From a virus (lineage: Duplodnaviria; Caudoviricetes): a stretch of DNA of 64,000 bases. Shown piece after piece: positions 1 through 64,000 of the stretch. The position numbers and the translations under genes were made by a program. The stretch's first letter is position 1, and the number at the start of each line of letters is the position of its first letter. The stretch lies in IMG/VR virus record IMGVR_UViG_3300049574_000143, positions 4,358 through 68,357 of that record; one strand, written 5' to 3'. A model generated the notes under the pieces. That model saw only the letters and a program-made list of their open reading frames with translations, did no database searches and was not told the origin of the DNA.

Positions 1-26
1 ACCGGCCTTGAGTGAACTCAACAACC

Positions 27-55
27 GGGCACCCACTAGGGTGCCCCTTCTTTTT
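27..55 (+). terminator. Rho-independent terminator
   Basis: Stem GGGCACCC, loop ACTA, stem GGGTGCCC, followed by CTTCTTTTT. Confidence 0.75.
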
Positions 56-69
56 GGGGAGTGATCGTT

Positions 70-225
70 ATGGGTCCCGTCAAGGCGCTGCTTTGGGTAG
101 CTGCCCTAATCTTCGCTTTCACCGTGGCTGGTTGGGTCGGCCCGGTTGCACTGCTCATGGTCGGCGGCATGCTCTCCGGCCGGAAGTACCGTCACCGGCG
201 GGTGCACCGTGCGCGCCGCTACTAA
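70..225 (+). CDS. Small membrane protein (51 aa)
   Basis: Manual translation MGPVKALLWVAALIFAFTVAGWVGPVALLMVGGMLSGRKYRHRRVHRARRY; GGGGAG RBS; hydrophobic core plus basic tail; too short for the ORF track. Confidence 0.65.
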   Translation: MGPVKALLWVAALIFAFTVAGWVGPVALLMVGGMLSGRKYRHRRVHRARRY

Positions 226-239
226 CCCCGGACATGCGA

Positions 240-277
240 ATGCCCCGGCACCCACTCAGGGTGTCGGGGCATGTTTG
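240..277 (+). terminator. Hairpin or terminator after the small membrane gene
   Basis: ATGCCCCGGCACCC-ACTCA-GGGTGTCGGGGCAT followed by GTTTGT. Confidence 0.65.
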
Positions 278-289
278 TACCATGATCCG

Positions 290-363
290 GATGATCAAGG
301 TATCAAGATCGATGATCAAGGTATCAAGATCGACGATCAAGGTCGCAGATGATCAAGGTCGCA
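290..363 (+). repeat. Tandem iteron-like repeats, core GAYGATCAAGGT x4
   Basis: 21-bp unit GATGATCAAGGTATCAAGATC at 290 and 311; GAYGATCAAGGTCGCA at 332 and 348. Confidence 0.9.
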
Positions 364-372
364 TGATCATCG

Positions 373-620
373 CGGACCGTAAATTTGCGGACCGCGGGCG
401 CGCGCGCCGGCGGGGGGCGGACCATGGCGCGCGCCCGGCCGCCGGCGGACCGGACCATGCGCGCGTGGCCGCTTTCGGGCACAGCTGTGCCGCAAGAACA
501 TGATGCATCCGAAATGCACCATTTGTCAATACCCCCGGACCAAGATTTTTTAAGCGGACCGTTTCGGGGGCGGACCGGACCCTTTGCGCGGCAGCTCCAG
601 GATGTCCCAGCCGGCGGACC
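373..620 (+). repeat. Cluster of ten co-oriented CGGACC hexamers
   Basis: CGGACC at 373, 388, 418, 446, 451, 536, 555, 571, 576, 615. Confidence 0.75.
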
Positions 621-960
621 GACCGTAGCTGTCCAGGTGATACCAAGACAGCCGGCCTTCTCGCCTCCAGCGGTACAGGGTCTGTTTGTCAACGCCGGTG
701 TAGGACTCGGCGGCCTCGGTGTCCACCAGGCGCCGGCGAGTGTCGCCGCTCCTGCCGGTCTGCAACGCACGTATGTGGGCGACCAGGGCGGGAGTCTCGT
801 GGAACCAGTCGGAGATCTCATTCACGCGGGCATCGGCGAACTGTTCCCGTCGGTCTTTCGCCCTGCCTTCCTCGACCGCGAGGAACTCTCCGCCGGGAAC
901 TTCGTCGGCGTACTCGTCTGCGATGCGGATGCGGCAGCAGAATTTGTAGTAGTTGATCAT
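550..960 (-). CDS. Helix-turn-helix DNA-binding protein (MerR/excisionase-like HTH)
   Basis: C-terminal TEAAESYTGVDKQTLYRWRREGRL. Confidence 0.7.
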   Translation of the reverse strand: MINYYKFCCRIRIADEYADEVPGGEFLAVEEGRAKDRREQFADARVNEISDWFHETPALVAHIRALQTGRSGDTRRRLVDTEAAESYTGVDKQTLYRWRREGRLSWYHLDSYGRSAGWDILELPRKGSGPPPKRSA

Positions 961-1087
961 CCAGAAATCTTGGCCCTTCCGGGAGTGAGGGGGGTCAACA
1001 CACTCCCCGGCTAGTTTTTACCTAGGCGCAGAAATCTTGGCCCTTCCGGAACTCAAGGGGGTCGAAAGCCAGCCCGGCTAGTTTTTC
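961..1087 (-). repeat. Imperfect direct repeat, two ~66-bp units
   Basis: CAGAAATCTTGGCCCTTCCGG...GGGGGTC...CCCGGCTAGTTTTT occurs twice in tandem. Confidence 0.85.
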
Positions 1088-1528
1088 CCCTATGCCGTGC
1101 ACCTCGAAGAGCGTTTTAGCGTTGTGCTGACGTTTAGTCATAACCTCAAGGTGATCAGGGTTAACGCACTTCCTGTTGCGGCACGAATGATCCAGCTCCA
1201 GCTCCCCGAGCTGCACGCCGCACAGGAACTCCCAGCACCAACGGTGAGCCCTATAGGTACCTGCAAGGTCTCCGTGTCTAAGTCCCACGGAGAATCGGCC
1301 ATAGCCGTCGCGATCACAGTCGGCCGTCCAATCCCAGCACGGCCCCGAAGTGTCCACCTTCTCGAAGAAGTACTCCTCTGGTGGGCGGCGATAGCGTTTC
1401 ACCTCCAGGGCCCCAGACTTGCGTGCAGCCTGGTACTCACGACTGCATAGTCCGCGCGCGAGAACCGGGCGCCCGCAATCACACTTCACGTGCACTCCCC
1501 GCACAGGGCGTACGGGGTGCACATGCAT
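1022..1528 (-). CDS. HNH endonuclease
   Basis: AHRWCWE...LDHSCRNRKCVNPDHLEVMT HNH motif; N-terminal CDCG...GLC zinc-ribbon-like segment. Confidence 0.85.
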   Translation of the reverse strand: MHVHPVRPVRGVHVKCDCGRPVLARGLCSREYQAARKSGALEVKRYRRPPEEYFFEKVDTSGPCWDWTADCDRDGYGRFSVGLRHGDLAGTYRAHRWCWEFLCGVQLGELELDHSCRNRKCVNPDHLEVMTKRQHNAKTLFEVHGIGEKLAGLAFDPLEFRKGQDFCA

Positions 1529-1737
1529 TCCGGCCAGCAGTCGCAGTCAGCGACAGCGCGGGGGGCGACGACCACCGGGATGTCCTGCGTCCGACAGCTG
1601 CACACGGTATCGACGAGGTCATCCATCTCGTCCAGGCGCTCGACGAGCTGCCGCAAGATCCTGATGTACTCCTCGCAGACGAGGCCCCGCTCGATGTCGT
1701 CGATGATGGTCATGAGGTTGGCCTTGTCGCTGATCAC
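1486..1737 (-). CDS. Hypothetical Cys-rich protein
   Basis: GTG start after GGAGG; C-terminus CSC...CDC..ECMC...CGEC. Confidence 0.5.
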   Translation of the reverse strand: MISDKANLMTIIDDIERGLVCEEYIRILRQLVERLDEMDDLVDTVCSCRTQDIPVVVAPRAVADCDCWPECMCTPYALCGECT

Positions 1738-1822
1738 CGATGTGCCTCCCATGCGAGCAGCCCGAGGATGACGACGGCGGTGGACGCCGCGAGGAGCAGC
1801 GATCCGACGAACTTCCAGTGCT

Positions 1823-2512
1823 TCACCGCTTCTGCCTCTCGTACAGCTCCAGCCACTCGCTGGCCGGGTACTCCTCGCCGCAAGGCGCCTCCGTCGGTGT
1901 CCCGATGCAGCGGACGACGGCGTCCTCACCTTCGATGCGCGCCGGCGCCGTGAGCCCGCCCCCGCAGTTGCCGCAGACGGTGTCGCCGAACATGGCGTCG
2001 CCGACCTTCTGGTTGAGGGTGCGCCTGGCCATGTCGACCCACTTGTCAGTGAGGCCGGCGATCTTGCGCGCGATATCCGGCCGGCCGGATTCGATGATGT
2101 ACCTCAGCTGCACGGGCAGGCTGCCTACGACCACGCGTATGGGCTGCGACAGGAACGTGCGGTCGCGGCCGGCCTCCTCGAAAAGCCTGTCGAGGGACAT
2201 GTAGATGTCGCAGGTGATTTCGTCCAGGGTGAGGAATCCGTTGAGTTCCGGATTCAGTTTCGCTTTCTTCACCCGCGGAGCACCTCTTGCCGCTTTCGGT
2301 GAAAGGTCGGCGTCCCTGTTCTTGCTGTACGCCTCCAGCTGATCGAGGAGCCCTCGACGCTGGATATGGCGCACGCGGGTTTCAGGCTTCGGACCGTCGG
2401 GGTATTTCACCATGTCGACGTATTCGCTGCGTTCCCGGTATCCGGAAACGAGGAGTTTGCAGTTTTCGGCGACGGTGTCGTGGTATTTCTGTTCTTCACC
2501 CGTGAAGGCCAT
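1823..2512 (-). CDS. Hypothetical protein with C-terminal Zn-finger-like motif
   Basis: 229 aa, coding-like codon bias, CGNCGG...C...CG near the C-terminus. Confidence 0.7.
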   Translation of the reverse strand: MAFTGEEQKYHDTVAENCKLLVSGYRERSEYVDMVKYPDGPKPETRVRHIQRRGLLDQLEAYSKNRDADLSPKAARGAPRVKKAKLNPELNGFLTLDEITCDIYMSLDRLFEEAGRDRTFLSQPIRVVVGSLPVQLRYIIESGRPDIARKIAGLTDKWVDMARRTLNQKVGDAMFGDTVCGNCGGGLTAPARIEGEDAVVRCIGTPTEAPCGEEYPASEWLELYERQKR

Positions 2513-2703
2513 CTTCAGCCTTCCATGATGCGAGCGTCAGCTTTTCGGCGCACGAGCGGGCGGTTTCCGGCGGCAGGGCTATTCCCTGCAATACCGCGGA
2601 CACCTCACCATTCGCATCGAGTGCGCATATCTTGAGTTTGACGTAGGGGCCGTCGTGGTATATGACGACACCCGCGGTGTAAGGGCCATTTTCAGTTGTC
2701 ACG
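2496..2703 (-). CDS. Hypothetical protein
   Basis: Likely GTG start (MTTENGPY...) within ORF 2496..2786; overlaps neighbours. Confidence 0.5.
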
Positions 2704-3250
2704 GACACTCCATGTGGCACGCCCAGTGCCACGTTCCGAATTCGATTGAGTTGTAGTCCTCGCCGGGCTCGATTACGTGATCGCATATCGAGCAGCGGAA
2801 AGGCCTAGAAAGGAGGGGGGTCGCATGTGCGGCACGAGACGGGCGCTCCGGGGCCCCTGTAGCGCCGGCGGGGGCATTTGGATGGCGGCTGCCATCCCGA
2901 GGCCCTCCAGGCGTCACAGGGGCTGGGCAAGGGTCCGACGCCTTGGGCACCTCCACCAGCTGCTGCTCGCGGGCCAGGTGCCAGTGCTCGGCGTAAACGC
3001 GCTGTACGCCGATCTGAGCGCCGTTCGGCCCCCATTCCGGTCTCTGTCCCCGCTGGAAGGCTCCTGAGAGCTTCTGGGTGCCATTCTTTCCCGCCTTGAC
3101 CCAGAAGAGGCCGATACGCTCGACTATGCATTCGGCCAGACGCTGCTGAGTGACGGGAACGATGTCGACGGCCACGGCGACGGCATCACCGCCCAGGAGG
3201 GTGTACGCCTGGCAGCGCCGGCATTGGGCGAGTTTCAGGTCAGATCCCAC
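2699..3250 (-). CDS. Hypothetical protein with CxxC motifs
   Basis: CRRC near the N-terminus and CSIC...HWAC at the C-terminus; start trimmed to GTG at 3250. Confidence 0.55.
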   Translation of the reverse strand: MGSDLKLAQCRRCQAYTLLGGDAVAVAVDIVPVTQQRLAECIVERIGLFWVKAGKNGTQKLSGAFQRGQRPEWGPNGAQIGVQRVYAEHWHLAREQQLVEVPKASDPCPAPVTPGGPRDGSRHPNAPAGATGAPERPSRAAHATPLLSRPFRCSICDHVIEPGEDYNSIEFGTWHWACHMECP

Positions 3251-3408
3251 ATCGTCACCGATTCGTCCAGGGTCGCGGCGGACCCTGTAGCCGAGTCGAT
3301 CACAGCTACGGCGTGGGCTCTGATCTCGGGGATGTAGATCCTGTCCAGAGCGAAGCCATTCTCTGTGAGCATGTCGCGCATGGCCGTAGCCACCTCGGGC
3401 AGTGTCAT
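3235..3408 (-). CDS. Hypothetical protein
   Basis: MTLPEVATAMRDMLTENG..., in operon context. Confidence 0.5.
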   Translation of the reverse strand: MTLPEVATAMRDMLTENGFALDRIYIPEIRAHAVAVIDSATGSAATLDESVTMWDLT

Positions 3409-3504
3409 GCAGCAAGCCTCCAGGGCACGAGAAAGACCGCCCAGCAGATGCAAGGCGGCCTCAAGATCAATGTTGGTTTTCGTGGAGCCGGAGCCCGAAG
3501 GGCG

Positions 3505-3700
3505 TAGCGCTCCGCGCGTGTACGTAACTACCTGGGGTTAATACACCCACCCCAGTTGGGTGTAGAGCATCAATCGGGATGCTCGGGCGGTCCCGCTCGC
3601 TTGGGCTCCCGGGCCCCAGCGGGGGTTCGCCACCGACAACCGTCAGTGTCAATTTCAGCGTCAGCGACGAACTACCTATCAGTTTAGCATACGCCACCAA
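3505..3700 (-). promoter_or_regulatory. Conserved non-coding element downstream of the helicase (candidate origin or regulatory element)
   Basis: Contains TTGACAC, CTAAACTGAT, a hairpin TACACCCA..TGGGTGTA and AACCCCAGGTAGTTACGTACACGCGCG; these blocks recur at 28766-28955. Confidence 0.45.
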
Positions 3701-3753
3701 ATCGGTACATATGGTGCGCATAACTGGTCGATAGTGTTTGGTTGTGTTGGATC

Positions 3754-5094
3754 TCAGTCATATTCTGGGAGCTGCTGGTCGCTGGTCCGGATGTAGAGGG
3801 CCCCCACGCGGTCAAGGAAGATGGTGGAACCCTTCAACACCAGGCACCCCTTGCGGTGCAGCTGGGCGACAACGACACGGACATCGTCGGCGTCGGCGGA
3901 CAGCCTCTTCGCGAGTCCCGTGAGGGTGACACCGACCTCGCCGTACTCGGCGACAGCGCGCAGCAGCCCCTTGTCCTTGTCCGACAACGGCGGAAGGTCG
4001 GCCTCGGTCTGCCGATACCACTTCGGCCTCGGCTTCACCGCGAGAGCCTGGCCGGGGCCCGGGGTGACGAGGTCGAGCTCCATTTCGCGGGCTTCGGCAA
4101 GGTCTTTCTGGGCGCGGGTTTTCACCTTCACCGTCATATTCCGTTTATCGGCTTCCACTTCGAATTCAGCATCGAGTGCGCCGAGGATTGCAGTTGATCC
4201 CCGCGCACGCCCACCAGACGCCCCGGAGTGGTGTACCAGTGCCACGCACGCTCCGGTGACCTCTTTGAGGACATCCAGTGCAGCCACGACCACTCCCATT
4301 TCGGAGGCGCTGTTTTCTTCCAGACCGACGGTGCATCGAGCCTGGGTGTCCAGGATGATGAATTCAAATCCGCCGCGCTTAGCGGTCCGGATGAGGGTCG
4401 AAACGTCTTTCCGGTCTCCCAGCTGGACGGCTCTCTCATAGAAATGCACTCCGGTCATCGGGCGTTTGTTCTGGCATTCCCAGGCGCGTACTCGGCGTTT
4501 AATACCACGGACACCTTCGGCGACGACGTAGAGTACTTTCGACTGCACGGTGTGATTGCCGGCCCACTTTATCCCGGCGCCGACACATGCCGCCATGTCG
4601 AGCATCACGAACGACTTATAGGATTTCGGTGGCCCGTACAATCGGACAACCGATTCCTTTACCAGAAAGCCTTCGATAAGCGGGTCCGCTTCCGGCAATT
4701 CGTCCAGCTCCATGGACGAAAGCAGGCTGAAGGTGTCACCGTCGGCGTCGGCGGCACCGAAAAGCGCCTGGCGCTCCTCCTCGGCCATGGCGGCGGCGGC
4801 GTTCCGTGCCGCCCGGCGTTTCTCGACCTCATCCTCGGTGCGCCGGTCGAGCCGCGAGGCGGCCTCCGCCCCGCCGGTGGCCTGCTGAACCGCCAGCGCC
4901 ATGTCGAACTGCGCCTGGACCGCGGCATCGGCACCCAGCTGCTGCCGTATGGCGTCGGCGTTGCCGTCCCGCAGGGCGAGGGTGGCGGCGAGGCTGACGA
5001 GGGTGCTAGTCGCAGCGGATGCAGTATCCCTCGTCGTCCCAGACGGGGAGATGCCATCGCCGGACCCGTCGTTTGATGGCTGCGAGAAGACCAC
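3754..5094 (-). CDS. RepA/AAA_25-type replicative DNA helicase
   Basis: Walker A GPPKSYKS, Walker B IILDT, LVHHSG and RGSTAILGALD motifs; AAGGAG RBS before GTG. Confidence 0.88.
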   Translation of the reverse strand: MVFSQPSNDGSGDGISPSGTTRDTASAATSTLVSLAATLALRDGNADAIRQQLGADAAVQAQFDMALAVQQATGGAEAASRLDRRTEDEVEKRRAARNAAAAMAEEERQALFGAADADGDTFSLLSSMELDELPEADPLIEGFLVKESVVRLYGPPKSYKSFVMLDMAACVGAGIKWAGNHTVQSKVLYVVAEGVRGIKRRVRAWECQNKRPMTGVHFYERAVQLGDRKDVSTLIRTAKRGGFEFIILDTQARCTVGLEENSASEMGVVVAALDVLKEVTGACVALVHHSGASGGRARGSTAILGALDAEFEVEADKRNMTVKVKTRAQKDLAEAREMELDLVTPGPGQALAVKPRPKWYRQTEADLPPLSDKDKGLLRAVAEYGEVGVTLTGLAKRLSADADDVRVVVAQLHRKGCLVLKGSTIFLDRVGALYIRTSDQQLPEYD

Positions 5095-5701
5095 GCCGCT
5101 CCTTATTCAGTTGTGGGGACAGGCATTGCTGCTCGCCGACCGGCCCCGGGCAGTCCATCGCGTTGGCGCCGCACGCCGGCGGCGGCACCTCGCAGTACTC
5201 GTAGCAGGCGGTGCACGCGCATCCGCAGGCGCCGGCTGGGCCCCGGTCGACCTTGCCGCCGACGCGGCCGGCGAGGACGTCATCCTCGAACTTCCGTAGG
5301 TTGGCGTCGTACAGCCGGTGCGCCGGTACCTCCCGCAGGGCCTCCTCCGCGGTTTTCGGGCGCCCATGCAGCGGGCAGTCGCCGGAGATCAGCCAGGCCT
5401 CATCCTCGGCGGCATGATCTCGCAGGATGTTCGCCCAGGCTTTTGGCCGGCAGCGGCAGCCCATGGCGCCGTGAGGCTCCTGCACCGCCACCGTGCAGCC
5501 GCTGTAGAGGCAGTCGTAGCGCCGGTCGGCGGTCGGGTCAGCCCTGACGGTCTCCACCGGCATCGTTGACGTGCAGGCGGCCATCTGGAGGGCGGTCAGC
5601 TCCGCCTCCTGGTGGGTGCCGCCGTAGATGGCGTAGCGCCGGTACTCGTCGGTCTTCGGCGGGCGCTCCCGGGCGACACCGACGGTGATGTAGTGGATCA
5701 C
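5006..5701 (-). CDS. Hypothetical Cys-rich protein
   Basis: GTGA overlap with the upstream gene; CGCACTAC and other Cys clusters; 3' end overlaps the helicase start. Confidence 0.55.
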   Translation of the reverse strand: MIHYITVGVARERPPKTDEYRRYAIYGGTHQEAELTALQMAACTSTMPVETVRADPTADRRYDCLYSGCTVAVQEPHGAMGCRCRPKAWANILRDHAAEDEAWLISGDCPLHGRPKTAEEALREVPAHRLYDANLRKFEDDVLAGRVGGKVDRGPAGACGCACTACYEYCEVPPPACGANAMDCPGPVGEQQCLSPQLNKERRGLLAAIKRRVRRWHLPVWDDEGYCIRCD

Positions 5702-5937
5702 GGCAGCCAGTCCCGGGGGTATCCGTGCTCGTCGACCAGGTGTTCGGGCCAGATCTCGGTGCAGGTGTCGCAGTTGGGGGCTTCGTCGGGGGCCTCGATG
5801 CCGAGCAGCTCGGCGCCGCACACCGCCTTCATCCCGATGAACTTCTCGGGGTTGCAGACGGAGCAGGTGAGGTGCGCCGGCGGCTCGGTAAGGGTTTTGC
5901 CCGATTCGGTTAGTTTTTTGGTGAGAACGTTACTCAA
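5698..5937 (-). CDS. Hypothetical protein
   Basis: 79 aa, CSVC and CDTC motifs, coupled to the next gene. Confidence 0.6.
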   Translation of the reverse strand: MSNVLTKKLTESGKTLTEPPAHLTCSVCNPEKFIGMKAVCGAELLGIEAPDEAPNCDTCTEIWPEHLVDEHGYPRDWLP

Positions 5938-5980
5938 GTCACTCTTGTCCCGGTTCGTTGCATAGTGCTAACACGGATAC

Positions 5981-6397
5981 ATGGATTGGCGGACTCTGTA
6001 CGTAGCCCGGCGGGTGATGCCGGACGGACGGCTCGCGTATTCGAAACTCGACGAAGACGGGACCATGCAGTTCTGGCTCAAAGCGGGCTTCATTCACCCC
6101 GTCCTGGTCAGGGACATGGGGGCGCTGTCCAGTCAGATCGCCTACAGCGGATGCTTCGACCTGGACCCTTCGAGGGTCGGCATGAATCCGCTGTTCTCGG
6201 CGTGGATCGAACGGGTGCCGGGCGAAGACTGGCCGCCGGGTGTCGTCGTCCGCCCCAGAATCGGCGGAAAGGCGTTCTTCGAGATCCAGTGCCGCCAGGA
6301 CCTGATCCGCCCCGAGCTGGCCGCGGAGATGAACGAGCAGGCGCTACCGGCGGTGTCGGGGGCACTGGTGCCGCCGGCGCTGACGCCTAATCGATGA
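5981..6397 (+). CDS. Hypothetical protein (only plus-strand gene in the early arm)
   Basis: 138 aa globular-looking ORF filling the gap between minus-strand genes; high GC3. Confidence 0.7.
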   Translation: MDWRTLYVARRVMPDGRLAYSKLDEDGTMQFWLKAGFIHPVLVRDMGALSSQIAYSGCFDLDPSRVGMNPLFSAWIERVPGEDWPPGVVVRPRIGGKAFFEIQCRQDLIRPELAAEMNEQALPAVSGALVPPALTPNR

Positions 6398-6830
6398 GCT
6401 TCCAGCTCTCGTTGGTGAAGTGGTACTGATCCCTGACCACCCAGTTCATGGCCTGCCGCATGCCGTCCCGGCTCTTGCAGCGGAGCCGGCCGAAGGCCAC
6501 CTTCGCGCCATTCCCGTTGGTGCGGACGGCGTGCACGTAGAGCTCTTCCGTCCCCGGCTCCTGGATGTTCACGCTCCAGCCGGTCCGGCGCTCGTAGGTG
6601 CGGTCCTCCTCGAAGAACTCCGGGAGATGCTCGAAGTTCTCCCGGAAGTGGGCGATGCTCGTTGACAGTTCGTCACCCTTCAGCTCGTACAGGACGTGCT
6701 TCCTGCCGACGTAGGTGATGACGCGGGTCTGCTGGTCGTAGATGCCGGTGGTCTTGCCCCGGACCTTGTCGCCGGCCCTGAAGAACGGGGCCGCCTCCTC
6801 GATTTCGTTGTACGAGTAGAGCTTCGCCAT
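6387..6830 (-). CDS. Hypothetical protein
   Basis: 147 aa, strong coding bias. Confidence 0.75.
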   Translation of the reverse strand: MAKLYSYNEIEEAAPFFRAGDKVRGKTTGIYDQQTRVITYVGRKHVLYELKGDELSTSIAHFRENFEHLPEFFEEDRTYERRTGWSVNIQEPGTEELYVHAVRTNGNGAKVAFGRLRCKSRDGMRQAMNWVVRDQYHFTNESWKLID

Positions 6831-7157
6831 CTAGGTCCACCATCGCCTTATGTCGGCCCCGCGCATCCGCGCGTAGGTCTTGAACTCGACCATCCGGTCT
6901 ATGTCTTCGTGGGTGTTGCACGGCCACATGCGGTCCAGCCACCAGGTCTCCCAGGTGCGCAGGTCGTAGCCGTGCAGGTGCTCCAGCTTCGTCGCCACCT
7001 TGCATTCGCGCGGGTAGAAGCCGCTGTCTTTGATGAACAGCTGTGCCTGCCGGTAGAACGGCGCGATGACCATCCGGAAGGGGATGACGACGTCGGGATG
7101 ATGCCAGATCTCACGGGGCCGGCGAGACGACGACCCCGGCCTCTTCTGTGAAGCCAA
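6831..7157 (-). CDS. Hypothetical protein
   Basis: 108 aa, abuts the next gene; start uncertain. Confidence 0.6.
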   Translation of the reverse strand: MASQKRPGSSSRRPREIWHHPDVVIPFRMVIAPFYRQAQLFIKDSGFYPRECKVATKLEHLHGYDLRTWETWWLDRMWPCNTHEDIDRMVEFKTYARMRGADIRRWWT

Positions 7158-7383
7158 AGCGTTCCTTCAGTACTTCGCGGCAGATGCCGCACTTCGACTT
7201 GCCTTCCGCCTTGCCCGTGGACGGGAGGTCGCCGGCGTCCGCGCCCAACGTCGCCTCGCACACGCCCCGATGGGCGGTCCCGTAGGTCGTCACGCGGACG
7301 GCGTGGGCAAAAAAAGACGCCCGGTCGGATGACCAGACGTATTCGAACTTGTCGGAAGGGATGTGTGGGCCCATCCAGCTCAC
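7111..7383 (-). CDS. Hypothetical protein with C-terminal CxxC
   Basis: ATGA overlap; KCGICREVL. Confidence 0.65.
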   Translation of the reverse strand: MSWMGPHIPSDKFEYVWSSDRASFFAHAVRVTTYGTAHRGVCEATLGADAGDLPSTGKAEGKSKCGICREVLKERFGFTEEAGVVVSPAP

Positions 7384-7793
7384 AGGCGGGACTTGAGGAC
7401 GTAGGAGTGGTCGGGGAGCTTGCGGACGTAGATGGCGGGCCTACCGGCGAAAGGGATGTCTTCCCAGTCCAGAAACGCGTCACTCTGGACGTTCTTCGGT
7501 ACCGGCCACTCGCCGTCAGCGTAGGCCTCGGCACGGATGATCAGCATGTAGCTGCCGTCGGCGGCGACACCCAGGACGCGGTAATCGTCGCCTTCGCCGA
7601 GCGAGTAAGTGAGGATGTCGCCGGCCTGCGGCTCGAACGGCTCCTCGGTGTAGTTCTCGTTGTCCTTGCGGATGACGAACGGGTCGCGCTGCCCGTACAC
7701 CTTGTCGACGTAGTTGACCACGTAGTGGTCGTCCAGCTCGGCCTCGACCTTGACGAAATGGCCTCCGGCGGCCTTGAGAGTCTTTATGGTCAT
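7380..7793 (-). CDS. Hypothetical protein
   Basis: AAGGA RBS, MTIKTLKAAGG..., coding bias. Confidence 0.7.
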   Translation of the reverse strand: MTIKTLKAAGGHFVKVEAELDDHYVVNYVDKVYGQRDPFVIRKDNENYTEEPFEPQAGDILTYSLGEGDDYRVLGVAADGSYMLIIRAEAYADGEWPVPKNVQSDAFLDWEDIPFAGRPAIYVRKLPDHSYVLKSRL

Positions 7794-8248
7794 TCTGTGT
7801 TCCTTTTCAGGTAGTTGAGAGCTCTCTCTACGCGTTCCGCGGTGTCGCCAAGTCGCCCGATGGCGGCATTGCATCCCCGGCATAGAACTCCGCGCACCTT
7901 GCCGGTTTCGTGACAGTGGTCCACGCAGAGGTCGCCCTCCCGGTCGCAGATTTCGCATCTACCGTCAGCGGCTGCGATCATTTCGAGCCACCGGTCAAGG
8001 GTGATCCCGTACTTCTTTCGCAGTTCCCAGTCTCGGGCGTATCCTGTGCGTTCACGGAAGGACCGTTGATAGGCGTTTGCGGAATCACGGAAGGTCCCGT
8101 CGGCTTCCTTATTTTCACGCCAGCGTTCCCAGCGGACCTTCTGGCGCGCTGATTGACACTCCTTCTTCTTGCAGTAGATGTTCGTGGATCTGTATCGCTC
8201 GAACTCGCCCCCGCACTGGGCGCATTCGCCGCTTTGAGGCCAAGTCAT
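7790..8248 (-). CDS. Recombination endonuclease VII family protein
   Basis: KYGITL...CEIC...VDHCHETGKVRGVLCRGCNAAIG. Confidence 0.88.
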   Translation of the reverse strand: MTWPQSGECAQCGGEFERYRSTNIYCKKKECQSARQKVRWERWRENKEADGTFRDSANAYQRSFRERTGYARDWELRKKYGITLDRWLEMIAAADGRCEICDREGDLCVDHCHETGKVRGVLCRGCNAAIGRLGDTAERVERALNYLKRNTE

Positions 8249-8739
8249 GGGAGTCCTACCGCGCCATCCGGCCAGATGATCGTGTTGATCTCCGTGGTGT
8301 TCCGGACCTGACGAATGCACCCTTCGCAGGGTTCGCAAGAGACGTACATGGTGCCGCCCGTCATCAGGCCAGCACCACGCCTCTGGGCGTCAGCAAGTGC
8401 CGTCTGTTCCGCATGACTGGCGATGCAGGCACCCCTGCCGGTGTCGTACGACGAGCCGGGCGGGACGGCGTCCGGGCAGGGCCAGTCCCGACCACAGGCG
8501 CAGACGGGGCCGATCTTGTACTTGCTATTGAGGCCGCGCTCCACCAGCTTCCAGTGCCGCCCTCGCGGGCAGGCGCCCTCCAGGCAGCCCTTCTCGCCCG
8601 GCCGGGTGCCGTTGTAGCCGAGGCCGACGAATCGCTTGTCGACCACGATCAGGGCGCCGACCTTCCGGCGGGTGCAGTCGCCCATCCTCGCCAGCCAGTC
8701 GGCGCCGTCCAGGTGCCATTCGTCGCGGTCGGGCCTCAC
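8245..8739 (-). CDS. Deoxycytidylate (dCMP) deaminase
   Basis: CTRRKVGA, GYNG, HAEQ and PCEGC zinc-deaminase motifs; GTGA overlap start. Confidence 0.88.
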   Translation of the reverse strand: MRPDRDEWHLDGADWLARMGDCTRRKVGALIVVDKRFVGLGYNGTRPGEKGCLEGACPRGRHWKLVERGLNSKYKIGPVCACGRDWPCPDAVPPGSSYDTGRGACIASHAEQTALADAQRRGAGLMTGGTMYVSCEPCEGCIRQVRNTTEINTIIWPDGAVGLP

Positions 8740-8984
8740 GCCGCCACCCGGCCTTTCCCGTGGCATGTCGGGCAGTCGTGGACCGCGGGGAACGGGGCGT
8801 CCTTCCAGGTTCTCCCCCGGAGGGCTTCCCTCGCCGTGGTGTAGGAGACGCCGAATTCCGTCGACAGCTCCAGGATGCCGATCTCGCCTTCGGCGTACCA
8901 CTCGCGCATCTCGGCGACCTTCTTCGGGCTCAGCTTCGCGTGGTGGTGGGCGGTGCCCTTACGTGCTGGCATGCCCCACCTCAT
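8736..8984 (-). CDS. Small HTH DNA-binding protein (resembles the C-terminal DNA-binding part of HNH homing endonucleases)
   Basis: GTAHHHAKLSPKKVAEMR...LSTEFGVSYTTAREALRGRTWK. Confidence 0.6.
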   Translation of the reverse strand: MRWGMPARKGTAHHHAKLSPKKVAEMREWYAEGEIGILELSTEFGVSYTTAREALRGRTWKDAPFPAVHDCPTCHGKGRVAA

Positions 8985-9050
8985 TTAGTTGCATGGCGCA
9001 AATGTCATGCACACCATAGGATCCCGTGGGAGGACGATCTGAGGGCCCCC

Positions 9051-9398
9051 TCACTCGCCGGCCGCCTCGGCTCCCAGCTCCTTGAAGAGGAGGATGACGT
9101 CCTCGGCGGTCCGCTCGTCGGCGTTGTTCCACTCGACCAGGCAGTCAGGCACGGGTCCGCCGGGGTGATTGATCTCCCCGCGCAGCCGGAGCAGGCCTTC
9201 GGCCATGCGGCCCGCCTCGCCGACAAGCGGCCACTGATCCGGCTTGTCGTACCCGAGGTCCATGCCGTACCCGAGATGCCCCCCACTGGCCGCCCAGAGG
9301 GCGCCGAACGCGCAACGCTCCCCGGTGGGCTTGGTATTGACGTGCTTGCAGTGGCCGCTCTCCATGAGGATCTCGGCGGCTCGTTCGAAGATGTTCAC
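9051..9398 (-). CDS. Hypothetical protein (DUF6197-like)
   Basis: AAEIL...G.C......CA.GAL...WN....RT.EDVI; similar to 22898..23296. Confidence 0.6.
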   Translation of the reverse strand: MNIFERAAEILMESGHCKHVNTKPTGERCAFGALWAASGGHLGYGMDLGYDKPDQWPLVGEAGRMAEGLLRLRGEINHPGGPVPDCLVEWNNADERTAEDVILLFKELGAEAAGE

Positions 9399-10495
9399 AG
9401 CTTCCTCTTTCGTCGGTCGATGCCCGTGCCGGGCGGCGCCGGCCGGTTCTTCTTGGCTTCGATGGCCCGCTGCATGGCCGTCGGCTTCGGGGCCTTGACC
9501 AGCGACACCTTCTTCGGCTCGTCGAGGAAGGGGATGGGGGTGTTGGTGCTGATACTGAAGGTGAAAGAGGCACCCTGAAGCTGCGTCATAGCCGTCTGGA
9601 GCGCCTTCGAGGCGTCCTTGATGCTGGCGACCAGTCCCGATACGTCGACAGTCCTCGGCGCCTCCGGCTCGATACCGAGAGCGCTAAGGTCCGGTTTCGG
9701 GTGCGCGGCATACATCTCGTCCGGGCTGTCCCACAGCTTGACGCCGTACCTGCCGGCGACGTGGGACACCTTGTCCTCGATGACCTCGGCCTCGGACTTG
9801 ACGGTGAATTGCGGACTCATGTCCCGGTAGTTCCACACGTCCTCCGCCCTGATCCGCCCCCGCGGCGGCTTCCCCTCCCTCCAGTCCATGTCCCACGGGT
9901 CGTGGAACCTGTAGTAGGACACCCCAGAGGAGGGGCGAGGGCTACCCCAGAAGTCGTAATCGACGGCGCGCGGCACCGGCTTTTCTCCGTTACACCACAT
10001 GTGCTTCGCCCAGTCGACGGCCATTCCAGTGATGCGCATCTTCTCGGCACGGACGCCGAGCCTGCCCATGATGACCTTCCCCTGCACCTCGCATGCCGCG
10101 CGGACGATGACGAGATCATTGCCCCACTCCTCGTCGGCCAGGAAGTGCTTGCCGTAGTCGCGGCCCCACCAGATGCTCCTGTAGAAGTCGGTGGCCGGGT
10201 CATAGTGGGCATAGAACCCGCAGTGGCAGTTGACCTGGGGGGCGGGAGTGGAGTGCTTCGCCTCCTGGATGTAACGGCGCGCACCCACCGAGCATCGGGC
10301 CTCATGCACCTCGACGCCCGGGTGGTAGTCCTTCCGCATCGCCCGCCGGTACCGGTCGGAGGGGGAGCCTATCGCGCCCATCCGGAGGATGATGTTGTTG
10401 AAGGTGTCGACCAGGAAGTGCCGGTAGACGGTGAGGGATTGGGGGACGAGGGTGGTCTCCGAGTTGCTCGTCCCGTAGTCAGTCTGGTCGGGCAC
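9395..10495 (-). CDS. Hypothetical protein with HxxP...CxCGFYA motif
   Basis: 366 aa; HSTPAPQVNCHCGFYA and V.G.V...G.RAEK. Confidence 0.75.
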   Translation of the reverse strand: MPDQTDYGTSNSETTLVPQSLTVYRHFLVDTFNNIILRMGAIGSPSDRYRRAMRKDYHPGVEVHEARCSVGARRYIQEAKHSTPAPQVNCHCGFYAHYDPATDFYRSIWWGRDYGKHFLADEEWGNDLVIVRAACEVQGKVIMGRLGVRAEKMRITGMAVDWAKHMWCNGEKPVPRAVDYDFWGSPRPSSGVSYYRFHDPWDMDWREGKPPRGRIRAEDVWNYRDMSPQFTVKSEAEVIEDKVSHVAGRYGVKLWDSPDEMYAAHPKPDLSALGIEPEAPRTVDVSGLVASIKDASKALQTAMTQLQGASFTFSISTNTPIPFLDEPKKVSLVKAPKPTAMQRAIEAKKNRPAPPGTGIDRRKRKL

Positions 10496-10504
10496 GGGTG
10501 CTCC

Positions 10505-10621
10505 TTACGCGGGTACGGGCTCCGCCGGCGCCGGCGTCTCCGACGGTGTCTCGACGGGGGCGGTCTCGGGGATGGGCTCGAACTCCACGATCTTCGGGTT
10601 CTCTTCGCCGATGTCAGCCAC
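10505..10621 (-). CDS. Small acidic Pro-rich peptide (38 aa)
   Basis: GTG start after GAAAGG; ADIGEENPKIVEFEPIPETAPVETPSETPAPAEPVPA. Confidence 0.55.
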   Translation of the reverse strand: MADIGEENPKIVEFEPIPETAPVETPSETPAPAEPVPA

Positions 10622-10910
10622 GCTTCTTGCCTTTCTTGATGTGGTTGTTGATGGATTCCGAAAGGTCCATCTTTTGTCGTGCGTCGAGGTCGACCGTCGT
10701 GATCGACTCGTGGATATCAGCCCGGCCACCGAGAACCAGCTCCTCGTGCACGGCGAAGACACCGGCGCAATCTTCGATATGCTCTCGGGCGAACTCCCCG
10801 AAGGAGCGCCAGTGTTCGTGATCCATGGCACTGTCGGGGACGTTGTCGAAGATGAGAAGGAACTGCTTTGTCGGCAGAACGTAATGCCTCAGCCGAAGTT
10901 TCTTACCCAC
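10614..10910 (-). CDS. Hypothetical protein
   Basis: GTG start after AAGGGAAGAGG; coding bias. Confidence 0.6.
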   Translation of the reverse strand: MGKKLRLRHYVLPTKQFLLIFDNVPDSAMDHEHWRSFGEFAREHIEDCAGVFAVHEELVLGGRADIHESITTVDLDARQKMDLSESINNHIKKGKKRG

Positions 10911-11155
10911 GTCGCCTCTTCCCTTTGATGCTGGACGCCGAGGGCGAATGCCTCGGCCCAGGTGCGCCGGCCGTACCAGCCCTCCCCGTCGGACGGGACC
11001 CATTCGTCGGTCTCGCAGCCAAGGCAGGTCACGTACCAACGCCCGTCAATGAACTTGGACTTGTAGACCTTCACCTTGTGCCCGTCAATGAACTTGGACT
11101 TGTAGACCTTCACCTTGTGCACCGGGGCGCACCCAGGGCAGCGTTCTACGGCCAT
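10889..11155 (-). CDS. Hypothetical protein with internal 13-aa duplication
   Basis: AGGAG RBS; HKVKVYKSKFIDG twice. Confidence 0.65.
   Translation of the reverse strand: MAVERCPGCAPVHKVKVYKSKFIDGHKVKVYKSKFIDGRWYVTCLGCETDEWVPSDGEGWYGRRTWAEAFALGVQHQREEATWVRNFG
11041..11118. repeat. Perfect 39-bp tandem duplication
   Basis: GCCCGTCAATGAACTTGGACTTGTAGACCTTCACCTTGT x2. Confidence 0.95.
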
Positions 11156-11303
11156 TTGAATTCTCCTAGCCAGCAGTCGGAAGCATGCCGGATGAAACCG
11201 TCAACCTTCCGCGTCTTACAGGAGGGGCAACGGAACTTGAATGCGGCATGGGTTGGACAGCCGCGTTTGTGCTGCGTCTTTCGACCGCAGGTGCAGGTGA
11301 TTT

Positions 11304-11522
11304 TCAGAAGTTTCCTTCGTCCTCGACGACGGCACCGGTAGCGAGCACGGCCATGTCTGCGACGTCGACATTCACCAACCGACGTTGTACGCCGTACTTG
11401 TTGCGGACCCAGCAGCCGAACTCATCGAAACCCTCAAGGGTGTAGACGGCGCTGGAGATCGGCCAGTGCTCGGAGAAGATGACCTTGACCTTCTGGCCTA
11501 TCCAGTCGGGGTTCAGGTCCAT
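11304..11522 (-). CDS. Hypothetical protein
   Basis: MDLNPDWIGQKVKV..., AGAGG RBS. Confidence 0.65.
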   Translation of the reverse strand: MDLNPDWIGQKVKVIFSEHWPISSAVYTLEGFDEFGCWVRNKYGVQRRLVNVDVADMAVLATGAVVEDEGNF

Positions 11523-11818
11523 TCCTCTACCGCCCACATGTCGTCGTCGGGTTCCGGGTGCAGCCGATCGGGGCCGGGATTGATGACGGCGGCCCGCGTG
11601 ATGACCCGGATGATCTTCTTCATCGGGCCGGTGTAGTCGGAGCCGAGGGCGGTGACCGTGGCCGCCGCGCCCTCCTCCTGGACCTGGTTCGGGGGGATCT
11701 CGACCTTGTCCCCGACGGAGAGCGACTGCTCGCCGGCCAGGGGATCGAACTGCCAGGCGTACGTGTACGTCCTGGGGGCGCCGAGGATCTGAACCTGGAC
11801 GGTCTGCTCTATGACCAC
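11513..11818 (-). CDS. Hypothetical protein
   Basis: YTY...L.VGDKVEIP...ATV motif; coupled to neighbours. Confidence 0.65.
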   Translation of the reverse strand: MVIEQTVQVQILGAPRTYTYAWQFDPLAGEQSLSVGDKVEIPPNQVQEEGAAATVTALGSDYTGPMKKIIRVITRAAVINPGPDRLHPEPDDDMWAVEEWT

Positions 11819-12120
11819 GGCATGCCCACCCCGTACCAGCAGGCCAGCCAGCCGCCGACGAAGGCGGTAACGGCGAGGGCGACACTGCCGGTGACCCAGG
11901 CGGCGTCGGTCTCCCACCAGGAGAGGGCGGGGGGATCGTCCTCCCACACCTGGACTGGCGGGGTCTTCGGCGCCGGCCGGTCGACCTTCTCCAGGTCGAC
12001 GGCGGTGTAGCTACCGAGGCAAAGGCGGGCGGTTTCCTTCCTCTCATGCCCGTAGGTCTCGCCGTTGTTCGCGACCCGCACCCGGCGCTTGCAGTACACG
12101 CAGGTGACGCGCCCGATCAT
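11809..12120 (-). CDS. Membrane protein with CxxC
   Basis: TCVYCK; C-terminal hydrophobic helix. Confidence 0.6.
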   Translation of the reverse strand: MIGRVTCVYCKRRVRVANNGETYGHERKETARLCLGSYTAVDLEKVDRPAPKTPPVQVWEDDPPALSWWETDAAWVTGSVALAVTAFVGGWLACWYGVGMPWS

Positions 12121-12305
12121 GCCTTCTCCTTCATGATCCGCCACCCGGTGGGCTTCCCATCGGGGACGGTGATCTGCATCCCGGTGGGCGTCCAGGTCGT
12201 CGGCTTCCCGGTGTCGGCGATCCGCTCGATGAACTGAGCTGCCTCGTCCGGGTAGTTGGCCATCCCCATAACCTGACCCTTGTCGTTCATCGCGTAGTAC
12301 TTCAT
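12117..12305 (-). CDS. Hypothetical protein
   Basis: 62 aa, ATGA overlaps at both ends. Confidence 0.65.
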   Translation of the reverse strand: MKYYAMNDKGQVMGMANYPDEAAQFIERIADTGKPTTWTPTGMQITVPDGKPTGWRIMKEKA

Positions 12306-13282
12306 GAGTCTTCGGTCCTTTCGTAAAGGTCGGTCCAGAGGAGGTCGAGGCTGTCGGCCATGCGGAGACCGGCCTTGATGCGGGGGTCGTTAAGGCGTCG
12401 AAGCCACTTGGTAACCTGGCCGTGAGAGAAGCCGAGCTCCTCACACAGAGCGTTGGCGGAGAGGCCGCGACGGGCCATCTCCTCCTCCAGGACGTCAGCC
12501 TTGAAGCGGTAGCTGCGCGTGATGATGGCGCCCGCGCTGTTGTCCCTGTCGGCGCCGCCCCCGACGGTGACCCTGCACGGCTCACACATCGGGACGTCGT
12601 TGAGCTTGTGGGTGACGTAGCCCTCCAGCGTCCCGCAGTAGCCCGTCCAGTCAGGGATGGCATCGGGGTCACCGATGGTGTCCTCGTCCCAGCACTCCGG
12701 GGGAGCCCATCCGTTCTCCCGGGCGAGGCGCTTGGCCGCGCGCGAGTAGCCGGGTATCACCCCGTAGTCCAGGGGGTCGGCGTACTTCAGCTTGTCGTAC
12801 GTCCTGTCGACGTCGAGGGCCGTCGCCATGTAGGTGAATTTGACGCCCTTCCTGACGGTGACCCGCAGGGCGCTCGCATGCTTGTAACCGAGCATCGGGG
12901 CGAGGAAGTTCATAGGGAAGCCGAGAGCCACCAGGGCCCGCACCTTCCTGAGTGTGGCCGTGGGGTCCAGCTTGGCCCCCTGGTGGCGCGTCCGGCCGAC
13001 AGGGATGTCCGTAACGATCCTGAGCCTGAGGATCTTCTCGTAGGTGTCGCGGTGGATCGTCTTGACGTGACCACTCAGGCTCTGATTGATCGTGGTCCGG
13101 TCGAGGTCGATCTGATCACCGATCTGGGCGCATGTCATGCCGGCGAGGTGGGCGCGGTTGAGGATCTTCATCGCCCGCTCGAACTCGTGCGGGAGAACCC
13201 GTATCGGCTTACCCATGAGCCGGAGCTTCCGGGCCCGCATCCGGAGCATCCGCTGACGCTCGCGCTGCTCTTCTTCAGTCAC
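12302..13282 (-). CDS. Multi-HTH DNA-binding protein
   Basis: HTH-like segments (GMTCAQIGDQIDLDRTTI; LSANALCEELGFSHGQVTKW) and C..C motif. Confidence 0.75.
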   Translation of the reverse strand: MTEEEQRERQRMLRMRARKLRLMGKPIRVLPHEFERAMKILNRAHLAGMTCAQIGDQIDLDRTTINQSLSGHVKTIHRDTYEKILRLRIVTDIPVGRTRHQGAKLDPTATLRKVRALVALGFPMNFLAPMLGYKHASALRVTVRKGVKFTYMATALDVDRTYDKLKYADPLDYGVIPGYSRAAKRLARENGWAPPECWDEDTIGDPDAIPDWTGYCGTLEGYVTHKLNDVPMCEPCRVTVGGGADRDNSAGAIITRSYRFKADVLEEEMARRGLSANALCEELGFSHGQVTKWLRRLNDPRIKAGLRMADSLDLLWTDLYERTEDS

Positions 13283-13289
13283 GGGCGCC

Positions 13290-13715
13290 TCACAGCTGCT
13301 CGTCGATGAGGTCGGCGATCTGCTCGAACGACTGGGCCTCGTTGTCGTTGAGGTTGGTCAGCTGATTCCGGCTATCGTTGTCGAAGTCGACGGTGAGCTC
13401 GTCCCGGCGGACGCCGTACCACTCGGCCACCTTGCGGGGCAGACTCGACCAGGACTGGTCGTAGTACCCGTAGTCGTCAAGCTCTCCGGAGCGGAACATC
13501 CAGAAGCCGCTGTCGTCCCTGTGCCACCCGCCTTCGCCGGTCTCCTTGCGGTAGACCTCGCAGGCGACGCCCAGGCAGCAGTAGGCGTCGGCGCTGCCGT
13601 CCTCCTCGCGGCCGGAAACGCGCAGGGCCTCTTGCCCCTGCTCGTAGTCGCCGGAGCGGAGAGCGGTCGTCCACAGTTCCTTGCGTTCGGGGTGCATTTT
13701 GCTCTTGCGGTTCAC
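13290..13715 (-). CDS. Conserved phage hypothetical protein
   Basis: W..ALRSG.Y.QG...CCLGVACE...L..LND...F..IAD.I pattern. Confidence 0.75.
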   Translation of the reverse strand: MNRKSKMHPERKELWTTALRSGDYEQGQEALRVSGREEDGSADAYCCLGVACEVYRKETGEGGWHRDDSGFWMFRSGELDDYGYYDQSWSSLPRKVAEWYGVRRDELTVDFDNDSRNQLTNLNDNEAQSFEQIADLIDEQL

Positions 13716-14011
13716 GGGTTGTTCCTTTCGGCAAGATGCTCGATGAGCCACACGAAGGCACCGCCGGCGACGATGCGACCGGCCCGGCGGTGCCAGGGGG
13801 AGTGGGCGATGCCCAGCGCCTGCCGCAGGAAGTAACTCAGCGGCGCCTGGGGGTTGTTGGATTTGAGGGCGGCCTTCTCAGCGAGAGCGAAGTAGAGTGC
13901 CCAGCCTCCCCAGACGGCGGCCCAGCGCCAGTCAGGAGGGCTTTGCGGTGTAGGTGAAGGCAAGCGAAGCCACCTCCTTGGGGGTGCGCTTGGCGGGGGC
14001 GTCACCACCAC
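13712..14011 (-). CDS. Putative membrane protein
   Basis: Hydrophobic WAAVWGGWALYFAL and C-terminal helix; start uncertain. Confidence 0.45.
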   Translation of the reverse strand: MVVTPPPSAPPRRWLRLPSPTPQSPPDWRWAAVWGGWALYFALAEKAALKSNNPQAPLSYFLRQALGIAHSPWHRRAGRIVAGGAFVWLIEHLAERNNP

Positions 14012-14150
14012 CTGGGCACTCGGATTCGGACATGAGGGATCGATGCGAGTTGTGCTTCCACTTCAACCCCTGGTCGACCGCGACGATGAACTTGCAGTCG
14101 GTGCAATAACCCCACGCGTCGGGGTCGTTGAACTCGGCGGGCCCGATCAC
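13932..14150 (-). CDS. Hypothetical protein
   Basis: GTGA overlap; CTDC...H...C. Confidence 0.55.
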   Translation of the reverse strand: MIGPAEFNDPDAWGYCTDCKFIVAVDQGLKWKHNSHRSLMSESECPGGGDAPAKRTPKEVASLAFTYTAKPS

Positions 14151-14527
14151 GTGCGGATCAGCTGGGTGACGACGAGGTGTACGCCGTCGTCCTTGACGAT
14201 GCTGGAGTGGACCTCGCCGGTGACCGTCTTGTTGGGGGCGACGTTGAGCTCCGTCTGGGTGCCGGTGTTGAGGACGGCACCGTCGCTGTCACGTACGGCG
14301 TCCCACGTCCAGGTGTAGCTGTGGCTGTGACCGTCGCCGGCCAGGTTCTTGATCTTCCACTCCAGCCAGACCTGATTGCTGCCCAGGTGGTGAACCGACC
14401 GGTCGTCCATGCGGAAGTACAGAAGGTCGTTGGAGGGGTCGCCCTGCGTCCAGGCGGAGGCGACGCCGGCGGCGGCACCGATACCGAGGACGGCAGCGAC
14501 GGCGGCAGGGATGAGGCGCTTGATCAT
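14147..14527 (-). CDS. Secreted protein with Sec signal peptide
   Basis: MIKRLIPAAVAAVLGIGAAAGVASA then a beta-rich mature domain; AGGAG RBS. Confidence 0.75.
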   Translation of the reverse strand: MIKRLIPAAVAAVLGIGAAAGVASAWTQGDPSNDLLYFRMDDRSVHHLGSNQVWLEWKIKNLAGDGHSHSYTWTWDAVRDSDGAVLNTGTQTELNVAPNKTVTGEVHSSIVKDDGVHLVVTQLIRT

Positions 14528-14537
14528 GGTGGTTCTC

Positions 14538-14762
14538 CTATCGGGTGATGATGTTGTTTCGTCTGTGCTCGGCGGCGGCGTCGCACTGCGCACACAGGCG
14601 CATCTCCGCGGCCCTGTCGTACTCCTCCTGGGTTCCTGTGCCGTGCCACAGGTCCGGCCACTGGGGCGTCCTTCCACACATCGCGGAGTTGGGTTGGTTG
14701 GGGCTGAGAAGGTCGTCCAGGAGGTGAGCCGTGGTGCCGCCGGGGGTGTAGACCCGGGTCAC
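14538..14762 (-). CDS. Hypothetical protein
   Basis: H...CGR..W...CAQC pattern. Confidence 0.65.
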   Translation of the reverse strand: MTRVYTPGGTTAHLLDDLLSPNQPNSAMCGRTPQWPDLWHGTGTQEEYDRAAEMRLCAQCDAAAEHRRNNIITR

Positions 14763-14983
14763 TCCTCCGACCCCCTCACCCTCGTGACAAGGAAGGTCAG
14801 GATGGCCTCGATGGTGATCATGGGGAACCAGATCTGGAGGTACCCGAAGGCCGGGATCTGCGGCTGCACCGAATGCCAGAGGCTGAAGCCGACCATGATG
14901 AGTGCGGCGTAAAGGGCGCCGAACAGGACCATGACGGCCGTGCCCGCGACGCCGGCGAAGGCTAGAAGGAACGCGTTCTTCAC
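14759..14983 (-). CDS. Membrane protein
   Basis: Two hydrophobic helices; GTGA overlap. Confidence 0.65.
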   Translation of the reverse strand: MKNAFLLAFAGVAGTAVMVLFGALYAALIMVGFSLWHSVQPQIPAFGYLQIWFPMITIEAILTFLVTRVRGSEE

Positions 14984-15420
14984 TTCGCTTCCTCCTGGGC
15001 GCACTCGTAGCCGCAGCCGGCGTAGCCGGCCAGGTCCACCCAGCTGTCGCGCTTGCCGCGCGAGTGCATCAGCCGGGAGATCTTGATCAGCGGCACGATG
15101 ATCGCGATGTCGGAGGGGAGGATCTCGTTCTCCCCGCTGTGGTCCACACGCCGGTATCCGTACGCGTTGAGGGCGGCGGCGGCCCGCTGGAAGTCCTGTG
15201 TGGGCGGCCCGTACTGGGCGTTCCGGTCGCCAGTGATGAGGTCGATCGCCTCAGTCAGGGCCTCTGCCCGGGGCATCGGCTTGACCAGCGGGATGGCTGA
15301 CCTCTTGGGTGGCTGTACCTGTACCGCGACCTCGCACTTGGGGTGCATGTCGCAGGCGCTCATGTAGTCGTGCTCTCTGTCGTGGTAGAAGGCGATGTCC
15401 GGGTGCGTGTTCGCACGCAT
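14980..15420 (-). CDS. DUF6378-like protein
   Basis: AIDLITGDRNAQYGPP.QDF...KISR...DSWVDLAGYA. Confidence 0.75.
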   Translation of the reverse strand: MRANTHPDIAFYHDREHDYMSACDMHPKCEVAVQVQPPKRSAIPLVKPMPRAEALTEAIDLITGDRNAQYGPPTQDFQRAAAALNAYGYRRVDHSGENEILPSDIAIIVPLIKISRLMHSRGKRDSWVDLAGYAGCGYECAQEEAK

Positions 15421-15434
15421 GCGGGGCGCCGCCA

Positions 15435-15581
15435 TTACTGGCCGCTCCAGACGTCGTCGTAGACGTCCCACATGGTGTCGAGGTCGAGCGACTCGACTCG
15501 GGCGATGACGGCCGGCGCCAGCTTGTTGACGACCAGGTAGCCGATGGTGAACGAGACTGCGAAAGACAGGAGTTGCTTCAT
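15435..15581 (-). CDS. Small membrane protein (48 aa)
   Basis: Manual translation MKQLLSFAVSFTIGYLVVNKLAPAVIARVES...; AAGGA RBS. Confidence 0.55.
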   Translation of the reverse strand: MKQLLSFAVSFTIGYLVVNKLAPAVIARVESLDLDTMWDVYDDVWSGQ

Positions 15582-15587
15582 TGGTCC

Positions 15588-16202
15588 TTACCAGATCAGG
15601 CATGTGTAGGGGCCGGCGCGACCGACACCGACGGCGACACCGGCGGGTATGAGGGCCGGGTCGGGGTCACCGACGGACGCCAGGGAGCAGAGGTCACCTC
15701 TGACGACCCCGGTCTGTTGCATCGTCGAAGCGGCAGCGACAGCGGCCGGGCTGGTGTACCAGGTGGTCGGCGACGATTCCGGCGTCGCAGTCGGCGACGG
15801 AGACGCGGTCGTGGTGGGGCTTGGGCGTGGTGAAGATGATGTGGACTCCCTCACGGCGGAAGCCGACGGCCTCGCAGTCGCACGATTCGGGGTCGCAGAC
15901 GGCCGGGTAGCGGTCGCCACCAGGGTTGGCGTAGGCGATGAGCTCGCCGACCTTGCCCTGTGCGAGGTGCTCGTTGATCTCGTGGATGACGGCGTCGGGG
16001 TTGGCCATGTCGGGGGTCCGTGGGGGGTCAGGTCGGGCGACGATGCGACCGAAGGGGTTGTTGTAGAGGTAGTAACGGGCCTCGTCGATGACGGATCTCC
16101 GTTCGTGGCCCCGAAGGCGACGCCGGCTACGGCCAGGACGGCGAGGGCGCCGAGCAAGATGCCCCGGCGTCGCTTCGGCCGGGGAAGCCGGTGGTCACCC
16201 AT
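15588..16202 (-). CDS. Membrane-anchored Ser/Thr/Pro-rich protein with C-terminal Cys pair
   Basis: Basic N-terminus plus TM (RRRGILLGALAVLAVAGVAFG), S/T/P stalk, C..C end. Confidence 0.65.
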   Translation of the reverse strand: MGDHRLPRPKRRRGILLGALAVLAVAGVAFGATNGDPSSTRPVTTSTTTPSVASSPDLTPHGPPTWPTPTPSSTRSTSTSHRARSASSSPTPTLVATATRPSATPNRATARPSASAVRESTSSSPRPSPTTTASPSPTATPESSPTTWYTSPAAVAAASTMQQTGVVRGDLCSLASVGDPDPALIPAGVAVGVGRAGPYTCLIW

Positions 16203-16239
16203 TACCGCTTATTCCAGACCTTCTCGCAGGCTGGGGCCT

Positions 16240-16518
16240 TCACTTCAGGAGCCGCTCGACCTCGGCTACCTGGGCGTCGGCGAGGTCACTGAGGGCCCTT
16301 GCCACGGCGAGCGCCTCACCGAGCTCCTGGTTGCGGGGGTCACCCTTCTTACGGCGGGCCTCCCCGGTGGCGAGGACCCTGCTTACGCCGTACCCGTCCT
16401 CATGGGAGACGTCGGCCAGGGTGTTGGTGCCGTCATAGAACACCTTCACCGACAGGTTGATCTCACCCACAGAGATCGTGTCGCGGAGATACGGCTCGGT
16501 GCCGGGGGTGTCACTCAT
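16240..16518 (-). CDS. dsRBD-fold (DUF1876-like) protein
   Basis: GEARRKKGD..NQELGEALAVARAL. Confidence 0.6.
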   Translation of the reverse strand: MSDTPGTEPYLRDTISVGEINLSVKVFYDGTNTLADVSHEDGYGVSRVLATGEARRKKGDPRNQELGEALAVARALSDLADAQVAEVERLLK

Positions 16519-16525
16519 GAGTTCC

Positions 16526-17287
16526 TCACTTCACCTGTGTCTTGGTCATGCCGAGGTCGCGTTTCGTGCTGCGGCTCCAGGAGCCGCAGTCCTTGCACTG
16601 GTATTGCTGGAAGCGACCGACGCTCGTGCGGGCGAAGCCTCGCCGAATGAGCTGGCCGGAGCCGCAGTTGGGGCAGGAGTCCTCGATGCCGGAGTAGAGC
16701 CCGTGGTGCGGGTGGTCCTTGATCCAGGGTCGGACCTTGTCGTAGATCTCTTCGAGGAGCCTGACGTCCTGGATGTTGTAGCGCTTCATCTGCGCCCAGG
16801 CCTTCGGGTCGCCGGCCAGGCACTTGATCCACAGGTCATGGCCCTCGTGCTTGACCTTGCCGGCGAGGCCCAGCTGCTCCGAGATGTAGGCGAGCTTGTT
16901 GGAGGGGAACGCGAAGTTCCCTCGCATCACCTTGAGCAGGTCGATCGACTTGTAGGGCTCCGGTGGTGTGAGCCCGTTCAGGACGAACTCGGTGTTGAGG
17001 CGAGGCAGATCGAACTTGTCGCCGTTGTAGTGCATGACGACGTCCGCCTCGGACAGCAGCTGATGCGCGGCCTGGAACATGTCATCCGGACCGTGCTCGA
17101 ACTCGCTGTACCAGTGGACCTTGCGCTCGTCCATGAACTTGGCGCCGAAGCACATCGTGCGCGGCCGTTCAAGGATCTGGTTGATCGCGATGTTCTGTTT
17201 GAACAATCCCCACGCGTGGGCGACGACCGGGCTCGTTTCTATGTCCAAGGACAAGATCCGAGGGCCGCCTATTGAGTTGTTTGACAT
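16526..17287 (-). CDS. RNase H-like / DEDD-type 3'-5' exonuclease with Zn ribbon
   Basis: LDIET, YNGDKFD, IDL, YNIQDV motifs; CPNCG...CKDCG. Confidence 0.85.
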   Translation of the reverse strand: MSNNSIGGPRILSLDIETSPVVAHAWGLFKQNIAINQILERPRTMCFGAKFMDERKVHWYSEFEHGPDDMFQAAHQLLSEADVVMHYNGDKFDLPRLNTEFVLNGLTPPEPYKSIDLLKVMRGNFAFPSNKLAYISEQLGLAGKVKHEGHDLWIKCLAGDPKAWAQMKRYNIQDVRLLEEIYDKVRPWIKDHPHHGLYSGIEDSCPNCGSGQLIRRGFARTSVGRFQQYQCKDCGSWSRSTKRDLGMTKTQVK

Positions 17288-17290
17288 CCC

Positions 17291-17506
17291 TTAACCGATG
17301 TTCGAGCAGTAAAGGCAGGGCTCCTTGGCCGTACAGCGCCAGGGCTCCTGCCAGTCTGCGTAGATGATCGAATCCCACTTCCGTACGTCGCAGCGGTAGG
17401 CCGCCAGCTTCGCCAGCAATTCCGCCCTGGTCAGCTTATTGTCTCGGGCGATGGCTTCGGCGAGGGCGAAGATGTCGCGGTCACCGGGAAGGTAGATCGT
17501 CTCCAT
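17291..17506 (-). CDS. Hypothetical protein
   Basis: 71 aa; C-terminal CTAKEPCLYC. Confidence 0.55.
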   Translation of the reverse strand: METIYLPGDRDIFALAEAIARDNKLTRAELLAKLAAYRCDVRKWDSIIYADWQEPWRCTAKEPCLYCSNIG

Positions 17507-17696
17507 GGAGAATGCACGGCTCCTTCGCGGCAGCCAGGGTGCAGGTGCAGCTGGGGCCGTAACCGTTCTCTTCGGCGTAGCGGCCGGGTGACCAGTGGTC
17601 TATGTCCATCTGGATTTCGGCCACACGCTCGTCGGATACCGTGCAACACACCAACTTGCACTGGTTCTTGGGGGCTGCCTTCTTACGAGGCGGCAT
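17481..17696 (-). CDS. Hypothetical Cys-rich protein
   Basis: 71 aa; CTC...PC.LHG. Confidence 0.55.
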   Translation of the reverse strand: MPPRKKAAPKNQCKLVCCTVSDERVAEIQMDIDHWSPGRYAEENGYGPSCTCTLAAAKEPCILHGDDLPSR

Positions 17697-17889
17697 CTGA
17701 GCGGAGACCCATGAACAGGTTCTTGCAACCCGGCGGTGGCGTGGTCTTCCACCAGATGGTGTGACCGCGCCCGCAGTTACAGGTGATGATGGGGAACCGG
17801 AGCTTGGCGGAATCCCTAAGGGAGATGGCGCCGGCGATCGGATTCACCTTCGGCCGGACCCATGTCCATTCGTCGCGCTTAGCGCTCAT
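17683..17889 (-). CDS. Hypothetical protein
   Basis: MSAKRDEWTW...CNCG. Confidence 0.5.
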   Translation of the reverse strand: MSAKRDEWTWVRPKVNPIAGAISLRDSAKLRFPIITCNCGRGHTIWWKTTPPPGCKNLFMGLRSDAAS

Positions 17890-18064
17890 CCTCTGGGACA
17901 TCCTCCTCGTCGACGACCTCAACTCCCCAGGAGTACTCCTCGTTTACCAGGTCCTGGCCGATCTCTTTGAGGTCTCTCTCGCTGTATTCAGTTAGGGGGT
18001 CGAGTCGCTCGTAGACTTGCTCGTCTCCGTAGCGACCGGAGATGCTGACCCGGAGGTACTTCAC
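17879..18064 (-). CDS. Hypothetical acidic protein
   Basis: GTGA overlap, coding bias. Confidence 0.6.
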   Translation of the reverse strand: MKYLRVSISGRYGDEQVYERLDPLTEYSERDLKEIGQDLVNEEYSWGVEVVDEEDVPEDER

Positions 18065-18342
18065 TCGATCCAGCCCAGGTTCCTGCACAGAAAGCAGTCC
18101 GGCTGCTCGGCGATGTGATCCTTGAACCAGTTGTCCTTGGGTGCCTTGTCGGTGATGGTCGGCCCGACCGGGACCGGTATCGGCTTCTCACCCCGCGTGC
18201 GTGTCCACCGGAGAAGGAAGAAGCTAAGAATGCCGGCGACACCGTCACCGATACTCCAGGCGACGTTCTGCTGCTTGATCTCCATGGCCATGAGGCACAG
18301 CCACATGAACAGGAAGACCCATTCGATGCGAATCTTCTTCAT
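18061..18342 (-). CDS. Membrane protein
   Basis: Two hydrophobic segments; AAGGAG RBS. Confidence 0.65.
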   Translation of the reverse strand: MKKIRIEWVFLFMWLCLMAMEIKQQNVAWSIGDGVAGILSFFLLRWTRTRGEKPIPVPVGPTITDKAPKDNWFKDHIAEQPDCFLCRNLGWIE

Positions 18343-19220
18343 GGTTTTGCTCCTTGCAACCGGTACGCAGACCGGATCGTTGACAGCGCCTGCCGCTCAC
18401 CACCGTCAAGGCCACACTCCAGGGCGGCGGGGACGAGGTGCTCGGCGGCTACCTCTTCACTGGCGCCGTCCTCGCACATCGAACGAGCTGCCCAGAGAAG
18501 GCAGTTGTTCCGGTTCCCCTCCTGTGCGAAGCGGACGGCGTCAATCAGGCCTTGGTAACTGATGTGGCCAGGCTGAGAAAAGGTGCTCTTCACCCTGGTC
18601 GGCTTCGGCTTCTCTCGGCAGAGTTCGACGAGCCAAGCCGGACAGTCGGCGATGGGGGCGTCGTTCTCGACTACGTACGACCCTTTAGCAGTCGAAGAGC
18701 CAGCCGCCAGAACATACCCGCCTCTTTGGCCGCCGTTGCCGCGTACATCGAGAAGGCCAGGTACAGGCGAAGCCTGCGATGCCTGCACGCCCTCCGGCCA
18801 CCGGAAGTAGCGATGGGCTCCCATCGAAGCAGTGCAGACTCGATAGGTTCGCTCAAGAGCGTTGAAATCCTGAGAGAAACGTTCGCACATCGCTCGCAGA
18901 ACATCGTCTCCGTCGAGGAAAGGTCCGAGTCGCTCATGCAAATACTCCCACGGTCCGCCCTTCAGGATGTCGGGCTCCTTAGCGATGTCACTGTCCAGGA
19001 CCAGCAGCCCCGAGGGCTTGGCGGCGACGCCGACATTGGCGGTCGGCGAATACGTCCACCAGTCGATGACCCTGCCGAGATCATTGGTGGCGACCTCACC
19101 CCACCGGATCCGGTAGTCGGCATCCGGACGGATCCTGTGGGGCAGCTTGTCGCCCGGCTCGACCGGGAAGACATGGAACCCACGCGAGACCGCCTGGGCG
19201 GCGTGCGCGAGGTTGCTCAC
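18339..19220 (-). CDS. Bifunctional DNA primase/polymerase (prim-pol)
   Basis: GFHVFPV..GDK.P, NVGVA, LLVLDSD, G.H.YF, DVRG..GYVLAAGS; C-terminal GNRNNCL (PriCT-like). Confidence 0.9.
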   Translation of the reverse strand: MSNLAHAAQAVSRGFHVFPVEPGDKLPHRIRPDADYRIRWGEVATNDLGRVIDWWTYSPTANVGVAAKPSGLLVLDSDIAKEPDILKGGPWEYLHERLGPFLDGDDVLRAMCERFSQDFNALERTYRVCTASMGAHRYFRWPEGVQASQASPVPGLLDVRGNGGQRGGYVLAAGSSTAKGSYVVENDAPIADCPAWLVELCREKPKPTRVKSTFSQPGHISYQGLIDAVRFAQEGNRNNCLLWAARSMCEDGASEEVAAEHLVPAALECGLDGGERQALSTIRSAYRLQGAKP

Positions 19221-19459
19221 GTCCCTACGGAGGTATCGCCGGCGTACAGCCAGTTGGCCAGGATGAGGGCGTCAGCGGCGTCGACCTCGTAGGTGCCGGC
19301 GGAGCCGTCGCCTTCCGGGTTCCGGCGCCACCTCTTGGCGGCATCCGTAAGGAGCTGGTTGGCGATCTTCCAGGCGTCACGCCGCTCGGCCAGGGCGGTA
19401 AGGGCGTTGTGTTCGGAGCACTGGCAGTCCCGGCACTCCGGGTATGGCCGTTCGGCCAT
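19217..19459 (-). CDS. Hypothetical protein
   Basis: CRDCQC; AGAAGG RBS. Confidence 0.7.
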   Translation of the reverse strand: MAERPYPECRDCQCSEHNALTALAERRDAWKIANQLLTDAAKRWRRNPEGDGSAGTYEVDAADALILANWLYAGDTSVGT

Positions 19460-19575
19460 GGTTCACCTTCTTCAGTTGTGGGGGCCGGGGGCCGTTTGCG
19501 CCTGTCAGGTTGCGTAGTGACGGTCCCCGGCGAAGCAGACGAGCAAAGGGGCCCTATCCCGTCCGCGTTTTGGCA

Positions 19576-19646
19576 CCGGGGGCGGCGGCCGTCACCGCCA
19601 GGTGTCCGGGGTACTTCCCCGGGATCATGTTTTTTGCCGCCCCCGG
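19576..19646. other. Multi-stem structured intergenic element
   Basis: 11-bp outer inverted repeat (19576-86 / 19636-46) enclosing CCGGGG-TACTT-CCCCGG and an overlapping GGCGG..CCGCC stem. Confidence 0.5.
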
Positions 19647-19651
19647 CAGTC

Positions 19652-19915
19652 TCAGAACTCCTCGACGTCGTCCAGGGAGTCCGTGTCGGTGTTCAGGTCG
19701 GCGAGGGCGGCCTGAAGGGCGTCGTACGCCTCCGCCTCGGCCTGCTCCAGCTCGTCCTTGACGGCGGTCAGGGCGTTGGCCTTCTCGGAGGCGACGCGGG
19801 CCTTCTCCTCCAGGTCCACGGCCCGGGTGGCGGCCTTGCGGGCACGGTCGGCGGCGGCTTTCGCCTTCTTGTACTGAGTGAACGGGTTCGGGGTGCGGTT
19901 ACGGGTGTCGCTCAC
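19652..19915 (-). CDS. Coiled-coil hypothetical protein
   Basis: Ala/Lys/Glu-rich heptads. Confidence 0.7.
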   Translation of the reverse strand: MSDTRNRTPNPFTQYKKAKAAADRARKAATRAVDLEEKARVASEKANALTAVKDELEQAEAEAYDALQAALADLNTDTDSLDDVEEF

Positions 19916-19927
19916 GGGTTACGCCTT

Positions 19928-20245
19928 TCAGTTGCCGGTGTTCTCGACCCAGTTGTCGAAGGGGATTTGGTGGCCGGTCTTGGTCTCGACGAAGCAGCCC
20001 GAAAGGGCCTTGTAGCTGGTGGTGACATGCATGCGCTGGCCGCTCTGATGGCAGTCGGCCTGGTCGACAGTCGGCGCGATGTAGCCGACCCCGAAGCCGA
20101 TGAAGCCGAAGATGCCGACGAACATCAGCGCGAAGCTGAAGCCTTCGCCGACGCTGTCCCAGCGGAAGGCGTCCCAGCCGGCGACGATGGCGAGGATCAG
20201 GGACGGGACGGCCAGCCAGAACCAGATCTGGTAGTCACCCATCAC
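19928..20245 (-). CDS. Membrane protein
   Basis: Two TM helices plus C..C. Confidence 0.75.
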   Translation of the reverse strand: MMGDYQIWFWLAVPSLILAIVAGWDAFRWDSVGEGFSFALMFVGIFGFIGFGVGYIAPTVDQADCHQSGQRMHVTTSYKALSGCFVETKTGHQIPFDNWVENTGN

Positions 20246-21045
20246 TGGCCTGCCACGGATGCCCAGATGGCCTCGGCCTGCTGCTGCGTGGCGCCGGGCG
20301 GCAGGGTGATACCGCGCTGCTGGAGGGCCTGCACGAGTCCGGGGTCAACTGGCACCGCAGCAGCAGCCGGCTGGGGTGCGACAGCAGGCGCCCCCGATGG
20401 GGGCTGGGCAGCGGCAGGAGGGGCGTTCCACTGGGCCGCCGGTGCCGCCGGGGGCGGAGCTCCCACGGGGGCGTTCCAGGCAGGCTGGGAAGCCGCAGGA
20501 GTCGGGGGAGCAGCCGGCGAGGCCGCAGGGGGCTGCCACTGCTGCTGCGCAGGCGGGGAAGCAGGGGTCTGCGGGGTCGGGGCATAGCCCGCAGGGGTTC
20601 CCTGGGGGGAGGTCTGCTGCATGGGGTTCGGGGTCGGCCGGAACTGTCCCTGCTGATACGCCCTGTGCACCGGGTCCGCAGCAGCAGCGTCCTGGTCGTT
20701 GAAGTTCTCCAGGATCCATGGCGTGTTCCCGTTCGCGCTGGTGATCTGGTTCAGCCGGCCGAGCACCTGGCCGCCCAGCTCGTTGCGTACAGACCGGGCG
20801 AGATTGCCGAAGAGGCGGGCGCCACTGAAGAACAGCGGCCTGCCGTCGGGGCCCGCCTTGTCGACGACGACGATGTCCACGTCGGCGGCGTCGCTGAGGC
20901 CCTTGGTGGTCTTGATGTTCTCCTGGAAGACCTTCGGGTAGACCAGGAGGAGGCTGCCCTTGTGCTCGTGGGCCTCGAACTTGTCACCCGTGTTGGGTGC
21001 CGAAGGCTGCGAGAACTGGTTGTTGGGCTGTGGCGGGTATGTCAC
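20242..21045 (-). CDS. Putative single-stranded DNA-binding protein
   Basis: Compact beta-rich N-terminal domain plus long Pro/Ala/Gln tail; sits next to the Cas4-like nuclease. Confidence 0.55.
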   Translation of the reverse strand: MTYPPQPNNQFSQPSAPNTGDKFEAHEHKGSLLLVYPKVFQENIKTTKGLSDAADVDIVVVDKAGPDGRPLFFSGARLFGNLARSVRNELGGQVLGRLNQITSANGNTPWILENFNDQDAAAADPVHRAYQQGQFRPTPNPMQQTSPQGTPAGYAPTPQTPASPPAQQQWQPPAASPAAPPTPAASQPAWNAPVGAPPPAAPAAQWNAPPAAAQPPSGAPAVAPQPAAAAVPVDPGLVQALQQRGITLPPGATQQQAEAIWASVAGQ

Positions 21046-21067
21046 GTGACCTTCTATTCAGTTGTGG

Positions 21068-22447
21068 TTAGCGCTTCCCGTTACATCCGCGCGTGATGTC
21101 TCGGGCGTTGGGAAGGTAGAAGGGGCAGAAGCGGCAGTCGTCGGCGACATCGAAATCGGCGGCGACGCGGGCCTTGATCTCAAGGTCGAGTTCAGGCGAC
21201 GGTTCCCGGTCGAGGGAGTACGTCAGGTGCATCTCCGCCTTCCCGGCCTCGACCTGGCCGGCGATTATGTTGACCCGGTCGAAGGCCTCGTCGGCGATGG
21301 CGGGGTTGTAGGGCTCGGTGAAGACGTAGAGGTCGTCCAGGGTGGCTTCATCCCGGGGCCAGGAGATGATCGCTATGTGTTCGATGCGCTCGCCCTTGGC
21401 TCGGGCGCCCTTGGCATACACATGAGCCTGGACCCGGTAAGTAGGAGACGGGCCGGAGGACTTGAGCTTGTTGCGGCTCCAGCGACCCTGGCATTTGTGA
21501 TCGTCCAGCATGAACAGTGTACGGTCAATCAGGTCGGCGGTCCCTTTCGGGACGTACTTGCTGTCGAACTGGAGACGGGTTTCTGTAGCGAAACGACCAG
21601 TGCCAGCGTTAGCCCACAGGAACATCTGCTCCAGGCCTGCGTGTATGCATGTTCCGACGAACGCCGCCCAGCCGTCACCGCCGGGATTGACAGGGGGCAT
21701 CCGCATGAGGGACAGGGCGAGCCGCCGATCACACGGCGTACCCATTTCCGAAGGCCCCATTGTTGCTTGGGCGGATCGGTTGTCCTCTGTCCTTCGGTTG
21801 TCATAGGCGTAGAACAGCTCCTTGAGCCTGGCCGTGAGCTCCTTGCCGAGGTCGGTCATGGGCTCCGCCGGAGCCTCGGACTTCCTGCCCGCTGGCTGAG
21901 AAAAGGCCTGCGCCATAGGCAGGTTGCCCATGTAGTGCCCGCAGCCCTCACCCGGACACTCCGACCCGTCATCCAGGTGGAAGCGTCCAGGCTGGCTAAA
22001 AAGCGTGGGCTCTTCGTACTGAAGATCATTTGGCTGGGAGAACGGGGTCAGGTTAGCCTCAACCTGGGCCTTGAATCTGGCCTGTTGCTCCGCCGACATC
22101 GCGTCGAGCACCGTCGCGTACTCCGTCACTCCCGGGATTACAGGAGGGGCAGAGGCAGTCGAGACACCGTCCGCCGGTGCCGGCGAGGAGGGGGAAGAGG
22201 GCGTCGAAGTAGTCGCAGACGGTGCAGGGTCCGTCGCATCGGCCGGCGATGACTTCGCACATTCCGCAGTCTGGGATGTCGCAGTCTGTTGGGTTGATCC
22301 GCATCCGGCCTCCTGGGGCACGACGGTCTGGCCGTAGTCGCACCAGTCGTCCGTGTGATCGTTCTTGTGTTTCCGGTACTTCTCCGGCTTGGTGGTGTTG
22401 CGCTTCAACTGCTTCTTGCAGCCGGGGCAGCCGATGTAGTCACTCAT
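21068..22447 (-). CDS. Cas4-like PD-(D/E)xK exonuclease with long N-terminal extension
   Basis: PSEMGTPCDRR, GTCIH, GTAD..D, DHK, QAHVY, CRFCPF. Confidence 0.8.
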   Translation of the reverse strand: MSDYIGCPGCKKQLKRNTTKPEKYRKHKNDHTDDWCDYGQTVVPQEAGCGSTQQTATSQTAECAKSSPADATDPAPSATTSTPSSPSSPAPADGVSTASAPPVIPGVTEYATVLDAMSAEQQARFKAQVEANLTPFSQPNDLQYEEPTLFSQPGRFHLDDGSECPGEGCGHYMGNLPMAQAFSQPAGRKSEAPAEPMTDLGKELTARLKELFYAYDNRRTEDNRSAQATMGPSEMGTPCDRRLALSLMRMPPVNPGGDGWAAFVGTCIHAGLEQMFLWANAGTGRFATETRLQFDSKYVPKGTADLIDRTLFMLDDHKCQGRWSRNKLKSSGPSPTYRVQAHVYAKGARAKGERIEHIAIISWPRDEATLDDLYVFTEPYNPAIADEAFDRVNIIAGQVEAGKAEMHLTYSLDREPSPELDLEIKARVAADFDVADDCRFCPFYLPNARDITRGCNGKR

Positions 22448-22886
22448 GGGGCGGCCACCCCCCGAGTTCCTTCTTCATGCGCCGGAAGGGCGGCAGCCTC
22501 AGATACCAGATGCAGCGGAGGAAGAAGAGGGCCTTGTCGCGGGCGTGACCGAGTAGAGAGTTACATGGGCGGCATAGCAGACCGCGCACCTCCCCCGTCG
22601 CGTGGTCATGGTCGACAGAGAGGCGACGGCTCGCGCCTGTAGCACGACGGCACAGGGCGCACAAACCGCCTTGGAATTCGTAGAGTTGAGCATATTCGCC
22701 CTTCTCCAGCCCGTACGTCTGCTGTACGCGCTTCTCGTGATTGGCAGCCTTCCGGCGCCGCACCTCGCCGCGCCAGTGTGTTGTGCACCGCGGCCCGGGG
22801 TTGTTCGCGGGCCGCTTCGGGAGCTTGACGATCGTGCCGTTAGCCAGTTCGGCAAGGCACTCCCGGCAACGCTTTTCAGTTGTCAC
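22440..22886 (-). CDS. Recombination endonuclease VII family protein
   Basis: TYGL...Y..L...Q.GLCALC...LSVDHDHATGEVRGLLCRPCNSLLG. Confidence 0.9.
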   Translation of the reverse strand: MTTEKRCRECLAELANGTIVKLPKRPANNPGPRCTTHWRGEVRRRKAANHEKRVQQTYGLEKGEYAQLYEFQGGLCALCRRATGASRRLSVDHDHATGEVRGLLCRPCNSLLGHARDKALFFLRCIWYLRLPPFRRMKKELGGWPPHE

Positions 22887-22897
22887 GCAGGTAACTC

Positions 22898-23296
22898 CTA
22901 CAGGCCGGCCGCCCTCTTCATGGAGAGGATCATGTCCTCACCGGTGGTCTTGGGGTTGTCGTTGGCCGTGATGATGGCGTGGAAGTCGTCGCTGTCGCCG
23001 GCCATTCCGTCGATCCTCAGCTGCCGGGCGAGGAGTGAGGCCGCCTGGTCGATGAGCAGCCGTACCTCGTTCCGGATGAAGGTGCCGGTCTCGTCGTACG
23101 AGTCGACCAGGTTGGCGTACCTGCAGTGCCTGCCTCCGGTGGCGGCGAGGGTCATGGCGCCGTAGGCGCAGACGGACCCTGCCTCGCCGGCCCAGCGAGT
23201 GTTCGAGTGCCCCTCGGGGATCACGAATGCGCCGGTCGCCTTACCTCGCTCCGACATCGTCTCGGCTGCCTTGATCAGCAGTTCCTGGGGATTCAT
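22898..23296 (-). CDS. Hypothetical protein (DUF6197-like)
   Basis: KAAETM..RG...G.VCAYGAM...ND...T.EDMI; paralogue of 9051..9398. Confidence 0.6.
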   Translation of the reverse strand: MNPQELLIKAAETMSERGKATGAFVIPEGHSNTRWAGEAGSVCAYGAMTLAATGGRHCRYANLVDSYDETGTFIRNEVRLLIDQAASLLARQLRIDGMAGDSDDFHAIITANDNPKTTGEDMILSMKRAAGL

Positions 23297-23400
23297 TTCG
23301 TGTAGCTCCCTTTCGGCTTGTGGCGGCAGTCGCAGCCGCAGTTCTTCGGATGGTTCTTGCGCTTGCCGTCGGCGGCGTCCGCGCACTTCTTGCAGATCAC
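23293..23400 (-). CDS. Small Cys-rich protein
   Basis: ICKKC...H...CGCDCRH; GTGA overlap. Confidence 0.55.
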   Translation of the reverse strand: MICKKCADAADGKRKNHPKNCGCDCRHKPKGSYTK

Positions 23401-23819
23401 GGTGCGCCCTGCTCCCTGGCGAGCTGGGCGATCTCCCGCTCCAGCTCCTCGATCCGGCGTTCCGTCTTCGGCTTCCCGACCTTGGCGATGTCCGGGTTGC
23501 AGTAGCCGACGAGCAGGTTCCACGCCCGGCGGATGGCGATTCCGAGGGGGATGAACTCCCACAGGAACGCCACCATCAGCTGCGTACCGCAGTCGCATTT
23601 GCCGTAGTACGTCCCCTTTAGGGGTCGACTGCTGAGGTCATCGTAGGAGTAGTAGTCGACTCTCGCCTCTTTGCCGCTACAGAAGGAGCCGTGCGCCCCC
23701 GGGGCCGGCCGGCGATCCCTGCGAGCCAACTCGTTGCGAATGTGGAACATGCGCACAGTCTTGAAGAAGCCGGCGAAGTGCAGGGCGATGATGACGGGAG
23801 GGAGGACGGCCGCTATCAC
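23397..23819 (-). CDS. Membrane protein
   Basis: Hydrophobic ends, CDCG, C-terminal coiled coil. Confidence 0.6.
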   Translation of the reverse strand: MIAAVLPPVIIALHFAGFFKTVRMFHIRNELARRDRRPAPGAHGSFCSGKEARVDYYSYDDLSSRPLKGTYYGKCDCGTQLMVAFLWEFIPLGIAIRRAWNLLVGYCNPDIAKVGKPKTERRIEELEREIAQLAREQGAP

Positions 23820-24115
23820 GAGTGGTCATCCCCCTTCAGCCGATTCGAGGCGTACAGCTCCCTCATCAGCGACAGGTTCTGGCCGGTGATCGTCCAGTCG
23901 GTGTCCATAAGCGGGGCGAGGCGCTTCCCGTGGTGGTGGCAGAGCGCCAGCTCCAGTTCCGCCTTCCGCAGATGCTGAAGCAGGTAAAGGGCGCCGGCGG
24001 AGCAGCGGTCGCAGCGGTCGGCGGCCGTGAGGACGTCCGGGATATCCGACGCTTCCACTTCCGCCAGCTCCTTACCGGACGGGTGACGGGCGATGGCGGA
24101 TTCAGTGGCGTTCAT
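23816..24115 (-). CDS. Zn-finger-like hypothetical protein
   Basis: LTAADRCDRCSAGA...LCHHH. Confidence 0.7.
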   Translation of the reverse strand: MNATESAIARHPSGKELAEVEASDIPDVLTAADRCDRCSAGALYLLQHLRKAELELALCHHHGKRLAPLMDTDWTITGQNLSLMRELYASNRLKGDDHS

Positions 24116-24117
24116 GG

Positions 24118-24342
24118 TCAGCTCCAGACGGGGATGCATTCACGGGAGTCGTACCGATTCCCCCCGGGGTCGACCCACGGGCGAAAGGAATGGTGGCCCT
24201 TCGGGCGGGGCCGAAACTTTACGCTGACGCCGGTCTCTTCGGCGATGATGACGGCGCCCTTGGCGGCGGCACGGACCAGTGACTGCGTCCACTGCCGGCC
24301 CTTCTTGCCGGTTATGAAATTGGGTACCTTGCACTGACCCAT
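24118..24342 (-). CDS. Hypothetical basic protein
   Basis: TGATG overlap with the upstream gene. Confidence 0.5.
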   Translation of the reverse strand: MGQCKVPNFITGKKGRQWTQSLVRAAAKGAVIIAEETGVSVKFRPRPKGHHSFRPWVDPGGNRYDSRECIPVWS

Positions 24343-24608
24343 CAGTCTCGCCACCAGAGTTCGTCGTCGTCGGTACGGTCCATGTGGCCACCGGTATTCC
24401 ACAGCACGGTGACCACCCTCTTCTGTTTCGGGTTGACGGCGAGGGTGAGGCGCCCCCGCGACCAGAGCTCGACGTCTGGATTGGTGGAGTCGCAGGTCTT
24501 CTTCCTGCCCTCCGGATCTGCCAGGGTCAAACCTATGAGCTCACCATCAACTGCCATATCGAGGGCGCGATGTATGGCATGCTGCGTCATTTCCCAGCCG
24601 TCGAGCAT
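24342..24608 (-). CDS. DUF4258/RelE-like small protein
   Basis: MTQHAIHRALD...L.LAVN....VVTVL pattern. Confidence 0.5.
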   Translation of the reverse strand: MLDGWEMTQHAIHRALDMAVDGELIGLTLADPEGRKKTCDSTNPDVELWSRGRLTLAVNPKQKRVVTVLWNTGGHMDRTDDDELWWRD

Positions 24609-24609
24609 G

Positions 24610-24750
24610 TCAATGCCTCGCTGCCTCGAACTCGGCATGATGGCCGCGGCACTTGTATTCGTCATCCCCGCTCGAAGGGGCCGGAAATGACGTGCGCTCA
24701 CGATGCTCCCGAGCAGCCTGAACAACCTTCTCGAACTCGGCATCAGTCAT
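24610..24750 (-). CDS. Small hypothetical protein (46 aa)
   Basis: Manual translation MTDAEFEKVVQAAREH...HAEFEAARH; ATGA overlap. Confidence 0.5.
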   Translation of the reverse strand: MTDAEFEKVVQAAREHRERTSFPAPSSGDDEYKCRGHHAEFEAARH

Positions 24751-24932
24751 GACGGCCCGACCTCCTCAGAGATAGGAGTGATGGATTCGCGACGGACACC
24801 ACGAAGAGTTTCGCCGTCCCAGTTAACAAGGACGAATCGACCGTCCTCCATGACGTCATCCACGATGTATTCCTCGTGCATGTCGACGATAGAGCCGTGG
24901 TATTTGACCAGGCTTGCGATGGGAACGTCCAT
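24747..24932 (-). CDS. Hypothetical protein
   Basis: MDVPIASLVKYHGS..., SH3-like beta pattern. Confidence 0.55.
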   Translation of the reverse strand: MDVPIASLVKYHGSIVDMHEEYIVDDVMEDGRFVLVNWDGETLRGVRRESITPISEEVGPS

Positions 24933-25450
24933 GCCAACTCCAAGTGACAGGGGGGTGGGGATTGAGCGGAGGAAGGAGAGCCCCGGTCCGGTATCAAGGC
25001 GCACGGGATTGTGCAGAGTGTCCAGCTCTTCCCTTGGTGAGGACCGGGGCAGTATTTGGCCCCCGGCGCCGCAAACCATCCAAGAAGGCGGCGCCGGGGG
25101 TTGGCCGCTGCAACTCCAGCCGTCACAGCAGGAGGAGCGGCTATTTCCCCGGCCAGGTAGGAGCCGGGGAGTCTACGTTCTGCCGGTCGGGTTGTTCACG
25201 GGTACTCCGACCCCTGTCTCGGGGCTCCTGAACAGTGGCCTTCCGGCACGCCGAAGCTCCTCAACGGCGTGAGCACGCATAAGGTCCGCTGCAACCTCTA
25301 CGATGATCGGTCGTTGATCACAGCGTGTTGATGTACGATGTCCTGCGAAACCGCAGGTCAGAGGGGCTAACAATTACTTCCGGCATGTCAGCATCCGGCG
25401 TAGTATGTCCGCATCTGTCCTGCTTTGCCCTGGACAGAGAGTGACGAACG

Positions 25451-26446
25451 ATGCCGAGACGCTCACCTACCGTTGCCGACGTTGGCTGGGACTTCATGGA
25501 AGCCCTTCAGCGGGCCGGATCACCCCAGAACACGTACCGGGTCTACCGCTCCAACTGGTCATCCATGCTCGATGAGTTGGGCGGTAGGGCGATCACCAGC
25601 ATCACCCCGGCAGATCTGGGAAGGTACTGCGACGGAGGCGGATCCGAGGCGACCAGGAAGATGCGCCGACGGATCGCCAACCACGTCATGCGCCACGCCT
25701 ACCGACGGGGCGACGTGCGGTCTGTAGTACTCGTCCCTGAGCCCTCGTACAAACCGCGCACAAAGCAGAACGCGGAGTGGACTCGGTACAGCAGCGAGCA
25801 ACTCAGACGACTCATCCTATCGGCGCCCTGCCCGAGAAGTAGGGCCGCTATCGCTATCGGCGTTTACACGGCCATGCGGATAGAGGACATACGTCTCCTG
25901 CGAGCGCCTTCCCCTGACCTCGCGGATGGCTGGCTGGCAGCCTTTATCCACAAGACCAAAGTCTATGATTTCAAAGTGATTTCGGGGGGATTGGATGAGG
26001 AGATACGGCTTTATCTGTCGTGGCTCTACAGTCACGGTCCGACCAGGGCCGAGGACTATCTGATACCGGGTTATCCACCGTCCAACAGGGGTGATGGTTA
26101 CCTGGACGGTATCGATCTTAGCCGGCCCATCTCGAAGCACGCGCTGTATACGCGATATGCCGAAGCGAGGGACAGGGCCGAACTGCCGTACATGAAACAG
26201 GAGAAGTGGCACACCGTACGCCGCTCGTCGGCTCGACTGTTTTTCGAGTTGGCATCCGACCGGGGGTACGACATGGCACTCAGGATGACTCAGGCGTTCC
26301 TGAACCATAAATCTGTGCAGACGACCGAGCGGTACATAGGTATCGACTCAGCGTATGCGATGCGAGATGACTTCCTCCGTGAGCACGACTTGCTGGGTGC
26401 TCAGGGGGACGTTGTGACCCTACGGGGGCGGGAAGCGGGTCGATAG
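25451..26446 (+). CDS. int: Tyrosine recombinase/integrase (XerC/D-like architecture)
   Basis: YTAMR (Arg), HKTK, HTVRR (HxxR), LNHKSVQTTERY (His, Tyr); N-terminal SAM-like core-binding region. Confidence 0.9.
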   Translation: MPRRSPTVADVGWDFMEALQRAGSPQNTYRVYRSNWSSMLDELGGRAITSITPADLGRYCDGGGSEATRKMRRRIANHVMRHAYRRGDVRSVVLVPEPSYKPRTKQNAEWTRYSSEQLRRLILSAPCPRSRAAIAIGVYTAMRIEDIRLLRAPSPDLADGWLAAFIHKTKVYDFKVISGGLDEEIRLYLSWLYSHGPTRAEDYLIPGYPPSNRGDGYLDGIDLSRPISKHALYTRYAEARDRAELPYMKQEKWHTVRRSSARLFFELASDRGYDMALRMTQAFLNHKSVQTTERYIGIDSAYAMRDDFLREHDLLGAQGDVVTLRGREAGR

Positions 26447-26639
26447 GCGCAAGGCCCGGGGCCGCATGTCCCGCCCCCGAGGGAGTGTTGGTTGAAGCTC
26501 GTCCGCTCGCTCTCCGCCCGATCTTGAGGCTGGGTCGTTGCGGCGTCCAACGCGCTTCATGTCTCACGGCTAGTTCTTGTGTTTACGAGCAGCCCACCGT
26601 GAAGAGCTGTATCTCCGCATTGTGACAAGGCCGCGAGCC

Positions 26640-26830
26640 TCGCCCCGCTCTGTCCCGGGACCCTTGCCCCTTCGGGGGGCCAGTCCTGACGTTCTGTCCC
26701 GGTTTGCCCTGAGGCAAGTTGTCCCGGTTCGTTCCGTCTGAGTCGATATTGCACCTTCGTCTGCCCCCGCGCAACCCTTGCATGCCAGAAAGATTCAAGA
26801 TCTTTTTATCTGGAGGTAACCCCCACACTT
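26640..26830. promoter_or_regulatory. Control region between recombinase and repressor with three TGTCCCGG motifs
   Basis: TGTCCCGG near 26651, 26695 and 26720; AT-rich stretch around 26780-26855. Confidence 0.45.
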
Positions 26831-27016
26831 ACGCAACCTTGTTGAAAAAAACTTCCACGGACAACACCCCTTGCTCCACGGCCAGTTGCCGCGCTGAGCA
26901 GGGATACCCCAACCTCACCCCTTGACTCTCGTGCAGGACGGAGGAGGATCGGTTACGTGAAGCACGACCGGTTGCATCCGACCTGGTGAGAACCCGCCTA
27001 GGAGAGAAGCTGAAAC

Positions 27017-27421
27017 ATGATGTCCCTCCCCGCAAACCAGTCCGGAGAAGGCCTGAGCCGCAGGCAACAGAAGGACTACTTCGCTGAGTGGCTGAGGCGC
27101 ACCATGGCCAACAGCGGCGTCTCCGGTGGAGAGGTAGCGCGAGCTCTGAACGTCAACGACTCGGCCGTCAGTCGGTGGCGGAGCGGTAAGGCGACACCTG
27201 GACTTGAATCAGTCCAGAGCCTTGCGGAATTCCTTAACGTCGACCCAATCCGCCTGGCGGTGACAGCGGGCCTGTTGAAGCCCGAAGTAGTAAAATCGGA
27301 GATGCTTCCACTTCCGCCCGACACGGCGCAACGACAATTCGTCCGAGAGCAAATCTCCAAGATCCCCGGACTTACGGATGAGGAGAAAGCCAGACTTCTG
27401 GAGGCCTACGACGATGAGTGA
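27017..27421 (+). CDS. XRE-family immunity repressor
   Basis: HTH VSGGEVARALNVNDSAVSRWRSGKATP; AGGAG RBS; adjacent to the recombinase. Confidence 0.85.
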   Translation: MMSLPANQSGEGLSRRQQKDYFAEWLRRTMANSGVSGGEVARALNVNDSAVSRWRSGKATPGLESVQSLAEFLNVDPIRLAVTAGLLKPEVVKSEMLPLPPDTAQRQFVREQISKIPGLTDEEKARLLEAYDDE

Positions 27422-27809
27422 AGATCGCATAATCCGGGACTGGATACCCGAAAAGGTTCGCCGGCCACTGGCTCTACTGTTCCAGTGGGGTGGATGGCTC
27501 GGATGCCTTGGTATAGGGGTATGGGCGACGAATACCTACGACCCCAACAAGGGTCAATTCGCTCCCCCGTGGGTGAGCTTCACCTTCATCTTCCTTATGG
27601 GTATCGCTATCGGCGGCACCACGGCGCGTTCCCGGATGCGCCTAACCGATGCGATAGTTCACGCCTTCAAGGCCGGACAACTTGTAGCCGGTGAGAATTT
27701 CGGTTTGCGTGATTCGAATGAACCCGACCGGGGAACAACCGAGTCAACTCCGGTAAACGGAGAGCGCAATACAGAAATAGGCAACGGAACGGCAAGGGCG
27801 AAGCGATGA
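27414..27809 (+). CDS. Membrane protein
   Basis: Two TM helices; start overlaps the repressor 3' end. Confidence 0.75.
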   Translation: MSEDRIIRDWIPEKVRRPLALLFQWGGWLGCLGIGVWATNTYDPNKGQFAPPWVSFTFIFLMGIAIGGTTARSRMRLTDAIVHAFKAGQLVAGENFGLRDSNEPDRGTTESTPVNGERNTEIGNGTARAKR

Positions 27810-28153
27810 GCAAGACTCAGCAGCAGTGGCAGACCTGGAACAACACCGGCACCCCCCAGCCGCCGGCCGAAACCCCAACCGCGGCGGCGGCACCCACCGC
27901 GCGGCCGAAGAAGCGTCGGTGGTTCATGTGGACTTTCCTGGCGATTCAGGCCCTCTTCCTGATCTGGGTGATCGCCGGCGCCAGGTCCGGGGCAGGAACG
28001 CCCGACGACTGCGGCACCCTGAGTCAGCAGTCGTGCAACGACGCACAGAACACCGGCACCGCGATAGGTGTCGGACTGGTGATCCTGCTGTGGGCGATCA
28101 CAGACATCATCCTCGGCATCACCTACGCAATCATCCGAGTCGCCCGGAGGTAA
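27806..28153 (+). CDS. Membrane protein (possible superinfection exclusion)
   Basis: Two TM helices flanking a C..C loop; ATGA overlap. Confidence 0.75.
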   Translation: MSKTQQQWQTWNNTGTPQPPAETPTAAAAPTARPKKRRWFMWTFLAIQALFLIWVIAGARSGAGTPDDCGTLSQQSCNDAQNTGTAIGVGLVILLWAITDIILGITYAIIRVARR

Positions 28154-28176
28154 TGAGCGGCCACCCCCGGGTCACT

Positions 28177-28213
28177 GCCCCCCGGTCCCCCTCTCCAGGG
28201 TCGGGGGGCTTTA
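28177..28213 (+). terminator. Terminator of the repressor operon
   Basis: GCCCCCCG..CCC-loop-GGG..CGGGGGGC followed by TTT. Confidence 0.6.
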
Positions 28214-28223
28214 CTGTGCCCTC

Positions 28224-28448
28224 ATGCATGCGACATGGACGCTGATGCTCACGCAGGGGCCGCTCGTCGGCGAGGCGGAGGTGAAGGACGCCGCCGGCGC
28301 CGTGCAGGCCGTCAGGGGCGAGCTGGTGGACGCTCTCGGCGACCGCTTCGGCCAGGACCATGAGGAGGCTCTCCGCCGACTGGAGGGAGCCCTGCGGGGC
28401 GGACAGAAGAGCTGGAGGAGTGCCGGAGTTTGGGTGACGCTCGAATGA
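28224..28448 (+). CDS. Hypothetical protein
   Basis: 74 aa, coding bias. Confidence 0.55.
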   Translation: MHATWTLMLTQGPLVGEAEVKDAAGAVQAVRGELVDALGDRFGQDHEEALRRLEGALRGGQKSWRSAGVWVTLE

Positions 28449-28470
28449 TCAGAGGCCTACACTCTCTGTC

Positions 28471-28743
28471 ATGTCTCGTTACAAGGTGACGCAGCTACCC
28501 GACCAGTCGCGCTGGGTGATCCTCGACAAAGAGCTCTACGGCTACTGCACGCTGCCCGACGGCAACGGCAACCTCCTGCCGCTGGAATGGAAGGGCGAGC
28601 CGGCCGCGGAAGCCTGGCTCCAGAGCTGCTTCCGGATCTGGTCGAACGGCATCGTTCCGGCGCCTGCGGGATGGCAGCCTCACACCGTCCAGGTGTCTCC
28701 GTGGGACCCGTCTTGGTCGGACGCCCAGCACGACGAGATGTGA
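28471..28743 (+). CDS. Hypothetical protein
   Basis: 90 aa, strong GC3 bias. Confidence 0.7.
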   Translation: MSRYKVTQLPDQSRWVILDKELYGYCTLPDGNGNLLPLEWKGEPAAEAWLQSCFRIWSNGIVPAPAGWQPHTVQVSPWDPSWSDAQHDEM

Positions 28744-28765
28744 CGGATGTCGCACCTGTCTACTA

Positions 28766-28794
28766 TTGACACTTTTGCCGTCGGTTCCTAAACT
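28766..28794 (+). promoter_or_regulatory. Sigma70/HrdB-type promoter
   Basis: TTGACA, 17-bp spacer, TAAACT. Confidence 0.65.
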
Positions 28795-29029
28795 GATCTT
28801 GTCCGTAAGGGGAACCGTACGCCGCTAGGTGCGGGTCCACGGGCCTGAAAACCCCGTCGCGGGGCCGGAGTTTACGTAGGCCCCCCGCAGATATAGTGGT
28901 ACATAAGCCACTTGGGGTTTCGTAGTAAACCTCAGGTAGTACGCGCACGCGCGAGTGAAGATCGCTAAAGCGACTTCACGCGAAGTGGCACTGACGGGTG
29001 GCGCCCCAAAGTCACTGGACGGTAAACGC

Positions 29030-29067
29030 AAAAAATCGCCCCCCAAGGCCGAAGCCAAGGGGGGCGA
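29030..29067 (-). terminator. Late-operon terminator
   Basis: TCGCCCCCC..GGGGGGCGA stem followed by six T on the minus strand, downstream of the holin. Confidence 0.8.
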
Positions 29068-29113
29068 AGTCATGCCGGGCGCGACCCGGCGCGAGACCGG
29101 ATCACCTCCTGGG

Positions 29114-29290
29114 TCAGCCCTTGTTGGGCACGACGTACGTGACGCCCAGGGCGCCCAGTACGGCAAGGACGACGGTGACGACGTCACCGGTCGACAGGGA
29201 GCCGTCGGCGGTCGCCGTCAGGAGCGTGCCGGTGGCGGCAGCGGCTGCGGCGACGACGGCCTTGGCCATCGAGGAGAGCTTGACGAGCAT
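29114..29290 (-). CDS. Holin (58 aa, two TM)
   Basis: Manual translation MLVKLSSMAKAVVAAAAAATGTLLTATADGSLSTGDVVTVVLAVLGALGVTYVVPNKG; directly after the endolysin. Confidence 0.8.
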   Translation of the reverse strand: MLVKLSSMAKAVVAAAAAATGTLLTATADGSLSTGDVVTVVLAVLGALGVTYVVPNKG

Positions 29291-29309
29291 TTAGTTGTGA
29301 TCCTTTCGC

Positions 29310-30080
29310 TTACCGCGGGACCTTGAGCTTGTCCCACGTGGTCTTGCCCGGCCACCCGTCGGCGTCCGAGCCACTGAAGCCGCACTTCCGCTGCCAGGCG
29401 GCGTACGACTCCCTGTCGACGTCGGTCCACTGGGGACCGGGGCCGACCTTGTACTTGCCGCACTTCTCGGCGACAAGCCGCTGTCCCATGTGCTCGATCA
29501 CGGGCGCGTTCGGCTTCCGCTGGAACCACGCGGTGCCGGGGAACGCCTGGAATGTGCCCTGGGACGTCTTGACGGGCGCAGAGCTGGGCGCCGGAGCACT
29601 GGTCGATGCCCCGGTGTACGCCGGCCGCCCGAAGCCGGCGATGTCGTGCACGTAGCGCACCTTGCGGGCGCAGACGTTGCCGATGTTGCCTTCGATGGTG
29701 TAGACGGTGGCGCCGTCGGTGCCGGTGACGACTCCGACGTGATCGATCGCGCCGATGGACGAGGAGCCGTCCCAGTCGAAGAAGACGACGTCGCCCCTAC
29801 GGATACCGCTGGCGACGACGCCGTTCGTCATCGCGTGCCACTCGCCGCGAGACTGGAAGGCCTGGGCGTGGGCGACGGTGTAGGCGTACTTCGCGTTGAA
29901 GCACACCGGACCCTGGACGCCGGCGTGGTACGCCCAGTAGGTGACGGCCTGGTCGCACCAGGGCTCACCGTTGAGGCCGTACCACTCGGTGATGTAGTTG
30001 ACGTTGTCGCCGTTGTGCTCACCGACACCGAGGGACTTCTCGGCCTGGGCGATGAACGCTTCGATCTGCGCGTTGCTCAC
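29310..30080 (-). CDS. Endolysin: CHAP domain plus C-terminal peptidoglycan-binding domain
   Basis: WCDQAV (Cys), GDVVFFDW, HVGVV (His), TIEGN; C-terminal WQRKCG..G..ADGWPGKTTW. Confidence 0.9.
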   Translation of the reverse strand: MSNAQIEAFIAQAEKSLGVGEHNGDNVNYITEWYGLNGEPWCDQAVTYWAYHAGVQGPVCFNAKYAYTVAHAQAFQSRGEWHAMTNGVVASGIRRGDVVFFDWDGSSSIGAIDHVGVVTGTDGATVYTIEGNIGNVCARKVRYVHDIAGFGRPAYTGASTSAPAPSSAPVKTSQGTFQAFPGTAWFQRKPNAPVIEHMGQRLVAEKCGKYKVGPGPQWTDVDRESYAAWQRKCGFSGSDADGWPGKTTWDKLKVPR

Positions 30081-30352
30081 GCCGACACCCCCTCGATGTG
30101 CGGGGCGTACACGCCCTTGACGGGCGCACCGAAGGCTTCGGTGAGCCTCTCTTCCTCGTCGGCCGCCGTGGGCGGCGTACGGGGCTCCCAGCCGGCCGGC
30201 GGGTTGAACTCCTGCTGGCCGGTATCGGGGTCCCTGACGCACTGCGTGCCCTTCGGGGGCATGTCGGACGGCGGCTCGACGGTCTCGGCGTCGTGCTCCC
30301 CGAACACCTTCTCGATGAGGCTCTCGCCCTCTTCCGCGTGCTTTCCGCTCAC
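30077..30352 (-). CDS. Small acidic hypothetical protein
   Basis: GAAGGGAAG RBS; coupled to both neighbours; LxExFG twice. Confidence 0.7.
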   Translation of the reverse strand: MSGKHAEEGESLIEKVFGEHDAETVEPPSDMPPKGTQCVRDPDTGQQEFNPPAGWEPRTPPTAADEEERLTEAFGAPVKGVYAPHIEGVSA

Positions 30353-30882
30353 GAGAGCTTCCCTTCGAACTCGGCGAGCGCCTTGGTGAGCGCCTCGCGC
30401 ACGGTCTGGCCGGCGTTGGTGAGCTGGTTCAGGGCGGCCTGGACCTGCCCGTGGCGGGACTCCAGGTCGTCGAGCGCCTTCTGCTTGTCGGCCAGTCCCT
30501 GCGTGCGTATCTGCTGCGCCTCCAGGACGGCCTGACCCTTGATGCCCTCGGCCTGTGTGGTGGCGTCGGCGACGATGCCGGCGGCCTGGCTCTTGGCGTC
30601 CGCGACGTGCTTGTCCGCGGTCTCCTGCGCCAGCGTGAGGATCTTCTCGGCGGAGCCGGCCGGTGAAGCGCTGGTGACGAGCGGGAGCTGCGTCGTGGGC
30701 GCCTCGGTCGGCCGGCTCTCCAGGATCCGGATACGGTCCTGGGCGGCGTTGTACTGCTGCTCCAGGACCGCGAGCTGGTCCGCCACCTGGTCCAGGAAGT
30801 CGTCGACCTCATCCTGGTCGTATCCCTCACGGAGCCTGGTGGTGGCGAACCGCTTCTTGTTGATGTCGGCGGGTGTCAACAT
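30349..30882 (-). CDS. divIVA: DivIVA/Wag31 family protein
   Basis: MLTPADINKKRFATTRLREGYDQDEVDDFLDQV is the actinobacterial DivIVA N-terminal signature; second coiled coil SAEKILTLAQETAD...A. Confidence 0.9.
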   Translation of the reverse strand: MLTPADINKKRFATTRLREGYDQDEVDDFLDQVADQLAVLEQQYNAAQDRIRILESRPTEAPTTQLPLVTSASPAGSAEKILTLAQETADKHVADAKSQAAGIVADATTQAEGIKGQAVLEAQQIRTQGLADKQKALDDLESRHGQVQAALNQLTNAGQTVREALTKALAEFEGKLS

Positions 30883-30892
30883 CGATTACTCC

Positions 30893-32248
30893 TTACTTCC
30901 AGTGGTGGTGGCCCCAGTGGTGGTGCCGGTGGTGGTGGTGCGCGACGGAACCCGTCGGCAGCCTCAGCACCTGGCCAGGGAAGATGAGGTCGGGGTTGTC
31001 ACCGACGACGTCCCTGTTTGCGGCGTAGAGGGCCGGCCACCCGCCGGGAACGTTGTGCTCCCTGGCGATCTTGTCGAGGTAGTCACCGACGACGACCGTG
31101 TAGGTACCGTCCGTGCTACTAACCGGGGGCGGAGTAGTAGTTCCATCGCCACCGCCGGTCGACGGGGGCGGCGTGGTGCTGCCACCGTCCGAGGGCGGGG
31201 GCGTGGTCGTTCCGCCATCCGACGGGGGCGGGTTGGTATCGCCGGTGTTACCACCAGTGGCGCTACCATCCGCGGGGACGAACGGCGCCGGCCGGACCAT
31301 GGCGGTACGGGCGGAGGGGCCGCGGCCGGAGCGCTCATCCATGAACGACCAGTTGACGTTCGGGCGCGCGGGGTGCCGGCTGTTCGTCTCGATCAGGTCT
31401 TCGCCGTTCGGCCCGATGGGTCCGACGTACAGCGCGACGTGACCTCCCTCGAACCCGTCGTAGGTGACGAGGTCACCCGGGAGCAGGTTGGCTGTCGAGG
31501 TGACCAGCGTGGCCTGGGGGCCGACGTTGGACGGGACCTCCTGGGAGTAGGAGTCACGGGCCGACTCGGTGAAGTCGACGCCGCCAGCCTTCCAGGCCTG
31601 CGAGGTGAGCCCCGAGCAGTCCCATCCGCCGTCCTGCGGGCCGTTGCCGCCGTAGACGTACGGAAGGTTGTAGCCGATCGCTGCGATGGCGTACTTGACC
31701 GCCAGGTCGGCCGGGGAGCCTTCCTTCGGCTTCGGCACGGTGGCGCCGGTGATCGGGTCGAGGGTTCCCGTGCTCGCCGGCGTGGTGGCCGGCGGAGTGG
31801 TAGTGGTCGTAGTTCCCGGGGCCGTACCTGGGTTGCCGGGGTTGGCATCCGCCTTGGTCAGGAGACCCTGGCAGGAGCCGTTCGAGAGGTCGCCGGTGTT
31901 GAACGTGATGGTCGACCAGGCATCCGGCCCCTGGTCTGCGAGCACCTTCTCGGCGATCGCTATCTGCTGAGCCTTCGTGGCCTGCTCCGCGCTGGGCGCG
32001 TAAGCAGTGCCTCCATATGCCGCCCACGTGGACGGGATGATCTGAAGCCCGCCGCCGCCAGGCGCATTCCAGTTTCCGGACGACTCACATGAAGCGAGCT
32101 GGTCCCACTGGGATTCGGTGGCGGCAGAAGCGGAACTGGCGAAGGTCGCGGGAACAGCGACAGCTCCAAGCCCAACGGTTGCACCGAGGGCTATCTTCTT
32201 CATCGTCGTCGTGTTGGTCGGCTGGCGGTGGCGTCCGTGCGTCACCAT
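30893..32248 (-). CDS. Secreted Rpf-like transglycosylase, NlpC/P60 peptidase and LysM protein
   Basis: GRHR plus signal peptide; [17 protein letters not shown]...TW..YGG...[14 protein letters not shown]; PYVYGG..DCSGL..GHVALY; [12 protein letters not shown]...[11 protein letters not shown]. Confidence 0.92.
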
Positions 32249-32249
32249 T

Positions 32250-32510
32250 TCACCTTCCTATCACACTGTAAATCGTCACTCCCGCGCTAACTAGCGCACC
32301 CAGAAAGCTGGTTGGGAGCATGTAGCGCCAACGCTCAAGAGAACGCAGTCGGTTCTCATGGTCTTCGCGCTGCTTTGCATCCGCTTCTCTGTCGTCGCGA
32401 ATGCCTTTGAGGGTGGTCTCGATACGCGCCAGCCTTTCGGCGACGAGAATCATCCAGCCCTCAGTACTAGGGACCGCCGGTATTCCCTGCGGTGGAGTCT
32501 CGTCACTCAT
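32250..32510 (-). CDS. Coiled-coil protein with C-terminal TM (holin-like or lysis accessory)
   Basis: [21 protein letters not shown] plus hydrophobic C-terminus; first gene of the lysis block. Confidence 0.7.
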
Positions 32511-32520
32511 GAGGCTGCGA

Positions 32521-32733
32521 TCAGGGCAGTTCAGTGATCGAGATGATGAAGGGCGATACGTCGAGTCGACCGACCGAATAGCCCTCGTACGGGCCGCCGG
32601 TTCCGATCTGAGACTTCGTCCAGGTGATGCTGTCCAGGATTGCCTGCTGCTCCGATATGTCGCCGTCGGAGTACTCGCTCACCGTGGTGAAGTTGGTCCC
32701 ATCGTTTATCGCCAGGTCGTACCTGTACCTCAT
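32521..32733 (-). CDS. Hypothetical protein
   Basis: AGGAGG RBS; follows the tail genes. Confidence 0.7.
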   Translation of the reverse strand: MRYRYDLAINDGTNFTTVSEYSDGDISEQQAILDSITWTKSQIGTGGPYEGYSVGRLDVSPFIISITELP

Positions 32734-32743
32734 TGCCGTCCTC

Positions 32744-33643
32744 CTACAGGTAGTAGCTAACCCCGTTCAGGGAAATCCAGGTTGGGTTGTTCACGTTGTG
32801 CTGGTGGGAGCCGCCGGAATTCGAAGTACCGGCCGCTTCGCCAGAACCAGAACCACCCACACCGACGCTGAAACCGTGGGTGTGATTGGTACCGGTACTT
32901 GCGCCGCCGGTGGTGCTCGAACCACTGGCGCTTACGCCGACGTCGACACCGATATCCACGAAGTGGGTGTGACTTCCAGCGGATGCCGGCGAGGTCAGGC
33001 CGCCGACCAGGGTCGCTTTACCGTCGGACGTGAAGTCGATCTGGGCGACGTTCGATCCACCCTGGACGTCACGGGCAACAAGCACTGAGCGTTTGGAGGT
33101 TGGGCGATAGTCGGGGTCCAGGGCGGCGATTATGTTCGTCCCGGATACGTTCCAGCCACCCCGCCATTCCATCTGCCAGGAACCGTGGTTGAGGATTCGC
33201 CGGTAGTAGATGTCGCCGTTGCCGTTACCGCCGTGGGAGCCGGCGGCGAGAGTCGCCCTCTTCCATCCGGTATCGACGGGGCCGACTTCCGTTCCACCGG
33301 AAGCTGCCACAGCGCCCAGGATGAGGATCTCCGACTTCTGCTTTGCCAGCAGAACCGTCTGACCCACAAGTGGCGTGTAGTTGTTCATCATCCGGACTTC
33401 GTCGACCGAAGTCTGAGTATCGCCCGAGATGTTGAGGCTCACCGTCGGTGGGACGGTGAGCGCGTTCACCTGGGTGATGGTCGCCTTGCGGATGGTGAAT
33501 CCGGCAGACACGGCCTTATCCACCATGTTGCCCATAGTGGTTGCCAGGTCGCGGAGTTGAATGTCGAGGGCGGTGCTAAGGGCGGCGCTCTCACTGCCGT
33601 CTACCGATCCGGTTGGAGTTGTGACAACTATGTCGTCGCTCAC
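32744..33643 (-). CDS. Minor tail / fibre protein
   Basis: Position after tail hub genes; Gly/Ser/Thr-rich with HTH.V repeats. Confidence 0.7.
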   Translation of the reverse strand: MSDDIVVTTPTGSVDGSESAALSTALDIQLRDLATTMGNMVDKAVSAGFTIRKATITQVNALTVPPTVSLNISGDTQTSVDEVRMMNNYTPLVGQTVLLAKQKSEILILGAVAASGGTEVGPVDTGWKRATLAAGSHGGNGNGDIYYRRILNHGSWQMEWRGGWNVSGTNIIAALDPDYRPTSKRSVLVARDVQGGSNVAQIDFTSDGKATLVGGLTSPASAGSHTHFVDIGVDVGVSASGSSTTGGASTGTNHTHGFSVGVGGSGSGEAAGTSNSGGSHQHNVNNPTWISLNGVSYYL

Positions 33644-34800
33644 GAGATAGCCAGCCTCTCGCGCATTGTCAGGGTCTGGGTATTCGTGCCGCTACCGGCG
33701 CCGCCCATAGCGCCCGTAGTGAGGGGCACGGTGAACGCGTCCATTACGTAAAGCCCCTGAACCCCGGATGCGATCCGCTGTACCGCCACCACATCGCCGC
33801 CCTCGTATGAGGGATTGACTACGGTGGTGAGCGTCAACTGCGAGGTGTAGCCCAGGAGTAGGGCCAGCTGGGACTGGGCGAGCGTCTGCGCATCCTCTAC
33901 GGTCTTGACGTTCTGGTCCTGGACGAAGGTGGGCACCTCGCCGTAAGGGCCGTAGCGGTATGTAGGGGAGGCGGGATTCTCATCCCACGCCTCACCGCGG
34001 ACCGGAGGCTCCTCGTCGCCGACGGATTCCCCTACGACGATCACGCCGTTGAATCCCGGATCGTCCGTGAATACCCGGGTCATGTCGAGCATCGAGCAGT
34101 TCTGACCCTCGACGTAGGAGAAGTCGGGAGCAGGAAGGGCGTGGATATCCGGGGGAGGGGAGATGGCGACGCGACCGAGGACGTCGAAATAGATCTCGCA
34201 GCCCATGGACTTCGCCAGGGCCGTCACGGCGTCCCAGGGGTCGTCCCCGGCGTCGAACAGCTGCGGCGCCGTGATGGTGAGATCGGTGTCGATGGCGTCG
34301 TACTCGGCGTCCGGGAAGGTCCGGACGATGATGTCCTTGATCGCTTGGAGGCAGTTGGTGCCGGCAGCGATGGTGTAGGGAACGGTGAACTTGTCCCTGG
34401 AGACCGTCCGGGAACGGTCGTAGCCCTCCAGCTGGATGTTCACCGTTCCCTGGATGCCGGCGGTGATGGTGCACATAGACAGCCGGAAGACGCCCAGGGG
34501 GGCGAGCTCCTCGGTGCCGGCCCGGGGGCCGGAGGTGTAGCGGACGCCGCGGTAGGCCCTGAGCTCCGAGCCGTACGGGGTGAGAACCTCTCCGGTCGCC
34601 CGGGGCGTCAGGGTGCCGCTGGAGTCGGTGGCGGAACAGGTGATGTGGCGCCGGTACTGGGCCGTTCGATCCACATCAACCGTTCCGTCAGTCGCTTCGA
34701 GCCGGATGATCTCCAGGTCGGGGGTGACCAGGTCGACATACGAGATAGCGGTATGGCTGATCGATATCTCGTTGTAGAAGTCGTCCGTCATTCCACCCAT
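33640..34800 (-). CDS. Minor tail (hub/Tal-like, DUF5047-like) protein
   Basis: P.G.ELRAYRG..Y...E.APLGVFR, DRSR.V, FNGVIV.GE; position after the large minor tail gene. Confidence 0.75.
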   Translation of the reverse strand: MGGMTDDFYNEISISHTAISYVDLVTPDLEIIRLEATDGTVDVDRTAQYRRHITCSATDSSGTLTPRATGEVLTPYGSELRAYRGVRYTSGPRAGTEELAPLGVFRLSMCTITAGIQGTVNIQLEGYDRSRTVSRDKFTVPYTIAAGTNCLQAIKDIIVRTFPDAEYDAIDTDLTITAPQLFDAGDDPWDAVTALAKSMGCEIYFDVLGRVAISPPPDIHALPAPDFSYVEGQNCSMLDMTRVFTDDPGFNGVIVVGESVGDEEPPVRGEAWDENPASPTYRYGPYGEVPTFVQDQNVKTVEDAQTLAQSQLALLLGYTSQLTLTTVVNPSYEGGDVVAVQRIASGVQGLYVMDAFTVPLTTGAMGGAGSGTNTQTLTMRERLAIS

Positions 34801-34810
34801 GGGGGCCCTC

Positions 34811-37800
34811 CTAACTAAGCGGGGCCACCTCCTGGAATGTGACCTTTACGTAGCGACGGGGGCGGGATTGCCGCTGGCTCGTCGCGAGGATGGAATTCTG
34901 GATATCGCCCACCGGGCGCACCCACCACGTCTTGTCGATGTCCGACTGAAGGATGAGCGTTCGTCCAGACTTGAGCAGATCCATAAGCTGCGGGAACTCC
35001 GCTTGCTCACAGTGGATTTCGATCTCCACGCTGTCCGACTTCACGCCGTCGGTGACGACGATCGGGAAGTCGTTGCCGAGCGGCTGGAAAAGCTGAGCCG
35101 TGTTGGCGGTGGTGACGTCCATGTCCTTCCACTTGACCGAGATCTGCATGCTGTTATCGAAATTCTGAAGGTCTTTCAGCCACCAGGAATTGGGCTCGAA
35201 GATGACCTCACTGGAGGCTGGGCCGAAGCCCGACGAGAAGGTGTCACCCTTGAGACCGAAGGAGATCGTCGCCACTCGGTACCGCCTGGAATTCAGGGGG
35301 GCGATGGTGTGGTCGACGTAGAACATCTGGCCGGTGGCCAGGTCATACTGCGGAGGCTGGATACTCTGGCCGAGCAGAGGCTTCCAATCCCCGTAGCCGT
35401 TCCCGTTGTTCTCCTGGTATTCGATGATCGGAGTGGACCAGACCGGGTGCTCGGCCCTCGACGTACCCGGCTGCCAGGCAGGTTCCTGACTGGGGTCGGC
35501 CAGCGCTCCGAGGAGGACACCGATCTTGTCGAACTGGACGGTGTCGCCGACGCTCCGCCCGAGAGCGGACACGACCGGCTGGATCCTCGTGGTCCCCTCG
35601 GGGATGTCGAACACGCCCCAACTCTTCGTCCAGGCTGACGCGTTGAACGCCTGCCCGGCCGCAGACTCACTGCCGATGAGCTGGTTTGCCCGGTAGAACT
35701 GAAGGGTCAGCGTCGGGGTGCCGGCGCTGGACCCCAGGAAGCTCGACACCATCGTGACCTTCTGACGCGCCAGCGCGAGCGCCAGCGGGTTCAGGCTTCC
35801 GATGTCGATCATCGAGCTGGTGTGGGCGGCGACGGTGCCGCCGGCAGTCGACGCCGCCGGCTTGATGATGCCGATCCATGACGCCATCGAGTTGATCGTG
35901 GCGCCGGCCGACTGACCGTAGACCGAGGTGTTGCCGGCCGGGATGACCCCGTTGGAGTCGTACACCGCGGTGGCGAGCCAGGGGGTCGTCGAGCCGTTGT
36001 CGTTGTCGACACGCTCCGTCTCGTTGGCGCCCGGCGAGGGGGCCGAGGAGAGCGGCTTCAGCATGGCGATCCATCCGAGGACAGACCAGGCCGAGTCGTC
36101 GTCCAGGCGGGCGGACCGGGAGGTGTTACCGGTACCGACAGGGCCGTTCGAGTCCGAGAACTGCATGGTGCAGTCCGGGAAGCCCGACGCGTTGGTGCTG
36201 TCGTCGGTGCGCTCCGATACGTCACCCCCGCTCCACGAGTCACCGAAGGCTGTCGTGGACGCGAAGAGGCACAGCCTCCATGCCTTCGAGTTGGTGTTGT
36301 TGATCGTTGCCGTGGTGATCGACGACCTGTTGGTGTCGGTGTTGACGTCCTCGGCGACGAATTGACTCGAAGCGAGATCGCAGTTCCTGTAGGCGACAGC
36401 CTGCGAGATCTTCGGCTGCCCCCAGTCGGTGTGCGTGCTCGACCAGGAGTTCGGCTCCGAGGCGCCGGCCGTCCGCTTGAAGATCGCGGTCGTCAGGTCA
36501 CCCGAGTGGGCCGTTCCGTCGCCGGCCGAGATGTGCGTCCGGCGGACCAGCGTCCACCCCGAGGGTGGCGTCACCGAAGTGACGTTGCCGGAGAAGGACA
36601 CCGCGGCCACCATCAGGTCGCCGCTGACCACGTTGGCCGGCTTGTTGATCGTGTAGCTGTTGGTGTCGGAGGTGGTGTACCACCTCGTTGCCTTGCCGAC
36701 ATAGCTGATCGGGGGAGCTGCGGAGGGCGCCGACGTGTTCGCCGTGAAGCTGCCGCCAGAGGTCGCCTCATTCGAGGCGAAGGCGCACACCCGCCAGGCG
36801 TTCGCGTCGGTGTTGAACACCTGCGCCGTCTGGATGAAGGTGTTGCTGTCCGAGCTCGTGGCGACCGCGTCAGCGATGAACTGGTCATCCGAATGGGCAG
36901 CACCCGAGTAGGCCACCACGACCGCCGTACGGCGGTTAGAGGAGGTGCTGACGGTGCCCGTGGTCCAGGTGGCGGGGTCGGAGGCCAGTCCGGTCCGCTT
37001 GAGGATCCACAGGGATGTGTCGGTCGACGCGTCGTCGATGGACGCCGTGTTCACCGTGGTCCAGCCGTCCGGAGGACTGATGGTCCCGGACTCGGTGGAG
37101 GTGACGAACGCGATCATCAGGTCGTTGTCGGCCAGGCCGGCGGGCTTGTTCAGGGTGAAGTTGGTGCCGGCCGTCGGAGTCGTGAAGACCGATCCCGCTG
37201 CCCTGAACCCGATCGACGGAGACACACCGATGTAGCTCATCTGGTTGGTCTTCGCGCCGTTGGAGCCCGTACCGGTGGCCGCCACGATCTGCGTGGTGGA
37301 AGCCGCGTTGGCGCTCACCCAACTGTCGACCGCGGACTGGGGGTCGTCGCCTGTCGCCAGGAACGAGGTCAGCATGTTCCTGGACGTGTGACCACCGTCC
37401 GACCAGGCGGTGTTGGTGCCGTACATCAGGCCCACGTGGTCTACGTAGTGCACCTCACCGTTGGCCGCGCCGACGACCTCCAGGACGACGTGGACGTACT
37501 GAGTGCCGGCCGGCGAGGTGCCGGTCGCAACGACCTCAGTCCAGGTGTCGGAAGCGTCGGTGCCGGAGGCGGTCATGAAGCTGCCGAGCTGGGTCAGCTC
37601 CGAGTCGTAGAACAGGGCGTAGACGTTCACCGTGCGCCCGGTAGCCCCGGCCAGGAACTGGCAGCGGAGCGTGAGCGGCTGGTTCTCGGCGATCTCGAAC
37701 CGGTTGGCTGTGGCGTTGATGGTCGCCGCCGACGTCGCCGTCAGCTTCATCGAGGCGACACCGTCACCGAAGGCGTGCAGGGTGTCGCGCGCCAGGGTGC

Positions 37801-38800
37801 AGTTGGAGCCGCCGTAGCCGAGAGGATCGGAGGCTATCTCGAAGTCCGCCTGCTGGACGCTCAGGAGGTTCGAGGTGTCCTGCATACGGATGGCCGCCGA
37901 CGAGGTGAAGTTGTCGGGGACGACCGTCGGGATGCCGATGCCGGGGACGCCGGAGATGCCGGCGTTGTTGTCTCCGGGAACGCCTGGCGATGGCGCGTTG
38001 ACGGTGAACTGCTTGTTCGCCCATGAACTCGTGCAGCCGAACTGGGACTTGGCCCGCACGTAGATCATGTAGTCGTCGCCGTTCAGGGCGGTCGGCAGCG
38101 TGAAGCTGTTCGACTCGCCATCCACCGTCGCCTGGAACACCGGCGCGGCAGTGTTCGGGTCGAAGGTGGAGGCGGACGCATCGGTCAGGGTGAAGATCTT
38201 GTACTCGGCGCTCTTCTGCGGCTCACCCTCCTGCTGCTGATACGTCCAGGAGATGACCGGCGAGGGGGTGGTGACCGTACCCGTCGGGGACGTGATGGTC
38301 ACCGAGGGCTTGACGTGGTAGTTGACCTGGAGCTCCAGGCCGTACAGGCGTACCGAGTCGAAGAGGTTGTTGTACGAGAAGAGACGGCAGCGCAGCTTGT
38401 TGAGCCGGCTGACGTCCCACGCAAGACCGAGCGGGTCCTTGGTGTAGGTGGCCACGGTCTTGGTCTGGATCGTGCTCGTCGCGTAGATCGTCCGCGTGGT
38501 GTAGCGCGAACGGTTGTCGCTGGAAAGCACGTTGACTGTGACCGAACGCGGGCCGGAGCCCGAGTTGCTCTTCAGTCGGATGAGGATCGAGACCGAGTCG
38601 ATGATCGCCCCGTCGGGGAGGTCGGTGACATCGGTCGGGAACGAGACCTCCGCGCCACCGCGGTACGACGGGCACCGGATGTGACAGTCGTCCTTGAAGG
38701 CGCGGAGTACCTCGTAGATCTTCGTATAGGTAGCCGCTACGATCGTCCACCCGTCATTGGATTCGTCCCCAGACGGGAATACGGGGAAAGACAGCGTCAT
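34811..38800 (-). CDS. Large multidomain minor tail protein
   Basis: 1329 aa after the tape measure; Ig/FN3-like and CBM-like segments, two copies of the KP..GD..PxGW module. Confidence 0.85.
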   Translation of the reverse strand: MTLSFPVFPSGDESNDGWTIVAATYTKIYEVLRAFKDDCHIRCPSYRGGAEVSFPTDVTDLPDGAIIDSVSILIRLKSNSGSGPRSVTVNVLSSDNRSRYTTRTIYATSTIQTKTVATYTKDPLGLAWDVSRLNKLRCRLFSYNNLFDSVRLYGLELQVNYHVKPSVTITSPTGTVTTPSPVISWTYQQQEGEPQKSAEYKIFTLTDASASTFDPNTAAPVFQATVDGESNSFTLPTALNGDDYMIYVRAKSQFGCTSSWANKQFTVNAPSPGVPGDNNAGISGVPGIGIPTVVPDNFTSSAAIRMQDTSNLLSVQQADFEIASDPLGYGGSNCTLARDTLHAFGDGVASMKLTATSAATINATANRFEIAENQPLTLRCQFLAGATGRTVNVYALFYDSELTQLGSFMTASGTDASDTWTEVVATGTSPAGTQYVHVVLEVVGAANGEVHYVDHVGLMYGTNTAWSDGGHTSRNMLTSFLATGDDPQSAVDSWVSANAASTTQIVAATGTGSNGAKTNQMSYIGVSPSIGFRAAGSVFTTPTAGTNFTLNKPAGLADNDLMIAFVTSTESGTISPPDGWTTVNTASIDDASTDTSLWILKRTGLASDPATWTTGTVSTSSNRRTAVVVAYSGAAHSDDQFIADAVATSSDSNTFIQTAQVFNTDANAWRVCAFASNEATSGGSFTANTSAPSAAPPISYVGKATRWYTTSDTNSYTINKPANVVSGDLMVAAVSFSGNVTSVTPPSGWTLVRRTHISAGDGTAHSGDLTTAIFKRTAGASEPNSWSSTHTDWGQPKISQAVAYRNCDLASSQFVAEDVNTDTNRSSITTATINNTNSKAWRLCLFASTTAFGDSWSGGDVSERTDDSTNASGFPDCTMQFSDSNGPVGTGNTSRSARLDDDSAWSVLGWIAMLKPLSSAPSPGANETERVDNDNGSTTPWLATAVYDSNGVIPAGNTSVYGQSAGATINSMASWIGIIKPAASTAGGTVAAHTSSMIDIGSLNPLALALARQKVTMVSSFLGSSAGTPTLTLQFYRANQLIGSESAAGQAFNASAWTKSWGVFDIPEGTTRIQPVVSALGRSVGDTVQFDKIGVLLGALADPSQEPAWQPGTSRAEHPVWSTPIIEYQENNGNGYGDWKPLLGQSIQPPQYDLATGQMFYVDHTIAPLNSRRYRVATISFGLKGDTFSSGFGPASSEVIFEPNSWWLKDLQNFDNSMQISVKWKDMDVTTANTAQLFQPLGNDFPIVVTDGVKSDSVEIEIHCEQAEFPQLMDLLKSGRTLILQSDIDKTWWVRPVGDIQNSILATSQRQSRPRRYVKVTFQEVAPLS

Positions 38801-38810
38801 ACCTATTTCC

Positions 38811-41800
38811 TTATGTAAGACGTGAACCAGTGCCCTTGCTGAGCATGATGCGCAGCTTCGGAATTACCTCGCTGTCGAGCTTCTCCACAGCGGCCTTATC
38901 GAGATTGCCCGCCACAGAGATGGGCATCGAGACATGGACGCCGCCACCGTGGCCGCCGCCACGAATAGCCTTGGAGAGTTCGTGATTGCTGTCGATTCCT
39001 TCGCCGCCCCGGAAATTGATCATTTCCGGACCCTGCTCGCCGACGAGCGCCCAGCCTGAGGTGGCGCCGGCGGTGCCGCTCGCGTAGGCAGCACCGGTCG
39101 GGACCCGGCCGCCGTAAACGGCTCGAATGTAGGCCGCGGCAGCAGCCATATTCGCAAGCGGGTCAAGGATGTTGTTGGAAGTTCCAGCAACGTGGTACTT
39201 CGAGAAGTTGGGCGGAATGATCTGCATCAGACCCTGGGACGGGATACCGTTCTTGGCGTTGATGTCCCAGGTGTTGATGGCGTTCGGATTACCACTCGAC
39301 TCGATCTGCATTCGCAGAAGGAATGCATCGATCTGCGACGGGTCGATACCACCCATCTTCATCGCCTGAATGGCCAGAGCGCGCCATGCCTGTACCGACT
39401 GGGCGCCGGCCACGGCGTGAGACTCGTAACTGGCCTTGGCCTCGGAGTCCTTTTTCGCGAACCAGTCGATCGCCGACTTGGCGACCTTCTTGGCTGCCGC
39501 GACAGGGATCTTGCCGACGTCGCCGCCCTGGTTGAAGGCGTTCAGCGGGCCGAGCAGGGCGTTGATCGCCGTCTCGAAGGCCGCCCGGCCGATGAAGCCG
39601 AGCACCGCGCCGCCCAGGTCGCCGACACCGGGGATACCGATGCCGGACAGGCCGGCCGAGCTGGAGGTGCCGGCGCCGCCGGGGTTCTTGCCCGGGGTCT
39701 GGCCCACCGTGCCCGACGTCTGGCCGGGGTGGCTCGGGTCGGGTGCCGGGATCTCGGACGGCAGGACGCCACCCGCGGCGAAGGACCAGCCCGGGTTGGG
39801 GCCGGACCGGTGCCAGGCCTCCACTCCGCCCAGGCCGGAGACGATGCCGCCGGCCGCGAAGCCGGGGAGCATGTCACTGAAGCCGGCCTTTCCGCCACGA
39901 CCGTTGGAGAAGTGGTAGTTGGCCGCGTGGACGAAGCCGGCGCCCAGACCGGCGACAGCCTCGGGAACGAGGATGCCTTCGCCGGGGGACAGTGCCGCGG
40001 TGACGGTGTCGTTACCGGGCGAGTAGCCGCCCAGGACGCCGCCGCCCTCGAACTGGTTGATCCCGCCGCCGACGATGCCGCCCTTGGCGAAGCCGCCGCC
40101 GGGCGTCGTGCCGCCGGGGGCGGTGCTACCGCCGCCGCCTCCGCCACCACCGCCGCCGCCTACGTGCGGCACCGGGTTCTTGCCCCAGAGGTGAAGACCG
40201 ACCTTTTCGGCGATCGACTCGATGCCGTTGGCGATTCCGTTGATGACGTCGATGACCGCGTTGACGGCATCGGTGACGATGCTCTTGATCTTGTCCCAGG
40301 CGCTGCTGGCGACCTTGCCGAGCCCGTCCCAGAAGTCGCTCCAGAGCTTCTTCACGGTCGAACTGAAGGTGTCCCAGATCGACTTGACGCCGTCCAGGAA
40401 TGTCTGCCAGAGCTTCTTGATCCCGTCCCAGACCGTCTGAGCGGCCGACTTGATGGCGTTCCAGAAGGTCTGCCAGGCTGACTTCAGTGCGTTCGAGACG
40501 GTGTTCCAGATCGTGCGGACGCCATTCAGGAAGGTCTGCCACGCCGTTTTCATGGCGTTCCAGACCGTCTGAGCGGCCGTCTTCAGAGCGTTCCAGAACG
40601 TCTGCCAAGCCGTCTTCAGCGCGTTCGAGACCGTTGTCCAGACGGTCTTCACCGCGTTGAGGAACGCGTCCCACGCCGTTTTCATGGCGTTCCAGACCGT
40701 CTGAGCGGCCGTCTTCAGCGCGTTCCAGAACGTCTGCCAGGCAGTCGTCAGTGCAGAACTGACGGTCTGCCAGACCTGCTGGAGCCCCTGGATGAATGTC
40801 TGCCAGGCGGTCTTCAGCGCGTTCCATACAGCCTCAGCCGCAGTCTTCAGCGCATTCCAGAAGGCGCTCCAGGCGGCAGTGAGGGCGCCGGAGACCGCCT
40901 GCCACGCCGTGGTGAAGGCGGTAGCTACCGCCTGCCACGCCGTCTTCAGCGCGTTCCAGACAGCCTCGGCAGCCGTCTTCAGTCCGTTCCAGGTGGCGTT
41001 CCAGGCGGTGGTGATCGCGCTGGCCGTCGCACTCCAGGCCGTAGCGAAGGCGCTGGCGACAGCGCCCCACGCGACCTTCAGCGCGTTCCAGACAGCCTCG
41101 CCGGCGGTCTTCAGTCCGTTCCAGGTGGCGTTCCAGGCGGTGACCATCGCGCTGGATACGGCCTGCCATGCTGTACTCAGGGCGGACACCGTGGCCTGCC
41201 AGGCAACCTGGAGGGCCTGCCAGACGGCCTCGGCGGCCGTCTTCATGGCGCCCCACACCGTGGACCAGTGCGTGACCAGCTCGTAGATGCCGATAGCGAC
41301 AGCGGCCAGGGCGAGGACGACGAGACCGATGGTGGCGATGAGCGGAAGCGCCGCGGCATCTACGCCGAGCAGCGAGGCCGCGAAGGCGGTCATGCCGCCG
41401 CCGCCAGTGAAGGCCGCCATGCCGGCGGCTTCGCACGCCGCCGAGAGGGCTGCGATGCCGCTGCTGATCGCCTGGACGATCATCATGCCCTGCATGGCGG
41501 ACTTCCAGAGCAGCCATGCGTCAGCGATCGCTTGAATGACCCCCGGAGGCATTGCCCCGATGATCTGGAGGAGGGCAGTCGACAGAAGGAGCGCCTGGGG
41601 CGCCATTCCGGAGAAGGCCGATCCCACGCTCTTCAGGGCGCCCCCGAGGGCGCTGAAGAAGTCCTTGATGGCAGGGCCGTTGTCGTGGACGTATTGCAGG
41701 AACTTCTGAAAACCCCCACCGTCGGCCCACGCCTTCAGGTTCGAGGAGCCCTCGGCAAGCACCTTGATGAGTTGCTGCCCGAGAGGCAGGAAGGCGCGGA

Positions 41801-42575
41801 AGCCGTCACCGAGAACGGTTGCAACGTTCTTGCCGATGGTTATGAATTCCTGAAGCGCCGGGACGCCGTTTGACTTCAGTAGATTGATCCAGCCATCGAG
41901 CTTTGTATCGACCCAATGCTGAAAAGCTGTGGCAAGACCGTTGGCGAGAGGGGTAACCGCAGAAACGAGGGGGGCCAGCTTACCCACACCCTCGGCCAGG
42001 GCGTTTATGAACCTGGCAGCGACACTAAGGGTTTGGCCCTGAGTTGCACCAATGAATTTGCCCCAGGCGGTAGTTAGATTCTGTGTCGCATCAAGGAAGG
42101 CCTTTTGAGCCGGAGTTGCATTGGCTACGACGTGGTTGTACTCGTCTTGCAGCTTGTTGACTTCCTTCAGCTGCTTGCCGTACTGGTCGGTTCCTGGCGT
42201 CATTTCAGCCAGGACCTTCTTCGCCTCGCCCAGCTGCTGAGAGAGGCCAACGAGTCCGGTGTTCGTGTTATCTATGGCCTGGACGGCACCCCTCAGGGCG
42301 ACACCCCACACGCCGGCCGCGCCTGCTGCTGCGGCGGATGAGGCCGCGAGGCCACCCGCAACGGCTACCAGCCCCGCGCCAAGGGGGACCAGAGCCGGGC
42401 CGAAGGAGGTGGCAGCCGCTACAGCCAGCTCGATGCGCCCGGACCAGGAGTTGAGGTTGTTGGTGCTCCTCTTGGTGCTGTTGTCGAAGTCGTCGATGTC
42501 GCGGCGAGCCCGGCGGAGGCCACCACCGTCATACCTGGAGAAGATCTGGAATGTCAGGCTGGTGATGGTGGCCAT
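38811..42575 (-). CDS. Tape measure protein with C-terminal SLT lytic transglycosylase
   Basis: 1254 aa, Ala-rich, Trp-periodic repeats; IESSGNPNA...GLMQ..DPLANMAAA..YI...YG. Confidence 0.95.
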   Translation of the reverse strand: MATITSLTFQIFSRYDGGGLRRARRDIDDFDNSTKRSTNNLNSWSGRIELAVAAATSFGPALVPLGAGLVAVAGGLAASSAAAAGAAGVWGVALRGAVQAIDNTNTGLVGLSQQLGEAKKVLAEMTPGTDQYGKQLKEVNKLQDEYNHVVANATPAQKAFLDATQNLTTAWGKFIGATQGQTLSVAARFINALAEGVGKLAPLVSAVTPLANGLATAFQHWVDTKLDGWINLLKSNGVPALQEFITIGKNVATVLGDGFRAFLPLGQQLIKVLAEGSSNLKAWADGGGFQKFLQYVHDNGPAIKDFFSALGGALKSVGSAFSGMAPQALLLSTALLQIIGAMPPGVIQAIADAWLLWKSAMQGMMIVQAISSGIAALSAACEAAGMAAFTGGGGMTAFAASLLGVDAAALPLIATIGLVVLALAAVAIGIYELVTHWSTVWGAMKTAAEAVWQALQVAWQATVSALSTAWQAVSSAMVTAWNATWNGLKTAGEAVWNALKVAWGAVASAFATAWSATASAITTAWNATWNGLKTAAEAVWNALKTAWQAVATAFTTAWQAVSGALTAAWSAFWNALKTAAEAVWNALKTAWQTFIQGLQQVWQTVSSALTTAWQTFWNALKTAAQTVWNAMKTAWDAFLNAVKTVWTTVSNALKTAWQTFWNALKTAAQTVWNAMKTAWQTFLNGVRTIWNTVSNALKSAWQTFWNAIKSAAQTVWDGIKKLWQTFLDGVKSIWDTFSSTVKKLWSDFWDGLGKVASSAWDKIKSIVTDAVNAVIDVINGIANGIESIAEKVGLHLWGKNPVPHVGGGGGGGGGGGSTAPGGTTPGGGFAKGGIVGGGINQFEGGGVLGGYSPGNDTVTAALSPGEGILVPEAVAGLGAGFVHAANYHFSNGRGGKAGFSDMLPGFAAGGIVSGLGGVEAWHRSGPNPGWSFAAGGVLPSEIPAPDPSHPGQTSGTVGQTPGKNPGGAGTSSSAGLSGIGIPGVGDLGGAVLGFIGRAAFETAINALLGPLNAFNQGGDVGKIPVAAAKKVAKSAIDWFAKKDSEAKASYESHAVAGAQSVQAWRALAIQAMKMGGIDPSQIDAFLLRMQIESSGNPNAINTWDINAKNGIPSQGLMQIIPPNFSKYHVAGTSNNILDPLANMAAAAAYIRAVYGGRVPTGAAYASGTAGATSGWALVGEQGPEMINFRGGEGIDSNHELSKAIRGGGHGGGVHVSMPISVAGNLDKAAVEKLDSEVIPKLRIMLSKGTGSRLT
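40430..41260 (-). repeat. 11/22-aa Trp-periodic repeats in the tape measure
   Basis: ALKTAWQTFWN / AAEAVWN / AAQTVWN units with near-identical DNA. Confidence 0.85.
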
Positions 42576-42601
42576 TCCGCGCCCCTTCCGCTATTCAGTT
42601 T

Positions 42602-43014
42602 TTAGAAATGAGTGGTTGGGCGCCGGTCGCCGCCATTGCATTGACAATCCGGCGGGCACGTCCCCTCCTGCGGGGCTATCCATTCCTCGCTGAAGTCGAG
42701 ATCCCTTTCGGGCTTTTCCTCGGGGACGTCGTACGGGCGGGGATAACGTATGGGCTTTCCTACCGGACCCTGCTCTTCGTCTTCCTTGACGAAGTTGGCC
42801 TGACTGAACATGTAGGCGAGGAGCTGGAGTTCCTCCTGGATGCTCGCCATCACCTCGAAGTGGTGGCGGCTGTCGAGGTATCCATGGACCTTCTCGTAAG
42901 CAATCCAATGGGCGTACTCACGGGAATCCATCGTCGCCAGCATTTGCTTGACAGTCAGGCCAAGCATCGCTGCTAGTCGGTGCTTGAATCCGAGTCGGTA
43001 GTCTCGTCGAAATC
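42602..43014 (-). CDS. Tail assembly chaperone, -1 frameshift extension (gpGT-like)
   Basis: RLAAMLGLTVKQMLATMDSREYAHWIAYE in the -1 frame overlapping the chaperone stop. Confidence 0.75.
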
Positions 43015-43407
43015 CTCGGCCAGCTCCTCGATGTCTTCCTCCGTGAAGCCGTTCAGCTCCTGGCACTTCTGGAAGAGGAAGTCGAGGGCCTTCGCTGATT
43101 TATTGCCGAGCCGGGCGACGTCACCCGACTTGAAGATGAGCTCACCGTCCTTGTTGACGATGCAGCGCGCGACCAGGCGGGCGCGCAGGTTGGCGATGTT
43201 GGGACGCTGCTTGCCCCGCTTCATCTCCACGGTGGAAGCCTCGAACTCGTCACGCTCGGCGGCGCTCATGACGCGGAGGCGAACCTTGCGGTTGTTCCAC
43301 ATCGGGACGGTGACGACTTCGACTTTCCGGTCTTCGATGCCCCACAGATCGAACGGGTCATCGATGAACTCGTCGTTGACCTCGGGGACTTCCTGGTTCT
43401 GGCTCAT
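42973..43407 (-). CDS. Tail assembly chaperone (gpG-like)
   Basis: VRLRVMSAAERDEFEAS...RARLVARC...LNGFTEEDIEEL; between the major tail gene and the tape measure. Confidence 0.85.
   Translation of the reverse strand: MSQNQEVPEVNDEFIDDPFDLWGIEDRKVEVVTVPMWNNRKVRLRVMSAAERDEFEASTVEMKRGKQRPNIANLRARLVARCIVNKDGELIFKSGDVARLGNKSAKALDFLFQKCQELNGFTEEDIEELAEDFDETTDSDSSTD
43009..43015 (-). other. Candidate -1 slippery site G GAT TTC
   Basis: In-frame GAG GAT TTC where the two frames overlap. Confidence 0.55.
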
Positions 43408-43491
43408 GTTCAGTTGTCCTTCTTTGCGGGATGCGGGTTTAAGGACCGGACGAGGGCACCCGCGAACACCTCGTCCGATCCAGTCAGTTGG

Positions 43492-43953
43492 CTAACCGAT
43501 GTCGCTAGCCGTGTTATCGAGCGTCCTGCTCAGGCGGTCCTCGAAATCCTTCTCGCCGTTCTCGAACGTCTCGCGAAACCAGGAGCCGCCCTCGTTCCGG
43601 TACCAGTGATGCCGGTTACCGAAAAGGGGGTGAGTCCATCCCTCTGGCCGGTCAAGCCCGAGCGGGATGTTCCGCTCGTCGAACTTGTCCATACCGGAGT
43701 TGACTTCGACCCCATCAGCTGATTCCGAAACCTCCACACCGGCGGCGACTCGCTCGCGCAGGCCCGTATGCTTGGACCCGTGAACCGGAAGGGAGCGGAC
43801 CTTGTTTCGGGCCTCCTCGGCTTTCGCCTCGGCTTCCTCCCGGAGGTCAGCTCTGAACTTGTCGGGGAGCTCAAGTTCGGCCTTTTCCAATTCAAGCGCG
43901 GCCTTTTTCCACTCCGGGCCTACGATGATTACGAGCTCCTCACCACCGGCCAT
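43492..43953 (-). CDS. Tail completion / HK97 gp10-like protein
   Basis: A.E..N.V...PV...HTGLR..V...HPLFGN..W..WFR.F pattern. Confidence 0.6.
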   Translation of the reverse strand: MAGGEELVIIVGPEWKKAALELEKAELELPDKFRADLREEAEAKAEEARNKVRSLPVHGSKHTGLRERVAAGVEVSESADGVEVNSGMDKFDERNIPLGLDRPEGWTHPLFGNRHHWYRNEGGSWFRETFENGEKDFEDRLSRTLDNTASDIG

Positions 43954-43955
43954 GG

Positions 43956-44372
43956 TCAGGAGGTGGCGCGAGCGATACCGGAGCGCTGGGCGTGGATCTT
44001 GACCTTGGTGTCGGACAGCTCGCCGACCTTGCCGGCCAGCGGCTGGTAGTCGAGCAGGATGCAGGTCGCGCTGTACTCGGGGTTGCTCGCCGAGGTCGCG
44101 GCCGAGGTGGGTCGCACCTTGACAGTGAACTCCGTCTCCAGGTCCCACAGGGGGTACAGGATCGCGTCGACCGAGCCGGCCGAGTAGTCCTGCTGGAAGG
44201 TGATGGTGAACATGTCGTCCTTGAGGCCCGCGGCACGCTCACGGCCGTCACCACCGAAGTTGGTGGTGTTGATCTCATCCTTCTTGAGCTCGATCTCGAC
44301 CGAGGACACGTGCGAGGACAGCGGGTTTCCGTCGACCTCGATGTAGCAGTCCCGGAGAACTACTTTCGCCAT
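43956..44372 (-). CDS. Major tail protein
   Basis: AKVVLRDCYIEVDG..LSSHV.SV...AGLKD...FQQD; tandem motif plus AAGGAG RBS. Confidence 0.85.
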   Translation of the reverse strand: MAKVVLRDCYIEVDGNPLSSHVSSVEIELKKDEINTTNFGGDGRERAAGLKDDMFTITFQQDYSAGSVDAILYPLWDLETEFTVKVRPTSAATSASNPEYSATCILLDYQPLAGKVGELSDTKVKIHAQRSGIARATS

Positions 44373-44422
44373 TTGGCTTTCTCCTTGTTCAGTTGTTATT
44401 CAGTTGTGGGCTGCTTTTGAGG

Positions 44423-44770
44423 TCAGCCGGTCTGGATGACCGCGGCGGTAACGCTGGTCGCAAGGCTGACGGTTACGGTGCAGCGACCGACGCCGGCGTT
44501 CGCGGAGTCGACATACTCCTTGCGGAGCGGAAGCCATACCTCGTCGCCGGCGGCGACCGCGAAGGTCGGGTCAGGGGTGGGCTGCCCGTAGCTGGTGTTG
44601 CCCGGCACGGTGATGCCGACGTTCACGGATGCGCCGGAGCCGTTCCTGACGACGACGAAGGTGTTGTGGCCGTTTCCGACTTCAGCGGTGTTGCTGGTGC
44701 CGACGGTGTCCAGGCCGAAGTCAGGGGCAGTGCCCGCGTCCACGACCTTCTGAGTGGTAAGGTCTGCCAT
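44423..44770 (-). CDS. Virion structural protein
   Basis: 115 aa beta-rich protein in the connector/tail block. Confidence 0.65.
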   Translation of the reverse strand: MADLTTQKVVDAGTAPDFGLDTVGTSNTAEVGNGHNTFVVVRNGSGASVNVGITVPGNTSYGQPTPDPTFAVAAGDEVWLPLRKEYVDSANAGVGRCTVTVSLATSVTAAVIQTG

Positions 44771-44787
44771 TTCCGGCGGAATCCTTT

Positions 44788-45210
44788 CTAGATGACGGAC
44801 CCATCTGTGTGGATCTCTAGCTTGAGAACTGCGCCTACGTGTTTCGTTCTGGCTGTCTCGAAGCCACCGCCGTAGGCCTTCACTCCGCGCACGAACACCG
44901 AAGTGTCGTCCAGGAGCTGATAGTTGTCTTCGATCGCCGCCCTTACCGCACTCAGTCCGCTGCCACTGACAAAGTCGTCCAGTAGTTCAGCGGCGTTGGC
45001 GATATCGGCGCGGCCGACGAGGATGAAGAGGTCGAACTTCCACACGTCATCCCCGCGCGACATAGCGCCGGCGAAATCTGCACCGTCCGGGCGGATTATC
45101 GCCGCCGGGAACTGGAAGACGTCCGGGATGTTCTGATAGACGTTCAGCTCTTCTATCTCGTCGTCGATGACGTTTGCCAGGGCTATCCTGATATTCGCGA
45201 GTGAAGACAT
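44788..45210 (-). CDS. Tail terminator / minor tail protein
   Basis: Y..IPD...PAAII.P...FDLFILV pattern; position. Confidence 0.7.
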   Translation of the reverse strand: MSSLANIRIALANVIDDEIEELNVYQNIPDVFQFPAAIIRPDGADFAGAMSRGDDVWKFDLFILVGRADIANAAELLDDFVSGSGLSAVRAAIEDNYQLLDDTSVFVRGVKAYGGGFETARTKHVGAVLKLEIHTDGSVI

Positions 45211-45211
45211 C

Positions 45212-45862
45212 TCAGGCCACCTGGATCCGGTTGCGGGCATAGCGGGAGAGCTTCAGGCGTGCCTGAGTTCCAGCACCGCTGGACGGCCCGGAAGGTCGAA
45301 GGGTCACTCCGTACTGGTCGGCCATGACGCCGTACGGGCTGTCCTTCTGCTGGTAGGTATCCGCGGCGAGAATCATCGTCGCCGCAAGGACGTCGGCGGG
45401 GACGCTTTCCCATCCCCACTTTGCGGTTACGCGAAGGCGTGCCCACCGGGGGAACATCGCCCAGGTGTTGCGGATCTGTACCTTGTTGTACGGCCAGCCT
45501 GGGGTTCCGTCGACAACCCCATTCAGGGGGAATACCTCGTAGTCGATGGGGTCGACCGTCTGGAAGTTTCCACTACCGTCGGGGTCGAATTCGACAGTAA
45601 GGCCGGCCAGGTCGTAGAAGTCATCGACATGGAAGACGATGCCCCGGAAGGGGTTCGGCCTGCGATGAGTGTTCTCGATCTGGTATAGCCTGGCCGTCGC
45701 CGAATCCGCCTTGTTGAATTGGCGGTTACATATGCGCTCGACTTCCCTACTGGCCGAGGAGCACGCCGTTACGAGGGTTTCCTCGTTACTGATCTTGTTC
45801 GGCTTGATCCCGAGGTATTCCTTCAGGTCGTCCGACTCGACGTAGTTGTCACCGAGCGCCAT
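45212..45862 (-). CDS. Head-tail connector (gp6/gp15-like)
   Basis: YV...LKEYL...SASREVERICNR.F...VTAKWGW..VP.DV..AT. Confidence 0.8.
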   Translation of the reverse strand: MALGDNYVESDDLKEYLGIKPNKISNEETLVTACSSASREVERICNRQFNKADSATARLYQIENTHRRPNPFRGIVFHVDDFYDLAGLTVEFDPDGSGNFQTVDPIDYEVFPLNGVVDGTPGWPYNKVQIRNTWAMFPRWARLRVTAKWGWESVPADVLAATMILAADTYQQKDSPYGVMADQYGVTLRPSGPSSGAGTQARLKLSRYARNRIQVA

Positions 45863-45878
45863 CTAACCTCCAAAGGGA

Positions 45879-45904
45879 GAGGCCCCCGCCGGAACGGGGG
45901 CCTC
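45879..45904 (-). terminator. Hairpin after the major capsid gene
   Basis: GAGGCCCCCG-loop-CGGGGGCCTC followed by TCCCTTT on the minus strand. Confidence 0.65.
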
Positions 45905-45918
45905 AATTAGCGGGTTGA

Positions 45919-47421
45919 TCAGGCGGTGTTGTCGCCGACGATCAGGCGCCGGAAGGCGTTCGGGATGAGGATCTTCGAGTTGTTCATCCAGTACGTGTAG
46001 ACACCACGCTGACCGGTCGGGCGACCGGTGGTGGGGTCGAGCACGGTCGGGACCATCTCGACGGACATGCCGATGCGGTCGACGATGAGGAACTGCTTGA
46101 AGTCACCGAAGATCGCCAGACCCGCCGGCGCACCGAAGCCGTCGGAGTCCGCGGTGGCGGAAGCGACGGACGGCATCGCCGTGGAGCGGTAGGTCGGGTA
46201 GTCCAGCAGGCGGCGCGGGGTGGCGTTGGCCAGGTTCTCCGAGAACAGGTTGTTCATGGAGCCGCCGGTGCCGTCGGTGGCCAGCTGGCGCACCTTGTTG
46301 TAGAAGCTCTTGTGCGCGAGCCAGGAGGCGTTGCCTTCCCAGCGGGCGTCCAGGGCCTCTTCGAGGTTGTACAGGTCGAGGGCGGTGACGCCGGAGGCCG
46401 CGACCGCCAGCTCGACGTCGGAGGCGCCGGCCGCCGTGGTGCCGGGAAGGGAGCCGTTGACGCCGCCGGGGGCGGTGCCGGAGCCGTTGCCGGTGATGAA
46501 GGAGTTCTCCTCCTGGCCCTTGGCGTCGACCAGCATCCGGGTGATCTCCGAGCGGAGGGCGCTCCAGCTCAGGTCGATCTCGATCGAGAAGACCGTGTAA
46601 CCCTGGACCCGGTTGGTCCGCAGGGTCGGCTGGGCCAGCGTGAAGCTGGCGTCCGGGGCGACGTCGGTCTCAGCGCCACGGGACACCGAGGTACCCGAGG
46701 ACGTGACACCCTGCCACTCCTTGCCCACGATCGTCTCGACCCGGGCGAGCTCACGGATCGGGTTGACGACGCCGGCCGAGGTCAGCATGACCGTCGGGTC
46801 GAGCTGGAACGGCACCGCGTAGCCACCGCCGGTGTCGGAGCCGCCCACGCCCAGGTGCTGGGCGCGAAGCAGTGCCTGGCGCTCCTCCTGGGTGCACCAG
46901 GCGTCGGAGCCGTGGCGCAGCACCTTGGTGAAGGCGCGCTCGTAGTCGCTGCCGCCGGTGAGCAGCATGCGCTTGGCCAGCTCGCGACCGGAGTTGTCGA
47001 CGGTGAGCAGCAGCTCCTCCGCGCGCTCCTGGGCCGCCTCCTTGTCCTTCACGCCGAAGGAGGCACGCTCGATGGCGCGCTTGGCGTTCTCGGTGCAGCG
47101 CTCCAGGAAGTCGTCGCCGGAGTACGACATCTTGCGGATGTCGTCCAGGTCGAAGATCTCCTCGCCGCGGGAGGTGTGGACGGCGGGGGCGCCCTTGTCG
47201 GAGCCCTTCTCCTTGGTGCCGGCCTCGCCGAGGTCGCCGACCAGCTTCATGCGGGCTTCGGCGCGCTCGATGTCCTTGAGCAGGGTCGCGCGCTCTTCGG
47301 CCTTCGCGTCCCACTCGGCCTGACGCTCTTCGGAGAGCGCGGCGTCGCCGGCCTCGTCGTGCATCGCCCGGAGCTCCTGAATGAGCTCAGCCAGGCGGGC
47401 CTTCATCTCTTCGAGATTCAC
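45919..47421 (-). CDS. Major capsid protein, HK97 fold with N-terminal delta domain
   Basis: Coiled-coil N-terminus, GGYAVP, IFGDFKQFLIVDRIG, PNAFRRL. Confidence 0.95.
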   Translation of the reverse strand: MNLEEMKARLAELIQELRAMHDEAGDAALSEERQAEWDAKAEERATLLKDIERAEARMKLVGDLGEAGTKEKGSDKGAPAVHTSRGEEIFDLDDIRKMSYSGDDFLERCTENAKRAIERASFGVKDKEAAQERAEELLLTVDNSGRELAKRMLLTGGSDYERAFTKVLRHGSDAWCTQEERQALLRAQHLGVGGSDTGGGYAVPFQLDPTVMLTSAGVVNPIRELARVETIVGKEWQGVTSSGTSVSRGAETDVAPDASFTLAQPTLRTNRVQGYTVFSIEIDLSWSALRSEITRMLVDAKGQEENSFITGNGSGTAPGGVNGSLPGTTAAGASDVELAVAASGVTALDLYNLEEALDARWEGNASWLAHKSFYNKVRQLATDGTGGSMNNLFSENLANATPRRLLDYPTYRSTAMPSVASATADSDGFGAPAGLAIFGDFKQFLIVDRIGMSVEMVPTVLDPTTGRPTGQRGVYTYWMNNSKILIPNAFRRLIVGDNTA

Positions 47422-47451
47422 TTTTCAGTTGTCCTTTTTCGGTTGTTTTGC

Positions 47452-48348
47452 TCAGATGCCGTTGAGCGCCATCCAGCGCTCCCTGGCGTTTTGGGACATG
47501 CCCGTCGAGGTGCCCGCCTGGGCGGCGTCGTCCGGGCCTTCTTCGCGGGATTCGCCGGCGTCCTCGGCCCCGTCGGGCTGCTCGGAGGTGGCGTCCTCGC
47601 TGGTCCGCTCCCCGTCGGGAGCGGAAGTCTGGTGGGGGTTACCGAGACAGCGGCAGCTCTCGGAGCCGTCGCACTCGTCGTCGGCCAGGTTGCGGCCGAC
47701 GTATTCCATGACCTGCTCGGCGGTGTAGCCCGACTCTTCGAGCTGGTCGACCGCGGAACGAAGGCCAACAGAGGTCTGCGTGTAGGCAGGGAAGACGACC
47801 GGGCCGGCCTCGATCATCCGGACCTCTTTGATGGTCCGCTGGAGTGGCCCGCGCTCCTCGCCGTTCACGTCCTTGGTGTCGCCCCAGAGCATGTCCTGAA
47901 GCTCACGCTTCGACGTGATCTCCTTGCCGTTCTTGTCGGTCCAGGAGTCGCGAACGACACCGAACTTGATCGACATGCCGGAGACGGCGCCGGACTCGAT
48001 GGCCTGGCGAATCGGTTCTGCATGATCGAACAGCTCGCCCTCGACGTAGAGGCCCTGAGGGTCCTCGCGGAGAGTGGTGTAGTTGCCGATCGGCAGGGAG
48101 CCGAAACGGGCGTCGCGGCCGTGGTCGAACTGCATGACCGGCTTGCGCTCGGCCAGGGTCTTCGTGAAGGCGCCGGGCGCCATGCGCTCGGTGAAGGAGC
48201 CCTCCCAGGACCTGATCTGCGTGTCCTGATTGAAGACGGCGGCATACCCGACCAGCTTCTTGCCGGTGCCCTCTCCGTCTGCACGCTCTTCGAAGGTGAA
48301 GTCGACCGTCCTCGAAACGAGGCCGTCGAATAGCTTCCTCTTGGTCAT
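47452..48348 (-). CDS. HK97-family prohead protease
   Basis: LVGYAAVFN, F.E..APGAF, FDH, D..GLYVE, MSIKF, EAGPVVFPAY. Confidence 0.93.
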   Translation of the reverse strand: MTKRKLFDGLVSRTVDFTFEERADGEGTGKKLVGYAAVFNQDTQIRSWEGSFTERMAPGAFTKTLAERKPVMQFDHGRDARFGSLPIGNYTTLREDPQGLYVEGELFDHAEPIRQAIESGAVSGMSIKFGVVRDSWTDKNGKEITSKRELQDMLWGDTKDVNGEERGPLQRTIKEVRMIEAGPVVFPAYTQTSVGLRSAVDQLEESGYTAEQVMEYVGRNLADDECDGSESCRCLGNPHQTSAPDGERTSEDATSEQPDGAEDAGESREEGPDDAAQAGTSTGMSQNARERWMALNGI

Positions 48349-48358
48349 CGCAACCTCC

Positions 48359-49894
48359 TTAAGTGGTCGGCTTCTTGGGGGCTGCGGCCTTCTTCGCGGC
48401 AGCGGCCTTCTGCTGGTTCTGGAGTGGGGTCGCCTTGGCGCCAGTGGTGCCGCCTACCGGCTTCTGGTTCTGGCCACCGGCCGGCCGACCCTTCGCGAGG
48501 TTGGGCGGGGTGTTCGGGTTCTGCTTGGCCGGCGTGCCTGCCGCGGTCGTCTTCGGCGCCCCGTAGTCGGGCTGATCCGGAAGTGGCGGCTGGAGCTGGA
48601 CGCTGAACAGGCCGGTGTGCTTGAGATCCGCCCAGTTGCGCGTCTTGAGGAAGGTGATGATCGATTCCGGCGTGTAGCCGTCCTGGATCAGCTTCGTCGC
48701 GATGGTGGCTTCCTCGGAGAGCACCTTCACGCGCGACGTCTCGTCGTCCTGGAGGAAGGCAACGTTCTTGTCGTCGTACCAAAGCCGCTTGCTGGCAGGG
48801 ACGTTGAGGAGTGATTCGTAGGCCGCGGCGACGGTGCGCCACATCGGCCGCATCCGGATGTCACCAAAGGCCTTGATCGCCGACTTGAAGTTGCCGGCGT
48901 TCAGGGAGGAGCCCTGCATACCTTCGGACAGGCCGACAACGACGGGGTGAATGCCGGCCGCGGCGGCGATACGGGTTTCGCCGGCGCCCTGCGTCTTCTT
49001 GAAGTCGAGCTGGGCGAAGTCGTGGCTGAGCGGGGTGACGTCCGCGCCACCGCCGAGGTACAGGGTCGAGTAGGCGTTGTCGACGCCGGCGTGACCCTCC
49101 TCCAGAGCGGAGACGAAGTCTTTGAACTGGTCGGCGGTGACGGTCTCCTTGAAGGAGACGGCCATGTTCGGGGTCGCGCCGTTCTCGAAGAACTTCAGCT
49201 TGTGAGTGGTGGCGGCACCGTCGGCCTGGATCTCGCGGAGTACCGGAGTTATCCAGCTCATGCCGCGGTACTGGGCCTCGGGGTCGGGGATCGGCGCCCA
49301 GTGCGCGATCTTCCCGTTCTCACCGGTGACCGGGTAGATGGCCCACTGCTTGCGGTCCTCGGTGTTGCCCGGCTTGTAGATGTAGCCGACGACGTCCGAC
49401 TGAACGGCCAGCGTGGGGTCGGCACTGAGGATGATGTCCACCCAGTCCGGGCGGAGCCGGCGCAGACGCTTACCCTCGCGGACGACGTAGTGATTGCCGG
49501 CCAGGTCGGCATCCTGGATCGCCCGGGACAGAAGGTCACCGGTCGTGCCGTTCGGCCAGGGGGTTTCGAGGATGGAGAGCTCGTCGGTCCAGTCGAGGTC
49601 TTCCTGCGGAGACCCCTTCGCCATGGTCTGCCACATGAAGCGGGCCTCGGTGAAGACCATCTGGCGGGCCACGCAGCAGGAGAAGACGACCGAGTTGGAT
49701 TTGAACGCCCCCTGGACATAGCCCATGAAGTCGTTCTCGATCCGCTCCATCCTCCCGCTGTTGCCGAAGCTGTTGATGCGGAACGGTACGAGCTGGTTGT
49801 CGAACTTGAAGTAGGACGCCCACTCATCCATGGAGAGGCGCTGTTCTTCGACTTCCTTCTTGCCGAAGATTGTCGACCAGAGGTTAGCCATCAT
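48359..49894 (-). CDS. Portal protein (HK97 family)
   Basis: NSVVFSC, GN.Y, LRPD.V, FFENGATP, RIAAAAGIHP. Confidence 0.93.
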   Translation of the reverse strand: MMANLWSTIFGKKEVEEQRLSMDEWASYFKFDNQLVPFRINSFGNSGRMERIENDFMGYVQGAFKSNSVVFSCCVARQMVFTEARFMWQTMAKGSPQEDLDWTDELSILETPWPNGTTGDLLSRAIQDADLAGNHYVVREGKRLRRLRPDWVDIILSADPTLAVQSDVVGYIYKPGNTEDRKQWAIYPVTGENGKIAHWAPIPDPEAQYRGMSWITPVLREIQADGAATTHKLKFFENGATPNMAVSFKETVTADQFKDFVSALEEGHAGVDNAYSTLYLGGGADVTPLSHDFAQLDFKKTQGAGETRIAAAAGIHPVVVGLSEGMQGSSLNAGNFKSAIKAFGDIRMRPMWRTVAAAYESLLNVPASKRLWYDDKNVAFLQDDETSRVKVLSEEATIATKLIQDGYTPESIITFLKTRNWADLKHTGLFSVQLQPPLPDQPDYGAPKTTAAGTPAKQNPNTPPNLAKGRPAGGQNQKPVGGTTGAKATPLQNQQKAAAAKKAAAPKKPTT

Positions 49895-50060
49895 CGCCTC
49901 CCTTCTCGATGTCTATGAAGCCGGCGAGCAGAATTCCGAGGCCGCCGCCGGTATAAAGCCCTATCGGACCGAATTGCCAGGTGACGCCCGTCATTGCGAG
50001 CAGATAGAAGAGGACTTGCAGGAGAAGAACCTGCGCCTTGCTCACTCTTACCTCCTGTAA
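49884..50060 (-). CDS. Small membrane protein between TerL and portal
   Basis: Hydrophobic LLLQVLFYLLAMTGV...GILLAGFI; GTG start near 50060 after GGAGG. Confidence 0.5.
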   Translation of the reverse strand, partial: LQEVRVSKAQVLLLQVLFYLLAMTGVTWQFGPIGLYTGGGLGILLAGFIDIEKGGDDG

Positions 50061-51625
50061 ACCCACGGGGCTGACGCAGGCTGCTCGTTGTTCAGCTTGC
50101 GATATCCCCATGCGGCGAGAGTGGCGCTCACGAGAGGGGAGATTTGAGATGTGGAGTTCTTCTTGTCCCACACCCATTTGCTGTCACCCAGGTCGCGCTT
50201 ATCCGCGCCGGAGACGGCAGTGGAAAGCGACTTCTGGCCGATGTGAACGATCTTCGGGACTTCCCCTTTTCGCGGCACCACGCCGACGTGGAATTCACCG
50301 CAGGAGACCGCGTACTCGTTCGCCTTTGGCGAGAGCACGGTGATGCCGAAGTTCTCCAGCTCCTCTATGAACGAAGAGGCCTGGTCGGTCTGGCTGATGA
50401 TGACCGCGCTCGGCTTGAGCGACGTCCAGAGCTGACGGATCCGGGAGGTCACCCAGTCGGTGCCCTGCCGGTAGTCCTCGGTCCAGACGCCGGCGCTATT
50501 CTCGCTGCCCGTCACCTCGACGTGGAGCATGCCCTCGTCGTTGATGCCGGCCGCGGTGATGCAGGACCACTTCCGGTCCTGGGAGACGTCCACAGCGAGC
50601 GTCCAGATGTTCTTCCGGCCGCCCATGAGGATCTGGCTCTCGGGCTGCTCCTGGCGCTGCCAGCTGGCCTCGTCGATGACGCTCCAGGCGTCACCCTCGA
50701 CCGGCCACCGGCCGACCGACAGGCGCTCGACCTTGAAGGCGTCCTCAGACATGGCCCGGCGCTCGTTGGCCACCGTGTCGTACGAGATGCGGATCCCGTA
50801 GCCGGGGTTGGCCTTGGCCCAGGTCTCCTCGTCGTCCAGGTCGTCGTGCTCTTCGCAGCCGGGGAGGCACATGTCGTCGCACGCGTCGGCCGACCATTCC
50901 GCGAAGAAGAGGAAGGGGTCGAGCTCGCCGCTGAGACCCTTCATGGCCCGGCTGCGTACGCGGCCGAACTCGAAGGCGTCCTCCAGGCCGGCGGAGCCGG
51001 TGTACCAGATCTGGGGGTTCGGCTGGGCGGACAGCGTCGGCCGCAGCGCCATCATCGACTCCTCGTCGAGGAACATCGCCTCGTCGAGGACGACCAGCTG
51101 CGGGCTGAAGCCACGTCCGAGCTTCTTGGTACGGGTCTTGAAGAGGAGGCGCGCACCGTTCTTGAGCTCGATGCGCTCCTTGCCGTTCGCCTCGTAGCAG
51201 CCCTTGAGCTCCTTGTTGAGGCTCGGCGTGTCCTGGATTAGCGAGGCGACGCGCCGGAAGTGCTCACCGGAGGTGGCGAAGTCCTGGGCGGAGTGAATGA
51301 TGGTCTTCTCGCCGAAAAGGAAAAGGCCCGCCAGTTGGCGAGCCTCCAGGATCGATCCCTTTCCGTTCTGTCTTGCTACCACCAGGCCCACATCCCTGGC
51401 GGCCCACATCCGTTCGTACTCCTTCGTGAACGGGTTGTGGTAGGTCTCGCTCCGCTGCGAGCAAGCCTGCTCCAGTACCCACTGCTGCCAGGGGTCCAGA
51501 TTCAGACCGGCCATTGCGGCGAGGTCTATCGCCTCACGACCCAGAGTTGAAATTCCCATAGCCGGGGGGTGATTGATCCGGGGCCGCTGGTGCCCGAGAC
51601 GCCTTCCGTTGCCGTATGCGCTCAA
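50048..51625 (-). CDS. terL: Terminase large subunit
   Basis: VARQNGKG Walker A, LVVLDEA Walker B, YTGSAG, ANPG, LAVDVS, ISPLVSATLA. Confidence 0.95.
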   Translation of the reverse strand: MSAYGNGRRLGHQRPRINHPPAMGISTLGREAIDLAAMAGLNLDPWQQWVLEQACSQRSETYHNPFTKEYERMWAARDVGLVVARQNGKGSILEARQLAGLFLFGEKTIIHSAQDFATSGEHFRRVASLIQDTPSLNKELKGCYEANGKERIELKNGARLLFKTRTKKLGRGFSPQLVVLDEAMFLDEESMMALRPTLSAQPNPQIWYTGSAGLEDAFEFGRVRSRAMKGLSGELDPFLFFAEWSADACDDMCLPGCEEHDDLDDEETWAKANPGYGIRISYDTVANERRAMSEDAFKVERLSVGRWPVEGDAWSVIDEASWQRQEQPESQILMGGRKNIWTLAVDVSQDRKWSCITAAGINDEGMLHVEVTGSENSAGVWTEDYRQGTDWVTSRIRQLWTSLKPSAVIISQTDQASSFIEELENFGITVLSPKANEYAVSCGEFHVGVVPRKGEVPKIVHIGQKSLSTAVSGADKRDLGDSKWVWDKKNSTSQISPLVSATLAAWGYRKLNNEQPASAPWVYRR

Positions 51626-51875
51626 GATCGTTCACCTCCCCTGAATTCGGATCCGGGATCGCCTCGATGTCGTCCAGAAGCGTCTTCAGGCGCAGGACGA
51701 GGGAAGCTGTATCGCCAGTGCGGAGCTGCGACATGCGGCATGTCTTGCAGCGATGACCTTCGAGCTCGTGGGCGACGAAATCCCGCAAGGCGATGAGCTT
51801 GTCGCGGTAGTCGCCCTTCTTCATCGCCTGCTCGACGCTCTCGCGTTCGGCGAAGTACTCGGCTTCGTCGTTCAC
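51534..51875 (-). CDS. terS: Terminase small subunit
   Basis: Immediately upstream of and overlapping terL; AGGAGG RBS; A.L..RL..LL..IE...EVNDLERIRQRK. Confidence 0.7.
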   Translation of the reverse strand: MNDEAEYFAERESVEQAMKKGDYRDKLIALRDFVAHELEGHRCKTCRMSQLRTGDTASLVLRLKTLLDDIEAIPDPNSGEVNDLERIRQRKASRAPAAPDQSPPGYGNFNSGS

Positions 51876-51883
51876 TTGACCTC

Positions 51884-52606
51884 CTAGAAGGCGACCAGGA
51901 CGCCGCAAGAGTCGTAAGTACTGGGTGCCGCAAACGGGGGTTGGAGAAGGCCGGTCCAGGCGGCCTTGGTCCCAACTGTTCCGCCACCGGTCGTGGTGGC
52001 CGCACCCGAGGTTCCGCCAGACGCGTTGACGGTTCCGTTGGAGTCGACAGTCGCCCCGATCGGGCGATAGGTGTCAGAGTTTCTGGCGTCAGCGACGCGC
52101 TGGGTGTCGGCTGGACTATATGAACCGAAGGTGTAAACGGCCGAGTTGACGGTATGCCCCGCGAAGAATGAAACCCGCCACAACCCACTGGTCGAGTCCG
52201 TAAGGGTGGCCGAAGTAGCCGTTCCGCCGCCTGTTGTAACCCCTGATTGCCCGTGCTGTACGAACGGGGTGGTGGTGTCGGTGCCACGGTAAGCTGAGCA
52301 GAGATAGAGGCTACTGCCGGTTGTATTCGAGTCGGCGGTGACGCTGTAGGTACTCTCGCCGGCCGCAACAATGTGCCAACGGACCTCGTAGCCCATATTG
52401 CCGCTACTGCCGCCATGATCAGCGTCCAGGAGTGTCCAGCCGGAAGGCCAGGTAAATGAACCGGCACTGACCGCCGTCGACTTGGTGGACATCACCATGG
52501 CCACGAGGAGGTCCCCGGTGGTCGCCGAAGTTGGCTTAGTGATGGTTACGGCGCTGGAGTTGAGGACAGTCGCTGAGGTTGATGTTGCAGGAAAGGAGAT
52601 GGCCAT
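51884..52606 (-). CDS. Virion appendage protein (one KP..GD..PxGW module)
   Basis: MAISF...ITKP...TGDLLVA...WPSGWTLL. Confidence 0.75.
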   Translation of the reverse strand: MAISFPATSTSATVLNSSAVTITKPTSATTGDLLVAMVMSTKSTAVSAGSFTWPSGWTLLDADHGGSSGNMGYEVRWHIVAAGESTYSVTADSNTTGSSLYLCSAYRGTDTTTPFVQHGQSGVTTGGGTATSATLTDSTSGLWRVSFFAGHTVNSAVYTFGSYSPADTQRVADARNSDTYRPIGATVDSNGTVNASGGTSGAATTTGGGTVGTKAAWTGLLQPPFAAPSTYDSCGVLVAF

Positions 52607-52609
52607 CGA

Positions 52610-54175
52610 CTACCGCCAGACCCCGACGTAGTCCGTGGTGAACGTGAAGGCCGAGCCTGAGGGCTGCGGGTGGTAATACCCGTCGCTCAGGCTCAGGTTG
52701 AGGTTGATGTAGGCCAGGAAGTCCGACCCGACGCCCTCGCCGTCCTGATAGACGCGCGCGCCGTTGACGTACCAGTCGCAGGACGTCTCACCGAGGAGCG
52801 TGCCGATCGTCACCCACGTGTCGTGGGCTATCGCGCCGGAGTCGGTGTAGTCGGTACCCGACTCGTTGACGTGGTTCGACAGCTCCAGGAGGTGAGCGTT
52901 GTCCGGGTGGTACTCGAAGATGTCGACCTCGCCGTGGCCGCCCAGACTGCCCGACCCCCACGTCCAGAGCGCAGGCCATGCGCCGGACGCCGCGGGGAGC
53001 TTGAAGCGCCCCTCCAGGTAGTCGCCGGTCTGGACCTGGAAGCCGCCGCCGGTGACGCCCTCGGTGGTCAGGAAGGCCGTGTACCAGGCCTCCTTGGTGC
53101 CACCCTGTGGGAATCCGGAGATGGTGAAGCCGGCGTCCTGGGCGGTGAACACGCAGTTGCCGCCGGACGAGGCGACCTGGCCGGTGTGGAAGTAGTCCAC
53201 CTTGTGGTCGCCCGGGTTGTCCGGGCCGTTGTTCGGGAACGAGCTGGTGTTATTGATCCGCCATTTCGTGGTGTCGATCGTCGTCGCGAAGTCGTCATAG
53301 AAGACGTTCGACTTGCCCAGTCGGGTGTCACTGCCGGTGCCCGAGGCGCTTACCGCGACATGCCCCAGCGTCGCCGCCAGTGACCCGGAGGCCTCGGTTC
53401 CGCCGCCCGAGCACTGGGCGCCCAGGATGCAGGAGAAGGAGCCGGTGACGCTGTCGCCCTCGCTGCCGGCCAGGCTGGCGGTAACGTGGTTCAGGGTGCA
53501 GCCGAAGCTGCCGGACGCCGCGGTACCGCCGGAGGCAGCGGCCAGGACGAGGGTGAGCTCGGAGACCTCGGACGAGTGGTTGACGGTCATGTTGCCGCTG
53601 GCGGTCGACGTGGAGTCCGAGAGCGCCATGCCGGCGCCGTAGTCGGACGAGCCGGCCGAGGCGTAGAAGGACGCCACCCGGGAGGTGCCCGGCATCGTGA
53701 TCGTCAGGCTGGCAGTGCCGGAATCCGGCCTGGCGCCGCCGATCATGACGCTCACGCCGCCGGTGGCGATGCCGGTGGGGGCGGCGACGGCCTTCGAGGT
53801 GACGTTTGACGCCGTCGTGCTGCCGGTGTTCGTGATCGGGCTGGTGTTGTCGACGCCGGTATACCGGGCGATCAGCGCGGTGATGTCGTCGATGGTCGGG
53901 CTGAAGGAGAGCGAGTAGCTGGAGCCCTCGCTGCTCGCGATCTTGTACCAGACCCACAGGGCTGAGCCCGTGCTGCCCACGTAGGGCGAGCCCGAGACCG
54001 CGGTCCAGCCGGACGGTGCGGTGACCGTGGGGCCGGACTGGGAGGTCGGCGAAGTCTCTACCGCGAGGATGAGGAGGTCGCCGTTGGCGGTAGAGGCCGG
54101 CTTGTTGATGCTCAGCGAGCCGACATAGGTATTCGAATGACTCGCCGTGCTTGACGTGCCGAACGCTACGGCCAT
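52610..54175 (-). CDS. Appendage protein with C-terminal GH16 glycoside hydrolase
   Basis: N-terminal module; E.RFKLP...WPALW..G...GEVDIFEY (ExDxxE). Confidence 0.85.
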   Translation of the reverse strand: MAVAFGTSSTASHSNTYVGSLSINKPASTANGDLLILAVETSPTSQSGPTVTAPSGWTAVSGSPYVGSTGSALWVWYKIASSEGSSYSLSFSPTIDDITALIARYTGVDNTSPITNTGSTTASNVTSKAVAAPTGIATGGVSVMIGGARPDSGTASLTITMPGTSRVASFYASAGSSDYGAGMALSDSTSTASGNMTVNHSSEVSELTLVLAAASGGTAASGSFGCTLNHVTASLAGSEGDSVTGSFSCILGAQCSGGGTEASGSLAATLGHVAVSASGTGSDTRLGKSNVFYDDFATTIDTTKWRINNTSSFPNNGPDNPGDHKVDYFHTGQVASSGGNCVFTAQDAGFTISGFPQGGTKEAWYTAFLTTEGVTGGGFQVQTGDYLEGRFKLPAASGAWPALWTWGSGSLGGHGEVDIFEYHPDNAHLLELSNHVNESGTDYTDSGAIAHDTWVTIGTLLGETSCDWYVNGARVYQDGEGVGSDFLAYINLNLSLSDGYYHPQPSGSAFTFTTDYVGVWR

Positions 54176-54183
54176 GGAAACTC

Positions 54184-54567
54184 CTAAGTGACGTTCGCCC
54201 AGAAGGTCACAGACATGTCCGAGGGCGTGGTTCCGACGGCCGTGACGTTGACGGTGAGGGTGTCGCCGGCGGCCAGTGACAGGCTCTGTGTCGTGTGCCC
54301 GGAGGACGTGGTGACGTTGAGCGTGGAACCGTCCGAGCTACCGCCGTTCTTCGACGGCCGGATGGTCGTGGTGCCGCTGCCGGCGTTGAGGATCGCGTAC
54401 ATGTCGACGACGGTCATCGCCACCGGGGCGACGAACTTGGGCAGCTTGACGCCGGTGGTGACAGTGCTCGACAGGAAGAACGGGATGGCGACCGAGTTGG
54501 TAAGGTCAGCCTTCCTGACCAGGTCGGTAGAGCCGCTCGCCGCGGGCCCAAGTGACTTCATGGCCAT
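54184..54567 (-). CDS. Small beta-sandwich structural protein
   Basis: Thr/Ser-rich, L.AGD.L.V.V..VG pattern; in the structural block. Confidence 0.7.
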   Translation of the reverse strand: MAMKSLGPAASGSTDLVRKADLTNSVAIPFFLSSTVTTGVKLPKFVAPVAMTVVDMYAILNAGSGTTTIRPSKNGGSSDGSTLNVTTSSGHTTQSLSLAAGDTLTVNVTAVGTTPSDMSVTFWANVT

Positions 54568-54581
54568 GCGGGTTGGGCTCC

Positions 54582-55706
54582 TTAGCCGATGACGGTTGCG
54601 CGTATCGCGTTGGACGCCGGCGCGGTCGCGAAGGTGAGAGTGACGTTGTTCGAGTCGGTGGCGACCCAGTCCGTGATGAACGCCGAGTCGTCCGCGGTGA
54701 GCCGGAGCGTGACGCTGACGTCCTTGGTGCCGAGGTTGTGGTTGACCGTGATCGAGGTCGATGAGCCGTTGCCGTAGGTCTGCGAGAACTTCCGGGCGAC
54801 AACCGAGGTGTCGACCTTCAGACCACTGGCCGAGTTGGACAGGCCGGAGCCGGTGTCGAGCTTGACGGACAGGGCCGAGCCGCCGCCGCCCTGGAGGCCG
54901 TTACCGGCTGCCGCTGCGGCGATCCGCAGGGCGTCGCTGGAGACTTCCAGGCCCGTCGCGGAAGCCGTACCAGTCTGGACGTCCAGGACGCCGGAGGTGA
55001 GGGCCAGGGCGGCGCCGGCCACCTGTGAGGCGAGGGAGACGGCGTCAGCCGAGACGGTGATGGAGCCGTCCGTGTTGCCGACGGCCAGAGCGGAGCCGCC
55101 GCCGCCGGTGAGGCCATTCCCGGCCGCGGCGGTGGCGATCCGGACGTTGCCGCCAGAGACCTCCAGGCCGGTCGCGGAGGCGGTACCCGTGGAGACGTTG
55201 AAGGTGTTGGCCGGCGACTCGGTCAGGCCGCTGCCGGCCGTGTAGGTCGATCCGGCGCCACCGAACTGCACCCAGTTCTGGGCGGTGGTGCCCAGGGTGG
55301 CGACCTCGGCGGTCTGCGTGAAAGCCTTGTCGCCGCCGGCGGATCCCTCCGTGACGAACACGGTCGCCGACTTGCACTCGGCCGCGGTGTCCATGTCCCC
55401 GGCGCGCGTCAGGGCCACGGCGGAGCCGTTGAAGACGTAGATGCCGTTCTCGGCCGCGGTCGTCTGGTTCTTCAGAAGGATGCGGTCGTTTGCCGAGATC
55501 GTGACCGTGTCGAAGGTCGCGGTGCCCGGGTTGGAGACCGTGACGTTCGCCGTAGACGCGACACGCACCGGCTGCTTCCAGGCCAGGCCCTGGAGGTTGT
55601 TATCGACGTACGCCTTGGTGGCGAGGTCACTCGAAGACGATGGGTCGGCCGCGTTCTGCGCCCGCTGACCCTGAAGGTCTATGCCGTTACCGAACTTCTG
55701 AGCCAT
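54582..55706 (-). CDS. Fibre-like structural protein
   Basis: KF.NGIDL..ADP...ATKAYVD, WK.PVRVAST, AG.GL repeats, C-terminal HNLG module. Confidence 0.8.
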   Translation of the reverse strand: MAQKFGNGIDLQGQRAQNAADPSSSSDLATKAYVDNNLQGLAWKQPVRVASTANVTVSNPGTATFDTVTISANDRILLKNQTTAAENGIYVFNGSAVALTRAGDMDTAAECKSATVFVTEGSAGGDKAFTQTAEVATLGTTAQNWVQFGGAGSTYTAGSGLTESPANTFNVSTGTASATGLEVSGGNVRIATAAAGNGLTGGGGSALAVGNTDGSITVSADAVSLASQVAGAALALTSGVLDVQTGTASATGLEVSSDALRIAAAAAGNGLQGGGGSALSVKLDTGSGLSNSASGLKVDTSVVARKFSQTYGNGSSTSITVNHNLGTKDVSVTLRLTADDSAFITDWVATDSNNVTLTFATAPASNAIRATVIG

Positions 55707-56038
55707 TAGCTAATAACCGCCTTTCCCGATGTCGGGGTCGCAAAAGTTATGGACACCGTGTTCGGGTCCGACTGGTCTGTATCTGAGATGATTTCGTCAC
55801 CGGAGTCGTCTACAACGCGTACGAAGGCAATCCGGTTCAGGTTGTGCGTGATGGTCCAGGTGGCGGCCGGCACTGACTGCGTGTGCTCGATTACCGAACC
55901 GCCGGCGGCCCCGGGAACACCCTGCGGCCCCTGAATTCCCTGGGGGCCGGCGGCCGTCAAAGTAAGACCGCTGCTTACCTTGGTGACTACGACCTTTGTG
56001 TCTTCCTGGACGACGACGAGCTCTTCGGGCTCGCTCAC
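55706..56038 (-). CDS. Structural protein with short collagen repeat and HNL module
   Basis: GPQGIQGPQGVPG; QSVPAATWTITHNLN...ITFATP.SG.A. Confidence 0.75.
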   Translation of the reverse strand: MSEPEELVVVQEDTKVVVTKVSSGLTLTAAGPQGIQGPQGVPGAAGGSVIEHTQSVPAATWTITHNLNRIAFVRVVDDSGDEIISDTDQSDPNTVSITFATPTSGKAVIS

Positions 56039-56394
56039 CGGGTCACCCCCAGCGAAACCGAGGCCTTGCCCTCCAGGAGCCGGGTCACCTCGCCGCCGGG
56101 GGATTCCACCGTGAGATCCCAGTCGGCGGCCTTGAAGACGAGCGGAGAGGTCACCGACGGGGCCAGCTTGATGCTGATGACGCCGCTGCCATCCAGGGTG
56201 CCGATCGTCTCGCCTGTCGCCAGGTTGTCGGAGTCGAAATCGACCAGGGTTGACGCCGATTCCGCGGTCTGTCGGACCTGGAAGCGCACCCGGAAACCCG
56301 TAAGGTCGATCGGGTTCCCGTCGGGGTCGTTCCAGGTGACATACAGGGGGAAGGTGGCCCCCTGCTCGATTACGATGTTGTGCTTGGCAGCCAC
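56035..56394 (-). CDS. LtfC/BppU-like fibre-attachment protein
   Basis: IEQGATF...W.DPDGNPIDLTG...QVR...RLLEGK..VS. Confidence 0.7.
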   Translation of the reverse strand: MAAKHNIVIEQGATFPLYVTWNDPDGNPIDLTGFRVRFQVRQTAESASTLVDFDSDNLATGETIGTLDGSGVISIKLAPSVTSPLVFKAADWDLTVESPGGEVTRLLEGKASVSLGVTR

Positions 56395-56413
56395 CCTTTC
56401 ACCCTTTCCGCTA

Positions 56414-56779
56414 CTAGACGCCGGGCGCGAGGAAGATGAGGACGGTGCCGGGAACCGGGTCGTGGAGCGGACCTTCCTCGCCCTCGCCGGGGAAGAAGTA
56501 ATTGATAACCACTTCGCCCCCCTCGGTTTCGGCGACGGTGAAGTTCACTACCGCCGGATCGACGCCCAGCACCGCTACACCCTGAACCGAATCGCCCGGG
56601 TAGTGAACGGTGAGGCTGTGCTCCTCGTGCGACGGGTCCGTGAAGCTCACGTAGTTCGTCTGAACGGTCAGGGCCGGACCTGCCGGGCCGTCAGCTCCGG
56701 CGGGGCCGGTCGCGCCGGCCGGGCCGGTATCGCCCTGCGGGCCCTTGAAGTACTCGACGACGTAGTCAATAAAGCCCAC
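56414..56779 (-). CDS. Structural protein with collagen-like repeat
   Basis: GPQGDTGPAGATGPAGADGPAGP. Confidence 0.7.
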   Translation of the reverse strand: MGFIDYVVEYFKGPQGDTGPAGATGPAGADGPAGPALTVQTNYVSFTDPSHEEHSLTVHYPGDSVQGVAVLGVDPAVVNFTVAETEGGEVVINYFFPGEGEEGPLHDPVPGTVLIFLAPGV

Positions 56780-56792
56780 GGATTACTCTCCC

Positions 56793-59432
56793 TTATGTCG
56801 ATTGAGACAGGTTCGATTGGGTGCTGGATTCGAAGGCCTGAACTACCGTGCCGGAGATACTGATTGCACTGGCCACGGTGGAGCTGAACCCGTGAATCAT
56901 GTTCCCGAGGAATACGTTTCCGGTTGCGTTAGAGCCCTCTTGCTTGAAGGCCTGGGCAGCTTCCGTGCCACTTCCCTCGGTGCAGATCGTGTTGGCCATC
57001 ACCACGTTGCCCGTATTGCCAGCTGCGCCGGAAATGGCGATTGCGGCGTTCGTACCAGAAGTGCCACGGGCACCCTTGACGAAGTTACCAACGATCTGAT
57101 TCTGAGCGGCGCCACCGCTGACATAGAACGCGCGGTCGCCGGCTCTGCGAATGTTGTTTCCGGAGAAGACGTTGTAACTGGCTCCAACTGCGATGTCGAT
57201 GCCCCTACCGGCCGCGTCCACGATGGTATTTCCGTGGACGGAGCCCCCCTGTACGTACGACAGTGAAATGCCGTACTCGGGTGCATTCCTGATGACGTTT
57301 CCGGTGATGGTCGGGTTATTCACTAGGCCGGTGGATTCACCGAATACGCGAATCGCCGCCACGCCACCCGTCGTGCCGGTCGCCATCTCGAAGGTGTTCC
57401 CGGTGATGGTCAGGTTCCAGATGTCCTGAGTGGCGCCAGTCTGCACACCGGTACGGGTTAGGGTGTTTGTGGTTGTCCCGGTGTCCGTCCAGATCGGGCG
57501 CACCTCGACACCCCATCCGCCTACGAAGTGGTTGTCGGAGATGATGGAGTTGTTCCAGCTATACCCCCGGACGCCCTTCTCGATCGTCTCCACATAATTC
57601 CCGGTGAACCGGATGCTGTCGTGAGCCGTAGTGGTCCCGATGGTTCCGTTGTGCGACCCGATGGCGCGATTCCATGCGGTAGTGCCAGGCATGTACGACT
57701 GGACGAAGCTGCACGAGCGGACCGTGATGTCCTTGCATGGCGTGTCGTCGTACGGCCCGAAACTGCCGAAGACTCCGGAATCCTTCGCCAGGTCGAGCTG
57801 AATGCACTCCGAGTGGCGTGCGTTGTACTGAACCGTGCCGGCGAACCGGCAGTTGTCGAACAGCACCTTTCGGCAGGCGTTGATCTCTACGCAGTGCTGG
57901 TTCTGAGAGACGTCCCGGACCTCAACGTCGCGGAAGGTGATGCTGTGGCCGTGGCCGAAGCTGAAGGCGCCACCCGAACTGGCCGTACCCCACGACATCG
58001 GGGTGTCGAAGGCCCCGAGCCTGGCCGTGGTGTCCTTGACGATGATTCCGGCCTTGGTCGCCTGGTAGTTGAAGGCGTCCGTGAAATCGTGCGTCAGCGT
58101 CGTACCGACATAGCCCCGGATCTCCTTGCCCATGACCTGGACCTGGAGCACGTTGCCCGACGCAACAGCCTGCGTCGCGGTGGGAGTCATCGCCGTGTCG
58201 ACGCCAGCAACTACCTTGCCCAGACGGGCGTTTCCATCCGTGTGGCGGACGAAGTACCAGTAGTTGCTGCTGTCGACGTAGCGGAAGACCAGGCCGGCGT
58301 TCCCGGCCGTAGACATCGTCACCGTCGGGTTGCAGTCCTGGATGACGTCGACCGTGGAGATGTTCGTACCGGCACCCGGGGCGTACGCCAGGTTCGTATT
58401 GATGCCCAGGGTGCCGGAGCGCGAGGTCCAGGGGTAGTTCGAGCTCGTCGTGCCGAGCGAGGTCGAGCTGTTGGACCGGGTGAAGCTGTCCGCCCAGATC
58501 GAGGCCGACGAGGAGAAGTTGTCCAGGCGTGCCGTGGTGTCGAAGACCACCAGGCCCACCTTGCGGTTGGCGGTGAAGCCCGCCAGGTCCGCGGTGTCGT
58601 GCGTCAGGGTCGTGCCGACGTACGCCCGGATCCGGTTGCCGAAGAAGACCACCGTGAGGGTGTTGCCGGCCGAGACCGCCTGAGTCGCCGTCGGCGCCAC
58701 CACGGTCTCCACGCCGCGCACCCAGTAGCTGAGGCGCGCGTTTCCGTCGGTGTGCCGGACGTACTGCCAGTAGTTCTGGCCGTCCGCGAGGCGGAAGACG
58801 AGGCCGGCGTTCCCGACGGTGGGGATCGTGCAGGACAGCGTCCCGTTCGGCCAGGACTTCACGGTGGAGATGTTCGTGCCGGCCGCGGCTGCGGACACCG
58901 TGTTGGAGGTGATCCCGAGGCAGCCGGCGGTCGAGGTGCCGTCATCCCGCATGGATTCGTCGATCCACGTCTGGCCGGTGTCCATGACGCCCAGAGTGTG
59001 CGGCGCCGAGGTGTTGGACCGGGTGAAGGTGTCGGTGGCCAGGCTGACCGTCGAGGTGGAGCAGCGCAGGTCCCACACGCCGCCCTCGATGACGATGTTG
59101 CCGTGACCGGTGTAGCCGGCCCGGTTCTGGCCGCTGTCGCCGTTCCAGGCCATCGAGACGCCACCGGTGTCGTTGTACCGGTGGATCTCGGCGCCCGGGA
59201 GCAGGGTCAGCCGCACGTTGGACCGGATCTTGAAGGGTGGGTCCATGTGCCGGTAGATCCCCTTGGGTACGATGACCTGGCCCCCGCCGGCGTTGAAGGC
59301 GGCGTCCAGGGCTGCCTGGATGTAGGGGCTGTCGTTGGTGCTGTCGTCGCCCTTGGCGGCGTACTGCTTGACGTTGAAAACAGCCGGGGAGGACTCCCCG
59401 GTGTTCGTTATGGGTGCAACGAACTTGGGCAC
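56793..59432 (-). CDS. Tailspike-like right-handed beta-helix protein (pectate-lyase-like) with duplicated lectin-like insert
   Basis: FNVKQYAAKGDDSTNDSPYIQAALDA...GG.VIVP.GIY; ITGN/FSGN/IVGN helix turns; two ~170-aa DxFTRSN domains. Confidence 0.85.
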   Translation of the reverse strand: MPKFVAPITNTGESSPAVFNVKQYAAKGDDSTNDSPYIQAALDAAFNAGGGQVIVPKGIYRHMDPPFKIRSNVRLTLLPGAEIHRYNDTGGVSMAWNGDSGQNRAGYTGHGNIVIEGGVWDLRCSTSTVSLATDTFTRSNTSAPHTLGVMDTGQTWIDESMRDDGTSTAGCLGITSNTVSAAAAGTNISTVKSWPNGTLSCTIPTVGNAGLVFRLADGQNYWQYVRHTDGNARLSYWVRGVETVVAPTATQAVSAGNTLTVVFFGNRIRAYVGTTLTHDTADLAGFTANRKVGLVVFDTTARLDNFSSSASIWADSFTRSNSSTSLGTTSSNYPWTSRSGTLGINTNLAYAPGAGTNISTVDVIQDCNPTVTMSTAGNAGLVFRYVDSSNYWYFVRHTDGNARLGKVVAGVDTAMTPTATQAVASGNVLQVQVMGKEIRGYVGTTLTHDFTDAFNYQATKAGIIVKDTTARLGAFDTPMSWGTASSGGAFSFGHGHSITFRDVEVRDVSQNQHCVEINACRKVLFDNCRFAGTVQYNARHSECIQLDLAKDSGVFGSFGPYDDTPCKDITVRSCSFVQSYMPGTTAWNRAIGSHNGTIGTTTAHDSIRFTGNYVETIEKGVRGYSWNNSIISDNHFVGGWGVEVRPIWTDTGTTTNTLTRTGVQTGATQDIWNLTITGNTFEMATGTTGGVAAIRVFGESTGLVNNPTITGNVIRNAPEYGISLSYVQGGSVHGNTIVDAAGRGIDIAVGASYNVFSGNNIRRAGDRAFYVSGGAAQNQIVGNFVKGARGTSGTNAAIAISGAAGNTGNVVMANTICTEGSGTEAAQAFKQEGSNATGNVFLGNMIHGFSSTVASAISISGTVVQAFESSTQSNLSQST

Positions 59433-59441
59433 AAGTCCTCC

Positions 59442-61697
59442 TTACGAGCTGTAGAGCACGACGACGCGGTACGAGAGGGATGCGGGAGCCGAAGTGAAGC
59501 CCACGGTCACCGTGTTGAGGGTCGAGTGCGTGATATCCGCCTCGACTTCCTGGAAGGTGGTGTTGTCGTAGACAGTCACCGAGACATCGCGCGAACCGAA
59601 GTTGTGCGAGACGGTGTAGGACGTGTTCGTCCCGTCACCGATATCGGTTACGAACTTCAAGAGATCGTCCCCTCCCACGGGTCCGGCGCCCGTCAGGGCG
59701 AGGAGTGCCAGAGTGATTGCCGCGCGGGGACTGCTCGCCGCGAGATCGAAGGTGCTCGACCCGACGAAACGGGGCGAAGGGCAGTTTCCGGTGTAGACGA
59801 AGAAGCCGCCGCCGGTGCCGTCCGTGAAACCGTTGTCTGCGCGCTCTGTCAGGTTGTCCAGAGCCCCGACATTGGTGTCCAGGGCCGCCTCCGCGGAGGC
59901 AGAATCGATGCCGTGAGAGCCGATGTAGACGACCATCTCGCCGCGGCCCTGAGTCGAAATCGAGGGCATCGTGACGAGGGTGTCGCTGACATTGCTCGCG
60001 GAGCCGCCCTCGACGTCGATCGGGTCGGTTTCGCTGATGTCACAGCCCCGGAAGGCGTGAATCTGGGCGCCGACATGGTCCCCGGAGAAGGAAATCGTCG
60101 GCGCAGCCTCGGATCCGGTGAAAACCGACCAGAAAACGCTCAATTTCGTGTCTTGCGAGCCAGCAGAGGTTGCCTGAGGGCTCGAAACGACCGGAGTCCA
60201 CCCATCGGGGGCCGAAACGGTGTCCGAGGGCCCGGATTCGGCTATCAGGAGCCAAACATCGCCCGGAAGGCGCCCGGAAGGCAGATTTACCGTCAAATCC
60301 GAGGTTCCGGAGGCAAAATCGCCATTTCCGGCCCAAATTACGTCCTGATACCCCTCAAAATCGGGGTTCAGGGACGGAAGTGTCATCCCGAGAGGCCCGC
60401 CCTGCACTGCATCCGAGGTGCCGGTCAGGGTTGCATCCACCCTGGGAAGGCGGGCGTCCAGGGTGACGAGAGGCTCTATCGCCCCGGCTAGCTGCGAGGT
60501 GATCGCCGGGAGGCCTATCTGGACCTGACTCGGAATGCCGCCCTCGCTGAACATGAGGCAATCCAGCTTCGGCAGCTTGTACTTGTTCACGCCGACGACG
60601 CCACCGAAGAACAGGGACACCTGCTTTGCATAGATGTCCGTCATGTCGTCCTGCGAGATGCGGAAGGCCCGCTTCTCGTCCTCGATGACGATGACGTTGT
60701 CCCCGTGTGGCCGGGTCTCGACCTCGAAGAGCGACGTAAGTTTCGGCAGGGTGCAGCTGATCGGGCCCGTCGGGTTCACGTATGCCGTGACGCTCGACAC
60801 CAACGGGTGGGGCAGTGTCGACGAGACGCCGCCACCCGGAGCACTGGATGCGGCGAGCGCCGAAGTCAGGCTCGGAAGGTGGGCGCCGATGCTTCCGGAC
60901 GGAGGCGCGGCCGTTCCCGTGAACTGGCCGGCGACCGGGTGCGGCAGGGTCACGCCGACCGGGCCTGACGGGATCATCCTCGTCGCCGCGAAGGTGGCCC
61001 TGACGGACGGTAGCGTGGAGCCGACATCGCCGATCGCGGGAGTGCCCAGGGTCTTGAGGACAACCGTGCGCTCGATCGAGCCGGTCAGGGAGAGGCTGGA
61101 GGCGAAGGAGGCGCCAGAGTGCGCCCCGATGCTCAACTCCCCGTTCGAATCGGCCGATTCAACGAAGTACTGAGTGGAGTTGCCGCGGTTGGACGAGGCC
61201 TGACGGGGGGTACCGCCGCCACCGACGGTGAAATTGCCCTCGGAGTTTACGGTCGACGTCCTGCCCGTACGGAACCAGACGAACCAGCCAGCGGCCGTGG
61301 ACGTGGCACTCGGGGCCGAAGAGGACGTAGTGCCAGCCGTCTGCGCCTCGGTGTGCACGTCGATCGGGTTGGCCGTGTCCACACCCCTGTAGGCGACTAT
61401 CTGCACGCACATCGGCGTGAGGTCGCCGCCGTCGTCCGTAAAGGTGTACGACGTGCCTTCCGAGGCGGCCACCTTGTAGAAGATGGAGCTCGTGAGCACC
61501 GCCCCGGTGTTCTGGTACCGAGAGAGCAGCGTCCAGCCGGCAGGGGCCGAGTGCGTTACGTTGCCGGACTGGCAATAGGCGAGCATGACATCGCCGTTGG
61601 CTACGCCAGTCGGCTTCGCGCAGGAGACGCTGGAAGTGTTGTTGGAGCTGCCGGTCCATGCCGGGGAGCGAGTCGAGGCGACGAACGAGATGGCCAT
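59442..61697 (-). CDS. Multimodular appendage protein
   Basis: Two KP/LP..GD..PxGW modules, xLPxV linker repeats, C-terminal HNFG module. Confidence 0.8.
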   Translation of the reverse strand: MAISFVASTRSPAWTGSSNNTSSVSCAKPTGVANGDVMLAYCQSGNVTHSAPAGWTLLSRYQNTGAVLTSSIFYKVAASEGTSYTFTDDGGDLTPMCVQIVAYRGVDTANPIDVHTEAQTAGTTSSSAPSATSTAAGWFVWFRTGRTSTVNSEGNFTVGGGGTPRQASSNRGNSTQYFVESADSNGELSIGAHSGASFASSLSLTGSIERTVVLKTLGTPAIGDVGSTLPSVRATFAATRMIPSGPVGVTLPHPVAGQFTGTAAPPSGSIGAHLPSLTSALAASSAPGGGVSSTLPHPLVSSVTAYVNPTGPISCTLPKLTSLFEVETRPHGDNVIVIEDEKRAFRISQDDMTDIYAKQVSLFFGGVVGVNKYKLPKLDCLMFSEGGIPSQVQIGLPAITSQLAGAIEPLVTLDARLPRVDATLTGTSDAVQGGPLGMTLPSLNPDFEGYQDVIWAGNGDFASGTSDLTVNLPSGRLPGDVWLLIAESGPSDTVSAPDGWTPVVSSPQATSAGSQDTKLSVFWSVFTGSEAAPTISFSGDHVGAQIHAFRGCDISETDPIDVEGGSASNVSDTLVTMPSISTQGRGEMVVYIGSHGIDSASAEAALDTNVGALDNLTERADNGFTDGTGGGFFVYTGNCPSPRFVGSSTFDLAASSPRAAITLALLALTGAGPVGGDDLLKFVTDIGDGTNTSYTVSHNFGSRDVSVTVYDNTTFQEVEADITHSTLNTVTVGFTSAPASLSYRVVVLYSS

Positions 61698-62701
61698 CAG
61701 TCGTCAAGCCCCCTCGACTGGACGATGATTCGGCGCGAATCGTCGAATTCGACCGCGATAACGCGGACACCGAAGACGCGTGTCTCGCCCTGAATTTTGA
61801 TCGTCGGCAGCACCGCTATCGACATGGCGCCCCTGGCGACCGTCGCGCCGGCTATGGCCGAGGACATCTTCGGCAGGGTCGAGGTGATTCCACCTGAAGC
61901 CGCAGCAGGCTGGCCTGCGCCCACACCCACAAAGGCGACCGACGGCAGAGTGACGGACAGGGTGGAGTCATTGTGCGGCTCGCCGGCGAAGTCGGACGAG
62001 ACCACCGGAAGGGCGGAGACTACATTTCCCGAGACCGGTGTCGCCGCCGACTTCAGGGCGATCGTCGCCTCAAGGTTGTCGGACTCGGCTTGCGAACAGC
62101 TGACGGCGAGGCCGGCCTTACTGCCCGAGGTGGTGAAGTCGGCGTTGTCGGTGTACTGCGAATTCGAGTAGCAAACGGAACCGCCGGAGTAGACGCCGAC
62201 GTCGACAACCTCGGTGACGCCGCCATTCGCCGTCGAGAACGTGGGGACCGTGCTGCCCACGTAACGGCAGGCCCGAATATAGACCAATCGGCCGTCCGTG
62301 ACGGCAACGGTAGCTGTGGGGCCGGTGTGGGGTTCCGAAAGGGAACCCGACATGAGCTGCGCGTAATTGGTCCCGATCGGGGTCGTGTTATCCACGCCAG
62401 ACCAGGCTGAGAGCGACAGCACTAGCGGGAAGGCTGATGGAACGCTGAAGGTGTAGCTGGTTGGCTCGGAGGCGCCGGCAACCTTGTAATACACGCCGGT
62501 CGACCAAGAGTCGCCGGTAGTTCCAGACGCATTGACGTAGAAGAGCTGCGTCCAACCCGAAGGACGCGTCACCGTCTGGTTATTATTAGTAAAGACGGCG
62601 AGCAGGAGGTCTCCGGAAATTACCCCGGCCGGCTTGTTTGCCGTTACCGATGTCCCGCTCGCCGCCGTCGCGGTTGCTGCCGTGCCGCGAAGGGCGACCA
62701 T
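61697..62701 (-). CDS. Appendage protein (one module plus LP repeats)
   Basis: ANKPAGVISGDLLLAVF..RPSGWTQL; SALPVV, VTLPSV, STLPKM. Confidence 0.8.
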   Translation of the reverse strand: MVALRGTAATATAASGTSVTANKPAGVISGDLLLAVFTNNNQTVTRPSGWTQLFYVNASGTTGDSWSTGVYYKVAGASEPTSYTFSVPSAFPLVLSLSAWSGVDNTTPIGTNYAQLMSGSLSEPHTGPTATVAVTDGRLVYIRACRYVGSTVPTFSTANGGVTEVVDVGVYSGGSVCYSNSQYTDNADFTTSGSKAGLAVSCSQAESDNLEATIALKSAATPVSGNVVSALPVVSSDFAGEPHNDSTLSVTLPSVAFVGVGAGQPAAASGGITSTLPKMSSAIAGATVARGAMSIAVLPTIKIQGETRVFGVRVIAVEFDDSRRIIVQSRGLDD

Positions 62702-62742
62702 GTCTCCCGACCTCCTAAATCAGCGGCATGGCAAGGTCGTTA

Positions 62743-63057
62743 TCAGACCTCGGGGTTGAGGTAATTCATGACGACATCCCGCTCGTAGACAGAGTCATCG
62801 ACCGCCTCACAGATCAGGCGGAGCACTGCCTGAATCGGCCCCGACGTCTCGTCCGTACTGAGCTCCCAATACCACCGGTTCCGCACGGAATAGGTCTCAT
62901 CAGCCTGCGGGTAACAACCGTTGACCCTCACGGTGTCGGGCACCTGAAAGCCGCCACTGACTGCTCGATATCCGGGCGGTACGTCGATGTAGAACTGCTC
63001 ACTTGACGCAGGGGTGCTCACGTTGACAACGGACGTAATTATGACGCGATTCTGCAT
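62743..63057 (-). CDS. Hypothetical structural protein
   Basis: PPGYRAVSGGF..V..YP pattern; AAGGAG RBS. Confidence 0.65.
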   Translation of the reverse strand: MQNRVIITSVVNVSTPASSEQFYIDVPPGYRAVSGGFQVPDTVRVNGCYPQADETYSVRNRWYWELSTDETSGPIQAVLRLICEAVDDSVYERDVVMNYLNPEV

Positions 63058-63081
63058 GGATTCTCCTTCTCATTACCCGTA

Positions 63082-63504
63082 TCAGCTGGTCGGCATCGTC
63101 ACCGTGCCGGAGGTGATAGTCACGTTGACGCCTGAAGTGATCGAGGTCGTGTTCAGGTTCAGCTGCTGGCCGGACGTACCGACCGACCCCTGGAGGACCA
63201 CCGTGGTTCCGTCCGACTTGAGCAGCCGGAAGTACACGGCGGTTCCGGTCGTGCTGGCCGGAACGGTCAGGGGCACGCCCGCCGTACCGCCGGCCATGTC
63301 GATGACTCCGCCGGACGCCGACCCGAAGGCACTTGCGCCGAGAGTGAAGGTGGCCAGGGCGCTGCCGGTCGCGGCCGTGTCAGCGGTCGCCGGCTCCGAG
63401 ACTCCGGTTCCGCCGTAGATGACGATCTTTCCGCCGGAACCGACGGTCGTGTTGACAGCGTTGGCCAGGGCGTTCGCCGTGGCCGTGGCGAGCTTCGTTG
63501 CCAT
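63082..63504 (-). CDS. Conserved phage structural protein
   Basis: IYGGT..PATAD...LATFTL...GTA.YFRL..DG..VLQG.VG.SG..LNLNTTSI. Confidence 0.75.
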   Translation of the reverse strand: MATKLATATANALANAVNTTVGSGGKIVIYGGTGVSEPATADTAATGSALATFTLGASAFGSASGGVIDMAGGTAGVPLTVPASTTGTAVYFRLLKSDGTTVVLQGSVGTSGQQLNLNTTSITSGVNVTITSGTVTMPTS

Positions 63505-63522
63505 GGTTAATTCCCTATTCAG

Positions 63523-63801
63523 TTATCGCTGCGTACAGCGGAGAGTGAAGGAGCGATCGTCTATTCGACCGTCCGAAGTGGTGATCCGATTGGTCACCCG
63601 ATAGACCTGACTCTCGGAACCCCCGGAAAGCCAGACGGTCGCAGTTCGCTGGGTATGCCCGAACGACTCAACGACAATTCCGGGGTCCACTATGAATTCC
63701 GTGTCGGTAATCGTCTCGAATTCACCCAGCCACAGCGACCAGTCGAAGATCCAATCGAGCGTGGCGTCGGGGTCTTTCTTGTGGTCCTTGAATACAGCCA
63801 T
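63523..63801 (-). CDS. Putative fibre-tail adaptor protein
   Basis: KDPDATLDW.FDW..WL...TVWLSGG...Y.VTNRITT.DGR..DRSF.L; AGGAGG RBS. Confidence 0.7.
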   Translation of the reverse strand: MAVFKDHKKDPDATLDWIFDWSLWLGEFETITDTEFIVDPGIVVESFGHTQRTATVWLSGGSESQVYRVTNRITTSDGRIDDRSFTLRCTQR

Positions 63802-64000
63802 CTATTCAACCTCCTTTTCGGCTGAATAGCGACCTACAAGCTGGGACCTGAGCCGGCCAGGGACCTCGGGGAGCTGCGTGCTCGACCCTCTTCGCGCCCC
63901 TGGCCGGAGTTTCTTTCGAGTGAAAGCTCTTTACCTGGAGTTTTTCCGGGGAAAGCTTGATCAACTCGTAAAATTTGCTGCGGGGAGAGAAAAGTTCGAC

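Follow-up and report, generated by a model that had tools for sequence, protein, structure and literature searches.

A four-residue peptide shared by helicase, primase, single-strand binder and nuclease of a Streptomyces-type temperate phage as a probable docking tag

Our analyses of a 64-kb stretch of phage DNA (64,000 nucleotides, here called the window) revealed a tetrapeptide, FSQP, that recurs in the disordered parts of four proteins of the replication fork and of single-stranded DNA: an AAA_25 helicase, a primase-polymerase (PrimPol), an OB-fold SSB-like protein and a Cas4-like nuclease. We propose that FSQP is this phage's version of a conserved docking motif that holds the four proteins on a common receptor, probably one encoded by the phage itself, and we put the probability of this reading at roughly 0.65. 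Judged from the sequences compared, in which over a hundred related phages keep the peptide in matching places, it very probably serves to dock its carriers on a single common partner. The source of the window is a temperate, Streptomyces-type phage. FSQP occurs exactly six times in six-frame translations of the window and equally of the whole 68,357-bp genome, always on the minus strand and in frame with long, high-GC3 open reading frames (Table 1); these scans reproduce both the number and the coordinates in an earlier note on this DNA.

Table 1. Positions in the window of the four tagged proteins, the six FSQP copies and a candidate contact helix
Feature	Position	Strand	Location	Basis
RepA/RadB-like hexameric-helicase-type ATPase, 446 aa	3754..5094	-		Pfam AAA_25, PHROG helicase/primase families
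FSQP copy 1	5077..5088	-	helicase residues 3-6, extreme N-terminus	
Stand-alone primase-polymerase, 293 aa	18339..19220	-		Pfam Prim-Pol; PHROG primase/polymerase families
FSQP copy 2	18570..18581	-	PrimPol residues 214-217, Pro/Lys-rich linker	
OB-fold SSB-like protein, 267 aa	20242..21045	-		phrog_870 (unknown function), predicted structure
Helix 117-131, candidate contact for the motif's aromatic residue	20653..20697	-	end of OB core of SSB-like protein	
FSQP copy 3	21004..21015	-	SSB-like residues 11-14, N-terminal tail	
Cas4-like PD-(D/E)xK exonuclease, 459 aa	21068..22447	-		phrog_1674, phrog_1990
FSQP copy 6	21893..21904	-	nuclease residues 182-185, just before catalytic domain	
FSQP copy 5	21989..22000	-	nuclease residues 150-153, P-T-L-F-S-Q-P, 14 residues past copy 4	
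FSQP copy 4	22031..22042	-	nuclease residues 136-139, L-T-P-F-S-Q-P	

The helicase belongs to Pfam AAA_25 (residues 131-293, E=1.2e-33, 116.8 bits against a cut-off of 27) and is laid out as a disordered N-terminal tail, a long helical region (27-116), a RecA-like core and a C-terminal winged-helix-like domain, modeled by AlphaFold with a mean pLDDT of 86. PrimPol is a member of Pfam Prim-Pol (residues 7-196, E=6.6e-29, 101.8 bits, cut-off 22.8), with an AEP domain, a linker and a C-terminal helical domain; in the PHROG families that it matches, PrimPol and helicase are fused. The nuclease matches the phrog_1674 exonuclease (residues 193-450, E=2e-51) as well as the Cas4-domain exonuclease phrog_1990, and its N-terminal arm consists of a zinc-ribbon-like CxxC...H...C, a Ser/Thr/Pro-rich spacer, a helix and then the motif array. 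C7, C10, H27 and C36 are invariant among 33 homologues, together with C239, C438, C441 and C455; homology of the nuclease domain and one N-terminal plus three C-terminal cysteines for a predicted Fe-S cluster place the protein among Cas4-like nucleases. Its relatives are annotated as Cas4 family exonucleases, the closest named phage protein being the exonuclease of Streptomyces phage Dagobah. The SSB-like protein found no match in Pfam, NCBIfam or PDB sequences, which leaves it outside the SSB family by sequence. Its predicted structure comprises an N-terminal tail, an OB-like core (21-135, pLDDT ~95), a disordered Pro/Ala/Gln-rich linker (~140-225) and a C-terminal two-helix mini-domain (230-267, pLDDT ~93). 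The top Foldseek matches in the PDB are all bacterial SSBs, though at an E of only 2e-3, and modest VIA Z scores of 4-5.4 relate it to the OB folds of HIN, PRD1 P12, RPA70, PriB and SSB; in BFVD, uncharacterised actinophage proteins give the best matches, with annotated phage SSBs coming next. A few of the SSB-like variants end in QPPF.

As had been claimed, every copy of FSQP sits in a terminus or linker, outside the Prim-Pol, AAA_25 and phrog_1674 matches given above. The motif residues are of low confidence in both AlphaFold models made, those of the helicase (mean pLDDT 48 for residues 1-10 and 44 for 11-20) and of the SSB-like protein (below 50 at residues 10-14), and neither monomer model predicts docking of the N-terminal motif in cis. 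The flanks are Ser/Thr/Pro-rich, with many indels. In PrimPol the motif precedes the conserved Y-S-G-L that opens the C-terminal domain by 8-12 residues, and in the SSB-like protein it directly precedes the conserved GD-x-F that opens the OB core. The two N-terminal copies are translated, since the GTG starts of the helicase (5094) and of the SSB-like protein (21045) both follow ACAACTGAAT and a Shine-Dalgarno sequence, AAGGAG in the case of the helicase. FSQP has the sequence hallmarks of a short linear motif: its core spans four residues, only some of them fixed, in disordered tails and linkers, and stands out as a conserved island from the fast-evolving flanks in four proteins of unrelated fold.

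How far could such a pattern arise without a shared function? The codons vary as the earlier note listed, and its reading of conservation at the protein level is right, with the qualification that all six proline codons are the rare CCA or CCT. By chance, 0.083 copies are expected in the proteome of 19.4 thousand residues. The shuffled controls that the note had called for (1000 within-protein shuffles) bear out an excess by occurrences (0/1000, family-wise p <0.001) but not by number of proteins, for which 71/1000 shuffles held an equally surprising tetrapeptide (p ~0.07), and the enrichment in this single genome is by itself suggestive only. The looser FLSQP noted earlier in 1823-2512 is present; it lies inside a well-aligned block and reads YAALP in a homologue, and we rejected it as a member of the system. 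Chance, low-complexity composition or common descent of the tails could account for FSQP, in keeping with the protein-number value of ~0.07 in this genome and with the biased composition of the tails, but the homologue sequences already contradict such an origin. The four proteins have unrelated folds, and in hundreds of sequences the motif stays conserved while the tails around it vary. No other family contains it in the 129k residues of related loci, and it changes in step within genomes. We therefore find an origin without shared function scarcely credible; the homologues make a solid sequence-based case for a real shared motif.

Conservation in orthologues, a check named at the outset, is borne out in the nuclease and the SSB-like protein, where the motif is kept in position in 100/120 and 89/93 homologues, respectively. 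In the SSB-like homologues it falls among residues 1-30, most often with Phe as residue 3 (M-x-F-S-Q-P). The nuclease arm contains one to three copies of [FY][STA]QP, with a conservation of 0.84 in motif columns vs 0.51 elsewhere in the arm, and in 164 family members the copies are most often 14 residues (60 cases) or 7 residues (27 cases) apart. Copy 6 is the best conserved, in the extended form F-S-Q-P-A-G-R-x-S-E-x-P; F182, S183, Q184, P185, G187, E191 and P193 are at least 90% conserved among 33 homologues, and column conservation is at least 0.9 among 65 close homologues. Helicase homologues with complete N-termini open with M-x(0-9)-[FY][SA]QP, and distant ones with F-Q/R/L/N-Q-P. The annotated start omits an upstream motif in all three helicase relatives whose upstream DNA was read (L045, L049 and L050, two of them FSQP lineages), and a 382-aa database call, 98% identical to the window's helicase, likewise begins downstream of the motif. 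In PrimPol, the aligned position reads aromatic/aliphatic-x-[QRKH]-P in 14/19 rows (13 of 18 related-locus sequences plus the window's own). This pattern is found in ~17 of the nearest 30 cluster representatives and lost beyond E ~1e-30, and some close relatives have degenerate copies (FSKG, FSNG, YSNA).

The motif is also specific. A survey of 43 related loci, with 790 called genes and 129k residues, gave 41 genes that contain the strict motif. Each of them encodes a homologue of the nuclease, the SSB-like protein or PrimPol, or else a divergent SSB-like protein with the motif at the same position. The possibility that it might be equally frequent in unrelated proteins did not hold: it is confined to the four families, and none of 121 genes from 29 other families with a homologue in the window's genome contains it. 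The cultured Streptomyces phage Dagobah has the motif system in all four proteins; mycobacteriophage Paola lacks it, and this phage encodes a clamp of its own and no SSB-like protein. A related helicase without the motif lies in 21 kb that hold none of the other three proteins. The only other families conserved alongside the four are endonuclease VII and a DUF7455 protein, which fits a receptor among the four themselves.

As read from the aligned sequences, the general motif is aromatic-x-Q-P, with F-x-x-P as its hard core, and its variants change in step within genomes. All four copies in three proteins of one locus (L008) are YSQP, and Tyr comes first in all copies of another (L027). On one contig (L003/L045), Gln is absent from all five copies, spread over all four proteins (FSPT, FSKP, FSPP, FSRP, FSRP). 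FVKP and FVRP occur together in L015, and FLQP/FQQP types in L017-L026 and L042. An exception is L048, with Tyr only in the SSB-like tail while nuclease and PrimPol keep Phe. Such concerted changes argue for one co-evolving receptor, and co-evolution with the motif makes a phage-encoded receptor more probable than a conserved host hub.

What could this receptor be? The best candidate is the SSB-like protein, to which we give somewhat less than an even chance. In the helix at the end of its OB core, D119 and A123 (codon 20677-20679) are near-invariant. Column 123 is Ala in 110/115 rows and Thr in the remaining 5, and YSQP is the motif in all five of the Thr rows, which represent two separate lineages; one further Y-type genome has Cys. 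All ~108 F-type rows have Ala, and Thr or Cys appears only in Y-type rows, in at least two independent lineages. Ala123 is retained in three Y-type lineages, and the covariation amounts to two or three events, too few for a sign test. A convergent receptor change was looked for in the Gln-less lineages and none was found, nor was a helicase residue found that covaries with the motif. As a protein of RecA fold, the helicase is a second receptor candidate.

We propose the following model for the docking system. The aromatic side chain and the proline would insert into one pocket of the common receptor, which may thereby keep the helicase, the primase, the nuclease and the single-strand binder together at forks or resected ends. 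The nuclease, with its array of two or three copies spaced by 7 or 14 residues, would gain avidity if the receptor is oligomeric. If the SSB-like protein is the hub, its N-terminal tail may dock on a neighboring subunit, at the helix closing the OB core, leading to cooperative assembly, and helicase, PrimPol and nuclease would copy this tail to ride on the SSB-like protein. More tentatively still, we speculate that the whole forms a self-contained, co-evolving actinophage code, in which an SSB-like hub polymerises via its own tail near residue 123 and three clients mimic that tail.

Alternatively, the hub on which the motif docks the four proteins may belong to the host, with the beta sliding clamp (at its canonical or another site), the clamp-loader tau, DnaE, SSB and RecA as candidates. 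Such docking would couple a polymerase-less phage to the Pol III machinery of the host. None of the genes examined was found to encode a DNA polymerase, so a host polymerase must be recruited. The beta-clamp-binding motif (CBM; also QLxLxL) is present on Pol II/III/IV/V, Hda, MutS and others, and resembles FSQP as a peptide of four to six residues in terminal or loop positions of several unrelated DNA-metabolism proteins, with one presumed pocket and an aromatic anchor. The clamp does work by shared peptide tags on several clients, with the consensus Q-phi-x-[L/M]-[F/L] or Q-phi-x-[L/M]-x-[F/L] (PMC11139829). In the nuclease, the second copy often follows Q-P-T-L, and some homologues have a QxxLF-like string; the SSB-like variants ending in QPPF could also be taken to resemble the actinobacterial SSB tip. 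However, the mismatch with the clamp consensus in the earlier note holds, and none of the six copies fits either the pentamer or the hexamer form: the residues before Phe are MV, VKST, PNNQ, NLTP, EPTL and MAQA, with E-P-T-L-F at copy 5 the nearest. Unlike the clamp motif, FSQP has no Gln four residues ahead of Phe, and its conserved part, S-Q-P, follows the Phe rather than preceding it. The concerted drift by lineage (F to Y, loss of Gln, S to L) would be unexpected for a pocket as conserved as that of the clamp, and residue 123 of the phage's SSB-like protein covaries with the motif, in keeping with a receptor that is probably phage-encoded. On balance, we consider a host hub unlikely.

The earlier note had also raised a shared modification or degradation signal. 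FSQP might be a site for a protease or adaptor, for example for cleavage before Phe that exposes an N-degron, or for modification of Ser or Gln, and might time the activity of replication proteins in a temperate phage. The motif is terminal or in a linker, its first position is Phe, Tyr, Leu, Ile or Trp, which are the bacterial N-degron residues, and concerted variation would equally fit a co-evolving enzyme or adaptor. Yet Ser is no required acceptor, since position 2 varies freely among Ser, Ala, Thr, Leu and Gln, and whole lineages dispense with Gln. Arrays of two or three copies, 7 or 14 residues apart, are better suited to avidity than to cleavage; cutting at the N-terminal copies would take off just 2-10 residues; and the families conserved with the four proteins include no protease or modifying enzyme. 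We regard a signal of this kind as improbable; of the two suggestions, the sequences strongly support a short linear docking motif common to replication and recombination proteins.

The searched literature makes no mention of an FSQP tag, but the proposed system has parallels. Rad51 FxxA peptides dock on a RecA-fold core, and the BRC repeats of BRCA2 copy the Rad51 oligomerisation peptide. The F-x-x-small core is alike, the proposed receptor bears the peptide in a flexible region, and another protein, in this phage the nuclease, has a tandem array of it; in contrast to FxxA, position 4 is Pro rather than Ala, Gln is preferred at position 3, and the candidate receptor has an OB rather than a RecA fold. 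The C-terminal tip of SSB is acidic (...D-D-D-I-P-F, or ...D-D-E-P-P-F in actinobacteria), with phage equivalents in the T7 gp2.5 tail and the T4 gp32 terminal domains. As proposed for this phage, a binder there organises helicase, primase and exonucleases via a short Phe peptide and interacts with itself by a terminal tail. The proposed polarity is reversed: both the clients and the binder's N-terminus bear the peptide, and the binder ends in a two-helix C-terminal domain. FSQP itself, N-terminal or internal and not acidic, is not a motif of the SSB C-terminal tip type. As with lambda Exo-Red-beta and RecE-RecT, a recombination exonuclease gene adjoins that of a candidate single-strand-binding partner, and specific physical coupling would be expected. 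Those pairs bind through folded domains, and they are not known to have a shared linear motif that reaches helicase and primase.

Peptide tags for hubs, such as the clamp motif, the PIP box and the SSB tip, are central to the building of replisomes and are drug targets. An FSQP-type tag marks helicase, primase, single-strand binder and recombination nuclease in a large group of Streptomyces-type temperate phages and prophages, of which Dagobah can be cultivated, and it suggests a candidate role for the uncharacterised family phrog_870. For annotation, gene callers often clip the helicase start and so delete the motif. The concerted variants form a natural specificity series for the co-evolution of peptide and pocket. 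If true, the model with an SSB-like hub would reverse the usual arrangement in which the SSB tail inserts into its clients, and would represent a bacterial-virus counterpart of the Rad51/BRC-repeat principle. The tag offers a testable handle on how the fork and recombination machinery may be assembled in polymerase-less actinophages.

Translated in all six frames, the window and the whole genome both contain exactly six copies of the peptide FSQP, all on the minus strand and in frame within long ORFs of high GC3. They are the six that an earlier note had located in a helicase, a PrimPol, an SSB-like protein and the N-terminal arm of a nuclease whose phrog_1674 and Cas4-domain matches lie at residues 193-450. 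The AAA_25 ATPase is presumed to be the replicative helicase. Since ACAACTGAAT and then a ribosome-binding site (Shine-Dalgarno) precede the start codons of both the helicase and the SSB-like protein, their N-terminal copies are translated. The 19.4-k-residue proteome would be expected to hold 0.083 copies, and in a shuffle test corrected over all tetrapeptides the six occurrences were matched in 0 of 1000 shuffles, the spread over four proteins in 71 of 1000. Against shuffled controls, the comparison that the earlier note had called for, the excess stands by occurrences but not by number of proteins, and judged from this single genome the enrichment is only suggestive. A looser FLSQP in 1823-2512 was rejected as a member of the system. 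A DNA-level repeat was likewise rejected as the source of the copies, as the note had held: their codons differ, and relatives use other codons.

Features of the window that bear on the FSQP motif or on the phage itself
Feature	Position	Strand	Description
FSQP in helicase, residues 3-6	5077-5088	minus	446-aa AAA_25 RepA/RadB-like ATPase
FSQP in PrimPol, residues 214-217	18570-18581	minus	293-aa stand-alone protein; Prim-Pol domain 7-196
FSQP in SSB-like protein, residues 11-14	21004-21015	minus	267 aa, phrog_870
FSQP in nuclease, residue 136	22031-22042	minus	459-aa exonuclease
FSQP in nuclease, residue 150	21989-22000	minus	same protein
FSQP in nuclease, residue 182	21893-21904	minus	same protein
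Start region of helicase	5095-5125	minus	ACAACTGAAT, ribosome-binding site
Start region of SSB-like protein	21046-21075	minus	ACAACTGAAT, ribosome-binding site
Helicase gene	3754-5094	minus	
PrimPol gene	18339-19220	minus	
SSB-like C-terminal mini-domain	20242-20358	minus	two-helix element
SSB-like residues 133-139	20629-20649	minus	motif-like stretch in many homologues
Nuclease residues 1-36	22340-22447	minus	zinc-ribbon-like element
Tyrosine integrase	25451-26446	plus	Phage_integrase, E 6e-7
Tape-measure-like protein	38811-42575	minus	1254 aa

The codons of the motif have a bias of their own. In this genome all six motif prolines are CCA or CCT, which make up 17% of proline codons genome-wide, and TTT encodes three of the six phenylalanines, against 6% genome-wide. 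Eleven of 12 bases are identical between the helicase and SSB-like copies, and likewise between the PrimPol and third nuclease copies. Relatives mostly use CCG or CCC for the motif proline (62 of 67); TTT and CTT are raised in them as well.

To which phages does this genome belong? The window spans bases 4358-68357 of a single contig of 68,357 bp (G+C 64%). Genes for the tape measure, the tail and lysis are present, as is an early region on the minus strand, and protein searches place the window with Streptomyces-type actinophages and prophages. The tyrosine integrase indicates a temperate phage, a reading consistent with the numerous prophage homologues known from Streptomyces genomes. Streptomyces phage Dagobah is the nearest named relative of the nuclease, and both Streptomyces genomes and soil metagenomes contain full-length homologues. 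A near-identical DNA search of phage records and a scan of viral contigs gave no match to the window, so relatives were gathered by protein searches; genes in the metagenomic loci were called with a simple GC3-based caller. The genome's most over-represented tetrapeptide is WQTF, present six times within 11/22-residue Trp/Phe repeats (AWQTFWNALKTAA...) of the tape-measure-like protein, an array that looks like an ordinary tape-measure repeat.

With homologues, the suggestive single-genome signal becomes a solid case, and the conservation in related phages that the earlier note had wanted checked extends to all four families. [FY][STA]QP is present once, twice or three times in 100 of 120 nuclease homologues (45-100% identity), invariably in the arm that precedes the catalytic domain and in the consensus context P-T-L-F-S-Q-P-A-G-R-x-S-E-x-P; conservation among 65 close homologues is 0.84 in the motif columns, compared with 0.51 in the remaining arm. 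Across 164 family members two or three copies are the most common number, and spacing peaks at 14 and 7 residues. In the SSB-like family 89 of 93 homologues carry the motif within their first 30 residues, mostly as M-x-F-S-Q-P. Helicase homologues annotated with a complete N-terminus all start M-x(0-9)-[FY][SA]QP, and farther ones start F-Q-Q-P, F-R-Q-P, F-L-Q-P or I-Q-P. Many database helicase entries begin at an internal Met; reading the upstream DNA of three relatives showed the motif, preceded by a plausible start, immediately upstream in all three, and a homologue 98% identical to the window's helicase has a 382-aa call that also starts downstream of it. The motif or a relaxed form stands 8-12 residues before a conserved Y-S-G-L in 13 of 18 PrimPol sequences from related loci (14 of 19 with the window's own). 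Of the nearest 30 cluster representatives, about 17 have it there too; more distant AEPs do not.

The distribution of the motif is restricted. Of 790 called genes (129k residues) in 43 related loci, 41 have the strict form: 38 are nuclease, SSB-like or PrimPol homologues, and three code for divergent SSB-like proteins encoded at the matching gene position; it occurs in none of 121 genes from 29 other families with a homologue in the window's genome. Dagobah, a cultured phage, carries the motif in all four proteins (FLQP with FSQP, FMQP, LRQP twice, and FAQP in a 'RadB-like' helicase). Mycobacteriophage Paola lacks it; this phage encodes a clamp of its own and a short Cas4 nuclease, and the whole-record search for the SSB-like family, which covered GenBank phage records, gave no homologue in it. 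A related helicase without the motif has none of the other three families in its 21 kb.

The motif has a hard core, F-x-x-P, with a strong preference for Gln at position 3 and, in this phage's clade, a small residue at position 2. Aligned motif positions vary in concert within genomes. In locus L008 the nuclease (twice), the SSB-like protein and the PrimPol all show YSQP, and L027 has Tyr in all three proteins; in the 69-kb contig of L003/L045 Gln is gone from five of five copies across all four proteins (FSPT, FSKP, FSPP, FSRP, FSRP); L015 has FVKP and FVRP, and a deeper clade (L017-L026, L042, L044) has FLQP, FQQP or LMQP. Because the copies sit in unrelated genes, each genome-wide pattern needs several parallel substitutions per lineage. 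Such changes are what one shared, changing receptor would predict. Host hubs are alternative candidate receptors, although concerted motif change is difficult to square with a host pocket that is ultra-conserved. A signal for degradation or modification is less probable, given the tolerance of positions 2 and 3, the arrays of copies and the absence of any enzyme that co-occurs with the four proteins.

Known hubs offer a similar logic, by analogy, in the clamp, PIP and SSB systems and in the Rad51/BRC principle. None of the six copies fits either published definition of the clamp-binding motif, Q-phi-x-[L/M][F/L] or the hexamer form (PMC11139829), in agreement with the mismatch to the beta-clamp consensus remarked on earlier, and the motif is unlike the acidic C-terminal tip of SSB. 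The literature searched, including that on phage SLiMs and BFK20 replication proteins, made no mention of it; the letters FSQP appeared there only as unrelated acronyms.

Where might the receptor lie? Only endonuclease VII and a DUF7455 protein are conserved alongside the four proteins, and no fifth motif-bearing family was found in the related loci, which places the receptor among the four or in the host. One lead points to the SSB-like core. In column 123, which lies in the helix closing the OB core, 110 of 115 rows have Ala and five have Thr, and in all five Tyr replaces Phe in the protein's own tail motif. On a tree built without this column there are four F/Y and two A/T changes; each of the two gains of Thr maps to a Tyr lineage, and one of these has an F/Ala row as its strongly supported sister. 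Further Tyr-type genomes have Cys in one case and keep Ala in another, and the association has a rough p of 0.001-0.015, with exceptions and too few events for a formal test. The motif's aromatic residue may thus contact the core near column 123, presumably between subunits because no cis docking is predicted. The helicase core is an alternative candidate receptor, its RecA fold recalling, by analogy, the binding of FxxA peptides. Other candidates were set aside: residues changed only in the Gln-less lineage were few per family and none was common to a second Gln-less SSB-like protein, helicase R436E, linked with Y-type motifs, lies in a variable column, and FAQP versus FSQP gave no clean association with SSB-like columns.

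Searches of Pfam, NCBIfam and PDB sequences gave no match for the SSB-like protein. Its AlphaFold model predicts a beta-rich core (21-135) and a two-helix C-terminal mini-domain, both confident, together with a disordered stretch rich in Pro, Ala and Gln and an undocked N-terminal tail. The top PDB matches in Foldseek are all bacterial SSBs, yet at E about 2e-3; VIA gives Z 4-5.4 to OB folds (HIN, PRD1 P12, RPA70, PriB, SSB), and in BFVD the protein groups with uncharacterised actinophage proteins, then annotated phage SSBs. The label 'SSB-like' is, on these models, reasonable but unproven. In the helicase model a long helical region follows the disordered tail and is joined by a RecA-like core and a winged-helix-like end; in both monomers the N-terminal motifs stay at low pLDDT and no pocket is indicated. 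A near-invariant G-Q-F right after the Ala123 helix marks SSB-like residues 133-139, a stretch that reads F-[KA]-Q-P in many homologues and F-R-P-T in this phage (pLDDT about 86) and could act in cis as a pseudo-ligand for the pocket that takes the motif.

Several neighboring features deserve mention. The SSB-like mini-domain is a conserved element, DP-x-LV-x-FL-x-x-RGI...AEAIA...LPQ. The actinobacterial SSB tip ends ...DDEPPF, and a few SSB-like homologues (P0243, P0262, P0266) resemble it in an added C-terminal ...QPPF. The nuclease begins with an invariant C-x-x-C...H...C, kept as far as Dagobah and L044. Helicase and PrimPol genes, here 13 kb apart, are fused in phrog_906 and in the proteins P0238 and P0240; F-Y-A-P, possibly a further F-x-x-P variant, makes up the last four residues of P0240 and stands 12 residues from the C-terminus of P0238. 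A Band_7 (SPFH) membrane protein lies between the SSB-like and PrimPol genes in some relatives (L001, 12796-13683; L002, 12763-13662) and is absent from the window. The replication region of Dagobah (L046, MT711977) encodes at 18905-19141 an annotated Pup-like ubiquitin-like protein with a GGE end.

We propose that the four proteins dock through the peptide on one common pocket. In the leading model the SSB-like protein would be the hub, its own tail mediating its cooperative assembly. The helicase, PrimPol and nuclease would mimic this tail, and the 7- or 14-residue arrays of the nuclease may add avidity.

Follow-up and report, generated by a model that had tools for sequence, protein, structure and literature searches.

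A compact DivIVA homologue encoded beside a predicted exported Rpf-type hydrolase in the putative lysis region of a Streptomyces-type siphophage

The window, by which we mean the whole 64,000-nucleotide stretch of soil phage DNA analysed here, carries six tightly spaced open reading frames on the minus strand between positions 29114 and 32510. These genes, numbered g1 to g6 in their order of transcription, are listed below with the terminator that follows them and the tape measure gene.

29039-29062, minus strand: intrinsic terminator that ends the late operon, with an 8-bp GC-rich stem (CCCCTTGG...CCTTGGGGGG) and then the T-run TTTTTT
29114-29290, minus strand: g6, 58-aa putative holin in which inspection shows two hydrophobic segments; final gene of the late operon
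29310-30080, minus strand: g5, CHAP-type endolysin of 256 aa, cytoplasmic, with a C-terminal wall-binding region
30077-30352, minus strand: g4, acidic protein of 91 aa encoded directly upstream of the endolysin gene
30349-30882, minus strand: g3, compact DivIVA of 177 aa (PF05103, 58.4 bits, 9.4e-16, cut-off 28)
30893-32248, minus strand: g2, predicted exported hydrolase of 451 aa with a signal peptide, Rpf, NlpC/P60 and LysM domains and a His-rich C-terminal tail
32250-32510, minus strand: g1, protein of 86 aa that has a coiled coil at its N-terminal end and is anchored in the membrane by a C-terminal transmembrane segment
38811-42575, minus strand: tape measure protein that includes an SLT domain (lytic transglycosylase; PF01464, 1.7e-10, residues 1068-1167)

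A sequence-only reading of this DNA had described a packed minus-strand run of six genes closed by a strong terminator, and both points stand. The open reading frames are present at the coordinates it gave, with gaps of 1 nt (g1/g2), 10 nt (g2/g3) and 19 nt (g5/g6) and with GTGA overlaps at g3/g4 and g4/g5, and the GC-rich stem and T-run are found at 29062-29039 on the minus strand. A search for promoter-like sites within the late operon found none, and its single terminator lies 3' of the holin gene. We could also confirm that the genome encodes four distinct wall-hydrolase domains (the tape measure SLT, Rpf, NlpC/P60 and the CHAP-type endolysin) and that the host is filamentous, the host lineage being Streptomyces. 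The phage is temperate, as it encodes an integrase and a repressor-like HTH gene. Judged from sequence and comparison, these genes form the late lysis region of a siphophage that is temperate and infects Streptomyces-type hosts, and they fall into separable modules.

The same reading had taken the six genes for a single system, and this view did not survive comparison with other phages. The combination of g4, CHAP endolysin and holin forms a core of its own that is far more widespread and is found in the absence of DivIVA and Rpf, the slot occupied by g1 differs between relatives, and in one phage the lysis cassette includes an exported Rpf hydrolase but no DivIVA. The block is better described as three parts, namely an ordinary lysis core (g4, endolysin and holin), the XhlA-like g1, and a rare accessory pair (g2 and g3) inserted ahead of the conventional lysis core.

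Within the lysis core, the designation of g5 as a CHAP endolysin holds at the level of the family, in which 9 of 11 orthologues match PF05257 (CHAP) and Cys42 and His114 are invariant in the alignment, whereas the window protein itself falls below the Pfam thresholds (Amidase_6, 18.4 bits; NlpC/P60, 17.8 bits). It matches PHROG endolysin families at 4.7e-27 and 9.9e-26 and has 73% nucleotide identity to the endolysins of Streptomyces phages Intolerant and Stuff. A length of 310 aa corresponds to the maximal open reading frame only; the start is most likely the GTG at 30080, behind the ribosome-binding site GAGGGGG, which gives the 256-aa product, and the orthologues have 243-252 aa. Pfam and PHROG searches returned no match for g6. 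We call it a putative holin because of its position, size and hydrophobic segments, together with a language-model look-alike, an Atlas cluster named 'putative holin' at 0.94. Orthologues of g6 occupy the same position in L002, L008, L011, L016, L025 and L070, and a Phage_r1t_holin gene holds that position in L004, L006, L010 and L069.

The third member of the core, g4, is conserved only in its C-terminal ~40 aa, where the consensus is EEELLxxxFGEPDxxGVY and the window copy reads EEERLTEAFGAPVKGVY. Compared with the library families, it has no detectable sequence similarity. A profile search recovered 132 representative proteins, among them one transmembrane-anchored form and two natural fusions to CHAP endolysins (P0261 and P0343), and these fusions argue for a physical link between g4 and the endolysin. 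From such sequence relationships, g4 most likely binds the endolysin; it could serve the enzyme as chaperone or tether, or regulate it in the manner of a pro-peptide. We also considered g4 as a partner of DivIVA and rejected this role, because the motif lies directly upstream of, or is fused to, CHAP endolysins in phages lacking DivIVA. In actinophages, the g4 motif family is an unannotated and widely distributed companion of CHAP endolysins, and it may represent a new type of endolysin regulator.

Upstream of the accessory pair, g1 matches phrog_5225 at 1.8e-11 and has weak matches to holin phrog_689 and to DUF2951; it has no Pfam match to XhlA (PF10779). Among the small phage proteins listed by an Atlas feature search with g1 is a cluster named for XhlA, at 0.94. 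We treat this as no more than a lead, since 13% of the members of that language-model neighbour cluster carry XhlA. Orthologues are present in L006, L009, L018, L025, L069 and L070. In architecture and position, g1 resembles the XhlA-type membrane proteins of lysis regions.

The first gene of the accessory pair, g2, encodes what is predicted to be a Sec-type exported, multi-domain wall hydrolase, in which an Rpf domain that cuts glycan is joined to an NlpC/P60 domain that cuts peptide and to a LysM domain that anchors the protein to the wall. All three domains exceed their Pfam cut-offs: Rpf (PF06737) with 84.6 bits and 7.6e-24 against a cut-off of 27, NlpC/P60 (PF00877) with 39.7 bits and 5.1e-10 against a cut-off of 23, and LysM (PF01476) with 27.6 bits and 2.9e-6. 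The translation contains CESSGNW, a motif of the CE(S/A)GGNW type with the catalytic Glu, which supports the predicted assignment to the Rpf family, and it contains DCSG and GGHV, which supply the Cys and His of an NlpC/P60 enzyme. The N-terminal Sec-type signal peptide, read by inspection, ends ASA|A, and all orthologues start with a basic n-region, a hydrophobic core and AxA. The motif in the basic n-region of the pre-hydrolase is shared with host Streptomyces Rpf proteins and is therefore not a phage-specific docking signal. Among relatives of g2 the second catalytic domain is interchangeable and may be NlpC/P60, M23, CAP with M23, or NlpC/P60 with M23. The joining of a glycan cutter and an endopeptidase in one protein mirrors mycobacterial RpfB, which works with RipA. 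The Rpf proteins secreted by Streptomycetaceae hosts (RpfA and RpfD types) have the signal peptide, Rpf domain and LysM in common with g2, and host proteins that combine Rpf and LysM with M23 or NlpC/P60 are 45-66% identical to its N-terminal part. Unlike these host proteins, g2 is encoded by a phage, lies in a lysis region beside a partner gene for DivIVA, has a His-rich C-terminal tail and belongs to a group in which the second domain is freely swapped.

Streptomyces DivIVA is the organiser of hyphal tip growth, and Wag31 is its counterpart in the Corynebacteriales. The second gene of the pair, g3, encodes a protein with the N-terminal domain of this family, as indicated by the Pfam match, by phmmer matches over residues 2-55 to the N-terminal domains of Wag31 (6lfa) and B. 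subtilis DivIVA (2wuj/2wuk), and by an AF2 model (pLDDT 81.5). The model has helices at residues 4-8, 23-56 and 77-176, with a loop between the first two and a disordered stretch at 61-75 (pLDDT <50). Relative to Streptomyces DivIVA, the N-terminal domain is 62% identical (residues 2-40) and has the same KxF-TTRLREGYD loop, and the C-terminal coiled coil, modelled as the single confident helix 77-176, aligns colinearly with its host equivalent (30% identity). The remainder of the host protein is largely missing: the linker is ~20 aa (residues 57-76) as opposed to the ~110-aa Pro/Gln/Gly-rich disordered linker of the host, the ~90-aa host C-terminal tail is absent, and the total length is 177 aa compared with 355-386 aa. 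The N- and C-terminal domains, whose roles have been described, are separated in actinobacterial DivIVA by a long disordered region that is a hallmark of the group (PMC13463852), and g3 does not have it. Five phosphorylation sites have been mapped in S. coelicolor DivIVA, T304-S355 (10.1101/2021.03.01.433328), and all five fall in the tail that g3 lacks.

In B. subtilis DivIVA, one loop of the N-terminal domain binds the membrane. The corresponding loop of g3 retains a hydrophobic residue between basic ones (R16, L17, R18), with R16 nearly invariant. The phage protein also appears to retain the host-type C-terminal coiled coil, which self-associates in the host. Across 32 relatives at 38-77% identity, 13 residues are invariant and the reading frames are intact, which speaks for selection on the protein. 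In contrast to host DivIVA and Wag31, the protein is encoded by a phage within a late lysis operon. With an N-terminal domain and a coiled coil, no regulated tail and a much shortened linker, g3 amounts to a natural minimal DivIVA and could help to dissect the parts of the host protein.

The sequence-only reading had proposed asking whether divIVA and rpf genes co-occur in related phages, and they do; the absence of co-occurrence that would have counted against it was not seen, which favours that reading. DivIVA lies directly 3' of the exported Rpf-type hydrolase in all 15 Rpf-type cassettes found, including those of Streptomyces prophages; most of these cassettes were reached from the DivIVA side (the window, L002, L004, L006, L008, L009, L010, L011, L012, L016, L017, L018 and L025), and in the two contexts sampled from the hydrolase side (L069 and L070) DivIVA was again the next gene in both. 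The pair is retained in L025, where the gene order is altered and the hydrolase gene comes after the endolysin, and in L002, where the tail genes are unrelated, and it persists across an inserted endonuclease gene. In a different phage group (L014 and L015), an SLT-type exported hydrolase and a DivIVA-like gene are paired between replication and packaging genes, outside any lysis cassette. Neither gene occurs in ~15 phages that share the tail module. DivIVA without the hydrolase was never seen among the contexts examined; the phage with an exported Rpf hydrolase and no DivIVA indicates that the enzyme does not need DivIVA.

Presence of the pair is largely clade-structured. On the tail-protein tree it requires up to three joint gains or losses. 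If only well-supported branches are counted, a single origin is all that the tree demands, and much of the co-occurrence could therefore reflect shared descent. The family is also rare: it was found in 0 of 400 other sampled Streptomyces species genomes, and no actinophage among 50,697 GenBank phage records encodes the phage DivIVA. A literature search for a phage hydrolase-DivIVA pair found no paper describing one. Prophages of this family are present in culture-collection strains, e.g., S. hydrogenans JCM 4771, S. roseolus JCM 4411 and S. solincola T5.

The best explanation overall, which we advance tentatively and at somewhat less than even confidence, is by analogy that the DivIVA copy works with the exported hydrolase inside a modular late lysis region. 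The partner of the phage DivIVA would then be the exported hydrolase and not the endolysin. Late in infection, the phage DivIVA, by itself or in mixed assemblies with the host protein, may gather on the cytoplasmic side of the membrane at DivIVA-type sites such as hyphal tips, nascent branches and cross-walls. From such sites it might direct where the pre-hydrolase is exported, or it might disturb the host tip-growth complex; by either route, cutting of the wall from outside would coincide with zones of new wall, and the CHAP endolysin released by the holin would then finish lysis. In its most specific form, the hypothesis of tip-directed lysis, the compact DivIVA would be a phage-carried minimal polarity scaffold that fixes the hyphal site of hydrolase export or action, with the wall opening at tips, branch points or cross-walls as a result. 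We regard this detailed version as rather unlikely. If true, it would amount to virus-encoded spatial control of lysis and would imply that host DivIVA guides host Rpf-type enzymes in a similar way.

A possible though unlikely alternative is that the adjoining hydrolase plays no part in what the phage DivIVA does to the tip-growth complex of the host, with the trimmed copy co-assembling with host DivIVA. The outcome could be the poisoning of tip growth and wall synthesis, a form of host shut-off before lysis, or the blocking of superinfecting phages that need DivIVA-marked sites. Phages are reported to target host DivIVA, Fruitloop gp52 and Wag31 being an example, and the one phage that has the hydrolase alone also points in this direction. 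So does the make-up of g3, which keeps the N-terminal domain and the C-terminal coiled coil without the long linker and the phosphosite tail (10.1101/2021.03.01.433328). Independent action leaves unexplained, however, the constant position of the gene 3' of an exported hydrolase, which extends to an SLT-type enzyme at a different genomic location (L014 and L015), and superinfection exclusion in lysogens fits poorly with a late-operon divIVA that has no promoter of its own.

The single origin forced by the tail-protein tree and the rarity of the family would both be expected if the pair had been captured once from host genes and inherited since, with adjacency implying no joint function and DivIVA a dispensable passenger. 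We consider this distinctly unlikely. The invariant residues and intact frames are kept among relatives with as little as 38% identity, and in host genomes divIVA and rpf turn up as separate matches that do not adjoin. Moreover, the pairing outlasts domain swaps, a change in gene order, exchange of the tail module and an inserted endonuclease gene, and a second, SLT-based pair exists.

The temperate lifestyle of the phage raises the further idea of a module for propagation or lysogenic conversion, in which secreted Rpf rouses dormant spores or hyphae nearby and branching is promoted by DivIVA, so that the phage gains more susceptible growing tips or the lysogen benefits. Host Rpf proteins with this domain architecture are common among the enzymes that Streptomyces and Kitasatospora secrete, and Rpf proteins have been linked to resuscitation and spore germination in the literature. 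The genes nevertheless lie in a late operon with 1-19 nt spacers, stop/start overlaps and a single terminator; this placement, together with the lack of a promoter-like site, makes expression of the pair in lysogens improbable, and we hold the idea to be highly unlikely. It is barely credible that the Rpf-NlpC/P60-LysM protein is a virion-associated entry enzyme: its gene directly follows the tail genes, its PHROG matches include tail lysins and tape measure proteins with the same domains, and Rpf motifs are known in mycobacteriophage tape measure proteins, but every orthologue has a cleavable-looking Sec-type signal peptide, which is unexpected for a virion protein, the tape measure protein already has an SLT domain, and in L025 the hydrolase gene comes after the endolysin.

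Lysis by holin and endolysin is usually treated as having no spatial control, and there is little understanding of how phages lyse long multi-compartment hyphae that lay down new wall at their tips only. A conserved phage copy of DivIVA, the tip organiser, always found beside an exported wall hydrolase, offers a concrete and genetically tractable entry point.

Several known systems share parts of this arrangement. The mycobacteriophage Ms6 cassette comprises the chaperone-like protein gp1, LysA, LysB and two holin-like proteins. As with gp1 and lysA, the g4 gene lies just upstream of the endolysin gene and overlaps its start, and as in the PBSX xhlA-xhlB-xlyA cassette, a coiled-coil membrane protein (g1, like XhlA) precedes the endolysin and holin. 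The holin comes last, as in multi-gene cassettes of the Ms6 and PBSX type. The phage block differs from these cassettes in that it has no LysB, g4 resembles no library family by sequence, and DivIVA and the exported Rpf hydrolase have no counterpart there. Mycobacteriophage Fruitloop gp52, a small protein expressed early or in lysogeny, reportedly binds and inactivates host Wag31. It is similarly a phage protein that deals with the host DivIVA system, but it is unrelated to g3, and the phage described here encodes a DivIVA homologue in its late operon instead. By analogy, the closest precedent for tip-directed lysis is DivIVA-dependent autolysin secretion in Listeria. There the LysM autolysins p60 and MurA are not secreted properly unless DivIVA is present, and DivIVA has been proposed to recruit their pre-proteins (PMC3478244). 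In Listeria monocytogenes too, DivIVA is functionally tied to exported LysM wall hydrolases, and p60 combines LysM with NlpC/P60 (PMC3478244). The Listeria genes differ in being chromosomal and non-adjacent, and the system there depends on SecA2 (PMC3478244). The logic proposed for Listeria is that secretion is confined to sites of fresh wall (PMC3478244). A further precedent comes from S. suis, in which the wall hydrolase MltG is a binding partner of DivIVA and is positioned by it (PMC10269899).

The cassette closes the minus-strand late operon of the phage, with tail genes immediately upstream. The window covers 64 kb of a 68,357-bp IMG/VR record estimated by CheckV to be 78% complete, and we consider the phage temperate because a tyrosine integrase and a Cro/C1-type HTH gene are both present. 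The sequence-only reading had described a packed run of six cell-wall genes ending in a strong terminator; the run is there as described, with small corrections only, and an intrinsic terminator does lie behind the holin-like gene.

Features of the cassette and its surroundings
25451-26446, tyrosine integrase
27017-27421, Cro/C1-type HTH gene
38811-42575, tape measure protein with SLT domain, a tail gene ahead of the cassette
Further tail-end genes before g1: 1,329-aa tail protein, DUF5047 protein, 299-aa protein, 70-aa ORF
32521-32733, the 70-aa ORF, between the tail genes and g1
32510 to 29114, minus strand, genes g1 to g6:
g1, 86 aa, coiled coil and C-terminal TM segment
g2, 451 aa, Sec-type signal peptide, then Rpf, NlpC/P60 and LysM domains, all above Pfam cut-offs
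g3, 177 aa, DivIVA at 58.4 bits
g4, 91 aa, acidic, no family match
g5, 256 aa, endolysin by PHROGs, most likely GTG start at 30080, overlapping the g4 stop
g6, 58 aa, holin-like
29062-29039, minus strand, intrinsic terminator closing the cassette

Gene junctions within the block are 1-19-nt spacers or 4-nt overlaps, and no promoter-like site was found inside it; the block therefore seems to share the transcription of the late genes. The catalytic motifs of the hydrolase g2, CESSGNW and DCSG, are intact, and residues 1-55 of g3 match the solved N-terminal domains of Wag31 and B. subtilis DivIVA. Nine of the 11 aligned g5 orthologs are CHAP proteins by Pfam, with Cys42 and His114 invariant, and PHROGs has no family for either g3 or g4. 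Beyond its LysM domain, g2 carries a 15-residue His-rich tail (window 30893-30940) that may bind metal or the cell wall; the closest ortholog examined, from the related locus L006, stops at the LysM domain and has no such tail. Six studies of soil and rhizosphere metagenomes contain near-identical copies of the cassette, and the record may derive from one of these studies. Four soil metagenome runs, each from a different study, have a contig in which position 32510 is joined straight to 32748 without the intervening 70-aa ORF, which therefore is absent from a common natural variant.

A protein search with g3 recovered about 30 full-length relatives, 164-203 aa long and 38-77% identical, and we took the genomic context of each one whose contig was long enough to show its neighbors. 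In every such context (L002, L004, L006 and L008-L012) the genes run in one order: an exported hydrolase of the Rpf type comes first and DivIVA second, then in most cases a small acidic ORF, and finally a CHAP endolysin and a holin. Two of these loci are prophages, L008 in S. microflavus, with an integrase nearby, and L009 in S. hydrogenans. Scanning Streptomyces genomes and viral contigs for the DUF5047 tail protein yielded 26 loci, which HMM checks divided cleanly. Together with the earlier loci, 11 distinct phages that share this tail module (counting the window) encode the exported hydrolase as well as DivIVA, and about fifteen encode neither and have a simple cassette in which an amidase-type endolysin and a holin accompany a TM and coiled-coil protein; DivIVA without the hydrolase was found in none of the phages sharing the module. 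Sampling from the hydrolase side gave two further loci (L069 and L070), and DivIVA is the next gene in both. Among the viral-contig scans, matches came from the alignment-based and DNA motif scans; scans with a single DivIVA or hydrolase sequence gave no match, and that with a g4 alignment no confirmable one. The co-occurrence of divIVA and rpf genes is real, and the premise of a filamentous host holds as well. In L070, a 329-nt non-coding gap (5938-6265) separates divIVA from g4, genes that overlap by 4 nt in the window; a promoter or an RNA element located there might divide the operon at this point.

The acidic peptide g4 behaves differently. Its conservation is confined to a C-terminal motif, EEELLxxxFGEPDxxGVY, and when 1.84 billion representative proteins were searched with a profile, 132 matched, almost all of them 41-97 aa long. 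In two proteins (P0261 and P0343) the motif is naturally fused to the N-terminus of a CHAP endolysin, and in a third (P0270) it ends a membrane-anchored protein encoded directly upstream of a CHAP-PG_binding_1 endolysin. The motif stands directly upstream of, or fused to, a CHAP endolysin in these contexts (L054, L055 and L056) and in three more viral contigs found through a DNA motif. These loci showed neither DivIVA nor an exported Rpf hydrolase, and the two whole records searched, L057 and L058, have no DivIVA anywhere. Conversely, g4 is absent from two DivIVA cassettes, L025 and L069. We therefore rejected g4 as a DivIVA partner, and the six genes do not form the one system that had been proposed: g4 goes with the endolysin, and the accessory unit is the hydrolase with DivIVA. 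Judged by gene context, g4, the endolysin, and the holin constitute an ordinary, widespread lysis module, making the cassette a composite of modules, and the g4 motif family seems to be a hitherto undescribed actinophage peptide associated with endolysins. Several soil-run contigs diverge from the window exactly within the N-terminal half of g4 (window 30274-30311), with loose ends on both sides; this half is a recombination or variability hot spot, and the C-terminal motif is conserved. The contig of one g4-endolysin fusion (L055) also has a weak Pfam match to PRD1_DD, a family named after phage PRD1, and separate SLT and NlpC/P60 genes.

Five Streptomyces genomes with such prophages each encode a normal DivIVA of 355-386 aa alongside the compact prophage copy. 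Compared with host Streptomyces DivIVA, g3 is 62% identical over residues 2-40, with an identical loop sequence, and 30% identical over the second coiled coil, but most of the ≈110-aa Pro/Gln/Gly-rich linker is missing from it, as is the entire ≈90-aa tail, which in S. coelicolor carries the five mapped phosphorylation sites, T304 to S355 (10.1101/2021.03.01.433328). The AF2 model of g3 agrees with this comparison, predicting a helix at 23-56, disorder at 61-75, and a single helix from 77 to 176. In Wag31, the N-terminal domain serves recruitment and the C-terminal domain self-association and polar accumulation (PMC13463852); by that reading, the phage DivIVA would keep both working parts and dispense with the spacer and the regulated tail. 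A protein of this kind might affect the host tip-growth complex independently of the hydrolase, an alternative that we regard as unlikely yet as the most serious of those considered.

How much of the pairing reflects ancestry alone bears on a second alternative, that the phage DivIVA is a passenger gene with no joint function with the hydrolase. On the tail-protein tree, parsimony places three changes in the pair, and well-supported branches force only one, so shared descent accounts for much of the pattern. Several features of the loci nevertheless argue for more than descent. The second catalytic domain of the hydrolase has been replaced (NlpC/P60, M23, CAP with M23, or NlpC/P60 with M23), the tail module exchanged (L002), and an endonuclease VII-family gene (PF02945; L004:9431-9982), which looks like a mobile insertion, placed between hydrolase and divIVA, and the pairing is kept in each case. 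In L025 the endolysin precedes the hydrolase, and DivIVA still directly follows the latter. In a different phage group, a DivIVA-like gene of 233-237 aa (PF05103, 1.5e-12) comes after a LysM-Excalibur-SLT hydrolase with a signal peptide, and the pair (L014:5711-7702 and L015:624-2381) is located between replication genes and the large terminase with no adjoining endolysin; the source of L014 is a 56-kb phage rated 100% complete by CheckV. The dependence is one-sided: in phage G406, g4, a CHAP endolysin, and a holin come straight after an exported Rpf-M23 hydrolase, and its 57-kb record contains no DivIVA at any position. Overall, we hold the passenger reading to be rather improbable.

Two side observations concern these loci. 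L004 has an additional 130-aa gene between g4 and the endolysin. In the Streptomyces solincola T5 prophage (L011, L020 and L029), the hydrolase gene is split over two reading frames (L011:5146-6988), with signal peptide and Rpf in one and LysM and M23 in the next, which points to a frameshift, an error in sequencing, or a gene in decay; the divIVA downstream is intact.

The window cassette is, in sum, a lysis region to which an exported hydrolase and a viral DivIVA have been added, and full-text literature searches turned up no report of a lysis cassette with a phage-encoded DivIVA. Phage-type DivIVA (E ≤ 1e-28) was found in none of 400 other sampled Streptomyces species genomes. Searching 50,697 GenBank phage records by tblastn with three family members gave matches only in Listeria, Enterococcus, and faecal records and none in actinophages. 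One lies near the record end of Enterococcus phage VEsP-2 (MZ333461.1, 884-1282), annotated as a DivIVA-like 'cell division initiation protein', and similar ones come from unannotated Listeria 'phage' fragments; such matches could be DivIVA genes that truly belong to Firmicute phages, or host sequence from the edge of a prophage.

The earlier interpretation, a possible tip-directed lysis or propagation system, is partly supported: the divIVA-rpf association and the filamentous host stand, and the single six-gene system does not, with tip-directed lysis kept as a hypothesis. A role of the pair in propagation or lysogenic conversion strikes us as doubtful, and a virion enzyme is a very improbable identity for the hydrolase. 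The basic n-region before the signal-peptide hydrophobic core reads G-[KR]-H-x-[KR]-P in 12 of 13 tabulated DivIVA-adjacent hydrolases (including window 32248-32200 and L004, L006, L009, L015-L018 and L025) and is apparently missing from the one DivIVA-less hydrolase, whose start codon is uncertain. It was not seen in the Kitasatospora Rpf proteins whose N-termini were read. The motif also recurs in many host Streptomyces Rpf proteins, and for this reason a DivIVA docking function is kept as speculation only.

Across loci, the comparative pattern ties DivIVA to the exported hydrolase rather than to the endolysin. Our favored, still tentative, model is that the compact phage DivIVA would assemble at DivIVA-type membrane sites and tie the hydrolase, through either its export or its action, to places where new wall forms, after which the CHAP endolysin, released by the holin, would finish lysis. 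We prefer this coupling because of that pattern and of two precedents. The DivIVA protein of S. suis binds the wall hydrolase MltG and determines its position (PMC10269899). By analogy, the best precedent for the phage pair is Listeria, in which secretion of the LysM autolysins p60 and MurA requires DivIVA, proposed to carry their pre-proteins to the division site (PMC3478244).

Follow-up and report, generated by a model that had tools for sequence, protein, structure and literature searches.

The window, that is, the whole 64-kb stretch of DNA analyzed here, covers most of a 68-kb virus record of IMG/VR. It encodes capsid, portal, tape-measure and tail proteins together with a tyrosine integrase and an HTH regulator (Table 1), indicating that the virus is a temperate siphophage. 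A depolymerase-type spike of 879 aa, built of beta-helix repeats like those of pectate lyases, is encoded in a block upstream of the terminase region, separate from the main tail module. On the minus strand, 3′ of the tail genes, lie in order the genes for an 86-aa holin-like protein, a secreted peptidoglycan (PG) hydrolase, a DivIVA-like protein, a very acidic ORF, a CHAP/NlpC-like endolysin and a holin-like hydrophobic protein of 58 residues.

The gene for the 86-aa protein is the first of the cell-wall cassette, and its stop codon lies 1 nt before the ATG of the hydrolase gene (TGAAATG). The 451-aa hydrolase starts with a basic n-region (GRHRQP) and a Sec-type signal peptide, which are followed by an Rpf-like transglycosylase domain, an NlpC/P60 domain, a LysM domain and a His-rich tail. 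The DivIVA-like gene begins 10 nt after the hydrolase gene, with AAGGAG placed 6 nt 5′ of its ATG start codon. Its stop codon overlaps the GTG start codon of the acidic ORF (GTGA), and the stop codon of the acidic ORF in turn overlaps the GTG of the endolysin gene at position 30080 (GTGA). A previous sequence-only reading placed the DivIVA-like gene inside the lysis cassette and described it as translationally coupled to the endolysin. The location is borne out by its neighbors, the hydrolase with the signal peptide and the CHAP-like endolysin; the coupling is real but indirect, since it runs over two GTGA overlaps by way of the 91-aa acidic ORF. The position and charge of this ORF recall Gp1, the chaperone-like protein encoded upstream of lysA in mycobacteriophage Ms6. 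Neither the acidic ORF nor the 58-aa holin-like protein has a match in Pfam or PHROG, and the endolysin gene shows similarity at the DNA level to Streptomyces phage endolysins. A consensus scan found no promoter-like site inside the cassette.

Table 1. Features of the window discussed in the text (loci L002, L007 and L009 are described below)
Feature	Position	Strand	Basis or remark
Tyrosine integrase	25451–26446	+	
HTH regulator	27017–27421	+	
Terminator-like hairpin and T-run, end of the minus-strand operon	29039–29062	-	Consensus scan only; number found equals the shuffle expectation
Holin-like hydrophobic protein, 58 aa	29114–29290	-	71–81% identical counterparts 3′ of the endolysin gene in L002, L007 and L009
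CHAP/NlpC-like endolysin, 256 aa from the GTG, C-terminal wall-binding region	29310–30080	-	phrog_21825 (E 4.7e-27), phrog_9589 (E 9.9e-26, 'endolysin')
Very acidic ORF, 91 aa	30077–30352	-	GTGA overlaps on both sides; C-terminal motif EExLxEAFGxPxxGVY
DivIVA-like protein, 177 aa	30349–30882	-	ATG start; PF05103, 6LFA/2WUJ matches, AF2
Single long helix equivalent to host CC2, residues 77–177	30352–30654	-	AF2 helix, identity, BLASTP
Short disordered linker, residues 57–76, (A/P)-T-x-x-hydrophobic-P motif	30655–30714	-	pLDDT, alignment conservation
N-terminal membrane-binding domain and first coiled coil, residues 1–56, loop TTRLREGYDQDEVDDFLD	30715–30882	-	Identity to host, AF2 helices
Secreted PG hydrolase, 451 aa	30893–32248	-	PF06737 (E 7.6e-24), PF00877 (E 5.1e-10), PF01476 (E 2.9e-6)
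His-rich end of the hydrolase	30893–30940	-	
N-terminal M-x-G-(K/R)-H-x-(K/R)-P of the hydrolase	32204–32248	-	Alignment of hydrolase N-termini
Holin-like 86-aa protein, N-terminal coiled-coil-like region and C-terminal TM segment	32250–32510	-	phrog_5225 (E 1.8e-11); weak phrog_689 ('holin', E 1.4e-3)
879-aa depolymerase-type spike	56793–59432	-	Beta-helix pectate-lyase-like repeats

A phage-borne DivIVA-family protein with a short linker

The 177-aa ORF encodes a real DivIVA-family protein, and this protein is phage-borne. The Pfam profile PF05103 (DivIVA) matches residues 2–128 with 58.4 bits (E 9.4e-16), well over the curated gathering score of 28 bits, and the match at this gene recurs in a six-frame search of the virus record. 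The solved N-terminal domains of Wag31 (6LFA) and of B. subtilis DivIVA (2WUJ and 2WUK) match residues 2–55 in phmmer searches. The protein has the features of the PF05103 family, namely an N-terminal lipid-binding domain with its loop, the GYxxxEVDxFLD motif and a coiled coil, and then a flexible linker and a long C-terminal coiled coil. The sequence-only reading had recognized the DivIVA N-terminal signature and the second coiled coil (CC2), and the profile match and the BLASTP alignment with the N domain and CC2 of host DivIVA agree with it. Among the PHROGs, no family matches the protein at E <= 0.01. Foldseek comparison of the monomer model with the PDB gave nothing significant; DivIVA and GpsB N domains lead at E 0.6–6, with the DivIVA N domain 2WUK as the best, weak match (E 0.59) and GpsB N domains next.

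An AlphaFold2 (AF2) model of the protein, based on an alignment of 32 relatives, has a mean pLDDT of 81.5. The model consists of a short helix at residues 4–8, a loop followed by a helix at residues 23–56, a disordered stretch at residues 57–76, in which residues 61–75 have pLDDT values below 50, and an uninterrupted helix at residues 77–176. BLASTP comparison with chromosomal DivIVA (357–358 aa) from two Streptomyces genomes has shown that residues 2–45 correspond to the host N domain and residues 77–169 to the host CC2 (phage SAEKILTLAQETAD vs host SAARVLSLAQQTAD). The PQG-rich intercoil region of the host protein, roughly 100 residues long, has no counterpart in the phage protein; the alignment passes over about 85 of these residues. 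Whereas a Streptomyces orthologue is characterized by this intercoil region and a C-terminal tail, the phage protein has a 20-residue linker and ends after CC2. The lack of the tail, already proposed from the sequence, is confirmed by the BLASTP alignment, which ends about 100 residues before the host C-terminus. The tail of host DivIVA is the region reported to carry the AfsK phosphosites. The protein had also been called compact, which holds in comparison with Streptomyces DivIVA but not with Bacillus DivIVA, for which a size of 164 aa is normal (PMC12585849).

The resemblance to the host protein is unevenly distributed. Identity to 31 Streptomyces DivIVA proteins is 61% over residues 1–23, 30% over the first coiled coil (CC1), 46% over residues 77–110, which form the first third of CC2, and 20% over the remaining part of CC2. 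The membrane loop reads TTRLRE in the phage protein and TVRLRE in the host protein. Tyr and Asp of the GYxxxxVDxFLD motif are invariant in the alignment of the phage family, and Gln takes the place of the host Glu (GYDQ) in 32/32 members. GpsB also has Gln at the position equivalent to Q23.

Within the otherwise variable disordered linker, Thr63 is nearly invariant and lies in the motif (A/P)-T-x-x-(I/L/V/M)-P. Its spacing may resemble that of the sequence around the T73 phosphosite of Wag31. T73 of Wag31 is a PknA site (PMC9878328). Thr63 could be a kinase target. Since this Thr is nearly invariant, the phage DivIVA-like protein is not necessarily unregulated.

Conservation of the lysis module among phages and prophages

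A search of 5.8 billion proteins has yielded about 30 full-length relatives, which are 164–203 aa long, at 38–77% identity, and a profile search of 1.84 billion cluster representatives has yielded 75 proteins at E <= 1e-30, with many single-stretch proteins of 155–205 aa among them. The same profile also scores actinobacterial proteins of 180–400 aa with 4–8 tandem DivIVA N-terminal domains (e.g. P0128, P0132 and P0160); this tandem architecture is unrelated to the phage family, though it scores highly with the phage profile. In IMG/VR, a close-relative scan with a single-protein query found nothing, and an alignment-based scan found five loci.

Every readable context contains the same module, in which genes for a large minor tail protein, a DUF5047 protein and a fiber are followed by those for a signal-peptide PG hydrolase (Rpf with M23 or NlpC/P60, plus LysM), the DivIVA-like protein, the acidic ORF, the CHAP endolysin and a holin. 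The module is found with intact ORFs in nine independent loci: the window, the IMG/VR contigs L002 and L003, the metagenome contigs L007, L096/L097 and L098/L099, and prophages of Streptomyces sp. NPDC015131 (L009), S. hydrogenans JCM 4771 (L010) and an S. microflavus assembly (L100), the last with an integrase nearby. Thus, the DivIVA-like gene keeps a co-oriented position amid lysin and holin genes in all nine loci, with GTGA overlaps in the window, which places it in the lysis cassette. Between the window and L002, tblastn identity is 57% for the tail protein, 59% for the DUF5047 protein, 44% for the fiber and 46% for the endolysin, and that of the DivIVA-like protein is 43%, indicating that the gene has diverged in step with its neighbors. 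In L098, the hydrolase gene and the DivIVA-like gene are separated by an inserted gene for a homing-type Endonuclease_7 (L098:6431-6982), and the remaining module is intact.

The acidic ORF, 44–97 aa in length, always lies between the DivIVA-like gene and the endolysin gene and carries the motif (D/E)EExLLxE(M/A)FGEPDxxGVY. Its counterparts are located at L002:8488-8649, L007:10539-10673, L009 about 8545-8718 and L096:7570-7863, and the motif is shared by the counterparts of 44–57 aa in L002, L007, L009 and L010. The His-rich end of the hydrolase is not seen in the counterparts of L009, L010 and L002; it is possible that this tail is a metal-binding or wall-anchoring tag.

A maximum-likelihood tree was built from 34 phage-type proteins, 12 Streptomyces DivIVA proteins and 59 DivIVA-domain proteins from other Actinomycetota. 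The 34 phage-type proteins form one clan with long branches (SH-aLRT 99), apart from the DivIVA of the host genus and from the DivIVA-domain proteins of other Actinomycetota. Such a separate clan argues for an old phage lineage and against a recent capture or a misassembly. The sequence-only reading had allowed for host DNA joined by misassembly, and a decaying, functionless passenger would be a related explanation; the 61% identity of the first 23 residues to host DivIVA speaks for this. However, the ORFs are intact and syntenic in nine independent loci from isolates and metagenomes, at the identities given above, the clan is separate from host DivIVA, the gene overlaps its neighbor translationally, and its GC3 of 0.93 is similar to that of the neighboring genes. 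An origin of this kind is scarcely credible and, judging from the synteny survey, is effectively excluded. Pairwise NG86 dN/dS between loci, a crude measure that is unreliable at a GC3 of 0.93 and at this divergence, is 0.6–1.1 for the whole gene, 0.45 for the N domain and near 1 outside it, and thus gives no strong constraint signal on the coils.

A hydrolase gene followed by a DivIVA-domain gene is also found in a second lineage. In the viral contigs L005 (6966-8702) and L006 (636-2381), a signal-peptide hydrolase with LysM, Excalibur and SLT domains is directly followed by a DivIVA-domain protein of 233–237 aa, and in L006 the genes for the large terminase and the portal come about 4 kb downstream of the pair. 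Since the hydrolase in this pair is a different one, the pairing of hydrolase and DivIVA recurs independently. Alignment of the hydrolase N-termini from the window, L003, L005–L007, L009, L010, L096, L098 and L100 has shown that 10/10 carry M-x-G-(K/R)-H-x-(K/R)-P before the hydrophobic core; this basic n-region is followed by about 10 residues, the signal peptide and an AxA site. The GRHRRP-type start is also present on chromosomal Rpf-like proteins of two Streptomyces genomes (L135, L137, L138 and L143), so that the n-region is not specific to the phage hydrolase/DivIVA pair. It appears to mark secreted wall hydrolases throughout the genus.

The gene is rare. The isolated phages nearest by tail protein (about 45%) are the Rhodococcus phages REQ1 and Shagrat, which have one endolysin and a holin and lack DivIVA. 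A tblastn search of 50,697 phage records found no actinophage relative of the DivIVA-like protein, the matches being to Listeria and Enterococcus records, all weak or fragmentary, and to a protein of 72 aa from a Bifidobacterium phage; the isolated Streptomyces phages within this collection contain no DivIVA-like member, and the L005 protein as a second query found nothing in the phage records. Among 201 Streptomyces species genomes, the only phage-type match is in the genome carrying the L009 prophage (E 1e-52). The 200 others have host-type N-domain matches only, mostly at E 1e-19 to 1e-20 and none stronger, and the tally includes the unpublished genome G132, which has a host-type match only. 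Such rarity, both in the 200 genomes and among isolated Streptomyces phages, indicates that the gene is not needed for Streptomyces lysis in general.

Possible roles in lysis of a tip-growing host

The operon structure suggests that the DivIVA-like protein is made late, being transcribed with the late tail and lysis genes. It would then oligomerize as cellular DivIVA does, alone or mixed with host DivIVA, and bind the membrane where it is negatively curved, at hyphal tips, branch points and cross-walls. Because it has neither of the regions that temper DivIVA behavior, the phage protein may deregulate or mark the apical wall-building zone, where the secreted Rpf/NlpC-P60 hydrolase and, once released by the holin, the CHAP endolysin would breach the wall at its newest and weakest place. 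The protein would thus assist lysis as an accessory factor adapted to filamentous hosts that grow at their tips. We tentatively favor this hypothesis, to which we give a little less than an even chance: a phage-borne 'minimal DivIVA', fixed in the lysis module of temperate Streptomyces siphophages, may be expressed late and act as a scaffold at the poles, weakening hyphal tips or marking them for lysis.

A role in tip-directed lysis is plausible because an engineered DivIVA reduced to its N domain and CC2 works in a member of the Streptomycetaceae and makes the tips burst (PMC12585849). This protein, DivIVAmin, is a 186-aa derivative of Kitasatospora viridifaciens DivIVA (Lubbers et al. 2025, PMC12585849). 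Walled growth is still possible with DivIVAmin, and the cells form short hyphae that are 1.7x wider, with walls 1.9x thicker, more cross-walls and frequent localized bursting of the tips; these phenotypes were observed with DivIVAmin as the sole DivIVA and over growth time-scales (PMC12585849). A membrane-binding domain of the Kitasatospora type was needed, and Bacillus coils did not work (PMC12585849). Since CC1 and distal CC2 of the phage protein are only 20–30% identical to the host protein, co-assembly with host DivIVA is not assured.

The fixed order of hydrolase and DivIVA-like genes can also be read in another way, in which the protein is an adaptor or positioning factor for the hydrolases of the phage itself, working on the cytoplasmic side like GpsB or Listeria DivIVA. 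Such an adaptor would direct the export or placement of the signal-peptide hydrolase, perhaps through the basic GRHRxP n-region, or else that of the endolysin and its small acidic partner, and the host polarisome need not be disturbed. In GpsB, the residues equivalent to the invariant Tyr and Asp of the GYxxxxVDxFLD motif contact Arg-rich PBP tails, and GpsB N domains are among the weak Foldseek matches. Listeria DivIVA is needed for SecA2-dependent secretion of p60, a LysM-NlpC/P60 autolysin. Both phage lineages, whose hydrolases are built differently, invariably have the gene behind that for a PG hydrolase with a signal peptide, and the M-x-G-(K/R)-H-x-(K/R)-P start is common to all ten aligned hydrolases. 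However, the occurrence of the GRHRRP-type n-region on host chromosomal Rpf-like proteins means that it is a host-type signal that has not co-evolved with the phage DivIVA, and the homing-endonuclease gene splits the hydrolase from the DivIVA-like gene in L098. On balance, we regard an adaptor role as unlikely, though not negligibly so.

Interference with the host polarisome is a further explanation. A dominant-negative mimic would poison or remodel the polarisome, thereby blocking superinfection by DivIVA-dependent phages or arresting host growth. Mycobacteriophage Fruitloop gp52 binds and inactivates Wag31, resulting in heterotypic exclusion of Rosebush, an established case of phage targeting of DivIVA (PMC7474061). 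The host-like N domain and CC2 start kept in the phage protein would suit such a mimic. Genes for exclusion are mostly active early in infection or in the prophage state, whereas the DivIVA-like gene lacks its own promoter-like site and lies 10 nt behind the hydrolase gene in a presumably late operon. Its fixed position between two lysins likewise argues for a role linked to lysis, and we consider interference of this kind decidedly improbable. A role apart from the wall and lysis, e.g. as a scaffold that organizes phage DNA or assembly sites at the poles, is less probable still, and we would be surprised by it. Cellular DivIVA anchors ParA/ParB or RacA, DivIVA proteins are generic polar hubs, and the gene directly follows the tail module; nevertheless, 9/9 loci place it in the hydrolase-to-holin block and not among replication or head genes.

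The hypothesis of a polar scaffold for lysis has a more far-reaching form, which we regard as doubtful. The phage would have domesticated a polarity organizer of its host as a site-directed lysis factor, which targets itself to tips or nascent branch sites, so that with the secreted hydrolase and a chaperoned endolysin the mycelium would burst at defined apical points. If true, this would be the first phage in which the site of lysis is chosen by means of a homologue of a polarity protein of the host cell. Phage lysis of a branching, multi-compartment, tip-growing mycelium is poorly understood, and with the DivIVA-like gene nature has run an experiment of its own on DivIVA, an essential polarity protein. 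If the protein acts at tips, phage lysis would be spatially targeted via mimicry of a host polarity factor; the protein would then also be a small and easily transferred means of disturbing the polarisome and would help to identify the parts of DivIVA that hold apical wall synthesis in check. Cultured strains (S. hydrogenans JCM 4771, Streptomyces sp. NPDC015131 and the S. microflavus assembly) contain inducible prophages with the gene, and therefore the idea is directly testable.

Comparison with known DivIVA systems

The DivIVA family is well known, and a few phage ORFs are already labelled 'DivIVA domain' in GenBank. Literature searches on phage-encoded DivIVA homologues in Streptomyces phages or lysis cassettes found no description of a complete minimal DivIVA that is conserved within such a cassette. 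Bifidobacterium phage PMBT6 encodes a protein with a DivIVA N-domain match, but this protein is 72 aa long, consists of the N domain only and is encoded in the early region. In Enterococcus phage VEsP-2, the DivIVA-domain copy adjoins a fragment annotated as transduced bacterial DNA. Neither protein is in a lysis cassette or in the clan of the window protein. Fruitloop gp52 is likewise made by a phage and is directed against the DivIVA system of an actinobacterium, a target that for the phage DivIVA-like protein is proposed. Unlike the latter, gp52 is not a DivIVA homologue, does not belong to a lysis cassette and acts in superinfection exclusion.

Among cellular proteins, GpsB, a DivIVA paralogue and PBP adaptor, shares a homologous N domain and weak Foldseek matches with the phage protein. 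However, GpsB is about 100 aa long with a short C-terminal trimerization helix, whereas the 100-residue helix of the phage protein aligns with DivIVA CC2. B. subtilis DivIVA (164 aa; 2WUJ/2WUK) is similar in overall size and two-part layout, and its N domain is aligned over residues 2–55, but the membrane loop of the phage protein is of the longer actinobacterial type. Streptomyces DivIVA and Wag31 belong to the same Pfam family and share the N domain signature TxRLREGYDxDEVDxFLD and the CC2 start SAxxxLxLAQxTAD. The phage protein differs from Streptomyces DivIVA in that its gene lies in a lysis operon and not on the chromosome, in that it belongs to a distinct clan and in that it lacks the intercoil region and the tail.

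DivIVAmin shares with the phage protein the order of the N domain with CC1 and then CC2, without the long intercoil region and without the C-terminal tail. The two are similar in size (177 aa for the phage protein vs 186 aa), the phage family ranges over 164–203 aa, and both have an N-terminal loop of the Streptomycetaceae type. DivIVAmin is a laboratory deletion of a host gene, whereas the phage protein is natural and evolves separately, with a 20-residue linker that contains a conserved Thr and coils that are 20–46% identical to those of the host. Evolution has thus reached the same minimal architecture as the 2025 deletion study, an architecture that is functional and tip-destabilizing there and that in the phage is set between two lysins.
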